Shown here: positions 1 to 64,000 of the stretch, in pieces
Layout: each line of letters starts with the position of its first letter
Numbering within the stretch: position 1 is the stretch's first letter
Assembly (NCBI GenBank): GCA_951406725.2
Contig: OX597818.1
Coordinates: 50,406,001 to 50,470,000, forward strand
Length of the DNA stretch: 64,000 nucleotides
DNA from: Octopus vulgaris
Taxonomy: Eukaryota
Direction: 5' to 3'
Translations under genes and position numbers: made by a program
The notes under the pieces: model-generated
Databases searched by the model: none
What the model was told of the DNA's origin: nothing
Seen by the model: the letters and a program-made list of their open reading frames with translations, nothing else

Positions 1-176
1 TCCCTATTTAAGTAGTAACGAGTTTATTTCAGATATTCTCTGTTTAGTAATCATCTCCGGCTGATCGTTGGCGGAGGTTTGCGCTCTCTGAGTGCTCTTA
101 TTGTTTCTAAATATCCTGTTTGACAAACAAGCTGGCTTTTGTTTAACCCTCTCTTCACCCCTCTCTCCACGGTGCG
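1..176 (-). repeat. Dispersed repeat, reverse complement of 13478-13653 (continues beyond the window start)
   Basis: Near-identical reverse complement; ORFs 4..285(-) and 13393..13650(+) share the same translated text. Confidence 0.85.
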
Positions 177-191
177 TATATCTGTGTGTGA

Positions 192-242
<51 letters not shown>

Positions 243-449
243 TATATATATATATATGTATGTATGTATGTTCGCTCAACATCAATAGCCAACAGCAACA
301 GCAGCAGCAACAACAACAAAATCAAGGTCACAAGGCCATCCATCCTCACCTCCACTAATATCTCCGCCGTCAACACCGACACTACCACCACGGCGGTTTC
401 TGCCTCTACTACAGCTGCTTTCTCTGCTACCGACACCACCACCACCACC

Positions 450-496
<47 letters not shown>

Positions 497-2026
497 AACC
501 AAGGTCGCCAGACCATCCACCATCACCGCCACCAAAGACTCTTAACTGAAGAAGGTTCAAATCTACGCCTGAATATACCTCAACACATCATAGACACCAC
601 TCAAAAGACAACAATATTATACAAAATTTTAAACGTAAAAATACGCAGATCAGAGCAAGCACCACCAGAACTCATTGAAAAATGTTTACGCCCGATATGG
701 GCATGTAAAAACTATGTAAATTGGTGGAACAAATATGTCACAGTACAGGTTCGCTTCGATAGCGAAGAAAAAGCGAAAGAACTTTCGACGCTCACCCTAC
801 AGTCGGAAAAACTGATTTTAATTCCGACCTACATTGGTCAACGTCTGACAAAATTTTCGATAAAAAATATCCCTCCAGAAGTAGAGTCACAATGGCTGTT
901 GTCAGCCATTTGCTACAACATGGAGGAGAACATAAATATTTTGAATTTGCCGCCTTGGAGCAACAGAATTGGTCGGGGAAAATGATTCAGTTATTGATGC
1001 AAATAGATCAAAACCAAATCAGTAGCATTCCACACCAAATTGAGCTGCCAGACGGCAATAACCTTCACGTGGTGGTAGACGGTAGGAGGCCCCGCTGTTA
1101 CTTGTGTAGCGAGGAACACCTAAGAAGTGATTGCCCAACAGCAAAAAATAAAACAACAAAATCCAGAACAACAACAACCACAACAAAGAAAAAGGGAAAA
1201 GAAAAAAGAACCCTTACTACCCACACCACTATCAACACAGAAGACAAGCAAAGGGAGTACAACAAAAGAAACACAAACAAAACACGCCAACGCCAACAAA
1301 TGAACATATACCAACACCCGGAAAAAACACCAACAACAACTAAAGAAACTGAAAAACCAGAAGAAAACATAAAAACTTACACCCCAACCCCTTGATCACA
1401 TACAACACACAGAAACAGCCAACAACCAGCACCAACGAAAACAGCAACACAACCACTTACACAAACTACCATAGAAGCCCACAACATGCCCCTACCTCCG
1501 TCCGATTCCTCAGAAATTTCGTCGGAGGACGAAACCAGCGAAGAATGGCAAAAGGCCAGAAAAGGAAGGAGGAAAAGGAGCAGAAAAACAACCAAACCAA
1601 ATGCTAACACTAACAAAGCAGGGGGATATACATTTCCCGAAGACATTTCGAAACCCACCACAAACAACAACAACAACACCAATACCGCAAAAATATATAC
1701 AGCAAACATGCTCACAGCTATAGACACTAAAAACACAAATTTGATTGAATACATCAAATGAAAAACAAACATAGCAGAAGATGACATAAAAACAATCACC
1801 CATACACAACACCACCGGAGCACATCAAAATACTACACATATCCAGAAGTCTACACCACACACTAAAATGCATTTTCCCCAGTGCGGTTGGTAAATGCCA
1901 AAAATACCTCACGAAGAAACTTTACTGGAATTTCCTCGACGACAAACCAAAGGAGGAGAAAGCAAAAACTTTCGAGCAGTTAGTAACCCTCTGTTCCTTT
2001 CGCTTGTGTTTTAATTCACTAAGATT

Positions 2027-3040
2027 ATGATCAAGATTTGTTGTGTGAATGCGCGTGGCTTGGGGTCCCCTTGGAAACAAGGGTACCTTTTAAATGACAT
2101 AAAGTCATACAAGTTTGAAATTATAGCCATAATGGAGACCAGACTCCACAATCTGCGGGCCCTAAAGACCATGTTTGGCGGACATATTAACATTTATTTT
2201 CCCCACTGCCTGCCGAGAATGGGCCGTAGTGGCACTGCAGTACTTTTTCGCAAGAGTCTGGATCTCAAAGTAAAGACAATATTCGTAGACCCGGAGGGTA
2301 GACTGGATGTCGATGGCAGCAATGGGTGCACTTTTCGACTCGCATCAGTCTGCGCACCGCCTTTAACAGGTCGGGCGGATTTCTTTTGACTTCTAGAAGT
2401 ATTCCTAGGAACGTCTCGTCCTCTACTTTTAGTGGGGGGTTGGAATGATACCTTAGACACTCATGTAGACTACGTGGGTAGAGATAGGAATAGACGGGGG
2501 TGCAAATGCCTCAGAGACCTGCTCAGACGCTTTCAACTGTCTGACAGGTACCGACTCGACCACCCGAATGCGCCAACGTGGACATGGAGCAACCGCATCG
2601 GTTCGTCGAGATCGTATCTAGATAGGATACTGTGCAGTAGATAGAGATAGCGTAGGATGTCCACAATTCCACATAGTCAGCTACACGGATCACAAACTTG
2701 TGACATGTACGCTTGACTTAGGTAAGACACATAGGCAGGGTCCCGAGTACTGGAAACTAAACGCGTCTTTCCCATAGAGACAGGTTTTCAGAGACCGGAT
2801 TAGCACACTAGTAAAGAGGGCTTTGACGGGAGCTATCATCAACAACAAATGGTGTTTTGTCCTCAAGAGAACAATAAAAGTAGAAGCGATTAGGTTTAGC
2901 AAAGCACTAGCTACTCTCACTTTCCTTTTCAAGTGATACTTGAAGAAGTTGATGAGAGATTGACAAGAGAGGAAAGCGTTTGTTTCTAATCCTTTCAGAC
3001 GCGTTCACCAGATACATTCTGTCGCCATAGCCACAAGTAT

Positions 3041-3114
<74 letters not shown>

Positions 3115-5632
3115 AACAGAGTAGAGGGTGTGCTAGTTAAGAAGCTAGACGAGGTAATTAGAAGCGACATCGCATCCGGTATTTTGGCGGCGAGGTTGGC
3201 CCTCGACCAACACTTCAACGCGAAGGGTGTGTTGTCAGAGCTGGGATGCGTGCTCTAAGAAACGAATGTACTGGAGCCGCGCGAAAGGCCTGGGTGGCAG
3301 AGGTGCAACAGGGCAACAAAGTCACCATTCGGTCTCTGGTAGATGAACAGGAGCACGAATTACTCGAGCCAAGTAAAATGTGTGAGGTCTTTCAACAGCA
3401 TTTTTCCCGATTGTTCGGGATGAGTGGTGGGCAAGAAGGTAGGGTGGACTTCAGTGCCTACCTATACAGTCTGTCACGATTCTCGACAAGAGAGGCATGG
3501 CGCTGCGAAGGTGCTATCACGGCGGTGGAAGTGCGGGACGTGATGGCAGAATGCTCGAGGGACAAATCGCCGGGTTTGGATGGTCTACCCTACGAGCTTT
3601 ACAGTTCTATGCCATACTTGTTTGGAGACGTCTTGGCAGCGGTGTATTGCAACTGACAGCAAAACGGGAGCATCCCTGGTTTTTTGAGCCGAGGAGCCGT
3701 AACACTGCTGAAGAAAAATCTAAACAAGGGGGACGTAATAGATAACTTTAGGCCCATCGCTCTGCTTAATGCAGACTTGAAACTTTTGGCCAGGTGTTAG
3801 CCAAGAGGTTGGCGTTTGTCATCGAGAAACTGGTCGACAAAGCGCAAACATGCGCCGTGCAGGGCCGGAGCATCCATGACAACCACTATCTGATGCGCTA
3901 CATCATAGACAGGGTAGTTAAGGAACCTGGCATGGGTAGAGCCCTGATCAATTTGGATCAATTGAAAGCTTTCGATAGGGTAGACCATCGATACTTGGAG
4001 GCTGTCCTCAGAGCGGCTAGTTTCGGTTCCGTCTTCTGCGGTTGGATAGCTGCTTTGTACAGAGGTATCCGTTCGGTAATTCACGTAAATGGACATCTAT
4101 CGAGACCTTTCGACATTGCACGTTCGGTCCGTCAGGGATGCCCCCCTCTCGTCGCTTCTATACGTATTGACTCTCGAGCCATTACTGCGGAAGCTGGCGA
4201 CTCTGAGGGGCATCCCGCGAGAATTGGGATGCGGGACGAGCGTGTCTGCATACGCAGACGACGTCACCGTCATAGTGTCTAGCCACGAGCACATCGAGCT
4301 GGTCGGTGAGACACTGCAAGACTACAAAGCGGTGACAGGAGCGAAAATCAACGGGGAAAAGTCAGTGGGCTTGCGGCTCGGCACCTGGAGAAGCAAGCCC
4401 ATGCCGTCCACCAGTGCCTCCGTCGTGGGACGCTGGACCGACGGTCCGGTCGAGTTGCTCGGTCTGGTTTGGTCCGGACCTCGAAATTGAGAATATCTGG
4501 AACGAGATAACGAGTATGGTGGTCACTCTCGCCCGGCAATGGGCCGAGAGGAAACTGTCCCTAAAAGGTCGGGTGGAGGTGGCGAACACGTACAAAGTGT
4601 CCGTCATCTACTACCGCCTGACCGTCGTGCCTTGTCCCGACCCTACCATCACCAAACTGGAACGCATTCTCTTCCGCTTCTTCTGGAAAGGATGCGTGCC
4701 GATGGTCTGGCGATCCAGTTGCTGTCAACACCCGTTAAAAGGAGGACTGGGCATGCCATGGTTGATGATGCGCAGACACGCGCTGAGACTGCGACATCTC
4801 CGGCTGTACGTAGACGACGGTGAACAGGTGTGGTCGCCGTTTGTGAGGGACGCTTTCCCGCAACTCGTCTCCATGACCGAACTGCAGTCGTGGATCAAAA
4901 AGAGGCCGAGGAAAGACGAATGGCACCGCGAGTGTCGCATTGCTCTCAAGCAACTATGCCATCCCGAGTCGACCTTGAGTGACTTCAACACAACCAAAGC
5001 ATTATATAGGGGATTAGTGGAGGGGAGATACGACGACGTGCTCGGGGCGAACCTGGGCGTCGACGAGGAATACCTGACCCGCCTGTTCAGGACGACTTTC
5101 GGGCCAGGACCTATGGACAACTTCCAGAGATCCCTGGTCTGGCAGTGCTACCGAGAAGCGCTACCCGTTCGGGATAAGCTCTACATACACGGCTCAAGAA
5201 ACACGGGGCCCACCTGCTCGAGATGCGGTCAGAGCGACGAACCGTTCTGCACACACTCGTACAGTGTCCAACAATTTCCGACCTGTGGGCTTATGTCGAA
5301 CGACTGCAGTCACGTGTGAGACGAGTCGATTTATCAGCCGAGTCTATCGTCAATATCGTCACGCCTCCTTCCTTCAAACGGGAAGGAAGAGCTACTTTCG
5401 TCATACTTGTGGCTATGGCGAAAGAATGTATCTGGTGAACGCGTCTGAAAGGATTAGAAACAAACACTTTCCTCTCTGGTCAATCTCTCATCAACTTCTT
5501 CAAGTATCACTTGAAAAGGAAAGTGAGAGTAGAGAGGGAAGTTTTGTCTAGCGAATGTTTCAAAATAATGATGGGTGAATGTAGCAAGGATGGCACGTAT
5601 GAATGACGACGCCACCTTGAGCATAATCTTAT
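2027..5632 (+). pseudogene. Disrupted Tx1/L1 ORF2 (endonuclease-reverse transcriptase)
   Basis: Fragments 2027-2389, 2432-2644, 3246-3656, 3794-4282, 4089-4490, 4414-5319, 5223-5438 are collinear in alternating frames. Confidence 0.9.
2911..3113 (-). mobile_element. Antisense fragment of the same Tx1 3' region plus (GATA)n, inserted in ORF2
   Basis: 2911-3042 is the reverse complement of about 5401-5532; (GATA)n follows to 3113 and ORF2 then resumes. Confidence 0.85.
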
Positions 5633-5679
5633 GAACCCGGAAAAATTTAAAACAGAGAGTTACTTACTTGCAAAGAAAC

Positions 5680-5970
5680 ATATATATATATATATATATA
5701 TATACAGAGAGAGAGAGGGGGAGAGATAGATAGATAAGTAGGTAGGTAGCTAAACAGATAGATAGATAGATAGACAGACAGAGAGATAGATAGGTAGGTA
5801 GATAGGTAGATAGGTAGGTGGGTAGATAGATAGGTAGATAGATACGTAGGTATGTAGGTTGGTAGGTAGGTTCGTTGGTTGGTAGATAGATAGGTAGGTA
5901 GGTAGGTAGGTAGGTAGGTAGGTAGGTAGGTAGGTTGGTAGGTAGGTAGGTAGATAGATAGATAGATAGA
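5680..5970. repeat. Compound microsatellite (TA)n/(GA)n/(GATA)n/(GGTA)n
   Basis: Direct reading. Confidence 0.95.
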
Positions 5971-6511
5971 GAGATTTCTTTATTGGCCACACAGGGCTAG
6001 ACGCAGAGGGGACAATTACAATGTACAGTTTTTCTTTTCTCTGGGGAGGAGGTGTGAAATAAAAAAAAACAATAAAAATAGGGACAACGATCAAAAGGGA
6101 TCGAAATCGTTGGGGATATATGCAAAAAAAATGTCGAAATAGTATAAAAAGTTCCCAAGAAATGGGGAGGTTTATCTGTGGAAAGAAAAACCATCGAAAA
6201 GACCACAGTAACCTCGGGCAATTGGGTCACATATTAACATATATATTTACAAATAAGTAACTCTCTGTTTTAAATTTTTACGGTTCATAGGATCATGCTC
6301 AAGGTGGCTTTGTCATTCATACGTGCCATCCTTGCTACATTTACTCATTTTTTTTTAAACAGTCGCTTGACAAAAATTCCCTCGCTACTCTCACCTTCCT
6401 TTTCAAGTGATACTTGAAGAAGTCGATGAGAGATTGACAAGAGAGGAAAGTGTTTGTTTCTAATCCTTTCAGACGCGTTCACCAAATACATTCTTTCGCC
6501 ATAGCCACAAT

Positions 6512-6512
<1 letters not shown>
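5971..6512 (-). mobile_element. 5'-truncated Tx1 copy with 3' UTR, flanked on both sides by (GATA)n
   Basis: About 6245-6510 is the reverse complement of about 5405-5675; the minus strand ends ...GGCCAATAAAGAAATC(TCTA)n. Confidence 0.85.
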
Positions 6513-6557
<45 letters not shown>

Positions 6558-6558
6558 G

Positions 6559-6608
<50 letters not shown>

Positions 6609-7011
6609 GAGGGAGAGAAAAATACCCGTATATCAACCATCATACAACACCTTGATTTATTGGCATTATCTCCTCTTGGGAAACGTTTCACAATTGCCAA
6701 ATGGCAATTGAGTCCAGCGCCATCTGAGAAGAAAAGGCGATAAGCTCAAGAGTCAAGAACTCCCTAAAACTGACTGCCACTAAGGAAAACGACGGGTTTA
6801 TTGTCTGAAGATAGCCGTACGATGGTGGATACATGTTTCTGCCTCAACAACCGTCATCAGTGCAACAACTGTCCGACTTCATCACCAATATAGATGTGGA
6901 ATTATACAAAACAGCTAATGTCTAAACTGCAAGGAAAGATTCTTGTCCTTTGGATAGAAAACAGCTCTTTCCACTTTGATGAGAAATTCCAATAATAAAA
7001 TAACGAACGAA

Positions 7012-8283
7012 TTTACATACATACACACATACATACATACATACATACATACATACATACATACATACGTACGTACATACACATACATACATACATACGT
7101 ACATACATACATACATACATACATACATACATACATACATACATACATACGTACATACGTACATACGTACATACATACATACATACATACATACATACAT
7201 ACATACATACATACGTACATACGTACATACATGCATACATACATACATACATACATACATACATACATACATACGTACATACGTACATACGTACATACAT
7301 ACATACGTACATACGTACATACGTACATACTTACATATATACATACATACATACGTACGTACATACATACATACATACATACATGCATACATACATACAT
7401 ACATACATACATACGTACATACGTACATCCATCCATCCATCCATCCATACATACATACATACATACATACATACATACGTACATACATACATACATACAT
7501 ACATACATGCATACATACATACATACATACATACATACATACGTACATACATACATACATATATACGTACATACATACATACATACATACATACGTACAT
7601 ACATACATACATACATACATACATACATACATACGTACATACGTACATACATACGTACATACGTACATACATACATACATACATACATGCACACATACAT
7701 ACATACGTACATACATACATACATACATACATACATACATACATACATACATACATACATACATACATACATACATACATACATACATACATACATACAT
7801 ACATACATACATACATACATACATACATACATGCATGCATGCATGCATACATACATACATACATACATACATACATACATACATACATGCATGCATGCAT
7901 GCATACATGCATACATACATACATACATACATACATACATACATACATACATACATACATACATACATACATGCATACATACATACATGCATACATACAT
8001 ACATACATGCATGCATGCATACATACATACATACATACATACATACATACATACGTACATACATACATACATACATACATACATGCATGCATACATACAT
8101 ACATACATACATACATACATACATACATACATACATACATACATACATACATACATACATACATACATGCATGCATGCATACATACATACATACATACAT
8201 ACATACATACATACGTACGTACATACATACATACGTACATACGTACATACATACATACATGCATACATACATACGTACGTACA

Positions 8284-8317
<34 letters not shown>

Positions 8318-8322
8318 CATAC
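7012..8322. repeat. About 1.3 kb (TACA)n microsatellite with TACG/TGCA/TCCA variants
   Basis: Direct reading; source of the MYVC/HTYI pseudo-ORFs. Confidence 0.98.
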
Positions 8323-8652
8323 ACACGAACATATATAACCATATGTACTTGTACTGTCTCGCTGTTTCTGAAGCAAAGTGGAAAGATTACGTCGATGGTT
8401 AACCAGGTCAAAATATCGATACGTCTTATGGAAAACTAACAGACTCATTGTGGTCGGTCTATTTTTTCGAAATAGCAGCCAAATCTCCTTGAAATGTCAC
8501 CGTATTACTTGAAAAGGGAAAAATTAAAACAGCTTGCATTGTTCTAACAGTATCGAGTGGTCACAGCAGGAATGCATTTGATAATAGCTCTGCTCAATCA
8601 GGGTTCATCTGGAACTAAATAACAACATCGCTACCAAATGCAAGCAAATGGA

Positions 8653-9035
8653 TGGAAGCACTCCGTCGGTTCCGACGACGAGGGTTCCGGTTGATCCGAT
8701 CAACGGAACAGCCTGCTCGTGAAATTAACGTGTAAGTGGTTCAGCACTCCACAGACACGTGTACCCTTAACGTAGTTCTCGGGGATATTCAGCATGACAC
8801 AGAGAGTGACAAGGCCGGCCCTTTGAAATACAGGTACAACAGAAACAGGAAGTAAGAGTGAGAGAAATTTGTGGTGAAAGAGTACAGCAGGGATCACCAC
8901 CATCCCCTGCCGGAGCCTCGTGGAGCTTTTAGGTGTTTTCGCTCAATAAACGCACACATCACCCGGTCTGGAAATCGAAACCGCGATCGTATGACCGCGA
9001 GTCCGCTGCCCTAACCACTGGGCCATTGCGCCTCT
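8653..9035 (-). mobile_element. tRNA-derived SINE, family A
   Basis: Reverse complement of 13064-13444; A-box-like TGGCCCAGTGG and B-box-like GGTTTCGATT. Confidence 0.85.
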
Positions 9036-9242
9036 ACTGCAAGCAAATACAAACAGTACCAAAGGTTTTATGAAAGCTTATCGGTTATTTCTATTATTAG
9101 CTTCTCCTCTAACTCTATAAAACAAAAAATTATATATGTAAAGGGACGAACCCATAACCTAAATCGATAACGTAATGTCAGTGTGCTCGTTGCCCCCTTT
9201 CTCCAACATATAAACACAACCACCCTGTTTACAAACACAAAT

Positions 9243-9426
9243 TATCGTATTTTAACGTGTATAAGGAACCCTTTTTTGTCAAAAAATTAGGTTCAAAAGG
9301 TATGGAAGTTCCTTATAATTGGATAGTATTATAATCCCTTACAAAACCTTTTTTCTAAATTTTAAGCACCCATAATTCGGGGGTCCCTTTTACACGAAGG
9401 TTTCTTTTAGACGTTAAAATACGGTA
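9243..9426. mobile_element. Tc1/pogo-type MITE
   Basis: About 28-bp imperfect TIRs TATCGTATTTTAACGTGTATAAGGAACC / GGTTTCTTTTAGACGTTAAAATACGGTA. Confidence 0.6.
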
Positions 9427-9838
9427 GCCATATTTCAATGGATGAACGACGGGAACGGCCTTCACTGCTGATGGAATCTCTAAAGAAGTGGTCCCACACC
9501 CATTTGGTGTGTACCCGGCCATAAACTCCCCCTACTAATGAGTTTTACTTCCGTTTGTATAGAAATTAGGTTCAAAAGGCATGGAAGTTCCTTATAAATG
9601 GATACTATTATGATCCCTTACAAAACCCTTTTTCCAAATTTTAAGCACCCAAAATTCGGGGGTCCCTTTTACACGAAGGTTTCTTTTAGACGTTAAAATA
9701 TGGTAGCCATATTTCAACGGATGAACGACGGGAACGGCCTTCACTGCTGATGGAATCTCTGAAGAAGTGGTCCCACACCCATTTGGTGTGTACCCGGCCA
9801 TAAACTCCCCCTACTAATGAGTTTCACTTCTGTTTGTA
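9284..9838. repeat. Tandem duplication of an about 280-bp unit
   Basis: AAATTAGGTTCAAAAGG... starts at about 9284 and again at about 9563, near-identical. Confidence 0.9.
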
Positions 9839-10225
9839 CCTCGAAGGAAGTCCAGCCTTTAAAGTTATGTTAACGCAGTTCGGCTCGGAAGTGATTCATA
9901 TTTTTGTTCATACACTATCAGTAATGTTACCATTAACCAGAATCTCCCTTTCAGTATCATCTCTGTGGTGTAATAATACTTAGGTGCGTTGTTATTTAAC
10001 GCAGATTTAACTGAATAAGACGAAAGACGTTCTGGCCGTGATCATCCCGCCCATTTAGAGTGAATGGACGATTTTTGAGAGTAACGCTTCACTTTCATAT
10101 TGTAAAATATGCTAGTATCATTTTGTTTGACAGCCGGCAAAGAGTTTTACTTTCATCGTTATATAGAAATTAGTTTGTTGTATTATAAACTGCAGTGTTT
10201 TCACTTTTGTTACAGAGGCTAGCTT

Positions 10226-10280
<55 letters not shown>

Positions 10281-10285
10281 TTATT

Positions 10286-10400
10286 ATATAGAAGGAGCTT
10301 CTACAGGACTAGAACTGTTTCATTCAAGAGAAATCATCAGGAAGCTTCCTGATGATTTCTCTTGAAACAGTTCTAGTCCTGTAGAAGCTCCTTCTATATA
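10286..10400. repeat. Near-perfect palindrome of a hammerhead-like element end
   Basis: Arms TATATAGAAGGAGCTTCTACAGGACTAGAACTGTTTC... centred on GGAAGCTTCC; a single arm recurs at about 31751-31885. Confidence 0.85.
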
Positions 10401-10472
10401 ATAAATTAATTTTACTCTGCTATGTATTGAGTACCTTATTTACTGTGGTTAACCCCGAATCAACCCGGGACC

Positions 10473-10516
<44 letters not shown>

Positions 10517-10546
10517 TCAAAATAAAAACATGATGCGAAGGATTCA

Positions 10547-10624
10547 GCGGTACATATGTTTCGGGCCTTTATTAGACAGATTTATAACAATGCATAATGT
10601 ATGTCTGTGGCCTTCTTCAGCCGC
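10547..10624 (-). ncRNA. Type I hammerhead-ribozyme-like motif
   Basis: gcgg-CTGAAGA-aggcc...ggccc-GAAA-catatg-TA-ccgc; palindromic stem III, A.C mismatch at the base of stem II. Confidence 0.7.
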
Positions 10625-11379
10625 GCACAACAGCTTCCACAAGGACATGTGTTACATCAAAAATTCTTGGTTGGGGATGCAAATCCTCTCATTCGCGTAC
10701 GACATAATGCGGCAGCAGCATAGAATTGAAGCGTCCATCTCTTTCTTCTCTCAATGTAGAATGAGGAAATTTGGATGTTGAAGTAATGTAAATAAATAAA
10801 TACATATATAGACGTGAAGATGGAGGGGCGAGAATTCAGGACGAGGGATAAAAAATGTATAAAAAGTGTAAGTATAGAAAAATATAAAAATGTAGAGCAT
10901 AAAGATATAAAGAGATATAAGGAGATGTAAAGGGGGTATAAAGAATATAAAGAAATATAAAGAAATATAAATAAATGTAAAGGCATAAGGTTATAAAGTA
11001 AAAATAGAAATAGAAATAAAAGTAAAAAGTAAAAAAATAAAGATAGGAATAAACATGATAAAAATGTAAAAAAATATAAAGATAAGGGATGTATAGAGGT
11101 TACGGACCAAACATGGTGGTCAGGAGATTGATAAAATTTAGTTGTAGAAGTTTTGGGTGTCAATAAATCAACAGTTTCGTCTGGGGACCTAATGTGTTGT
11201 AAATCAGAGCTGTTGAGCGTTTAATCTGGTTCTTTGAATTAATTGGTCATCTAGTACATACATACCATCATGGATACATACACCCATATACACGCGTACA
11301 TATACGACTCCAAGCCTATAAGCGTACACACGCACTCGCGTGTAAACATGTACATAAACACACACACACCCACACGCAT

Positions 11380-11650
11380 ATATATATCACGTGATCACGT
11401 GACCGACCAGACCATCAGATGTTGTTACACATCGCTGGTCACAATGCGTTCGCATTGTTTTTAGCCTTCGAATGACGCCACCCCGCTATCTAAGCGAGCA
11501 GGCAAACAGAAGAAAGAGTGGGAGAAAGAGTGGTGAAAGAGTACAGCAGGGATCACCACCCCCTGCCGGAGCCTCGTGGAGCTTTTAGGTGTTTTCGCTC
11601 AATAAACACACACAACGCCCGGTCTGGGAATCGAAACCGCGATCCTGCGA
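11380..11650 (-). mobile_element. Partial or chimeric SINE (family A related)
   Basis: 11515-11645 matches 8855-8985. Confidence 0.65.
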
Positions 11651-11835
11651 CAACTGACGAAGGGGAATATTCTTTATGCTGTATGTCTCGTTTCTCTGTT
11701 TTTTTCGTTGTTCGAAAAAAAAGTTCGTTTCTATGTTTTTGCTTTTATGCTTTCGTTTGTCATTGTGTTCAACGTTTTTTTATGTCCTGTACCCATATAT
11801 GCATGTATATACACATATATATGTATATATGCATA

Positions 11836-11876
<41 letters not shown>

Positions 11877-11881
<5 letters not shown>

Positions 11882-12900
11882 CAAAATAAGCAACAAGAAT
11901 GACTCCGGTAATTTGGTACAATCGTTTCGTACTACATTTTATTAAATGTTGTAAGTATTACACCAGATTTAAGATGCTGAGTACTCATCAGCCAATTATA
12001 GAAGGTTTTCCATTAATACAAAAGTTTTAAAATCAAGTGGCAACATTATAGAGAAGGTAGATACACAGACAAAGATGTGGATTTAAATTTTAAGAACATA
12101 TGAGGTAGTGAAGTCCTTCCACTAACTGGCCAAGATATGGCTGTTCCTAACTGCTGTAAGGTTGGAAGTAATAAAGATTATTTTAATTGTAGAAATGGGG
12201 TAAAGGAGGTTTCAGAACACCATAAAAGGAATTCATGTTGAAGACAGCAATTGCCACTAACAAATGCCAATTACTGCTATTTGGTGAGAGAAACTAGGTC
12301 AATATCAAATGGTCTTAATCCCATTTACAGAGAGTGTAATTTAGAGAAAAAAGGGGAAAAAAACCTATCACTTATTATTATGAGTAGGCACAGTATTTTT
12401 AACTGGGGGAAAGCCTTATTAATTTTAAAGCTAGATTAAATTTAGAAAAAATTCCAATTTCAAGTTTGTAGTGAAGTTTTTTTTAGTCATCTATGAATGT
12501 TAAATTGAAAGCTAGTATAGTATATCTTTTATTATTTGATTATAAAGAATTAAAATTTGAAAAATATAGGAATACTCACAAAATTATTATTTAAAGTATT
12601 TAAACGTTCTGGTTGTGCAATGTATACAAGATTCTCCCAACTCCAGACGATTATTCAACAGATTTGTATTACTCTGATGTTTTAAAATTTCATAAGTTTC
12701 CATAGACAAAGTTGACAACCATCACTACTATTTCTATAAGGTTGCACCCTTCTAACTATATCCCATTTTAGGTTGAATTCTATATTATTAATATAGATTA
12801 TAGATTATAATCACCCCACAGATTTTTATGGACAACACCATACAAAATTCTGGTGCATCTAAATTAAGTACCATATTCATTTGAATCTAAATTTTTGCTG
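11877..12900 (-). mobile_element. 5'-truncated Penelope-like (Naiad-type) element end
   Basis: The minus strand encodes IEFNLKWDIV...CQLCL...LLNNRLELGESCIH, similar to the C-terminus of ORF 50585-52906; ends in a hammerhead near (TA)n. Confidence 0.75.
11913..11995 (-). ncRNA. Type I hammerhead ribozyme
   Basis: ttgg-CTGATGA-gtact...agtac-GAAA-cgattg-TA-ccaa. Confidence 0.8.
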
Positions 12901-12976
12901 AACTTATATATATATATATATATATACACTCTCACACACACACACATATATGCATATATTTATATATTATTCATAT

Positions 12977-13063
<87 letters not shown>

Positions 13064-13065
<2 letters not shown>

Positions 13066-13444
13066 AGGCGCAATGGCCCAGTAGTTAGGGCAGCGGACTC
13101 GCGGTCATACGATCGCGGTTTCGATTCCCAGACCGGGCGTTGTGAGTGTTTATTGAGCGAAACCACCTAAAGCTCCACGAGGCTCCGGCAGGGGATGGTG
13201 GTGATCCCTGCTGTACTCTTTCACCACAACTTTCTCTCACTCTTACTTCCTATTTCTGTTGTACCTGTATTTCAAAGGGCCGGCCTTGTCACTCTCTGTT
13301 CACGCCGAATATCCCCGAGAACTACGTTAAGGGTACACGTGTCTGTGGAGTCTCAGCCACTTACACGTTAATTTCACGAGCAGGCTGTTCCGTTGATTCG
13401 GATCAGCCGGAACCCTCGTCGTCGTAACCGACGGAGTGCTTCCA
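13064..13444 (+). mobile_element. tRNA-derived SINE, family A (full length)
   Basis: Head GGAGGCGCAATGGCCCAGTAGTTAGGGCAGCGG...GGTTTCGATTCCC; multiple copies in the window. Confidence 0.88.
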
Positions 13445-13477
13445 CATATATATATACACTCACACACACGCGCGCGC

Positions 13478-13836
13478 GCACCGTGGAGAGAAGGGGTGAA
13501 GAGAGGGTTAAACAAAAGCCAGCTTGTTTGTCAAACAGGATATTTAGAAACAATAAGAGCACTCAGAGAGCGCAAACCTCCGCCAACGATCAGCTGGAGA
13601 TGATTACTAAACAGAGAATATCTGAAATTAACTTGCTACTACTTAAATAGGGAGGTCCTCATGCATCTACGTAACACTAATCCTACAATTAATCCTAAAC
13701 TCTAAACCCTAAACCCTAAACCCTAACTCTAAACCCTAACCATAACCATGAAACTGACCCTTATCGTACCCTAACGAGTGTGCACTGTAAAAGCATCGTT
13801 ACGTCGATGCAGCGGGACCTCTGTATTTAAGTAGTG
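13478..13836 (+). mobile_element. Non-autonomous element with 20-bp internal inverted repeats around telomere-like CCCTAA(A) repeats
   Basis: CTACTTAAATAGGGAGGTCC at about 13638 and GGACCTCTGTATTTAAGTAG ending about 13834; TAAACCC array at 13695-13745; second copy at the window start. Confidence 0.6.
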
Positions 13837-14547
13837 CCATAAACCCAACCTTTTTGGTCGCGGCATTGTTTTTCATCTTAAACACGGAGCTTGGTGTGTA
13901 ATCGTGGAATGCCATAGGGAAGGTTCTGTTTATGCATCTCGAAACCGGATATTGTGTATTCGATGAGCTTCTGCACTGCCCAGTTTTGTGTCTACAGCAT
14001 TGATGTCACAACATATTAGTCATCCAACAACAAAGTGTCGTGCAGTGGGATTGAACCCAAAATCATATACTTATGATAGAAACCTCTTAACCACACAACT
14101 TCTTTTCACCCAGCCTTTCTGCACGCACTACGTTGCTGTTGTATAGCTTAAGTCAATTCAGATCAAAATACATTCCATCTGTGACCACAAACGTATTTAC
14201 TACAACCATATCTCACAGAAAGGTGTGGCTAGAAGATTTGACTGCTATTTCTACGAGGCCGAGCGAAAAGCGTTGAGGTGTCTCGTTTGCTCAGCTTAGC
14301 TGCAATGCTATGCTGGTGACTAAAGCAGAAACCACAGATGCTTGTAGAAAAAGGGATAAAAAAGAGTTAGTGTTGGAAGTTTTAATGAAACAAATTGAAT
14401 ATGAATATAAATTTATCATTTTCTATGTAATTGTTATGGCAGGTGGTAATGGAACTGCTCAGAAGTATCTTTAGAGTTGTTTCCCTTTATATGGAATTAC
14501 GAAGGGAAGGAGAAGATCGAGTGCTTCTATAAATGTTCTGCTCTTAA

Positions 14548-14634
14548 ACACACACATCGCCCGGTCTGAGATTCGAACCCGCGATCCCTCGACCGCGAGT
14601 TCGCTGCTCTAACCACTAGACCATGTTCCTCCAC
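14548..14634 (-). mobile_element. SINE family A head fragment
   Basis: Similar to 8945-9035. Confidence 0.6.
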
Positions 14635-15158
14635 GCTTATATAAATACGAGTCTTTTATTATTTGAAGCTAAGAGAAATAGAAGACTCGGTGAGCTGTGA
14701 CTAGTTCAGGTACTGTGTCTTGTTAATTAAATTTAATTAAGACGTTTGCATTCCTGATATTTAATTGATTTGATTCGTATTCTTTTATTTTTTTTTACTT
14801 GTTTCAGTCATTTTTACTGCGGCCATGCTGGAGCACCGCTTAAAAGGGTTATAGTCGAAGAAATTGACCCACCCCAGAACTTGGTCTTTGTAAACCTAGT
14901 ACTCCCGTTATCGGGCTTTTTGTGCCAAACCTCAAAGTTACGGGGACATAAACACACTAGCATCGGTTGTCAAGCGATGGCGAGGATACAAACACAGACA
15001 CAAAGACACACTCACAACTCTACTATTTCCTTCTATTTAACTCTCGCATATCGTCTCTGATATCCTTTATATCCCTGAAATAGCTGTAAGACTACCTTTC
15101 GCTTCATGAATGCTCTAGAAATTCCACACTGCCTTGGATTTGTAGTCTCATTTTATTT

Positions 15159-15222
<64 letters not shown>

Positions 15223-15286
15223 GACAGACACGCGGACAGGGAGACAGACAGACTATACATTCCTACAAATATTTATATATACAAAC

Positions 15287-15670
15287 GTTGCTCGGGTTTG
15301 TAAAGGAATTAACTATATAAGCCTTTTTAGAGAGTTACTTCCCTTATATAATAGCAAAAAAATGCATTAAAAATGGAAAAAAAATGATGGTAATTTTTTT
15401 AAAAATCGTAGACTCATCGTAGACATTTTTAGAGAATTACTTCCCTTATATAATAGCAAAAAATGCATTAAAAATGGAAAAAATTATGGTAATTTTTTTT
15501 TCAATCGTAGACTCATCGTAGACGCATGCTAATACCCAGAAGGGCTGGATATGAATCACGACTATAAGATACCCGCTTTTGGTTAAACTGCACCGCAAAA
15601 TGTGGGAGTAGTTAGGAATTTAAATCGTAGGAGACGGACACCACACAACTTTTCTTTTATATATATAGAT
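15287..15670 (+). mobile_element. Helitron-like non-autonomous element with an internal about 100-bp tandem duplication
   Basis: Starts CGTTGCTCGGGTTTG as at 18645 and ends TTTTATATATATAGAT; 15326-15424 is repeated at 15426-15523. Confidence 0.5.
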
Positions 15671-16152
15671 ATATGTTAATGCATATCTATATATTTTCAT
15701 CTAAACATATAGATATGTATTGTATGTATTTAGAGGATTTGGTTAACAATCATGACGTACTGAGTTCGATTCCCAGACTGGACTGTGTGTTGTGTTCTTG
15801 AGCTTTACTTCATGTTGCTCCTGTTTGCTCAGCTGTAGAAATGAGTTCGAATCTCACTGGTGCCAGGCTGTGTCACCCTTTGCCTTTCCCTTGGATAACA
15901 CCCGTCGCATGAAGAGTTGCATGGGCAACTACAGGTCTTCAGGAAACAACCTTGCCCAGACTTGTGCCTCAGAGGGTAATTTCTAGGAGCAATCCCATGA
16001 CCATTTATGACCGAAAGGGGTCTCTACCCTTTATGTGCACATATAGATATATAAGTGCACGGAAAGGTAAATATATTTTTTTAAATAGTTTACGTAGCTG
16101 GGTCAACCGGAGCATCAAGAAATGAAGTGTCTTGCTCAAGAACACAACACAC

Positions 16153-16310
16153 AGGAGTGGCTGTGTGGTAAGTAGCTTGCTTACCAGCTACATGGTTCCG
16201 GGCTCAGTCCCACTGCATGAAACCTTGGGCAAGTGTCTTCTACCATATCCTTGGGCCGACCGAAAATGAATGGATTTGGTAGACGGAAACTGAAAACAGC
16301 CCGTTGTATG
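16153..16310 (+). mobile_element. tRNA-derived SINE, family B
   Basis: GGAGTGGCTGTGTGGTAAGTAGCTTGCTTACC... shared with 25590 and 33964(-). Confidence 0.8.
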
Positions 16311-16399
16311 TATGTATGTATGTATGTATGTATGTATGTATGTATGTATGTATGTTTGTGTGTCTATGTCCTCCCTTCATAGCTTGACAACCAGTGGTG

Positions 16400-16700
16400 G
16401 GAGTGTTTGCGGCCCCATAACAAAGAGTGTGTTCTCAAGAAAAAACCAGCAAACGCCAAAATGTAAAAAAATAAGCAAGGCAAAAGAAAATGACCACTTG
16501 TAAAATAAAGTGTCTGACCACAGATAACACAATGGTATGGTCTCTCCTTTGGATGGAAAAACGACAACTGACCGCTTCTAGAAAATGCTTTACAACAGAT
16601 ATCACAGTAGTATGGTCTTCCTGCTGTTTGAATATGTGCTGTGGGTGACAAATTGTCCTTAGTTGAAAAAGTTTCATCACAAATAACACGAACCACTTTT
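16400..16700 (-). pseudogene. Degraded C2H2 zinc-finger array fragment
   Basis: ICDETFS...H, RPYYCDICCKAFSRSGQL and ERPYHCVICGQ resemble Kruppel fingers and linkers, with His residues lost. Confidence 0.7.
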
Positions 16701-16779
16701 GAGAAGGTAGAGGTTGCCTACTGCATGATATCAGCACAAATTCCATCTGACCCATGCAAGCATGGAAAAGTAGACGTTC

Positions 16780-17357
16780 ACAGCAGCCATATTCCTACCG
16801 CTCTATGTCACGCTGGTGAGACCCATATTGGAGTACGGGATTCAAGCCTCTTCTCCTTATCTCCTCAAAGACATACAGCATCTCGAAAGAGTCCAGAAGC
16901 TGGCTACCCACATGGTTCTTGGTCTCAAGAATTTGTCTTATGAAGAAAGGCTGAAGACGCTCGACCTTTATTCTCTAGAAAAACGACGACGCCGTGGAGA
17001 TCTCATTCTTGCTCACAACATCATAAGCGGAAAGTGTAACCTCTCGAAAGAGCTGTTCTTCACTCCTGCTCCAGAGCGTCGGCTGCGGGGTCATTCCGAA
17101 AAGCTCTATCTGCGACGATTTCATCTCAATCGAAGGAGAGGGGCTTTCTCCGTCCGGGTTGCGGATCCGTGGAATATGCTGCCGGACGAGATAGTGAAGA
17201 TGCCGACGACCGCTCGGTTCAAAGTCTCCCTTGACTTCAACTGGCCTGAACTCTTTACATGAACACCACCCTGTACATAACCCCATGTCCCCCTACATGG
17301 CCTTGCATTTTGCTTTTTGAGCCAAAAATTAACTAACTAACTAACTAACTAACTAAT
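16780..17357 (+). mobile_element. CR1-clade LINE 3' end
   Basis: RPILEYG...LERVQK...LSYEERL...LEKRRRRGDLI...FSVRV..WN.LP; (TAAC)n tail at 17329-17357. Confidence 0.88.
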
Positions 17358-18470
17358 AATGTTGGTGGAGTATCATTGAAAGGAGATTTGGCTGCTATTT
17401 TCATATTTTTTAAACTCTTTTTATTTTTTGTCTCCAGAGGACTTTTCTTACAAAGAGTATAATTGTTTTAGAATTTAAGAAACAGCACATGAACCAAAGA
17501 GGAAACTTCCGTGTTGTCTTCTGACCTTTTAGAGGGAGCAGGTCAGATTCCTCTCAAATCCCATCCCATCTTCGTCATCATAATTATAATCATCATCAGT
17601 TTAACAAACTCTTAGCAATATTGGATTTCATATAAAGGATTTATGTAGAACTGTATCTGGTTACATTTCATTCATATTTTTTAAGGAATATTGATTTCAT
17701 TAACTAAGGTGATTCATTTTTCATTCTTTTAAACTCCACTATTCCTCAATGGTTTACACCTGTATCCAATGATGTTCTATCTGAGATCACAGGAGATCAT
17801 AAAATGCTGAAACGTCTAATTTTGTTCCCAATACCAGCTTAGAGTAAGTTTCTAAACTTAGTTTATTTAACACGTACTTCGTATGAAAATGCGTAAAAAT
17901 ACGATCGCGAACACAAGCAGACGAACTGGAACTCTACCAAAGGAACTCTGGAGTAACGTTACTCGACAGGGCATAACTCGGAGATCAGGAAGTTCCTCAA
18001 GGTCGAATCAGTACTTCACATTGAGAAGTCGCAGCCCTGGTACTACGGACATGCGATTAAAATGTTACAGGAATGAATCGTAAGATGGGTTCTTTAAGTT
18101 GGATCAATCGGCAGGAGACAGGTGTAGACCAAGAATGAGATAGTTGGATAAGGTTCAAAGCCTTAGTTGGACACGTTTGAGAATCTAGCAGGAAAGTTTA
18201 ATTATGGTTGTTTCTGACAGGACTCTATGGAGGAGATGCTCAAAGGGAGGAAGGCAGGCAGAAAGGAAGAGAAGAATGGACGGACGGATGTTTCCATGTA
18301 GTTTTCATCCTTTTATTAACCTGCATCGTTCATAATAGCATGTGAATATATATTTGATTTAACGAAACAACATTGGTGAGATAACGAACATAACATACAA
18401 TGACGTAGTTTTAATTCTTCCTATTTATTTCGTCTTCAATAATTATGAACAACTTTCATAATATCATCTA

Positions 18471-20080
18471 TTTGGTTGTCCGGAAAGTTCTGAGCGGTTT
18501 TAAACTAATTCTTTTAAGCCTTCCTAGAACACACCTGAAACGAAACACAGTTAAAACTCTGGTGTTGCTTGAAGTGGAAGTGCATCTCTTCTTTGTTACT
18601 GACTAAGAATAGATTTATCTTTTCATTAGCAGCATCGTCCGGTGTTGCTCGGGTTTGTTTCGACCCTTTAGAATTGGAATTTTTGAAAAGTAGCTTGTTA
18701 TTCCCTTTAAGTGAACATTTTTATGGTTGAAATACACCGAAAAATGGCAACACAGTAGTCAAAAAATCGTAAAAAATCGGGATTTTCATAGAAAAAAAAG
18801 CACCTTTTTGATATAAATAATTTTTGGTGTTAACATGGTCCGATTTGAATTTTATCTCCTACGGAATGAAGAGCAAGCCATCTTATATCATACTCTCAAT
18901 TTTGGTCAATTTGCGCCGCAGGGTCTCGGAGGAGATAGTGTTAATTGAAGGCTACCAAACCTGCCACACACAGACAACTTCAGCTTTATATATAGAGAGA
19001 TTACGGCTATCCTTTATTGACATTTGAAATAGTTACGCGTTGTAATGCCTTTCTTTTTCAAAAAGCAGAAAATGTTGCAAACGCTTGCAAAAACATTTGT
19101 GAAGTTTATGGCGATGATGCTGTATGTGAATCAACTGTTCGATGGAAGCTTGCAAAATTTTAAGCTGGAGAGTTTAGCTTGGAAGAGGACAAAATCAAAT
19201 TTGGATGAAGATGTTTTGAAAGCAACAGTCGAAGACAACTCAAATATCACGGCTAGAGAAGTTGCAGAGGAGTTGGAAGTTTCTAAAAGTACGGCTCATG
19301 AACACCTATTGAAGCTAGAATATATTTCTCGCTATAATGTATGGGTCCTTCGCGGACTCTCAGAAAAGAATTACTTAGACCGGTATTCTATTTGTGATAT
19401 GCTTTTGAAACGGAATGAAAGCATACCATTTTTGAAACATGTAGTGACTGAAAATGAAAAAGGGATTGTGTGGGGAAAAGATCCTGGAGTTTGTGTAAGG
19501 ATTTCCCAAAACAGCAACCAAAGACGAATATCCATGCCAAAAAAGCTATGCTTTGTGTTTGGATGGAGCATAAAGGCATTATTTATAATGAGCTTCTCTC
19601 ACAAAACCAGACCAATAATTCTAAAGTGTACTGTCGTCAGGTGGCTAATTTCAAAACAAACAAATCAAAGAATTGAGGCTGAAGATCGCCAACAGGAAAC
19701 GGGTAGTGTTCCAACGAGACTATGCCCTACCACATGTGTCTTTCGCTACCCGAACAAAGTTACATGGACTTGGCTGGGATCTCTTACTCCATCCACCATA
19801 TTCTCCTGATATTGTACAATCCAACTACTACTTGTTTTTGTTTCTACAGAACATATTGCAAGGAAAAATATTTAACTATCCAGATGGAGTCAAAATGCAT
19901 CTAGATAACTTTTTTTCATCAAATTTTATGCTGATGTAAATATTTCAATTGCCTGATAGATGGGCAAATGTCATTAATAAAAAGGAAAATTATTTAATTG
20001 AATGAAATTTATTGAAAGATCAATCATTTATATCACATTTTACATATCAAATAACGTTCAGAACTTTCCGGACTACATAA
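18471..20080 (+). mobile_element. Mariner DNA transposon with inactivated transposase
   Basis: 26-bp TIRs (TTTGGTTGTCCGGAAAGTTCTGAGCG / CGTTCAGAACTTTCCGGACTACATAA) flanked by TA; remnants WVLRGLSE, VVTENEK, HPPYSPDI. Confidence 0.9.
18626..19001 (+). mobile_element. Helitron-like non-autonomous element nested in the mariner
   Basis: Reverse complement of 55245-55641; TAGCAG...TATATATAGAGAGAT termini. Confidence 0.7.
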
Positions 20081-20869
20081 TAATATTTTCCAGAAGATTC
20101 CTAATGTCTGTGTGACTGGACGTTACAACTCAATGTCGACTCAACATAAACATGTTAAGTAAAAGAAAAGAAGGTGAGAAACTAATTTACTGAGCAGAGC
20201 GACATCGTTCTGTGTGTACTGCTCAGTGGCTCTTTAGTCTGAGGTTGAATTCGCCAACTTTTTATAAGCTTCACACAATCTACTTAGCGGAAAAAACTAG
20301 CACACTTCCAATGAAGTTCCTCGCATCGTCCATTATATGTCAATGAATTATGATCGGTTGAGTTATATTTGCATTGGTTCACAGCGACACATTGCTTTTT
20401 ATGGCGGTATGGCAGATCGTGGTCCTGAGCCGGAATAATCAAAAAGTTATGGTTCAAAATTCAGCAGGAGACTCGAAACATGTCAGACTAGAGTGTGTAG
20501 AATTTTCCAGTCGGTTAGTGTGAATTTTGCAGCCGGCACTTATAAAAGAAGTGTCTCTAGATATTTAGGTAGCTGTCAGAACTTTTATCATTTTCTTGTG
20601 GTCTGCATCCTTCGGGAATTCTCGCTTAGGGAAAAAAGCGGATGCGAAGCAGAACATTTTTGTGAGTCCCTTCCTGGGCGGTAGTTGATTTAAGTTGGGT
20701 GCGTAAGAATTTATTCTCCGCGAAGCTGCAGTCAGCTAAGGCTTCGTTGCTGTAATAGTCCACCTTATCAACGCTTTGTTTAAAGAATGACAGGTTATCA
20801 ATTCTTATCCTAATATTGTTTTCAAATTTTGGGACGAGGCCATTAATTTCGAACGGGTGGAGCAGGAAC

Positions 20870-21410
20870 TTAATTCGATTACATCAACCTCAGTATTTAA
20901 CTGGTACCTATTTTATCGACACCAAAAGGATCAAAGGCTTAGCCGACCTCGGTGGAATTAGAACCCAGAACGTAAAGATGGACAAAATGCCGGTAGTAAT
21001 TTGTTCGGTGCAGTAACGATTCTACTAGCTCGCTGCCTCCTTCAAATTTTAGCACAAGACCAGCAGTTTGTGGGGTCTAAGTCGATCGCATTGGACCGTA
21101 GTATTCAGCTGGTACTTGCTTGGTCGTAAAGTCGACATGGGCAGAATTTGAACTCATATCATTAAGGCAGACGAAATACCTATTTCTTTACTACCCACAA
21201 GGGGCTAAACACAGAGAGGACAAACAAGGACAGAAAAACGGATTAAGTCGATTATATTGACCCCAGTGCGTAACTGGTACTTATTTAATCGACTCCGAAA
21301 GGATGAAAGGCAACGTCGACCTCGGCGGAATTTGAACTCAGAACGTAACGGCAGACGAAATACCGCTGAGTGTTTTGCCCGGTGTGCTAACTATTTCGCC
21401 AACTCGCCGC
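20870..21410 (-). mobile_element. Cluster of family C SINE copies
   Basis: 21166-21410 is the reverse complement of 32548-32790; degenerate copies lie upstream. Confidence 0.8.
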
Positions 21411-23851
21411 TTTAAAATTCTTATCGTAACATTTGCGAATACAAGTGTTTGTTTATACACCTCGGTTTCTCACCACATTTATGCAATGGTTTGCCTGAAT
21501 TGCTTAAACAGAATGGAGCATCAAAGAAGTCTACGTTGATAATATTAGTAGCTGTGGTAATATTTTGTGGCTATGAGGTTCTTTCCGAACGTGGCTAGAG
21601 CATGAACGGGATTATGATGCGACAATTCTAAACTGTCGTCTCGATACAATCCATCTTACCCTCTATTAGGGGTCACTGCATATAGGCCGACTTGGTATCA
21701 TTTGGCTTCGCTGTCGAGTGAACCCCCAAATAACGCTTTTAAAAGCGTTTCCTGTCTGAATGCAAAGCACGCAAGGCTTGCGTAAGCTATATTGAATGAA
21801 TGCAAAAAAATAAATTGTGTAATGGTCGTCCAAGGCGATTCATGACGTTCAGTTTTGTTATTGCGTATTAAATGCATGTTTGCGCATGACTGAATGAGCG
21901 CCTCTTATAAACTGTACTATCTGGATGTTAAGCGAAGTGTTTTGTTTATCATCTGGTTCTGTTATATTGTCATTTGCTCGTTTCATAGGAAGTGTAAATA
22001 GAAGGGGAACGTCAGGAAAAAAACTAGGAACCACGCGAGTAAATGATCAGAAGGGAGTGGTTAGAAACAAAAAACAGAGAGAGGGGGAGAGCGAGACAGT
22101 TAGATAGAGAGAAACAGTGAGAGGGGGAAACAAATAGAGAGAGAGATGATCCGGTGTGAAATTTTGCTGTATTAATTATTTCTCTCCTCATTCTTTCATT
22201 GTTTAGTTTGTTTCTGTTTGTGGAGGTTGTTCGACCACAGAAGAGGCTTAAAACACTTACAGTTAATATCTTGGCTAACTTTTCATTTTATTTCTATTTT
22301 CTCCCGTTCAACCAAGCAACCATCAATTTGAAACTATTTCTTAATTTTCTCTTTTCTTTCCTTTTCTACTTATTGAACTGAAAATGGGAAAAGGTAAATA
22401 TAATTTTCTAATTTTTTAAGGGCTTTTTTCCTCTTCGATTCCGTAAAATTTCCTGTTCGATTCCGTACAATTTCTGATCGTTCTTTAATTCGTTAGCATT
22501 GTCAAGCACTTTCCCACCTCATTCTTCCCTTGAAAGAGTCTTTGTTGTTGTTGTTATTGATGCTGTTGTTCTTCTTCGTTTTTTTCTTCTGCTGCTGTTG
22601 CTATTGTTGTTGTTGTTGTTGTTGAAGTTGATGAAGATGAAGATGTTGCTCTTCTTACGTCAACGCTCTGATTGACCAGTCCTGCGACCAAAGGTGCTCC
22701 AGCCTTTGTTTTGGTCTTCGCCATTTTACTCGGTCACTAATGTCGCGGTGGTTGCTTGTTAGTGTGTGTTGTATTGTTGAAGATCATCGTCGTTTGGTCT
22801 AGCTGGCTGCGTGTACTATAAATGAAGTAAATCACGAACTTTTAGTATATTTATTGAGGGACATGATTTACTTTGCGGCTATCTATAAGAGAAAAATGCA
22901 GAAACAATAACCGATGGCTGGGAGGAGAGATCTGCACTGTGTCTTGTTGAAGGCTAGCTGTCGTACATCGTATATGTCTGAAGTCATCTCTTGCTCCTGG
23001 TCGTCCTAAGCAGTCTGCTTGCAATGAGTGCCCAAGATGGTCAGCCTGAGTTAGGCACCAAACAGCTTTTATAGAGTAACAGGAGGGCGAATTCTAGCTC
23101 TTCCGAGAAGCCATATCACACCACAGCTCCACATCGACAGGTTGATTTATAGATCAATCGCGGGAAACTGGTGGCTTACCCGTGATCTCTAACTGAATAT
23201 CTTGCTGTTCGAATATCTGCATGTCTATCAGATGTTTCATTGTCAAATGTATCTTAAATGGATGGCTGAGTATAAATGGTGAAAATATTTTGCTGCTATA
23301 TCAAACAGTTTAAAAAGCTCAAAAGCAGAGTTAATGAGATTTCTATAACAAGTCTGACTCCCTTGAACACAGTTGAGCACTGACTTTTAAAAGAGAGCCT
23401 TTCTTCGTTGTACCTTGAAGTGATATAATTTCTGAGATTTACCAAAATCTGCACTCCACCCACCATATGAATAAATGAAAGTCTATCGATGCCCAATTGT
23501 TTCACTTCTGGTCCCTCTATAGTGTGAACCCTTTTGTTACCATATTTCTGTTGAGAATATAACCAAGCTATCATTAATCTAGTGTTTGAAACATAAATCG
23601 TGACTAAGGTTTGGTGGAAGATTTTGACTCAGAACTTTTGAAAACAAAACATTTGTACTAGAGAGCCAGAGGCGGTCTCAGCAGGGTTGGTATCGAAAGG
23701 GTTACTGAACTGTTTTTGGTTTCTTAAAACCTTTTTGGCAGGTATGAGAGTTCATGAAAGTTATTGAATACACCTATGAACGAAATTCTGCCGTCGCGAA
23801 CGAACGCTGATTCCTTTAGAATCTAGTTGCGATTTTCCCTTTTGACGGGCG

Positions 23852-24215
23852 TGGGCATGGCTTTGTGGTGAAGAAGCTCGCTTCGCATCCACTTGGTTCC
23901 GGGGTTCAGACCCACGACACAGTTTCTTGAGCAAGTATCTTCTACTGCTGATCAAGGCCTTGTGGGAAAAGTTGGTTGACGGAAACTGGATGGAAGCCTG
24001 TAGTGTGTGTGTCTTTGTGTTCGTCGCTCATCACCTCTTGATAACCGGCGTCTGTTCATTTACATCTCAATAACTTGAGATGTAACGGCAATAGTAACGA
24101 AATAAGATAAATACCAGACTTTAAAAAAAGGAGTATCGGGATTTCTTTGTTCGACTAAAACGCTTGAAGGTAGTGCTCCATCATGACCGCAGTCCAATGA
24201 AAAGTAAAGTAAAAG
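23852..24215 (+). mobile_element. Diverged family B SINE
   Basis: Collinear similarity with 25590-25975. Confidence 0.6.
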
Positions 24216-24399
24216 TATCGTTCTTGCATGGAAATCTAAATGATTTTCAGTAAAATTGAATCGGAGATGAAGCTCTCTATTGGGAAACTATGAATTTCAC
24301 CATTCAAGGAGTACGCAAGATTTTGAAATGTTGAGTACTAAAAATTTTGAAATGAAATACAGTCTTCTCTTATTATCATAACTCCATTCACACCTGTGA

Positions 24400-24890
24400 T
24401 GCATTATAAGAACTTGCATTGAATACCATAGTCATCTTTCGACTGGAGCCTGCTTTGATTACCTTAACTTCCTTGATCGAATTAGAAAACGATTTAAGTC
24501 ATCTTTCTAATCGATTGGCGTCTTGCTCACCGTCAAAATATATTTTCGCTGTGACTCTACAAGTATTTCCAGGGTCATTGCTCTGATGAAATTTCTAGTC
24601 TGATACCTTCTATCAAGACCTTAAAATGTGTCACCCGCTTCTCTTCCCAGGCGCATCATTTCTTCGTTGAACTTTCTGTTACTCTTAAGTCCTCTAATTC
24701 TAATAGCTATTCTCGAACTGATGCTTTCTAGAAGCAACTCTTATCATCATGTTCTTCTTTGGTTTTTGATGTTTAGTCCTTTAAGCTGTCAATCGAGAAC
24801 ATTTCAATTTGCACTCCCACAGCTTTTCTTCTTTGTAATTTCTTATGCCACAGGGGCCTCAACCCTTCTTTGCCACAAAATCGTATAAGT
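24400..24890 (+). mobile_element. Old Jockey/L2-like LINE 3' fragment
   Basis: LAHRQNIFSL*LYKYFQGHCSDEISSLIP resembles LINE ORF2 C-termini. Confidence 0.45.
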
Positions 24891-25356
24891 ATAAAATTAT
24901 ATGAATATTAAATCGACCTCATAATTTAACTAGTACTAAACTTTATTCGCCCCGCAAGGGTAATTACTAAAGTTCACCTCGACGGATTTGAACTCAAAAC
25001 ATAAAGAAACGTGAGTAAATGCTGCTGGTCTTTGATCAAAAGCGTTCCACTCTCGGCCGTCCCTTCTTTTTTAAGACAGTACGCTGTTATTTGCAAAAGG
25101 TTTGGCTGCTAGTTCTAGCAGATCGGACAACCACTTAGAAGCTTCTTTTCGTAGGTGTGCTTAGTTGGTCATATATTCCCAATTATTTTCAAATATGTTT
25201 GGAGAGTCTACTCTCTCTCTCTCTCTCTCTCTCACTCACTCTTTCTCTCTCTCTCTCTCTCACTCTTTCTCTCTCTCTCTCTCACACACACACACTTCAT
25301 ATTATTTATAACATTATCTCGAAGTTAATAAATTCTGATGACTTCAACAATGTGGT

Positions 25357-25459
<103 letters not shown>

Positions 25460-25589
25460 ATACACCAGAGGAAACAACTCGAGAGTTGTGTTCCGGAGTG
25501 TAGCAGTTTGTGGAAAGTAGCGATTGGAATTATAGGACTTATGACTAACAGAGAAATGATAAGTCAGGGAAGAGCATGTCCATTGTCCA

Positions 25590-25975
25590 TTGTAGTAAGT
25601 AGCTTGCTTACGAACCACATGGTTCTGGGTTCAATCCCACTGCGCGGTACCTTGTGCAAGTTTCTTCTACTATAGCCTCGAGCCGACCAAAACCTTCCGA
25701 GTGGATTTGGTAGACGGAAACTGAAAGAAGCCCGTCGTATATATGTATGTATATATGTGTGTGTGTATATGGTTATGTGTCTATTATTGTCCCCCCAACA
25801 TCGCTTGACAACTGATGCTGGTGTGTTTATGGTTCCCGTAACTTAGCGGTTCGGAAAAAGAGGCCGATAGAATAAGTACTAGGCTTACAAAGAATAACTC
25901 CTGGGGGCTATTTGCTCGAATAAAGGCGGTGCTCCAGCATGGCTACTGTCAAATGACTGAAACAAGTAAAAGAAA
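25590..25975 (+). mobile_element. Family B SINE
   Basis: Matches 16153 and 33550-33964. Confidence 0.8.
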
Positions 25976-26046
25976 GAAAAAAAAGGAAGATATTGATATA
26001 TATATCTGCCTCAACTATCTAAGGACAATAAGGGGTCCAAACCTCC

Positions 26047-27098
26047 ATTTGAACCCCAACGTGGAAGCTTCGAATGTAACGCTGAGTTTGAAATAGTGCA
26101 ATGTTGTCGATGCCTTAACCGCCAGCCACAGTGATTCTGAAATTGCAGCCTTCATAAATTTTGCCAGACCCTTCGTGTTTACGATCAGAAATGAGCTCCT
26201 GGCCCCGAGTGGGAATTTATGTTCCATCACCAAAAGCAAAAATACAGTAATCACTCGCCATATTGCAGTTCACCTATCGGGCCGTCAGTATTTCGCGGAT
26301 TTTTCTGGCTAATATATGTAAATTTATATCGCGGACTCCTCATTATATAGCGGGTCTCTGCGGGCGATAGCTATTTATAGTTTTTTAGATTTTAATTATT
26401 TCTGTGGTAAAATAAGCGTTTTATCACCTAAAAATTAATAAGTTAATAAATCAAAATACAGTGCAGTACTGCACTGTATAACACATTAATTAAAATATAT
26501 TAAAAGAAAATACGTAGTGTACCGTAGATAAATAAACAAAGAATCGCACATACTGTATGAAAAACGAAACCCGGAAGGCGAGTGTGTGGTGTTGTTTTGC
26601 AATTATGATAAAATAGATATATACAAATTATAAAAATAATAATAAAATATAGAGTACAGAACTGTTTCTACTTCGCGGATTTTCACCTATCGCGGGGTAT
26701 TTGGAACGTAATACACGTGACAGTTGTACACTCTCGATAGTCAGATATTGTCAGAAAAGTCGAGTTTGTCGAGTTTATCGAGTTTGTCCAGGCATCTTCA
26801 ACAATGACCTCAGCAAGTGAATGACAGTCATTGCCTATCATCTTCACTTGCTGATGGCGCCCTGGGTTAGTTAGGCAAAATCGAATTTTTTGACAATATC
26901 TGATTATCGGGAGTGTAATTTTGCTTTTGGCTCCGCTAAGGGCCAAGAGATCTTTTCTGATCTAAGATCTGAAAAGGGCCTGGGAAAATTTATGAAGGCT
27001 GCAACTCCAGAATCACGGTGGCTGGTGGATAAGGCATCGAAAGCAGCATGCTTTTTCGCGGCCTGCGTTACATTCGAAGCTTCCACATTTGGGTTCAA
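26047..27098. mobile_element. Old MITE-like element with diverged inverted ends of about 140 bp
   Basis: 26047-26175 is a diverged reverse complement of 26975-27098 (both translate FMKAA.ES.WL..KAS...VTFEAST.GFK). Confidence 0.6.
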
Positions 27099-27216
27099 AA
27101 GGGAGAGAGTATTTAGTTAAAGTTTGGATCACTTATGGTCCACAACGGTTTTTCCTAAATACTTGAGGCATATGTGTGTGTATAAAAACACATACATACA
27201 TACATGCATGCATGCA

Positions 27217-27528
27217 TAATTATAGAAGCAATTATGCAGATAAACAAATTAAATATAAAGCAATTATGCGGATAAACAAATTAAATATAAAGCAATTATG
27301 CGGATAAACAAATTAAATATAACAGCTCATCCATTGTTTATTTGCTTCCATTACGGGCCGCATGTTTTGGTGAACTACATCTATCAACATTATGATGGAT
27401 CTCCGCGCCCCGAGATACAATACCTTACAATACCTTACCTCTTCCCCTTAAAATCTCGTTTGTACTCATTTGTACTCGTTTGTACTCATTTGTACTCGTT
27501 TGTACTCATTTGTACTCGTTTGTACTCT
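27217..27528. repeat. Minisatellites: about 34-bp unit x3 and (TTTGTACTCR) x7
   Basis: Direct reading. Confidence 0.85.
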
Positions 27529-27631
27529 GTGTAAGTTTAATCCGTGAATATATAAATATCTACATATTTATACGTAAATATTCATCGTCTCAGAATCTTT
27601 AGCCTTTACTTTCTTTCTAGTTGAATATATA

Positions 27632-27709
<78 letters not shown>

Positions 27710-28549
27710 TGTGTGTTGTATATCAAACCCAAGCTGTTACATTCCATCCGTCTTATGACCGTAATGTACTTAAGTGTTATATTTGAGACTCTTACACTTT
27801 GTTCATGTGAGCGGAACAACTGTCTAAAAAAAAGGTCCAAGCCACCTTAGATGCATCAATACCAACGCTTCTACACCCACTGCTTCTTGCGGTCGAACCC
27901 TTGTTCAGTCCTTCGTCCTTTCGTCCGTTTAATATCTTTGTCCTCCATTTCTTTATTCCTTTTCCCTCTATACTTTTCCTTCTTCCGCGCCCTCTCTCTT
28001 TCTCTCCTTCTCTCATACTTCTTACTCAGTCTCTTGCACTCCCTATACTTTTTCAATAGGATTTCCAAACTCTCCTTCCCCATGGAAATAATACTTTGCT
28101 TCTTCGTCAAGCTGCCGCCCCTACCGTTTATCTCATAGTAATGGAATTATTTATCTTTCTATAAAATAAGTTTTTTCCTTTCCAGTCGACTTTGCTTGCA
28201 GGATGTCCGCATCAGCTATTTTCTTTTTGTTGTAGTGTTCTATTTATATATTCAACAAACACATCAGACGGATGTAGGACATCACCTTCGCACGAAACTT
28301 GGAGTCGTGGCTATCGTTTGCTATTTCCTACCATATATATATGCATATAAATATACATACATACATGTATGTATGTATGTATGTATGTATGTATGTATGT
28401 ATGTATGTATGTATGTATGTATTCCAACCTTTGGAAAATAGATTATGGCATTGACTCGGTCAATTCCTAGCAACATCTGAAGAAGGAATTTATATATTCC
28501 GAAATATTATATCAGACTATATATATATATATATATATGTATATATAAT

Positions 28550-29255
28550 CAAAATAAGCAACAAGGATATCCATATATATGTATATATAATCAAAATAAG
28601 CAACAAGGATATCCAAAGGTTAGTGTAGTACAATCGTTTCATGCTACTTCATTTAATTAAACAATGTAAGTATTACATCAGTTTTAAAATGTAGAGCACT
28701 CATCAGCCACATATGGAATTTTTTAAATTAAATTGACAATGTTCATTTTTTATACTTATTCCATTTGCCAACATTACAAAGAGGATAGGTATATAGACAG
28801 AGAGGTGAATTTCATCAATAAAACATGGTAGTAGAAGATCTTAACTCATGGGCAGATGTTTTATCCCTGAGTTCACTTTGTTATTTAGATTTACCAATGG
28901 GGATAGGGTTTTTCTTTTACGTTCAGTGGAGACAATCAAGAATTTTTCTATTTATAGATAGAGGAAGGGGCTGTTTAAATGGCAGAGCCGTAAATCCAAC
29001 CCTTTAATGAGGAATTTCACTGAGGTACATCGGCGTAAAATAAAAATAAAACTCTTTCGCTCCCAAAGTAATGTGTGTGTGTGAGAGAGAGGGGGAGAAA
29101 GATGAACGATTTAAAATAAATAAATGATTTAAAATAAATATATTGTAATTGTTGTGTGAGAAAGTATATATACTATGATTATATAATATAATGTGCCTTT
29201 CAAAAACAAAAAAACAAGACATTTTACATTTTATTTTTATGAACGTCATAACTTA

Positions 29256-29304
<49 letters not shown>

Positions 29305-30405
29305 TCTCACTTTGTCTTTCCCGTGAAACTCTCTGCCTCCTTCTTCCCCTTTTCTTTATCTTATATTTTTTTAGACTCCGCAATGGCTCTCTCTCTCTCT
29401 CTCCCTCTCTCACTTTGCCTTTCCCGCGAAACTCTCTGCCTCCTTCTTCCACTTTCCTTTATCTTATTTTTTTTTTGGTTAGACGCCATCAAAAAGCAAT
29501 GGCTGATATTTATTATGGTTAAAAGCTATGGTAGAAAATAGATTTTTACCTTATCCGCGGATGCCTCGGGAAAAAAATAAGTTGACAAAATCCAGATAGG
29601 GTGTTGAAAAATGTCCTCCTAAAATTTGAGCGACATGCGTGCTAATTTGTGGACGTGCATAAATTACAATCACGTACACACACGCACACGCATCCTCCCT
29701 TTTATAGATATGATATATATCAGATTATTATTAATAAAGATTTATAGTTAGTTAGTAAATAGTTTTTTATTTGTATGCTAGACATATGCTAGACATGTTA
29801 TTTATTTCCTGTAAAAAAAGAAAGAAAGAAAGAAAAGAAAAACTTATCAATTAGCACATATATCAAGAGGCTTTAAAATATTTTAAAGTGTAATGAAGGG
29901 AGGTAATCAAGATGAACTTAATAATTTCATTAGATATATGGAATTTATGCAATTCCATATAGAAAAGTTTAAAAAGACTTTATTTCACTTTATTCAATTT
30001 ATTTATATTATTAAATTTCTTAATCTATACAGGTTAAATAAAAACTAGTATGGGTATTTCCTTATTTGGTTACAAAACATTAAGATATGAAAATTTAGGG
30101 ATAGTCAGAATGCTATTAATTAAAATACTTAAAAGTACGGGTGGCACAATGTATGCAGGATTCTTCTAGATCAAAACGGTTATTCAATAAGTTTATATTA
30201 TTCCTATGTTTCAAAATTTCATATGTCTCCATAGCAGAAAGTTCACATCCATCTCTACTATTTTTATAAAGCTGTGACTTTCTTATTATATCCCATTTTA
30301 GGTTAAACTCGATATTTTTTTCCTTTCAATTCCCAAATTTTACTAGACAGCGTTGTGCAACCCGCCTTACGTTTAAGTCTATAACTAGATAAATGATTGT
30401 TTAAT
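28550..30405 (-). mobile_element. 5'-truncated, interrupted Penelope-like (Naiad-type) element
   Basis: The minus strand encodes NNHLSSYR...TTLSSKIWEL and IEFNLKWDII...GCEL...LLNNRFDLEESCIH; homologous to 11877-12800; bounded by (TA)n. Confidence 0.72.
28624..28711 (-). ncRNA. Type I hammerhead ribozyme
   Basis: tgtgg-CTGATGA-gtgct...agcat-GAAA-cgattg-TA-ctaca. Confidence 0.72.
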
Positions 30406-30406
30406 G

Positions 30407-31750
<1,344 letters not shown>

Positions 31751-31882
31751 AGCTTCCTGATGATTTCATTTGAATGAAACAGTTCTAGTCCTATAGAAGC
31801 TCCTTCAATAAAATAAATTAATTTACTCTGCTATGTATTGAGTACCTTATTTACTGTGGTTAACCCCGACTCAACCCGGACC

Positions 31883-31934
<52 letters not shown>

Positions 31935-32096
31935 AAATTAAGACGAATGGCCACAATGATGGACTCCTAATATGCTAAATATAGACGTCAAAGTGCCTTA
32001 CCACGAAGAGTATGTTCCCAAGAAATATTTCAGCAAAACGCCAGAATGTAAAAATGAGCAAGACAAATGAAAATGTACGAAATAAATAACGATTAC

Positions 32097-32162
32097 CTAC
32101 GTGCCAATGGCTTCACTTGTTAATATTTACGAGTGTAAATGTCTGCAAGCTCATCAGCGTAG
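32097..32162 (-). ncRNA. Hammerhead-like motif with a G15.1-C16.1 variant core
   Basis: ctacg-CTGATGA-gcttg...caagt-GAAG-ccattgg-CA-cgtag. Confidence 0.65.
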
Positions 32163-32547
32163 TCTGTCGCTTACAAAACACAATTTCCAGAACTAGACAC
32201 AGAACGCTCACCCGAAAGAAAACATATATAAAGTTCTGCAATTTATATTTGAGAGTATTTTTCAAATGTTTTTATTTATGGTCAACTTTATGAAAGGTTT
32301 TGCGAAGCGGGCAGGTATATAACACATCTAAACTTGATTTGTTTAGCAGTTGTAATTGCTGTGTCAGGCGGTTTCTACTTAATCGAAAACCATGCAGGGT
32401 GTATATATTCTGTTACGGATAAGACAAGAGAATCAACGAATAACAACAGGGCCCGTATAATCCAATTATGTATTGAGAATGACATGTCAAAACTCACATT
32501 GTAACACCGCGAAGCTGTTATAGTATATTCCAGTTCACGGAATATAA

Positions 32548-32962
32548 GGCGGCGAGCTGGCAGAATCGTTAGCACGCCGGGCGAAATGCGTAGCCGTATT
32601 TCGTCTGCCGTTACGTTCTGAGTTCAAATTCCGCCGACTCGACTTTGCCTTTCATCCTTTCGGGGTCGATAAATTAAGTACCAGTTACGCACTGGGGTCG
32701 ATGTAATCGACTTAATCTCTGTGTCTGTCCTTGTTTGTCCCTTCTGTGTTTAGCCCCTTGTGGGTAGTAAAGAAATGGGTATTTCGTCTGCCGCTACATT
32801 CTGAGTTCAAATTCCGCCGAGTCAGACTTTACCTTTCATCCTTTCGGGGTCGATTAAATAAGTACCTGTTACGCACTAGGGTCGATGTAATCGACTTAAT
32901 CCCCTTTGTCTATCCTTGTTTGTCTCCTCTATGTTTACCCCTTGTGGGCAATAAAGAAATAA
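32548..32962 (+). mobile_element. Family C SINE with tandemly duplicated body
   Basis: Head GGCGGCGAGCTGGCAGAATCGTTAGC; body repeated at about 32597 and 32779; tail CCCCTTGTGGGCAATAAAGAAAT. Confidence 0.85.
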
Positions 32963-33549
32963 GTATATACCAGGTCACGGCACAAAGCCGCCAGAGCGCA
33001 GAGCTGTTACAAACAGATTTGAGTCCGAAAGCACAGAATTGTTATATGTTCTGAGTTACTCACTCCTTATTGACTGAAATCCAATTTTAGAGATCGAAGT
33101 CGACAAATGGTAGTTTATTCCAAATTCGCGATATGCCGATTGAAATAAGAAAGAGGTCACTCTTTTTATCTTCTTGTGTTGTTGTTTACTGTTTTGGCCG
33201 ATATGAGCAGTAAGTCAAAGAGAAAGACAGAGCAACAACGAATGGAAAAGGAAGACAAAATGATGCTATCATTCTGCCTGTCCTTTAAGTAGCAGCGGAG
33301 AGAGAGATAAAGAATTTCACTTGTCAGAGAAAAAGCGAGCCAGTGAAAGTCTCAGGTCGAGGTCGTTTCGTTTCACCAACTAACTCGCCCTTGCGGGATT
33401 TTAGTATTTATAATTATCGCAAAGCAGTGAGAAAGAGAGACATATCTCCGAGAACAATGGCGGGAAACTGTTGTAGGTGATTCTTATCTATTCTAAGCTT
33501 TTGGTTAAGAGGTTAAGAGGGTTAAATGGAAAAGACATAAATCGACTTG

Positions 33550-33730
33550 GCATGGTCATGTGTTCAAAGAGTCGAGCAAATCGACCCCAGGACTTATTGT
33601 AAGCCTAGTCCTTATTCTATCGGTCTCTTTTGCCGAACCACTAAGTTACCGGGTCGTAAACGCACCAGCGGTTTTGGAGGAACAAACATAGATACACATA
33701 CACACACACACCACACACACACATATATGT

Positions 33731-33807
<77 letters not shown>

Positions 33808-33964
33808 TATACGACGGGCTTCTTTCAGTTTCCGTCTACCAAACCACTCACAAGGCTTTAGTCAGCCCGAGGCTATAGTAGAAGACACTTGCCGAAGGTG
33901 TGCCACGGACTGAACCCGGAACCATGTGGTTGGTAAGCAAGCTACTTACCACACAGCCACTCCT
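33550..33964 (-). mobile_element. Family B SINE
   Basis: Reverse complement of 25590-25975. Confidence 0.8.
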
Positions 33965-33965
33965 A

Positions 33966-34003
<38 letters not shown>

Positions 34004-34076
34004 ATATTGAATCGTGGAAGGAACATGAATAGCGATGAAGTAAATCATAAATTTTATACACATATATATACTCTAG

Positions 34077-34142
34077 ATGATTTTCAATGCTCTCTTCCAC
34101 AATGCAATATTCGAGATGTTAATAGAAATGACTGGTCAATTG
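34077..34142 (+). CDS. Possible small Cys exon (phase 1/1)
   Basis: ctctAG|AT GAT TTT CAA TGC...ATT G|GTCAAT; DFQCSLPQCNIRDVNRNDWSI; weak donor. Confidence 0.3.
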
Positions 34143-34689
34143 GTCAATATACTGGGCAGCTTCCCTGGGGCCTAACAGGTCTAGGGGCCTACTTCTTATC
34201 TATAAATACTGTAATTTACTGTGAAATAAATAATACGACAGAGTCCTGTGCATTGATTTGTCCGGTGACCCACAACGCTACGCAACAGTCCGTCAGTTAT
34301 TGTTATTTACCACAGCAGAGGGAATAGTTTCCTGGTGGTATTGCCGATCATACATTTGAATAATTATTGGGGTTTGATTGTTTTTCTTCGATGGCGAGTG
34401 GGAGAGTAGATATAAATGAATTTGAGAGGTTTTAATAGGCGGAATAACATGAGACAAGCCATGACAGCCAGTCAGCAATCCATGTATGTAACTAAGAGGT
34501 TACGGGGGAGCGATAGAAAGACAGATGGAGGAAACAGCAGGTCTAATAGTGAAAGCTTAGACTAAACTAGTTTGCGCACCATGCTTATTGGTCTATGTTT
34601 TATTTTATGAATAATTATTGTATTCTACAATATAAAGTATTATCCTATCACGTTAGAGTCAACAGAGAACAATAATCTTACATTTTCAG

Positions 34690-34767
34690 GTTTTGAACAG
34701 AAGCAGACTGATGATGATCAACAAAGGAATGATGATGAGTGTTTTCTATGCGACATCAAAATTGAAT
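34690..34767 (+). CDS. Putative extracellular exon (phase 1/1), paralog of 31304-31417
   Basis: ttttcAG|...|GTAAGT; 78 nt open: FEQKQTDDDQQRNDDECFLCDIKIE. Confidence 0.6.
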
Positions 34768-35025
34768 GTAAGTTATGTAATCTATATCAGTACATTGAAT
34801 TACTCAACTTCTTCTTAGTTCAAAACCCGACTGTAAGTGATGCATGCACACATACATACACATACGCTTACACATATATGCACATACAAAAACACATACA
34901 TACATATACAAACACACACTCTCACTCTCTCTCTCTCTGTATATAAGTATATGTTTACAGGTATGTATATATGCATATAGGGGCGAATATAATTATGTAT
35001 GCTTGCATGTTGGGTATATGTAACT

Positions 35026-35103
<78 letters not shown>

Positions 35104-35193
35104 GGGAGAGTTTACGAAAAAAACAAAAGACGAAGACAGGTGGTGTACAAAACAAACAGATGTATTAGTATAACGCTCAGGAATAGAAAAAGT

Positions 35194-35229
35194 CTTTTAC
35201 GTTTCGAGCCTATGCTCTTCTACAGAAAG
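35194..35229 (-). ncRNA. Minimal hammerhead-like motif with a core mutation
   Basis: cttt-CTGTAGA-a-gagc atag gctc-GAAA-cg-TA-aaag; CTGTAGA departs from CTGANGA. Confidence 0.45.
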
Positions 35230-35289
35230 GGACACAGAAAAAACAAGGCGAGAAGAAAATATATATAAATATATATATGTGTGTGTGTG

Positions 35290-38200
35290 AAGTAAACGGA
35301 AAATGGAGAAATATTGATCAATAACAACTGACCAACATCGATTATTACTTTTTAATACAAATAGACTTTATCCCGTCTAACAGCTGTTCCTGGTTCCGAT
35401 GTTCCACGGTATTGCCATTGGAAATTCTGAAAATAATATTCATCATATTTGGTAACACATCCTATCTGGAACATGGAGCTTCATCGGAGTGAAGAAAAAT
35501 ATCCTAATCAAATACCCCTCAGTTAATTACAATTATTTACATACTGATATGTTGTAAGACCAACCATCTATTGCCCGTAATGTGATTGAACAAAGTCCAG
35601 CTTTCGATATAATTGGTCATTTAAATTTTAAAATACTGGTGAAGCTATTAAGAACGTTAAACGGGTAGATGTAAATAAATAAAAATAGATAAATGTATGG
35701 AGAAGTAGTATATGTTGTAAGTGGCCCCAAAACCGCTTAGAACGTTGTAAATGAAAAACAAACAAATATGTAAATAAGCACCGTGCGAAGAACAACGCCC
35801 GGAGTGTTATTAAACCTAGAGAGGTCCCTATTTGGACAAGTGTGAATTAAGGCGGTTGTGGGGAAGGAATTGGACAAAAGCTTTGTAAAATAGGAGTGAG
35901 AAATTAGTACACAAAGAAAAGAAATTAATTAGTTGGAAACGGAATAGGGAGGGGGATAAAGGTGAAACTACGATGAAGGGGAGTCTACAGTTAAGGAGAG
36001 GTAATGGCCAGGGCAGTGACCTACATTTAGAGAATTATAATATACAGACTAACTTCTGAACCTAAGTACCTAAGTAGTGGGCTTAGTAGACAAACAAACA
36101 GTAATTGTCTAAACATTCCTAAAAACGTTCATCCAAGTCGTCCTATGGATAAGTATAAGTACAAACCCCCAAATTAATTAAATGATTACAATTCAATTAC
36201 TTGTTAATTACTATTATTGTTGCAGATGCAGGCTCATACGACAGTTAACTCAGCCATACTTAATATATATTATTATATTATTATTATTATTACTAACATT
36301 GTCGATATCTCAACCCTTGCTTGGGTGCATACATATGGGGGCTACCACAATTGCACTTCCCTGCATGCATTAATATGCCTAAGAACAATAATAGTTCATA
36401 GGAAAGTGCCAAGCACAATACAAAGTATGAGCAAATACAATCTAAAGAGGTGTGAAGTTAATATTAAAGTGTTAAATTTTGTTATACGAGTTGCGGTTTT
36501 CTGAAGTGAGTAAATCTAATAGGAGGTTACCAATTAATGGAAGTAGTCTCATGTTGACTGAAATTAAGTCCAGAATGAAAAGTTATACAAGTTAACACAC
36601 GGTGTGGAATGTAAAGTTTGTGGCAAATAAAGCCATTGCTAAGGTCCAGGCTCAATTTATGGGGGGAGTATTGTTGGGAGAATGGGTACTTATGCCCTCT
36701 ATATTCTAAACTAGTCTTATAGTTAAAAGAACTGGTATTATTAAAACGGGGTGAGAAGGTTATACTAAAGAAAGATAAATTGATAAATGTATTATATCAT
36801 TTTATTATATATTATTTAATTTAGTTATTACTAGCAGTATTGCCCGGCACGTGCGCTTGAGCGTTCTATGCACGCGCGAATTAAGCTAAACTTGGATGAA
36901 GTTCAATCAAAATTCAATCATTTTGGTTTTAAAATCAAGCATTTAATGCCCCCTATTTTTGCGCTTATGTGTTCCATTTCCTAAATAGGAAGTACGTAGA
37001 AGCGTTTCAAAAATTTTTGTTGATCAAATAATTCCATTGCTGAATTATTGTTTTAGATCAGTATTTCTCAACGGGGATTTCAGGGGAGAGTTTCAGGGAG
37101 TCGCTGGCGATGTATCGTGATGATCAAAAATCCAACATGCTAAAATTTGGTTAAAGTGATTCTAACTGCAGACTCAACGCAAAATGGTCACATTTAATTC
37201 AAAGCATTAACAATGTTATGAAAACAATTGGTATGTGTTCACAAAGTCCAAACGATTAATACGAAAAAACCCTCCAGGCTACATCCCGAAAATTCATTTA
37301 TTTGCCGAATTTCTACAATGTTTACGGCGATTCGTTTTTATATTTTGATTTTTTATCTTTCATGCAATTACGCATGCTTGCACTCGTGGTGAACATAGTT
37401 CACGTCAAACAGCTGACTGAGTAAAGTTCACTAATCAATGCATGGGATAAGGCCTAAAAAAACACATTATCGATTTTTGCACTTGCGAGATGAATTTCGG
37501 AACAAAAATAGCGCAGTTCAGTAGTGCCAGGAAGTTAAACAAACAGACACACACACAGATACACACACAGAACACCTGTTGAGTTTTATATATATAGATG
37601 TGTGGGAGGTGGAATTTTAAACTCGGATATGTTGGTGTAGGAATATTAATGCTGGATTACCTATAAGAGACCTAGGTGTGTAATACTATTAAACTAGCTT
37701 TAATTGGAAGTTAATATATGCAGTCATTTGTTATCAAATTCTACTATATCTATGGTGAAGAGCTCAGTGCGCTACTTGTGGGATGATGCAAAAGGGTTCC
37801 TAATGATATTTATATTTAGAGAAGGTAAACTTACTTTTGTGCAGGCAAGCTTATTTCTCTCAAAGTAATGGGTGTCGGGCCCCTAATATGAAAAATTTCA
37901 CACTGATGCACAGATGACATTTCTTATTTTTTACATTGTACGAAGGTGCAGAGGCAAGGAATTTCCATTCTAAAACAAATCTAATATAGTTATCTTTAAG
38001 CTCCCAAATATATTTACTTAATCCGGTCGAGTAATCTTATCTCTCTTTCTGTAAGTGTGTTGGTGTGCGGCTAGTCTTCGTTTCATTTCATTTTGGGTAG
38101 CTCCTATATATCGTTTTACTAAACTGTTGGGATTATGCACTGGTAATTTACATCTTTTCTTTTACAAGAATTTCCAAGAGCGCAATTATCGTTATTTCTA

Positions 38201-38390
38201 GAGTCGCATAGGTTGTGTTGTGGGGAACAATTACTTACTAATGGATTGGTGTTAGGTGTAATATGATTGATAGGGTTATAATGGTTGTGAGTGTTACCAT
38301 TACTAGGTTTGGGGTGGTTATGGGGTTTGTTATTTTTATTCTTACTATTGTTTAGTTTCCAGTTTTGCTAGAATTTTCGTTCGGATTTCT
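35290..38390 (-). mobile_element. Degraded Penelope-like (Naiad-type) 3' part
   Basis: Minus strand about 38210-37900: CDSRNNDNCALGNSC, VNYQC, RYIGATQNEMKRRLAAH (GIY-YIG), WKFLASAPSY...KCHLCIS. Confidence 0.7.
36829..37598 (+). mobile_element. Helitron-like non-autonomous insertion
   Basis: TACTAGCAGTATTGCCCGGC start and ACAC...TTTTATATATATAGAT end, as in the 18626 and 55641 copies. Confidence 0.6.
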
Positions 38391-38399
38391 GCATCCCTT

Positions 38400-38820
38400 T
38401 TATCTCTCAATCCTTTTGCAAAAATGAAACACTTGAAAGAATTTGGGGTAAGCACATCAAGTCTAAATATTACATTCTTTCTTGACTCTGCCTGTGTAAG
38501 TAATGAAGACTTTATCTTCGTTCTTTTCTATGTTTAAACATTTCCATCTAGTATTAAAGCTCTTTGCACTAAACATTTTTCAAAAAATGTCAACTGCATC
38601 GGTGAAATTTATGTCGGACGATTTTTTTTTCTTTTCTTTTTTCTTTTCTTTTTTTGGCAATATGAAGTTACTATACTTCTCATGCTCCGCTGTCGCTAGT
38701 TTGCCTAAGACTAGACGCGTTTTCATTTCCTCCATCCAGTCCTGACATTGTTTTTCAAAAATTTGTTCAAATCTTCGAAGGTAAACCTCGAAGGTTACTC
38801 TTTCTTTGGGTAAAAGGTGT
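38400..38820 (-). mobile_element. Gypsy-like gag fragment
   Basis: TFEVYLRRFEQIF...KTRLVLGKLATAEHEKYSNFILPK resembles invertebrate gypsy gag N-termini. Confidence 0.5.
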
Positions 38821-39039
38821 GACAACACCCTGTTAGTTCAGTGTCGACATCTATCAGGAGAAAGAGAGAAAGTGGTTTCTTTCTCTGTCACTCTTTCCCT
38901 CTTCACACAAATTATACACTCACATATACACAGATCCCCACCCCCACAAACACATTACACACCACACGCCAACATAACCGCCCCCCTTGTCATTCATGTT
39001 AAGGAAGTCTGAAGGATATTTCCCGGCTCACTAGGAAAC

Positions 39040-40650
39040 CGAAATATCACAATTACACACTGTTTCGTTGTGGATGTCTTTATGCAAAGAATATGCATGA
39101 GATGAAAAAGAGCCTTGACCTAGTTGCAACATTCTCAAAGGATGTAGGGATGGAGTTTGATCAGGATAAATGTTGTTATATTGTTGTGAAAAGGAGGAAA
39201 ACTATAAACCAGACTAGTAATATCTCCATCAATGATTTGACTGTTTCCCCTATATCAGACGAGGAATATCACAGGTATAATAGTGTGGATGAAAATATAT
39301 CTTACAATGGTACCTATAACAAAAAACGTGTCACTAAAGAACATTACAGCCGAATAAACAAAATTTGGACCTCAAAACTCCCTACATTCAATAAAACAAT
39401 GGCCCACAATGTGTTTGCTGTGTCAGAACTTATACCAACATTTGGGCTGCTTGATTGGACGCTTGATGAGATTCAAGCCATGGATGTGGAAACTCGATAA
39501 ATACTAACAAGCACACATAATTTCCACATAAACAGTGACGTAGAGCACCCACTTCTACCTAAAACGAAAACAAGGCGGTAGAGGCTTAACATCAATCCAA
39601 AATGACTTTGAATGTCGCATCATATCCCTTCGGCAACATCTTTTAACTACCAAATGTCGAAGTGCATCCCTTGATCAAGTTTGCATACAAGAGGCTGAGA
39701 ACATCATAAGACCTGGAAGGCAGCTCCTTGAACAACATCCTTTGTCTGATAAACTAGAATACATTCCCAATGAAGTCGCACGGCTGTTTCATCAGATGAA
39801 AGGATGAGCCTATATGAGCAGAAAGCTATGCATGGATATGTTAGCAGAAAGTTCCGTGATGATAGTAAAAGCAACTTATCATGGACCAATAGCCGGATTA
39901 CTACCTCCCACTTTACAGTGTAGGCGTTTGCAATCGAGGAACAGGAAATATCAACCAAGTACCTCATGCACTAAAGGGGTACAGCCGTAAATTGTGACAA
40001 CTAATGCAGACTTTATGGAGTTCACACTGAAGATATCATCCACATCATTAGCAGTTACCCGAAATGATGTTGTAGCTAGGACACTCTAAAATGAAATCTG
40101 TGGGAAGGATAATCCCGAGGATAAGGAAATAAAAACCCACAATATGGTAGAAGCCTTAGCCACTCATAATAAAAAGGAAAACTGGTGAAATGTCCCAGGG
40201 AAGTCGTCAATGAAATAAAAGCACAACAGACCTGATATAATAATTTGGGAGGGAGAAAAGAAACTGTGCACAATTGTGGAAATAAGCTGCCCGACGGGTG
40301 TTAACATAAAGCTGAAGATCAGTGACAAAGAGAACACCTATTCTGAACTATTGAGAAATCTGCAGTTACTCTATCCAGATTGCAAGTTCAGGTTTATTAG
40401 CTGTAATTATTGGGGGCCTGGGATACGTAACATACTGCCTAAATACCAATCTTGAGAAACTAGGCTTCTCAAAACCAGAAAGGAGAAAGCGAATTCGAAA
40501 ACTACAAATCCAATCCATCACTGGAACTGTAAAAATCTGTAAAACATTCCAGAAGTCTATCATTTAAATATATATGAGCATGTCTAGATACGCAACTATA
40601 TGCACGATAATGCATACATAAAACATACAAATCTGTACATACATACATAC
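39040..40650 (+). mobile_element. Degenerate R4/Dong-like LINE 3' half (RT C-terminus, CCHC, restriction-like endonuclease)
   Basis: FSKDVGMEFDQDKC; CRL...EDIIHIISS; (H)NRPDII...CTIVEISCP; many stops. Confidence 0.75.
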
Positions 40651-41709
40651 AAAACTACCCTTTTGCAAATGTTGAAATTCCAATCAAGTAGACTTGAATC
40701 TAGGCGAGAAACCGTCTCTTTCTTTATTGGCAACACATATTGAAATAAATAAATGTATAAAACTGAACAATTATGAGCGCGCGTGTGTATGTGTGTTTAC
40801 AATTCCTCGCACAAGAAAGTTCTTTTCTAGCGAAGTAAAAGATTCTGTCGTTGGCATTTGGATAACACCGACAGTAAATGTTTCGTTCTTGAGCTGCTTT
40901 CCAAAATCTGTACATAATTTCACTGTTCCGTTTATGTATGTACGTCGTTCAATCCTGATCCAGTGGCGAGGCTTCAGTTCGAGAACTCTGGAATTGTGGG
41001 ATGCGTGGATTCACTTCTTAAAACCCTTTACTACCAACTCGGTTTTGATACGGAACGGTAGTACCTGTCATGGTCCTATCCGTGGATTGAACAGACTTCC
41101 CAAGGGTAGAGGAGGCTCCCGTTATTTCCGACAAAGCCGTGGGGAAGGTAGTCATTCTAGGAGAAAGACAACTCTGACGTAAAAACTCGCAGTCAAAATA
41201 GTCCCAGTTATCTTGCGATACTTGTCACTGGAATCTCTTATGGCGACCGAGAGAGCGGTGAAAGTTTTGCACAAGGTTTTGTCATCTAAATTCAGTGACG
41301 TACAAATGTCTCACAATCATTTCAGTTTTTTTTATATCCGTTTTGTATTCTAAAAAGTCCTCTGGCGATGGATGCAAAAATGTCATGACCAAGCAATGCA
41401 AGCATGAAAGTAAATTTGATCTATCAGTGTGAATGTGAAACGGTTATCATCTGACAAACTGAAGCAATCATCATGTATGTATATACGTATGTATATAAGT
41501 ATGTACGTATGCATGTATTGATGTCAGTATGTATGTGCATACGTATGTCTGCCTGCATTCATATATGTATGTCTTTTTCGAGTTTTAATTTATTTGTTAT
41601 GACCATTTATTTGTTTGTATTCCTTCAATTTGGGATTGAACAACAATATATTGTATGATGTATGTATTTATACTATTTAGCTCCTCTTTTTAAAAACTTG
41701 TTCTCACAG

Positions 41710-41959
41710 CTTCTAAAAAACACCAATGCCATACGATCTGGCCCAAAGGATCTGGGTGTTGGAGCGAGACGGAATTGGAAAAAATTTTCAAAACCTGCTC
41801 GGAAAAGGAATCACCGACAATCACTACTCCAACACCAGAAACCACTACTCTAACACCAGAAACCAAAAATCTAACACTGGTTTATTCTTTGGCCACAGTT
41901 TTGGTATTAGCGATCATATTTATTCTCTTCTTAATTTTATGGATATCATTTAGACGAAA
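41710..41959 (+). CDS. Exon encoding a Cys segment, Thr/Pro stalk and transmembrane helix (phase 1/2)
   Basis: ttctcacAG|...|GTAAGT; SKKHQCHTIWPKGSGCWSETELEKIFKTCSEKESPTITTPTPETTTLTPETKNLTLVYSLATVLVLAIIFILFLILWISFRRK. Confidence 0.85.
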
Positions 41960-42812
41960 GTAAGTAAAGTTTCTGTTCCGACCCCTGTTGTACTCTTTCG
42001 CCCAAACTTTCTCTCAGTCTTTCTTCCTGTTTCTTGAGCAACGCTGCGATGGACTGGCGTCCCGTCCAGCGCGGCGGGGGGGGGGGACACACATATGCCA
42101 TAGAAACCGGGAAACCGGGCCCATCAGCCTGGCTAGGCTTGAAAAGGGCGAGTACAAAATACAAAGAAAATAACAGTATTAATAAAGATAATTTCTAACA
42201 GGGACACAGGATAGAAATTTTAGGGCTGGATTAGAAGTGGATACAGTTGTTTACATATAGTAATATTTAGAGTCCCCAGAACAAAATAAATACAAACCAT
42301 ATCTCGGAGAGATTTGAATACAAAGCGTAAAGAAACGTAACTAAATTGTGTTGCTTTATTCGTTCAGTCAAAAAATCTATCTCTTATCCGTAATTCTTGT
42401 TTGAAGTTGACTACTCCAGCAGTTTGCTATTGGTTTACTCCAGAGACACAAGCATTATGAGTTAACAAAACACTCGTTAATTTACAGTACCTCTACTCTA
42501 CAACAACCAATTTTAAAAAATCCATGAAAGCTATTTATAGTGGACTGTAACAGCCAGAAGTAAGTGTATTCGTTATAAATACCACACACATATCAACATA
42601 GGTGTTGCCAGCCTTTCGCCTAATAATCCCGATGGGATCCCCTTTCACAATGGTTTAATATTTAAAATATTTTTCTGAAAGAAGAGCTGGGTGGTGTTTG
42701 GAATCTAAACGTAAATAAACGTACCTAAAACCCTCAAAATATTTTAACCGATGCCTTACACATCTTGCCGTTCACGTACCACTTAATGATATTCATTTGG
42801 TATTTCCTCCAG

Positions 42813-42906
42813 ACGAAACTCAACTCCAGATGATAAATTCGCCAGTTCAAATGTTCAAAATGTAAATGAGAACAATCATCCGTATGAAGAAATCGATGAA
42901 ACCACG
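42813..42906 (+). CDS. Cytoplasmic exon with YEEI motif (phase 2/0)
   Basis: tttcctccAG|...|GTTAGT; RNSTPDDKFASSNVQNVNENNHPYEEIDETT. Confidence 0.85.
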
Positions 42907-43197
42907 GTTAGTACTTACTCTCTTCCTCTCTCTCTCTAATGTGTGTAAGACTCTATTATCTGTTTCAGGTGGTAGGGTGTAGTTTGAAGAACGTTTAGTT
43001 ACCAAAATGATCAGACGGAACTTCACTTTAAACAATTGGCCCCTGTTTTATTACATCGAAAAAATAAAATACAATGTAGACCCAGGTGGGATTTGAACTC
43101 AAAACGTAAGGAGATATAACGAAATACTATAAGGTGACCGTTTCTACCATCCACTCATTCACACGGGTTTATATATTTTATTTTTATTTCATTACAG

Positions 43198-43377
43198 ACA
43201 ACTATTTCCTTCTGCAATAGTAGTATAGCGAATAAAAACACTTCAACAACAACAAACCCAAGAAACATCAGTGAGGAAACATATGAAGCCCTAGAAGAAG
43301 AGTCTTCTCCAAGATATGATAAACTGGCTTTTAACAAACTGGAAATTGTGAACAATGAGAACAGAAATAACTCTTAA
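43198..43377 (+). CDS. Terminal cytoplasmic exon with ITAM
   Basis: tttcattacAG|; TTISFCNSSIANKNTSTTTNPRNISEETYEALEEESSPRYDKLAFNKLEIVNNENRNNS*; AATAAA at about 43392. Confidence 0.82.
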   Translation, partial: TTISFCNSSIANKNTSTTTNPRNISEETYEALEEESSPRYDKLAFNKLEIVNNENRNNS

Positions 43378-43786
43378 TCCCGTCGTTGAAAAATAAAATC
43401 TACTGGTGATAACGATACGTTTTATAACTTAATAATTAATCAAAATCTGTTACAAGTAGCAATCTGTTACTGTTCGATAACCAAAACCTATGGATAGATG
43501 ATAACAATGCCTTGATGGTTTTCAATATAATATATCACGTGATACCATTATTGGAGTTATCTCACTTCCTTTTTGTTTTTAGATTTTTAAAATGTGAGAT
43601 TTCTTCCCTGAAGACGGGGAAATTGATTCCAACGTCAGATGAGACGAGCCCCCGTCTTCAAGGAAGAAATCCTATATTTGAGGTGTTGACAGAAGGGAGA
43701 TTAAAGGTGGAATTACGATGGAATACGACTTTTCTTCAACCCTTTAATTCTTGATATCATTTCTATTCTGTGTAAGTCGGACCTTT

Positions 43787-43850
<64 letters not shown>

Positions 43851-45331
43851 TAACACCTTGTTCAAGTGTCCTTTATCACAATTATAGACCGATCCAAGGC
43901 ACTGTAAATTAAATGGCATAGACGGGTAATCTCCATAAGATCGTCGGATGAGCTTTATCTGTTATGGAGTGGTAGACTAAATCTCGCTCATCGGTCCCTC
44001 ACCACCGCATGGTCCCTGATTGCTTTTAGCGAGGGATACCCTTTTGCAAAACATTATGTTACATTGAGATTAAACAGCAACAACTGGATTTACAGAATAA
44101 GAACTTAAATAAAACTTTATTTCTGAGAAAGATCTTTTTATTGTAGCCTCTCTTCATTGAATAACCTCCCCTCGGAAATGTTACTCTGATGCGTATTTAG
44201 TTGTTCAAAGTTATTTCCCATCTATAGGATTTATTTATCATTATCCTTTTAATCCAGATATTTATGTTCTTTTCACACATCTGATACGTATTGATCTCTT
44301 CCATGACGTTTTTTTTTTGTCTTTTTGTTAAATAAATTGAATAGCAAATGTGAATTGTAACTCATTGATTTCTAATATACGGCCAAAAATAAAGGGATAG
44401 TCGATTAAATCGTTCCAGAACTGTATTTAGTTTATTGACTCCTGACAGATGAACGACAAAGCCGATTTCGATGGTGGTACTTGAACTTAGAAAGCGAATT
44501 TAAGCAACTAAATATAGCTATACTATCGATTTTGCCAATCGTCCGTCCTTAATAATGTTAACAAATTATTTCAAAAACATGTAACATAAATGGGAGAACG
44601 TTTGAAGACAGCGCATTTTCCTTGAACAGAGAAACGGATCAGAATTCTTGCAGGAAAATAAACTTCGTTGACGGCAACTAAAAGCCGAAAAGTGGCGTTG
44701 ATATTATTATTTAGATTCAGACCAATACTAATCAATTATATCTAGGATGAACGATATTCCAGTCTTAATTATCTTACCTTTTCGTATAACCAGGGCTACA
44801 TATTCTAATCTTATGACTGTAGGATGCAATCAAGGTGCGAAATTCGATGCTTTCTTCCAGCAGAACAGCTTGTTCGGGCTACATCAGCACTAACAAAGAA
44901 AAAATATTGTAAACAAGTTGGCAAGACACACTTGAAACCAAATTTATATTCAACCAAGAAGAACTGTAAAATAAAATCAGGAAATGAAAATTTCTTATTC
45001 TAAAAATACTAGAAACAAAATCTGATGAATCTACGAAATGGTAATAAAATACAGAGAAAAATATATTCGAGATACACAAGAATATTGAATTCTACCAATT
45101 ACACATTGTCACTCATTTCAGAGATGGAACGTGGATCGATTCCAGTTCTTGACTGATACTACTTATTTTATCCACCTCGGAGGAACGTGTAGGAAATACG
45201 ATCGTATTTGGAGGTTGGCGACATAGGTAAGTCACACGGTCGTATCCCTAACGAAATAAGATTAGCCATAAATACAATTTATACAATGCAGTGCCAACAG
45301 AATATAGATGAAAGACGACAAGCCGTTCCAC

Positions 45332-46148
45332 TGTTTGAGAGAAGATAAGATTTTATTTACAAGGTGTTAAGATTAGAGGGTTGTGAGTGCTAGCAAGTGT
45401 TGTGTATGTGTGCATGCAACAAGTGTTTGTGTCTGTGTGTTCGTGTGTGTGACAGATACAAATAAGGGTGAATGCGTGTGACACAGAAAGTACAGAGCAT
45501 AGAGTTAATGATGGAGATTGGTTTACAGTTCATAAGGTACACGATATGTAAGAGTTCCATATAAAGATGTGTCTCGGGCAGAGACCGGTTGGCGAATATT
45601 GTCGAGCCGCGGCTGTGGTCTCAATCACCGAGCTGGTTCTCCTAATATAGAATTCTTCAGATGGACTGTTTTACTTGGTGAAGGGATTCATTCTATCAGC
45701 GTGAGTCTGTGAAGTTGGTGTATACATATCTAAAGTGGACGATGGTAGAGACGACTTGAAGTTGGTACAATAATGGTGACGACGGCGGCGGAGATAGAAG
45801 GCGTTCTGCGGTGCTGGTGTATGTTAGAGTCGTCGGTGGTTGTAGCAGGAGCAATCGTCTGTCGCTGGAACTGGAACATGTTGAGTAGCTCTGTGGTCAG
45901 TGACTAGACCTTAGAAGGTCAGGAGTCAAAGACCAAGTATACTGAGAAGAATCCTTTATACACAAGAAAGGTGGCTCAACAAAGCCTAGGAAAATTGGAC
46001 ATTAACCAAAGGCCGTGATTGGTTGGCTTTGGACAGAGACCAATCTCGCCATATGTCAACCAATCAGGTCAGTGGACACAACAGGAACAACTCAGCCAAA
46101 GATGGCTGTAATCTCAAACGAGATCATTCCTGCCGTGTCTCTCAAACA
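45332..46148 (-). mobile_element. Solo-LTR-like element (second copy at 59250-60082 on +)
   Basis: TGTTTGAGAGA...TCTCTCAAACA termini, TATAAA and a 3' AATAAA; no TSD seen. Confidence 0.55.
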
Positions 46149-46834
46149 GTGAGGATGTCAGATACCGCTACAAACGAAAATAAAGCTCATTTTGGCGAAA
46201 TTTGAACCCGGAAAGTAAAGAAAATACCAGAAAGTATTTTGCATGCAACTCTACAGATTCTACAATCAACCTAATTCAGTAATATTCCATATAAATACTT
46301 CTAAAATAATAGATAAATGCATCTAAAGTATTTCTAATGATTGACCATTTTTTTTACATACCAGCGGGAGACTAATTGTAAACTAACAATAATCGCGAGA
46401 AGAATAATTCTGTTATACGGTTCTCTGGTCTAATTGTGTAATTTTGCTCTAAAATGCCAAGAACAATCCTGGAAACAAGCATTATCTAGAAATTTTAAAA
46501 AAGTAAAATTTGGTTTTAAGAGCGGAACATTCTATACGATTGTAATCATTAAATAAATACCTTTCATCTAGTAACATCACGATTCCTGTTTTATTTTTAA
46601 TTGAGTTTCAATGAGTTATTCTATTTCATTTTGTCCCTTCTTCTGCACGTCAGTCTGATACTGTCACCATGAGTTGAACCGAACCAGCTACAGTTATTTC
46701 GATAAACGTTTCAACTTAGATCAGATATCATATTTATTTACTGCTATTTAAGCAATGTTGTTGATTTAGATACAAAGTTCAATGCTTACAGAGACCAAGA
46801 TTTTTATATAAATAAATATTCCACAAATATCCTT

Positions 46835-47372
46835 ACTTACTTGTACTTGTAACGGCGTTTACCCAGGGCGGGTTGAGCCGGCTTCTTCTCTGGTCCTGAC
46901 GGCTGCACGAACCACGCTCGACGGTCCTGTGCGAGGTCAATGGAGATAGCCAGCCATTCGCGGTTCCATCAGCGCAGACCGACCACCTGCGGACCTGAGA
47001 GTTCGGAGATATCCTCCTTTATCGTCGTTGCCCAGGTCTTCAGCTGCCGGCCCGTGCGTTTGCGCCAGTTGGGAAGTGGAGTTGGGAGGAGGACATCGCG
47101 AATCAGCTCACCTTCTGGACACCGGACCGCATGACCGAACCACCTTAAGCGCCGTTGTAGAAGCACCGAAGGGAGAAGCCGGAGATTCAGGCGATGACGA
47201 AGACCGGCTGTAGGAACCCGATCAATGCGTCGGCAGCGAAGATTGCGGCGGAGACAATCATTGTCGAACACCTCCAGCCTTCGCTGATCTATTCCCCTCA
47301 TAGGCCATGTTTCACAACTACAGAGGAGGATAGTACGACCGACAGCCTGATAGATTCGCCCTTTGGTCACTG
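46835..47372 (-). mobile_element. RTE-clade LINE 3' end
   Basis: RTILLCSCETWP...RRLEVFDNDCLRR...RRLRWFGH; (CAAGTA)n-like tail. Confidence 0.85.
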
Positions 47373-48429
47373 CGGAGATCTCTCTTCTGTCCTACAAGCA
47401 CAAAAATCCTACATAAATATGACTCAATAATTTGGCGGATCAGTTTTCAATTTAATCCGTTACATGACAAAAATATTGGAATATACATGACAAACACAGG
47501 ATAAGGCGTACAGGTCGCAACACAGCATCTCATTCTATTATTCACCACACCAGGTAATGATGCAGAGAATGATCTTCGTATGAATAGAACATCTTGAAGA
47601 TATACATCTTAGATATTTATGGCTCGCACCTAGTAGTTCGATCAACTACCCTCATAACATATCTCTGCTCGATTATATTTGAGGAATGACAGCACCACCA
47701 ATAGTCATACAAAATATAAAATGGACAGCATTGGGTACATGCCTAACCAGTCGGACTGCATGTCGTAATATGCAATTCTATTCAGTTAGGCTGTCAGTTA
47801 TGGTATATCTGGAACTACAAATCTGTAAATTGCACCTCGTCATTCGCGACTCGACTATTTCCGCACCAAATGACTTCTTGGTCATCATCAACTTGATGTT
47901 TGTCAACGAAAAAGCCCGTATATGATCAACTGAATTATCAGATATAACATCCAAATCAGCCCTAAATTACACTCTACCACCTCGAAAAAGAAAGGGCATA
48001 TTTTGAAATGTAAAGTGGCACAGAATTGTTCTTCGTTAAAAGCATATCCATTTAAATAAAGCACGATTACATTTCTCTTGGAAAGTTATTTTTCGTGTAA
48101 GAAAATAAAAATTGTTTTCCTAAGCGTTCATAACAGCCCGGTGTCAAGTGCATTATACGATAGACAGGCGTTAAATAGTAACAACATGATTCAATGGTGT
48201 GATTTAAAAGACATACATCCCATTCTGATATATTAAAGGAAGACACATGATTAAGTAAACATGAAAATAGTTTTATTTCATTGGGAAACTCTTATTGGAC
48301 ATAATATATTACTTTCCCACTTGATCTACAACATTAACTATTGAGTGTAAGCATGACTATTTCACAGAATTGCCTGCGATAGATGCTAGTTCATGCTGTG
48401 GGCCCAAGTGCTTTTCTTTTCTTTTCTTT

Positions 48430-48942
48430 TCTCTTTGCACTTTTTCCTTGTTGTAGTTTTTGTTTTGGTTTTTGTTGTTTTTTGCTGTTGGGCAATCACA
48501 TCTTAGGTGTTCCTCGCTGCCACACAAGTAACAACGATGCCTACTACCCTCTACCACCACGCAATGGTTATTGCCGTCGGGCTGCTCAATTTGGTGTGGA
48601 ATGCTATTGATTTGGTTTTGATCTATTTGCATCTATAACTGAATCATTTTCCCCGACCATTTCTCTTGCTCCAAGGCGGCAAATTCGAGATGTTTATGTT
48701 CTCCTCCATGTTGTAGCAAATGGCTAACAACAGCCATTGTGACTCTATTGCTGGAGGGACACTTTTTATCGAAAATTTTGTCAGACGTTGACCAAGGTAG
48801 GTCGGAATTAAAATCAGTTTTTCCGACTGTAAGGCGAGCGTCGAAAGTTCTTTCGCTTTTTCTTCGCTGTCGAAGCGAACCTGTACTGTGGCATATTTGT
48901 TCCACCAATTTACATGTTTTTTCCATGCCCATATCGGGCGTA

Positions 48943-48946
<4 letters not shown>
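48430..48946 (-). mobile_element. Tx1 ORF1 fragment, same family as 683-1205
   Basis: Shared translation MAVVSHLLQHGGEHK and CYLCGSEEHLRCDC. Confidence 0.88.
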
Positions 48947-48992
<46 letters not shown>

Positions 48993-49020
48993 AGAAAAAA
49001 GCAACAAAAATGGATCAATA

Positions 49021-49110
49021 TTTCGGTACAATTGTTTCGTACGAAGACCAGCTTTATTAAGACTGCAAATATTGCAGTAAATATAAGTGACCCGTACTCA
49101 TCAGCCGAAA
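49021..49110 (-). ncRNA. Type I hammerhead ribozyme (inverted copy of 50265-50354)
   Basis: Reverse complement of 50265-50354. Confidence 0.8.
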
Positions 49111-50264
49111 AAACATCTGAGTTCTCCAAACATCTAAGGGGGTGATGTTACACTCCTGAAACCTCAGGGATAGTTCTATAAAAATAAGATTTAGGTAACA
49201 AACGGACGTCTAAAAGTTCTTTAATGTTGCACAGTCATATAACAGGTTTTAAAAAAGTACTTTAAAAAACCTCTTAGTTTCCCAGAAAATGAAAATGTAA
49301 ATCCATCCATATTGAAGTAAGTTTAATTTCTGGAGATATGAGGAGAGATTTCATACTCACAGAAGATGCATTTATCCATAATTAGTCCATAATAAAGTGT
49401 GTTTCCTGATGTGTGATGATATACTGGTTACATTTCTGAGAATTTCTCAAAACTGCTATGTTAGAATTCTATTTGTTGAAGGAGAGTTAGCGGAGCGTAG
49501 AGACAATCACTCACATAGGGTATATTGGGGTAACTGAGAGTGGAAGGGGATGTAAATATCCAACTACGCAGAATAGTTTATTTCAGTGGAGACAAACTGA
49601 CTGATTCAGAATTTGCAAGAATCTAAGTGCTTTAAGGAGGAATGCTAATCTTGACCAGTATACCGTCGTTAATTGCTATATAAAGAGGATATGGGAAGGT
49701 AAAAGCGGGTCAAAGGTTATCACTATAGGAAAAAAAACATTAACAGATTTCAGTGCAACACTAGAAAGGAGGTCTAAAATGTTAATGTTACTACTTATAC
49801 ATTGGCAGACTTTGGGACTACATTTAGGGGTCAAAAGAAAGGATTGAGAGTATTGTTTTTCATAATGAAAAATCGTTATATTATTTTTATGGGATTAGCA
49901 ATATTTACTAGTAGTAAATAAAAGAATTACGAAATTAACTTATTTGCTTTAAGTTGGTTTACCTAAATTAGATTAAAAATTAGATAAAATTAATTATGGA
50001 TAAATGCATCTTCTGTGAGTATGAAATCTCTCCTCATATCTCCAGAAATCAAACTTACTTCAATATGGATGGATTTACATTTTCATTTTCTGGGAAACTA
50101 AGAGGTTTTTTAAAATACTTTTTAAAAACCTGTTATATGACTGTGCAACATTAAAGAACTTTTAGAAGTCCGTTTGTTACCTAAATCTTATTTTTATAGA
50201 ACTATCCCTGATGTTTCAGGAGTGTAACATCACCCCCTTAGATGTTTGGAGAACTCAGATGTTT

Positions 50265-50354
50265 TTTCGGCTGATGAGTACGGGTCACTTATATTTACTG
50301 CAATATTTGCAGTCTTAATAAAGCTGGTCTTCGTACGAAACAATTGTACCGAAA
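50265..50354 (+). ncRNA. Type I hammerhead ribozyme
   Basis: tttcgg-CTGATGA-gtacg...cgtac-GAAA-caattg-TA-ccgaaa; predicted cleavage after GUA (50348). Confidence 0.85.
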
Positions 50355-50584
50355 TATTGATCCATTTTTGTTGCTTTTTTCCTGTTTATAATCACCCCGC
50401 ATTATCTTATGGTTAATACCATATAGATTTCTGGTGCATCTAAGTTAAGTACCGCATTCATGTGAATTCAACAGAACTCACTTGAATCTTAATTGCTTTT
50501 ACCGGCGAGAAAAATAACTTTAACCTCAAAACCTGTAGAAATCCTCCGTCCAACCCAGCTCTTGCCAAGTTTGAACAGGACCTG

Positions 50585-52906
50585 ATGAAATTAATCAAAC
50601 GCCTGAAATTTTCAAAATACACCAATCCATTCCAGAAGATTCTATCTCAGAAGATTTCGTCTATGAAATCGTCTCCCGACCCACATGTATTGTCGGATAA
50701 AACTGGGAACATTTACTCTATACCACCAGATTTATATGATGAATTGATTTTAAAAGAACTTAAATCTGGCTATAAACATGCAGGTAAAAATGCTATAAAT
50801 AAGATTAATGCCAACCATTTGAAAATAATATCTGGTTTGGGCCTGCTTGATAGAACCCAACCTTATGATCCAAATACTCCCCATGCTTTATTGAAGGACC
50901 ATAAGCCTGACTTTCTATCTAATCCTTCGATTAGATTGATATGTCCGACAAAATCTGATTTGGGCAGAATCAGTAAATTCATTATCGATAGCATTATCCC
51001 AACTGTGAGGGATAAGGTCGAACTTCCCTTATGGAAAGGAACGGAGGATGTAATACTTTGGTTTAACTCTATCAGAGATAAACCTAAGCTCAGCTTTATA
51101 CAATTCGACATTTCGAATTACTATAGGTCTATAAGCCCTATTTTGCTAAACAAAGCCTTAATCTTCGCAAGAAGATTTGTTGAGATATCTAAGTCGGATT
51201 TAGAGGTAATTTTAACGGCAAGAGAAACACTTGTCTCCTATAATGAGAGTGAATGGCAAAGAGCCGACTCAGAAAATTTCTTTGATATTACCATGGGGTC
51301 ATCAGATTCTGCGCAGGTGACTGACTTGGTTGGCCTGTATCTACTCTCGGAAGCTAGGAAAAGCTTCCCTAACCTTACTGGTGGATTATATAGGGATGAT
51401 GCCCTCTTTGCCGTGCAGGGCCTCTCTAAGACCGAATTGAACAGATTAAAGAAGTCGTTGAGAAGCTTTTTGAAAGATTTTTTAAATCTTGATATCATCT
51501 ACGACAGTAACTCTAGGGTAGTAAACTTCTTGGACGTTACCTTGTGTCTTAATACCGGTCTATACTATCCCTTTCGTAAGACTAATAAATCGATAGCATA
51601 TATCAATGTGTCATCCAATCATCCGAAATCCACAATAGATAGTATCATAACTGCGATTTCAACTAGAATATCCAATTTATCTGCGAACGAAGAGATTTTT
51701 GAGCAACATGCACCAGTGTATAATAATGCCCTAAGTTTAAGTGGTTTCAAGTCTAAAATATTCTATATCCTTAATACTAGACTAAAAAACAGGATGGCTG
51801 GTTTGCCAATTGAGCAAGTTGCAATTACTACAGATAAATACAATAATAAATACTGTAATAATAATAAGTTTTTGAATAATAATTATAATAATAATAATAC
51901 GTCTAGGAATAATAAAAGGCCTTTAAATAATAATAATATGTTTAGGGATAACAGCAGTAAGGGTAGGTATAAGGAAATTAAAAATCCTGATAAGAAGTTA
52001 AACAAAACAGGAAGCTCACGGCCTAGAATAAGGGAAGTTATTTGGTTCGCTCCCCCTTTCTCCCTTAGAGTAAGGAATTTACCAAAACTATTTTTTAAGA
52101 TTCTGAAGGAGAACTTCCCAAAGGACCACAAATATTATAGCATCTGCAATAAGTCGACAATAAAATTCTCCTATTCTGTAATGCCTAACTTTGCTTCCAT
52201 CATTGCTTCAATCAATAGAAGCAAGCTTACTAGGTGGAACGACAGAAAAAGTTCCTTTGAGGATGACCAAGGAAATGTGGTTGATAATCCTGTAAAGCTG
52301 AGTACCAAAGCTATAAATGGTCTACCTTTACTGGACTCATCGAACCCATGTAATAAGGGTAGTTTAGAGGGAAGGAATGAGCGAAACCCGTCTGGAACTG
52401 GAGATAAAATAAGTAAAGATAATAATAGGAAAAAAATTAGGAAAGGCCCCGAAAAGACATGTAACTGTAGGAAACCCAAATTATGTCCTTTGGATGGTTC
52501 ATGTCTGGTTACCAACGTAATATATAAATGTGTAGTTAGGGATGTAGATAATCTAAACAAATTTTATATAGGTAGTACGATGGATTTTAAGGCGCGATAT
52601 AGGTCACACATGAGCTCTTTTACTAACGAAAAATACTTTAACTCAACTACACTTGCATCGCATATACACAACCTGAGAAAGAACAATAAGAATTATTTCC
52701 TAGAATGGTCCATCATTTCTAAAATCCCAAACTTTAAGAGAAATATCAGCAAGTGTAGGCTATGCATAAGGGAATCACTTACCATCCTTAGGTGTTATGG
52801 ACCGCACATTCTGAATAAATTTACGGACGTGATCCCCTTTTGCGTACATAAATTTTCTTCTACATTCCTGAAAATCTACAGGAATAAAATAAATTGTAGT
52901 AAGTAA
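50585..52906 (+). CDS. Penelope-like element RT + GIY-YIG endonuclease (Naiad/Chlamys-type)
   Basis: 773-aa ORF: SDKTGN, FIQFDISNYY, MGSSDSA, LYRDD, NFLDVTL, SNHP; linker CNCRKPKLCPLDGSC; VIYK...FYIGST..FKARY; CRLC...LN...CVH. Confidence 0.92.
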   Translation: MKLIKRLKFSKYTNPFQKILSQKISSMKSSPDPHVLSDKTGNIYSIPPDLYDELILKELKSGYKHAGKNAINKINANHLKIISGLGLLDRTQPYDPNTPHALLKDHKPDFLSNPSIRLICPTKSDLGRISKFIIDSIIPTVRDKVELPLWKGTEDVILWFNSIRDKPKLSFIQFDISNYYRSISPILLNKALIFARRFVEISKSDLEVILTARETLVSYNESEWQRADSENFFDITMGSSDSAQVTDLVGLYLLSEARKSFPNLTGGLYRDDALFAVQGLSKTELNRLKKSLRSFLKDFLNLDIIYDSNSRVVNFLDVTLCLNTGLYYPFRKTNKSIAYINVSSNHPKSTIDSIITAISTRISNLSANEEIFEQHAPVYNNALSLSGFKSKIFYILNTRLKNRMAGLPIEQVAITTDKYNNKYCNNNKFLNNNYNNNNTSRNNKRPLNNNNMFRDNSSKGRYKEIKNPDKKLNKTGSSRPRIREVIWFAPPFSLRVRNLPKLFFKILKENFPKDHKYYSICNKSTIKFSYSVMPNFASIIASINRSKLTRWNDRKSSFEDDQGNVVDNPVKLSTKAINGLPLLDSSNPCNKGSLEGRNERNPSGTGDKISKDNNRKKIRKGPEKTCNCRKPKLCPLDGSCLVTNVIYKCVVRDVDNLNKFYIGSTMDFKARYRSHMSSFTNEKYFNSTTLASHIHNLRKNNKNYFLEWSIISKIPNFKRNISKCRLCIRESLTILRCYGPHILNKFTDVIPFCVHKFSSTFLKIYRNKINCSK

Positions 52907-53345
52907 TGGATTTACGAAAAGATAAGTTGTAAAAAAATAAATAAAAATAACTGGTTTAGATATTGCAGGATTTGAAACCTCGAAGGCTCAATTTAATTTA
53001 ATTTAATTTTAACCCAATTAATTCAGTTTAATTTAGTTAAGTAAACCCATTCTTTTTGAGTATATAGAAAGTAAATAAATTGAAAAATAAAAGTATTTAA
53101 GTTTTGCAGGATTTGAAACCACGGAGGCTCTTTTTAAGTCAATTTGGTTCAATTTTAATTAATTGGAATTAATTTGATTTGAAATTTTTTTTTTTTACCG
53201 CTTCCTCTACTGCTTTAAAAGAAAAAAAATTCTTCACTGCTTTGTCCTTTGGGTTATCCGTGCATGAATACCAAAGTGGGAAAGCAAACAACACCGTACG
53301 GGCCTGGTGCGTGATGGCTATCTTTGCGTTTATATACATGTTTTT

Positions 53346-53422
53346 TCCCCTGACGAAGGAGGTATTATCGAAATGCACCCTAGTGCTTTAAACATAATAC
53401 ACCCCTGAAATGGCCATAGGGA
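53346..53422 (+). ncRNA. Type I hammerhead ribozyme in the PLE 3' region
   Basis: tccc-CTGACGA-agg...cct-GAAA-tggcca-TA-ggga, with an extended stem II (gtattat/ataatac). Confidence 0.8.
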
Positions 53423-53951
53423 TAAGTAAACATGATTTCCTTCTTATATATAAGGCTTATTTTACCGATTAAGATTTCTAAACGATGAACCTTATTTTAC
53501 TTTATTTACACGATATATATATATATTATATTTTTATATGCTCCTATATGTATATATATTTATATATGTTTTATATATTTTTATATGCCTATATTTTTAT
53601 ATACCTATATATTTTTATATATTACTTATATTATATTTTACTTTCTACGTCCTTTTATAAATGTATTCTCTTTGAATCGCTAGAATATTAATTCTAAGTT
53701 TTAATGATAAGAATTTTTCTCGCACCATACCATATTATTATTATTACGTGCTGTACATATGAATTTTGTTCCATCTTGCGGGTTATATGTTTATTCTATA
53801 ATTAAATGTTCGAATTATGAAATGACATGCGGTTGACTTTGTATTTGCTTGTTCAATGATTCTAGTTTGATATTTTTGTCTCTTCCAATAGAGCACTTCT
53901 ATTGCAGTCCTATTAAACCTTTTTTTGTTCCTGACAAGAAACAATTATTGT

Positions 53952-54005
<54 letters not shown>

Positions 54006-54009
54006 TGTA

Positions 54010-54410
54010 GTAGTCAACCGTCGATTTCGAAAGGCCATGGATCTCCAGCCGAAGAAATTGTGTCAGCTGCTGATGGTTGCTTAGCGTCTGCTGTGGCTGT
54101 AGCAGCTCGCACGAGAGTGACACTCACTCATACAGTGACTACATTTGAAGAAGCTCTCTGTCGGCGCTACTGTTTTTTTTTTTTCTTTCTGTCGAGTACG
54201 CTTTTCTTTGGAGGCGCTCCTCACTTCATCCACTTTCGCAGTATTTGTCTCCAGCCTGGGCGATCATTTGCTACCTCCTCCCATCTCAGATCAAGCGACT
54301 TCATATCTCTCTCGCAGACGTCCTTGAAACGAAGATGAGGTCGTCTTCGTGATCTTGTGTCGGTGGCCAATTCCCTATATAGGAGATCTTTTGATGTCCT
54401 GTCGTCCGAT
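54010..54410 (-). mobile_element. RTE-clade LINE 3' fragment
   Basis: KDLLYRELA...RPHLRFKDVCERDMK...WEEVANDRPGWR. Confidence 0.75.
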
Positions 54411-54554
54411 ACGTGTATGTATGTATGTATGTATGTATGTATGGAGGAATTTACGTTACTTTTACACAAATGCGCAAGCATCCATGTACACACACACACA
54501 CACACATGTTTTATTATTTTTTATATAAGTATATATTCATATCAAACTCTGTCA

Positions 54555-54885
54555 CTGACAAATACAAACGTCAGTCAACATCAACACTTCTTTTTACGAC
54601 TCCTCACCATGATGGGCAGAACACAAGTTCTCTGCAAAATCTTCGATTAAAACTTATGAAGGATTGCCACACTCTTAGACAGACATGTTTTATACTTGGA
54701 CTACCGAAAAATGATGCCCAGTAATACAAACGTCAGTTAACATAAGCACTTCTTTTTATGACACCTCTACAAAAAGATCAGAGCACAAGCTCTCAGCAAG
54801 ATCTTCGAATAAAACTGATGAAGGCTCGCCACACTTAGAGATAGAAATATTTTATACTTGGACTACTGAAGAATGATACCCTGTA
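54555..54885. repeat. Diverged tandem duplication of an about 163-bp unit
   Basis: AATACAAACGTCAGT at about 54561 and 54723. Confidence 0.75.
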
Positions 54886-55244
54886 AATCTGATGCCAGCA
54901 ACATAATAGTTTCTGTATTTCAAACAAGTGTTGAGCGTTCTTTCCCGTTTGCTGTTAAAACGCTGTAAGCGATTCAGTCTGACAAATAACATGATGAACT
55001 TGAAGGTTTCAAGCATCTAAAAATATTTATGGTGACATTGAAATAGATTTACGTAGATGAAATTATAATGCAGTCCTCATTGACAAAAGAATATAAATAC
55101 CAAGAACATCAAACATATGGCCTTTCTCAACCTAACCACACTGAAGTTAATAATGTAGAACAGAAATTTTAAAAGACGTATCACATTATATTTACAAACC
55201 CCAATTTACTGCCAACACGAGGAAAGCTTATTCTATTTTTCATA

Positions 55245-55641
55245 AATCTCTCTATATATAAAGCTGAGGTTGTCTGTCTATGGCAGGTTTGGCAGCCTTC
55301 AACTAACACTATCTCCTCCGAGACCCTGCGGCGCAAGTTGACCAAAATTGAGAGTATGATAGAAGAAGGCTTGTTCTTCATTCCGTAGAAGAAAAAAATT
55401 CAAATCGGATCATGTTAAGACCAAAAATTATTTAAATCAAAAAGGTGCTTCTTTTTCTATGAAAATCCTTATTTTTTACGATTTTTTGACTGCTGTGTCG
55501 CCATTTTTCGGTGTATTTTAACCAGAAAAATGTTCACTTAAAGAGAATAACAAGCTATATAATGCAAAATTTTTACTTTTCAAAAATTTCAATTCTAAAG
55601 GGTCGAAACAAACCCGAGCAACGCCGGGCGATACTGCTAGT
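55245..55641 (-). mobile_element. Helitron-like non-autonomous element
   Basis: Reverse complement of 18626-19001. Confidence 0.7.
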
Positions 55642-56544
55642 TTCAGTAAAGTGGTGCTGGAGTTTATTTTATCGACAGAACTGGAAAGGCATTCCTAATT
55701 TTGTAGACATTTTCTGAATATTTGTCAACACAAAGGACTGACTATTGCAGCTGCTTCTTCGGGTATTGCTGCCATACTCATCCCTTGGATGGGGGTCACG
55801 CAGTAGATTCTGTTCTCAAAATCCTCTTTGTGTTGGACACAAATGGCACATATTTTTGAGGTAATATCGATAGTATTTCTCAACATGCAACATCTTTAGC
55901 TAACAAAAAAGTGGCTGTACGATAAAAGAAAAAGAAAAGCACTTGGGCCCACAGCATGAACTAACATCTATCGCAGGCAATTCCGTGAAATAGTCATGCC
56001 TACACTCAATAGTTAATGTTGTAGATCAAGTGGGAAAGTAATATATTATGTCCAATAAGGGTTTCCCAATGAAATAAAACTGTTTTCATGTTTACTTAAT
56101 CATGTGTCTTCCTTTAATATATCAGAATGGGATGTATGTCTTTTAAATCACACCATTGAATCATGTTGTTACTATTTAACGCCTGTCTATCGTATAATGC
56201 ACTTGACACCGGGCTGTTATGAACGCATAGGAAAACAACTTTTATTTTCTTACACGAAAAACAACTTTCCAAGAGAAATGTAATCGTGCTTTATTTAAAT
56301 GGATATGCTTTTAACGAAGAACAATTCTGTGCCACTTTACATTTCAAAATATGCCCTTTCTTTTTCGATGTGGTAGAGTGTAATTTAGGGCTGATTTGGA
56401 TGTTATATCTGATAATTCAGTTGATCATATACGGGCTTTTTCGTTGACAAACATCAAGTTGATGATGACCAAGAAGTCATTTGGTGCGGAAATAGTCGAG
56501 TCGCGAATGACGAGGTGCAATTTACAGATTTGTAGTTCCAGATA

Positions 56545-57595
56545 TCATCATCATCATTGATCGACCGAGGTCGAGACAATGGAATTTACCATGCTACGCC
56601 AGATTTCACGGTCCATCATCGCATTACGTAGGTCCTGTTGCTGGATGCCTGTATCTCTGGAGATTACATCAGGGTAGGAGAGTGTGCGCCCTCTGGTATC
56701 CCGAGCAGATGGCTTCCAGAGGAGAAGAGTAGAAATTGTCTCATTTTCAGCTCTACAACAATGTCCAGCAAACTGGACTCTCCAACCCTTCACAAGAGAT
56801 GACACAGGTGGTAGTTTCCCATATATTTGCATCTTGGTTGGATGACGCTTCCACCAGAGATTTTGAGCTCTCATAAGGAGGCAAGTATAGGTTCCATCCA
56901 ACCGCCTCTCAAGCTTCTTTGATAACGTCCAGGTTTCTGAGCCATATAGTAGAATTGGTTCGACTGTGGCTTTGAAGATTTCAAGTTTGAAGTCTCTACT
57001 TAGATTTGATGACCAGATCTTATGCATGTCATTACAGGCTGACCAGGCCATACCCTTTCTAGTTAGAAAATCTTTTCCAGATGATGATATGTATGACCCA
57101 AGATATTTGTAATCAGAAACCATATTTAAGGGCGCATTGTTGAGAGTATAGATGACGCAATCACTGTTGGACAGGCACTTGTTTATATATTCAGTCTTGG
57201 CCTCATTGAGGTTAAGACCTACACAATTTGAGGCTTGTTCGAGAGATTGTAAAAGAGACTGGGCATTGGAGAGAGAATCACTGATAAGAGCGATGTCGTC
57301 AGCAAAGTCAGTGCCTGTCAAGTATTCAGCTGGGTGTCTGGAACTTCTTGGTTTTATTTCAAAGCCCTTGCCAGAGATGGTATCAACGACATACGTAGCA
57401 CATAGTCACCGACAACGATGAAAAGAAATGGGGCGAGCGTGTCTCCCTGCAGTATTCTGGCTTTGATTGAGAAAGATGATGTTTCTCCGTCAGGGGTTAA
57501 GATGGTTGAAGACGTATCTGTGTAGAGGACCTTGATGGCAGAAATGATTTTGTCTGGTATCCCATAGAGCTGAAGGATTTCAAACATCTTGTACC
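56545..57595 (-). mobile_element. 5'-truncated RTE-like LINE present only in the right arm
   Basis: ILQGDTLAPFLF, DFADDIAL, YKYLGS, ILLYGSETW; (TGA)n tail; empty site at about 47800. Confidence 0.9.
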
Positions 57596-58019
57596 TAACT
57601 GACAGCCTAACTGAATAGAATTGCATATTACGACATGCAGTCCGACTGGTTAGGCATGCACCCAATGCTGTCCATTTCATATTTTTGTATGACTATTGGT
57701 GATGCTGTCATTCCTCAAATATAATCGAGCAGAGATATGTTATGAGGGTAGTTGATCGAACGATTGGGTGCGAGCCATAAATATTTAAGATGTATATCTT
57801 CAAGATGTTCTATTCATACGAAGATCATTCTCTGCATCATTACCTGGTGTGGTGAATAATAGAATGAGATGCTGTGTTGCGACCTGTACGCCTTATCCTG
57901 TGTTTCTCATGTATATTCCAATATTTTTGTCATGTAACGGATTAAATTGAAAACTGATCCGCCAAATTATTGAGTCATATTTATGTAGGATTTTTGTGCT
58001 TGTAGGACAGAAGAGAGAT

Positions 58020-58565
58020 CTCCTCGGAGACCAAAGGGCGAATCTATAAGGCCGTCGTTCGTACTATCCTCCTCTGTAGTTGTGAAACATGGCCTATGAG
58101 GGGAATCGATCAGCGAAGGCTGGAGGTGTTCGACAATGACTGTCTCCGCCGCATTCTTCGCTGCCGACGCATCGATCAGGTTCCTACAGCCGGTCTGCGT
58201 CATCGCCTGAATTTCCAGCTTCTCCCTTCGGTGCTTCTACAACGGCGCTTAAGGTGGTTCGGTCATGCGGCCCGGCGTCCAGAGGGTGAGCTGATTCGCG
58301 ATGTCTTCCTCCCAACTTCACTTCCCAATTGGCGCAAACGCACGGGCCGGCAGCTGAAGACCTGGGCAACGACGATAAAGGAGGACCTCTCCGAACTCTC
58401 AGGTCCGCAGGTTGTCGGTCTGCGCTGATGGAACCGCGAGTGGCTCGCTATCTCCATTGACCTCGCACAGGACCGTCGAGCGTGGTTCGTGCAGCCGTCA
58501 GGACCAGAGAAGAAGCCGGCTCAACCCGCCCTGGGTAAACGCCGTTACAAGTACAAGTAAGTAAG
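58020..58565 (+). mobile_element. RTE-clade LINE 3' end (duplicate of 46835-47372)
   Basis: Reverse complement copy. Confidence 0.85.
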
Positions 58566-61500
58566 GATATTTGTGGAATATTTATTTATATAAAAATCTC
58601 GGTCTCTGTAAACATTTATCTTTGTATCTAAATCAACAACATTATTTAAATAGCAGTAAATAAATATGATATCTGATCTAAGTTGAAACATTTATCGAAA
58701 TAACTGTAGCTGGTTCGGTTCAACTCATGGTGACAGTATCAGACTGACGGGCAGAGGAAGGGACAAAATGAAATAAAATAACTCATTGAAACTCAATTAA
58801 AAATAAAACAGGAATCGTGATGTTACTAGATGAAAGGTATTTATTTAATGATTACAATCGTATAGAATGTTCCGCTCTTAAAACCAAATTTTACTTTTTT
58901 AAAATTTCTAGATAATGCTTGTTTCCAGGATTGTTCTTGGCATTTTAGAGCAAAATTACACAATTAGACCAGAGAACCGTGTAACAGAATTATTCTTCTC
59001 ACGATTATTGTTAGTTTACAATTAGTCTCCAGCTGGTATGTAAAAAAAATGGTCAATCATTAGAAATACTTTAGATGCATTTATCTATTATTTTAGAAGT
59101 ATTTATATGGAATATTACTGAATTAGGTTGATTGTAGAATCTGTAGAGTTGCATGCAAAATACTTTCTGGTATTTTCTTTACTTTCCGGGTTCAATTTTC
59201 GCCAAAATGAGCTTTGCTTTTCGTTTGTAGCGGTATCTGACATCCTCACTGTTTGAGAGACACGGCAGGAATGATCTCGTTTGAGATTACAGCCATCTTT
59301 GGCTGAGTTGTTCCTGTTGTGTCCACTGACCTGATTGGTTGACATGTGGCGCGATTTGTCTCTACTTATTTCGCGCCACTGTCCAAAGACAACCAATCAC
59401 GGCCTTTGGTTAAGGTCCATTTTTCCTAGGCTCTGTTGAGCCACCTTTCTTGTATATAAAGGATTGTTCTCAGTATACTTGGTCTTTGACTCCTGACCTT
59501 CTAAGGTCTAGTCACTGACCACAGAGCTACTCAACATGTTCCAGTTCCAGCGACAGACGATTGCTCCTGCTACAACCAGCGACGACTCTAACATACACCA
59601 GCACCGCAGAACGCCTTCTATCTCCGCCGCCGTCGTCACCATCATTGTACCAACTTCAAGTCGTCTCTACCATCGTCCACTTTAGATATGTACACACCAA
59701 CTTCACAGACTCACGCTGTTAGAGTGAATCCCTTCACCAAGTAAAACAGTCCATCTGAAGAATTCTATATTAGGAGAACCTGCTCGGTGATTGAGACTAC
59801 AACCGCGGCTCGACGATATTCGCCAACCGGTCTCCGCCCGAGACACATCTTGATATGGAACTCTTACATATCGTGTACCTTATGGACTGTAAACCAATCT
59901 CCATCATTAACTCTATGCTCTGTACTTTCTGTGTCACACGCATTCACCCTTATTTGTATCTGTCACACACACGAACACACAGACACAAACACTTGTTGCA
60001 TGCACACATACACAACACTTGCTAGCACTCACAACCCTCTAACCTTAACACCTTGTAAATAAAATCTTATCTTCTCTCAAACAGTGGAACGGCTTGTCGT
60101 CTTTCATCTATATTCTGTTGGCACTGCATTGTATAAATTGTATTTATGGCTTATCTTATTTCGTTAGGGATACGACCGTGTGACTTACCTATGTCGCCAA
60201 CCTCCAAATACGATCGTATTTCCTACACGTTCCTCCGAGGTGGATAAAATAAGTAGTATCAGTCAAGAACTGGAATCGATCCACGTTCCATCTCTGAAAT
60301 GAGTGACAATATGTCATTGGTAGAATCCAGTATTCTTGTGTATCTCGAATATATTTTTCTCTGTATTTTGTTACCATTTCGTAGATTCATCAGATTTTGT
60401 TTCTAGTATTTTTAGAATAAGAAATTTTCATTTCCTGATTTTATTTTACAGTTCTTCTTGGTTGAATATAAATTTGGTTTCAAGTGTGTCTTGCCAACAT
60501 GTAACTGTTTACAATATTTTTTCTTTGTTAGTGCTGATGTAGCCCGAACAAGCTGTTCTGCTGGAAGAAAGCACCGAATTTCGCACCTTGATTGCATCCT
60601 ACAGTCATAAGATTAGAATATGTAGCCCTGGTTATACGAAAAGGTAAGATAATTAAGACTGGGATATCGTTCATCCTAGATATAATTGATTAGTATTGGT
60701 CTGAATCTAAATAATAATATCAACGCCACTTTTCGGCTTTTAGTTGCCGTCAACGAAGTTTATTTTCCTGCAAGAATTCTGATCCGTTTCTCTGTTCAAG
60801 GAAAATGCGCTGTCTTCAAACGTTCTCCCATTTATGTTACATGTTTTTTAAATAATTTGTTAACATTATTAAGGACGGACGATTGGCAAAATCGATAGTA
60901 TAGCTATATTTAGTTGCTTAAATTCGCTTTCTAAGTTCAAGTACCACCATCGAAATCGGCTTTGTCGTTCATCTGTCAGGAGTCAATAAACTAAATACAG
61001 TTCTGGAACGATTTAATCGACTATCCCTTTACCCAAAATCTTTGGCCGTATATTAGAAATCAATGAGTTACAATTCACAATTGCTATTCAATTTATTTAA
61101 CAAAAAGACAAAAAAAAAAACGTCATGGAAGAGATCAATACGTATCAGATGTGTGAAAAGAACATAAATATCTGGATTAAAAGGATAATGATAAATAAAT
61201 CCTATAGATGGGAAATAACTTTGAACAACTTAATACGCATCAGAGTAACATTTCCGAGGGGAGGTTATTCAATGAAGGGAGGCTACAATAAAAAGCTCTT
61301 TCTCAGAAATAAACTTTTATTTAAGTTCTTATTCTGTAAATCCAGTTGTTGCTGTTTAATCTCAATGCAACATAATGTTTTGCAAAAGGGTATCCCTCGC
61401 TAAAAGCAATCAGGGACCATGTGGTGGTGAGGGACCGATTGGCGGGATTAAGTCTACCAGTCCATAACAGATAAAGCTCATCCGACGATCTTATGGAGAT

Positions 61501-61591
61501 TACCCGTCTATGCCATTTAATTTACAACGCCTTGGATCGGTCTGTAATTGTGATAAAGGACACTTGAACAAGGTGTTACATTGTATATATG

Positions 61592-61625
<34 letters not shown>

Positions 61626-62023
61626 CATATAAAAATGTCCGACTTACACAGAATAGAAATGATATCAAGAATTAAAGGGTTGAAGAAAAGTCGTATTCCA
61701 TCGTAATTCCACCTTTAATCTCCCTTCTGTCAACACCTCAAATATAGGATTTCTTCCCTGAAGACGGGGGCTCGTCTCATCTGACGTTGGAATCAATTTC
61801 CCCCGTCTGCAGGGAAGAAATCTCACATTTTTAAAATCTGAAAACAAAAAGGAAGTGAGATAACTCCAATAATGGTATCACGTGATATATTATATTGAAA
61901 ACCATCAAGGCATTGTTATCATCTATCCATAGGTTTTGGTTATCGAACAGTAACAGATTGCTACTTGTAACAGATTTTGATTAATTATTAAGTTATAAAA
62001 CGTATCGTTATCACCAGTAGATT

Positions 62024-62221
62024 TTATTTTTCAACGACGTGATAAGAGTTATTTCTGTTCTCATTGTTCACAATTTCCAGTTCGTTAAAAGCCAGTTTAT
62101 CATATCTTGGAGAAGACTCTTCTTCTAGGACTTCATATGTTTCCTCACCGATGTTTCTTGGGTTTGTTGTTGTTGCAGTGTTTTTATTCACTATACTACT
62201 ATTGCAGAAGGAAATAGTTGT
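62024..62221 (-). CDS. Terminal ITAM exon of the paralogous receptor
   Basis: TTISFCNSSIVNKNTATTTNPRNIGEETYEVLEEESSPRYDKLAFNELEIVNNENRNNSYHVVEK*. Confidence 0.8.
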   Translation of the reverse strand, partial: TTISFCNSSIVNKNTATTTNPRNIGEETYEVLEEESSPRYDKLAFNELEIVNNENRNNSYHVVEK

Positions 62222-63619
62222 CTGTAATAAAATAAAAATAAAATATATAAACCCGTGTGAATGAGTGGATGGTAGAATCGGTCACCTTATAGTATTTCGT
62301 TATATCTCCTTACGTTTTGAGTTCAAATCCCACCTAGGTTTACATTGTATTTTATTTTTTCGATGTAATAAAACAGGGGCCAATTGTTTAAAGTGAAGTT
62401 CCGTCTGATCATTTTGGTAACTAAACGTTCTTCAAACTACACCCTACCACCTGAATCAGATAATAGAGTCTTACACGCACTATCTTTCAAAAGATATGAC
62501 GTTCTCTGCTGGAATGCATTTGTTTATAGATTTTCTCCAGTTGGACAGACCTGGAACAGCAACAACAACAATAAATTCAATACCACCACTGGCAATCTCA
62601 CACAAACCTCACCAAACGAAAGATGCATTAATGGCAATAGTTTTGACAAAATAGCTTCCAACATCAGCTTGAAATATGGACAGAACAGTCCTAAACCGTT
62701 GAGTTGTTTTCAGGAACAGGTGAAAAGAAACTGATCTACCTTCGTCTGTTGAAGGTACGAAAGCATTCTCTTTGCTCTAGGTGGACCAATTAAGGGGCGT
62801 TTTGATATTTTGTTTTCAGTGAAGGGCTGCGGGGACACAATCGATGGAAATGCGAAATGAGAGATTTTGCGCGAAAACATCCGCTTGTAAGCTTGTTATA
62901 TAAACTTATATTTCATTGCCCCAACAAAGTATATGAAGCGGGGAAATAAATGTGCGACAGTCAGAGGCACAGGAAATAATACTACCTATCCCTAGCTCAT
63001 TTTATCGAGATGTAGCCGTGTGTGGTGGGGTCAGTATAGAGTTGCTAATCCTTACGACCTTCCACGGAAGCTGTGCTACGTTGAAAGAGTAAAAACGAAG
63101 GGCGTGAGACTAATAAGGGAGGGAAGAAAGTTAAGTTGTTATACCTGAAGTCATATGATGCACCTGAAGACTTTTTGTTGTTCGGAAGAGATGGAGAAAC
63201 AGAATCAGTTCTCTACAATTAATTATTATAGTCGAGGTTATAATACTACTACCAGTGAGAAAATGTGAACTGGTGACCTTTCCACCGATTGCTTTGCACT
63301 TTACTTCCATTGTCATTCGTACTCTACGAAGCAATGTACTTTATTTCTCAAACGATACTGTCTTTTCGTTTCAGTCTAATTTCCCCCCACAAGTCTTTGG
63401 TCGACTGAAGGCTATGGTAGAATAGACTTACCCCAGGTGCCGTGCAGTGTGGTCGCCCAATATTTTGTGAAAAACTCAAATAACAAAATATAACTTAAGC
63501 ATGTATAAAAAAAAAGACGGAAAGAGAGTGAGAGGAGGAGGAGAAAAGAGAGGAGGAAAGAGTGTGAGGGAGAGAGAGTGTGTGTGTGATAGAGAGAGAG
63601 GAAGAGAGTAAGTACTAAC

Positions 63620-63713
63620 CGTGGTTTCATCGATTTCTTCATACGGATGATTGTTCTCATTTACATTTTGAACATTTGAACTGGCGAATTTATCATCTGG
63701 AGTTGAGTTTCGT
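63620..63713 (-). CDS. YEEI exon of the paralogous receptor
   Basis: Identical to 42813-42906, with intact AG and GTTAGT sites. Confidence 0.82.
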
Positions 63714-64000
63714 CTGGAGGAAATACCAAATGAATATCATTAAGTGGTACGTGAACGGCAAGATGTGTAAGGCATCGGTTAAAATATTTTGAGAGATTTA
63801 GGTACGTTCATTTACGTTTAGATTCCAAACACCACCCAGTTCTTCTTTCAGAAAAATATTTTAAATATTAAACCAGTGTGAATGGGGATCCCAACGGGAT
63901 TATTAGGCGAAAGGCTGGCAACACCTATGTTGATATGTGTGTGGTATTTATAAAGGAAACACTTACTTCTGGCTGTCACAGTCCACTATAAATAGCTTTC

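Follow-up and report, generated by a model that had tools for sequence, protein, structure and literature searches.

A large inverted duplication in Octopus vulgaris carries one complete spliced gene on each arm. We put a probability of roughly 60% on the overall explanation, in which the arms hold a duplicated gene belonging to a four-gene octopus cluster of predicted single-pass receptors whose tails have been subject to gene conversion. The window is the whole 64,000-nucleotide stretch that was analyzed. Positions beyond 64000 continue the same numbering in an extended window, where position c corresponds to C5:50406000+c. The features are collected in Table 1.

Arms, spacer, and genes of the inverted duplication

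The preliminary description of this DNA reported that about 5.9 kb (42526-48425) recurs in reverse complement around a 7.5-kb spacer and runs past the window edge. The repeat was recovered by reverse-strand self-BLAST as three matches, pairing 42526-42935 with 64000-63591 (97.3%), 42937-47805 with 62482-57592 (96.7%), and 47805-48425 with 56545-55924 (98.4%). The arms do pass the edge, and the duplication is real and bigger than first described: collinear unique sequence in reverse complement extends to ~27 kb on the left and ~38 kb on the right rather than to about 5.9 kb. Substitutions are scattered over the part inside 42526-48425 (142 of 5889 aligned bases, 2.4%), and arm-specific indels are present as reported, with two stretches found in arm B and not in arm A. 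The 1.1-kb stretch at 62483-63590 is partly common to paralog D, so that A has likely lost sequence here, as opposed to B having gained it. The spacer holds mobile elements, as had been claimed. The element with terminal inverted repeats is likely a non-autonomous DNA transposon, and the 806-codon frame, for which a Pfam search gave no hit, is one that we take to be Penelope-like from its motifs.

Table 1. Positions of the arms, spacer elements, exons, paralogs, and inferred exchange tract
Feature	Position	Strand	Basis
Left arm, carries gene A	21444..48425	+	sequence self-comparison
Right arm, in-window part; extends to 93551, carries gene B	55924..64000	-	sequence self-comparison
Spacer between arms, 7.5 kb	48426-55923		self-BLAST
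Spacer: dispersed-retroelement fragment, pyrimidine-rich end adjoins inner end of arm A	48424..48947	-	
Spacer: 1.4-kb element, 400-bp terminal inverted repeats (98%)	48985..50390	.	
Spacer: 806-codon open frame, RT-like and GIY-YIG-like motifs; copies elsewhere at 97-98%	50486..52903	+	
B-only 1.05-kb LINE-type RT fragment	56546..57592	-	RVT_1 E 8.8e-6
Intron segment in B, partly common to D, missing from A; last 142 nt also in C	62483..63590	-	
Region upstream of A, mirrored at 96-97% upstream of C (second, head-to-head palindrome)	13446..21817	+	
Gene A coding exon 1, Met-Gly-Lys, phase 1	22384..22393	+	
Gene A Cys-rich exon 1, 17.5% different from B	31304..31417	+	
Gene A Cys exon 2, joined to TM exon in contigs	34690..34767	+	
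Gene A TM exon: membrane-proximal Cys segment, Thr/Pro stalk (21-bp repeat), TM helix, basic stop-transfer residues	41710..41959	+	
Gene A YEEI exon	42813..42906	+	GT..AG joint 41959-42813 in 4/4 runs
Gene A last coding exon, YEAL-x7-YDKL (ITAM core)	43198..43377	+	
Gene B last coding exon, YEVL-x7-YDKL	62024..62221	-	
Gene B YEEI exon, sequence identical to that of A	63620..63713	-	
Gene B TM exon	64565-64808 (extended)	-	
Gene B Cys exons	71749-71874 and 76148-76273 (extended)	-	
Gene B coding exon 1	92589-92598 (extended)	-	
Paralog C, before window	C5:50381323-50395186	-	
Paralog D, before window	C5:50347422-50368182	-	
Inferred conversion tract (A coordinates): A, B, and C equidistant (3.2-3.3%), C D-like on both flanks	41897..43340	+	

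Genes A and B are each complete and consist of six exons. The YEEI and ITAM exons that had been seen on both arms are indeed there, with 0/94 and 5/179 differences, respectively. The preliminary description would have given up the receptor pair if transmembrane (TM) and ectodomain exons were absent beyond 64000; the TM exon, the Cys exons, and coding exon 1 of gene B were all found there. The cluster order is D(-) C(-) A(+) B(-), with C and D upstream of the A/B pair, and the four paralogs differ by 2.4-4.0% in alignable blocks, mostly non-coding. These results support the earlier view of a young receptor cluster in palindromic layout. The spliced sequences of A, B, and D exactly reproduce the database proteins P0001, P0003, and P0009. 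The stop codon of gene B is displaced by a 1-nt deletion, which adds six residues. Paralog C contains a frameshift in the O. vulgaris genome, is broken at two places, and may be decaying.

Splicing of the 3'-exons was observed in public contigs from four RNA-like runs of three studies, in which the RNA nature is presumed and transcripts of A and B are indistinguishable. The TM-to-YEEI joint (GT..AG) was found in contigs of all four runs and the Cys2-to-TM joint in three; the YEEI-to-ITAM joint was found in two of the four in the A/B form and in three of the four in the C form. An in-frame stop lies 14 codons upstream of the Met of gene A, and a signal peptide is absent. The hydrophobic frame at 22160-22378 was rejected as a signal-peptide exon because it contains no in-frame Met; the adjacent frame that does have an ATG stops in A, and the ATG is missing in B, C, and D. 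A GT-flanked segment at ~42487-42558 contains a stop, and the TM-YEEI joint passes over it.

Predicted proteins and a distant parent gene

The predicted protein starts without a signal peptide. Its outer part is short and Cys-rich and is followed by a Thr stalk, a single TM helix, and a tail bearing YEEI and YxxL-x7-YxxL motifs. The four ectodomains of the cluster contain 8-12 cysteines, with about 100-140 residues before the TM helix. A single hydrophobic segment was predicted in 11 of 11 proteins, with a net charge of +3 to +7 after it versus -2 to +2 before it. From this charge bias and the Thr stalk we infer an N-out topology with the tail inside, and the same features disfavor the type II alternative, in which the Met-Gly start would be myristoylated. 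Three points go beyond the preliminary description: the topology lacking a signal peptide, the rapid evolution of the ectodomain, and the parent gene without an ITAM.

The ITAM core consensus used here is D/E-x2-YxxL/I-x6-8-YxxL/I in a cytosolic tail. It is matched by the tails of A, B, and D and not by those of C or the parent gene; the earlier term ITAM receptor holds as a motif match in A, B, and D and not as demonstrated signaling. The core was found in 9 of 14 tails, compared with 0.08-0.35% among shuffles of those tails. A lacks the additional acidic residue that the long consensus places upstream. C has a broken ITAM in both species, as does one isoform of O. bimaculoides. Inspection of the listed tyrosines by eye showed two YxN (Grb2-type) motifs and no ITIM in the C tail.

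Among the best 25 of 33 Pfam families for 11 cluster proteins, there were only sub-cut-off TM-type hits, and PF01607 was not among them. A PDB sequence search gave only three TM-helix matches (E 3.7-9.6), the matches of the VIA wide search were all to the TM helix, and the Atlas search with the D ectodomain gave no usable hit. The AlphaFold model of A, with a pLDDT of 41.5, was unusable. The TNFR members BCMA and TACI are also signal-peptide-free; unlike these, the octopus proteins gave no TNFR Cys-repeat match in Pfam or the fold search, and TNFR-like repeats found no support in the PDB sequence search either.

A distant parent gene on the same chromosome shares the intron phases 1,1,2,0 with the cluster and has no ITAM, and the second ITAM tyrosine would have been gained after the split from this gene. 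The Pfam family PF01607 was listed for one of six proteins, the parent P0014, at 13.7 bits (E 0.071; curated cut-off 22.1). Using the parent as query, the Atlas search placed CBM14 as the top three at 0.78-0.79, and Foldseek ranked EHEP, Der p 23, and EHEP first to third (E 0.79-0.96, below threshold). CBM14-fold entries in Foldseek stood at ranks 1-3, 11, and 12 (E 0.79-2.2). The parent model has three strands at a pLDDT of about 56-63; the mean of the whole model is 43. These signals come mainly from the parent and are all sub-threshold. When a CBM14 profile (25 rows, one of them, L030, mistranslated) was applied to the window's own genes, the signal was gone, with 200/500 and 382/500 shuffles scoring equally well. 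The ectodomain may descend from the peritrophin-A/CBM14 fold. Over ~30-36 residues, the parent ectodomain bears a weak likeness to the N-terminal half of this domain, which is found in EHEP, Der p 23, and chitotriosidase. The match is sub-cut-off, the C-terminal part is unmatched, and the window genes give no signal; unlike in those proteins, the octopus ectodomain is combined with a TM helix and a tail of tyrosine motifs. The searches found relatives solely in octopods. A match to a fish protein (P0015, E 1.9e-6) covers the stalk/TM region only and was excluded from all counts, and an additional genomic match, at C5:9.27 Mb, did not recur.

Divergence of ectodomains and tails

Between sister species, the ectodomain of D differs at 22 of 96 residues and the tail at 0 of 98 (Fisher P 5e-8); the corresponding values for C are 26/93 and 1/63 (Fisher P 6e-6), the sinensis C/D proteins being isoforms of a single annotated locus. 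A and B differ at 25/97 ectodomain and 5/90 tail residues. The ectodomain part of the TM exon differs at 9/93 nt versus 2/300 in the preceding intron. The contrast is weak between A orthologs (15/98 versus 6/90, P 0.07) and absent between B orthologs (2/71 versus 4/88), for which the sinensis model lacks Cys exon 1. For the A-B ectodomain, pN was 0.137 and pS 0.060, the latter resting on 3 synonymous changes, and all 5 A-B tail changes are nonsynonymous. The pairwise dN/dS comparisons (A-B, A-D, and A-C) give no demonstration of positive selection.

The divergence could instead reflect relaxed constraint, the genes being ligand-free transmembrane adaptors (LAT/NTAL-like scaffolds) or decaying duplicates in which the ectodomain drifts and conversion follows passively from nearby repeats. 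The near-unity pN/pS of A-D and A-C, in ectodomain and tail alike, fits this reading, as do the fading of the CBM14 likeness from parent to A/B and the two breaks in C. The proteins also resemble the TRAPs (LAT, NTAL, and PAG) in their predicted N-out placement without a signal peptide, their enzyme-free tails with tyrosine motifs only, and the two YxN motifs of C. However, TRAP ectodomains are of a few residues in the part of the source considered (PMC3342071), whereas all four octopus ectodomains are far larger (~100 residues), variable, retain their cysteines, and have no juxtamembrane CxxC. In addition, the ectodomain changes of D beside an unchanged tail, and the exon-limited divergence peaks (10-17%, with the long intron at 2.5%), are greater than neutral divergence in this region. 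We consider relaxed constraint unlikely on balance.

Real receptors might also act through the same kinases outside immunity, in cell-cell or self/non-self recognition or in cuticle or chemical sensing, which is quite improbable. Receptors engaged in host-pathogen conflict typically combine fast species-specific ectodomain turnover with ITAM tails that stay conserved. The reported mollusc Syk functions are immune in the portion of the source at hand (PMC13344425). In favor of a non-immune role, the nearest fold leads (EHEP and Der p 23) are without chitin binding, EHEP binds tannins, and chitin binding is described as not universal among CBM14 members in the relevant sections of that paper (PMC10619976).

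Exchange between copies and the proposed receptor family

Paralog C is of mosaic ancestry. C differs from D at 11/303 positions to the left of the tract, 301/1411 inside, and 1/115 to the right, and from A at 138/304, 47/1442, and 32/118, respectively. The A/B-like tract in C is 1.4 kb long, is bounded on both sides by switched ancestry, and includes introns, as expected of gene conversion. Within it, C switches between A and B blockwise (14 runs in 44 sites, P = 0.004), and the YEEI-ITAM intron of C is A-type at nt 1-139 and B-type at nt 138-540. At the Cys exon sites of C and D, 10 group by species, 0 by locus, and 1 otherwise. The inner tails were likely copied between neighboring genes, and the arm-to-arm conversion that had been offered as a possibility now has sequence evidence in the form of exchange between copies, clearest in C. 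For a reciprocal A/B tail swap across species there is a weak hint only: the tails of vulgaris B and sinensis A differ at 1/90 residues, but the tree signal involves two linked residues and the C-termini do not swap. In vertebrate paired-receptor clusters (Siglec, LILR, and KIR), adjacent and partly inverted paralogs swap tracts, and conversion usually equalizes ectodomains across opposite tails. In the octopus cluster, by contrast, conversion is seen in both directions and the receptor chain itself carries the ITAM; inspection by eye of the copy without an ITAM, C, gave no ITIM-bearing partner.

In O. sinensis there are two separate loci, LOC115211668 (A-like) and LOC115211728 (B-like), compared at the protein level only, and vulgaris A groups with sinensis A in the ectodomain tree at a support of 99/98. 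Although an arm divergence of 2.4% might be allelic in a heterozygous marine invertebrate, an assembly echo in which A and B are two haplotypes of a single locus joined inverted is very improbable, since A-like and B-like loci are separate in O. sinensis, one C intron combines A-type and B-type sequence, there are no N gaps in 264 kb, and the 7.5-kb spacer is not repeated as a block.

In the explanation favored here, a head-to-head A-type/D-type pair predating O. bimaculoides would be the ancestor, and later duplications would have produced B from A in inverted orientation and C from D in tandem. The small Cys-rich outer domain is predicted to bind a fast-changing ligand, which would cluster the receptors. 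A Src-type kinase may then be recruited to the YEEI-plus-ITAM tail and phosphorylate its tyrosines, and a Syk-type kinase may dock on the ITAM, in a presumed immune role. Gene conversion between the mirrored copies likely keeps the tails similar and transfers them among ectodomains. Because fast-diverging outer parts occur together with an immune-type activation motif and tails that were likely copied, the cluster is likely a family of recognition receptors that arose within the octopus lineage. A more far-reaching version is possible but rather doubtful: octopus ITAM immunoreceptors would have been built from scratch from a peritrophin-A-derived membrane protein lacking a signal peptide by addition of a second tail tyrosine, with nested palindromes shuffling the modules, new ligand-binding exons sweeping through the copies of a species, and signaling tails being traded, while C would have lost its second YxxL twice, separately in each of two species, to become a Grb2-type or dampening counterpart.

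The tail of the oyster CgIgR, likewise a membrane receptor from a mollusc, also carries an ITAM, and this receptor is reported to bind and signal through CgSyk (PMC6994640, as excerpted). Unlike CgIgR, which has five Ig domains, the octopus family has a Cys-rich ectodomain of ~100 residues, no signal peptide, no above-cut-off Pfam match, and no Ig match seen. The Botryllus fester/FcoR receptors are also lineage-restricted invertebrate receptors with tyrosine motifs, and their diversification by intergenic recombination is reported; they differ in having >37 loci, ITIM/hemITAM co-receptors, and a role in allorecognition, compared with four octopus loci and full ITAM cores (PMC11507803, in the sections consulted). 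Amphioxus VCBPs are polymorphic immune-type genes with chitin-binding modules, and unlike the octopus family they have Ig-like V domains, a TM-ITAM tail not being described in the corresponding part of that source (PMC13428168).

Six locus ids were not found in the literature, where supplements might carry other ids, and no such family is described in the octopus ITAM papers listed, as judged by title and abstract start. Octopus immunity is termed poorly understood in the abstract of a 2026 paper (PMC13230822). Palindromic duplication with conversion is already well known as a genomic mechanism. The present locus offers an unusually clear record of exchange between inverted paralogs, including a two-template junction within one intron, and the parent gene, which shares its chromosome and has no ITAM, gives a reference point for the origin of the ITAM. 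The cluster provides concrete receptor candidates, with an architecture not met elsewhere in the searches run.

The Inverted Duplication and Its Gene Cluster

The inverted duplication with receptor genes is real, and the interpretation offered in the preliminary description is supported. By self-BLAST, the arms form three blocks of 96.7–98.4% identity in the window, flanking the 7.5-kb spacer that had been described as transposon-filled, and its three elements are listed in the table. The arms were also said to be about 5.9 kb long and to run past the window edge; the second statement holds for arm B, and the first was too short by far once the flanks were included. The part originally described has 142 substitutions over 5889 aligned bases, and several segments are found only in arm B (the largest 6.5, 1.5, 1.1, and 1.05 kb). 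The arm alignment is poor at about 23.5–26 kb, and there are no N gaps within 264 kb (window plus flanks).

Genome searches with the TM exon and with the ITAM exon each returned four places, every one inside the cluster D(−) C(−) A(+) B(−). The upstream regions of A and C are mirrored (130/5492 differences), and A is thus in a head-to-head palindrome with C in addition to its tail-to-tail palindrome with B.

The 806-codon spacer frame, which we take to be Penelope-like from its motifs, gave no match in Pfam. None of the near-identical copies returned by the genome search matches over a longer unbroken stretch than this frame itself, and the family is young.

Table. Features of the cluster in extended window numbering (window C5:50406001–50470000; c = C5:50406000+c, with 100 kb of flank added per side; genome of 2.8 Gb)
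Feature	Position	Strand	Remarks
Gene D	−58578 to −37818	minus	genome search
Gene C	−24677 to −10814	minus	genome search
Gene A		plus	genome search
Gene B		minus	genome search
Arm A	21444–48425
Arm B	55924–93551
Retroelement fragment			7.5-kb spacer
Element with 400-bp TIR			7.5-kb spacer
Open frame, presumably Penelope-like	50486–52903		7.5-kb spacer; 97–98% copies elsewhere in genome
Degraded LINE	682–5696		ORF1-like, endonuclease, and RT frames; in spacer separating C and A arms; related fragment adjoins inner end of arm A
(TACA)n array	7014–8323		1.3 kb, 328 copies
Broken transposase frames	19033–19936		upstream of gene A; HTH matches; presumably Tc1/mariner-like
Run identical in arms A and B	32013–32692		679 bp, longest in arms; next is 247 bp
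Stalk gap	41818–41861		42 nt, in frame, in 21-bp stalk repeat
B-only intron segment (L001–L002)	77300–82540		inside arm B; 6.5 kb of nested ~500-bp direct and inverted repeats, 97–98%

Gene Products and Their Predicted Cytosolic Tails

Genes A, B, and D spliced at AG/GT boundaries reproduce the database proteins P0001, P0003, and P0009 exactly. In contigs of the four RNA-like runs, which cover the stretch beyond exons 1–2, the TM-to-YEEI joint was found in 4/4 runs, the Cys2-to-TM joint in 3/4, and the YEEI-to-ITAM joint in 2/4 (A/B form) and 3/4 (C form). Stalk length is variable: the stalk gap occurs in contigs of two of the four runs and also in P0004/P0005, and the stalk of P0002 is 14 residues longer. 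The Cys exon of C/D is joined straight to the YEEI exon, with the TM exon skipped, in contigs of 2/4 runs (loose ends, 42808), and O. bimaculoides isoform X3 (P0012) starts in a shifted frame matching this skip; a recurrent TM-less, possibly tail-only isoform may exist.

Met-Gly-Lys opens the proteins, and in gene A a stop lies in frame 14 codons before it. The N-terminus is not hydrophobic, and a single TM helix is followed by basic residues, from which we infer an N-out receptor without a signal peptide. In the tails, YEEI (a ligand of Src SH2 domains) is accompanied by D/E-x2-YxxL-x7-YxxL; the latter is present in 9 of 14 tails (a count that leaves out P0012, P0013, and the fish protein P0015) and in 0.08–0.35% of shuffles of those tails.

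The tail of C has lost the YEEI tyrosine and contains YENT and YENL, both YxN, described as a Grb2 motif (PMC3342071). In O. vulgaris a stop eliminates its second YxxL, whose loss in P0011 of O. sinensis is due to a frameshift, and a contig of run X10 has a one-base deletion at that codon. The database model of C starts at an internal Met. This tail may have been repeatedly rewired; decay of C is as likely, because its Cys exon carries an extra base in this genome.

The Parent Gene and Likeness to CBM14

When 1.84 billion representatives were searched with a profile, seven matches resulted, six from octopods and one from a fish that aligns in the stalk/TM only; word-based protein searches found octopod proteins only. 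Two matches, P0014 of O. bimaculoides and P0016 of Argonauta, define a parent gene, uncharacterised according to database labels, that the genome search placed at one site in O. vulgaris (C5:128349900–128361850, L021 and L022, at C5:128.35 Mb). Its intron phases (1,1,2,0) are those of the cluster. Since the parent tail has YEEV/YEEI and retains its first tyrosine but lacks an ITAM, the ITAM was likely gained in the cluster lineage; loss of the ITAM in the parent is also conceivable. Motifs conserved in the parent tail are YEE[VI], YQRI, SIYIP, and GQYN[IV].

The parent ectodomain weakly resembles Pfam CBM14 (E 0.071, below the score cut-off), and in the Atlas CBM14 scores 0.78–0.79, the level of a lead. 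With an octopus CBM14 profile, 6/500 shuffles of P0014 and 2/500 of P0016 scored as high, compared with 0/500 for P0013 (a D-type O. bimaculoides exon) and 142–382 of 500 for six other cluster proteins tested. Foldseek ranked EHEP, Der p 23, and EHEP first to third for the parent ectodomain model (rmsd 1.6–2.5 Å over 31–36 columns), none at E ≤ 0.001; both are described as having the CBM14 fold but no chitin binding (PMC10619976). CBM14 ancestry of the ectodomain is reasonably probable, and chitin is an improbable ligand of A/B. The octopus family falls below the CBM14 cut-off and differs from TRAP in its ectodomain, and it is classed with neither. Dense CBM14 exon arrays lie at C6:121.7–122.0 Mb, C6:105.4–105.5 Mb, C9:59.85–60.08 Mb, and C5:90.2 Mb of the assembly, among 130 matches.

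Exchange between Copies and the Proposed Mechanism

A and B are most likely not a haplotype echo of one locus, since the A-like and B-like proteins of O. sinensis have separate locus ids (C-like and D-like share a third) and the A proteins of O. vulgaris and O. sinensis are joined at 99/98 in the tree of the membrane-proximal ectodomain.

In a four-way alignment of A, B, C, and D, gene C is a chimera. Its differences from D amount to 11/303 sites on the left side of the TM helix, 301/1411 over 41897–43340, and 1/115 at 43660–43780; those from A are, in the same order, 138/304, 47/1442, and 32/118. Over 41897–43340, A, B, and C all lie at equal distances from one another, and the likeness of C switches between A and B block by block (14 runs over 44 sites, P = 0.004). 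The 540-nt YEEI-ITAM intron of C carries the deletion junction of A within nt 1–139, after which the sequence starts again as B-type, including 142 nt absent from A, and thus both templates were likely used. Conversion had been envisaged as a possibility between the arms; exchange is clearest in C and would be either conversion or double crossover, indistinguishable here. Of the informative residues in the C/D Cys exon, 10 unite copies from one species, 0 unite copies of one locus, and 1 supports another grouping, unlike the tail tree, where C and D each pair with their counterpart from the other species. The 679-bp identical run is a candidate for a very recent conversion tract.

Between the sister species, D differs at 22/96 ectodomain residues and 0/98 tail residues, and C at 26/93 and 1/63; the contrast is not clear for A (15/98 vs 6/90) or B (2/71, partial, vs 4/88). 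Of the three ectodomain exon parts, two form peaks of divergence between A and B (20/114 and 9/93 nt), and Cys exon 2 has only 3/78; the long intron has 160/6295 differences, and divergence is elevated (5–7%) in the introns flanking Cys exon 1 as well. The A-B ectodomains differ by 33 replacement and 3 silent changes (NG86 pN 0.137, pS 0.060), and pN/pS is near 1 for A-D and A-C; these counts are no proof of positive selection.

In the most likely mechanism, each step of which we infer, a ligand would cluster the receptor through its Cys domain, a Src kinase would dock on YEEI and then phosphorylate the ITAM, and Syk or Shark would bind the phosphorylated ITAM. The model for this last step is oyster CgIgR, reported to signal with CgSyk (PMC6994640); mollusc Syk is also treated in PMC13344425. 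The literature searched, with few subscription papers and supplements outside its scope, held no description of the locus ids or of cephalopod ITAM receptors; further related work is in PMC11507803, PMC13428168, and PMC13230822. The palindromes would provide templates that equalize or swap modules, and the octopus family is predicted to function as ITAM receptors do, within a cluster whose copies undergo conversion.
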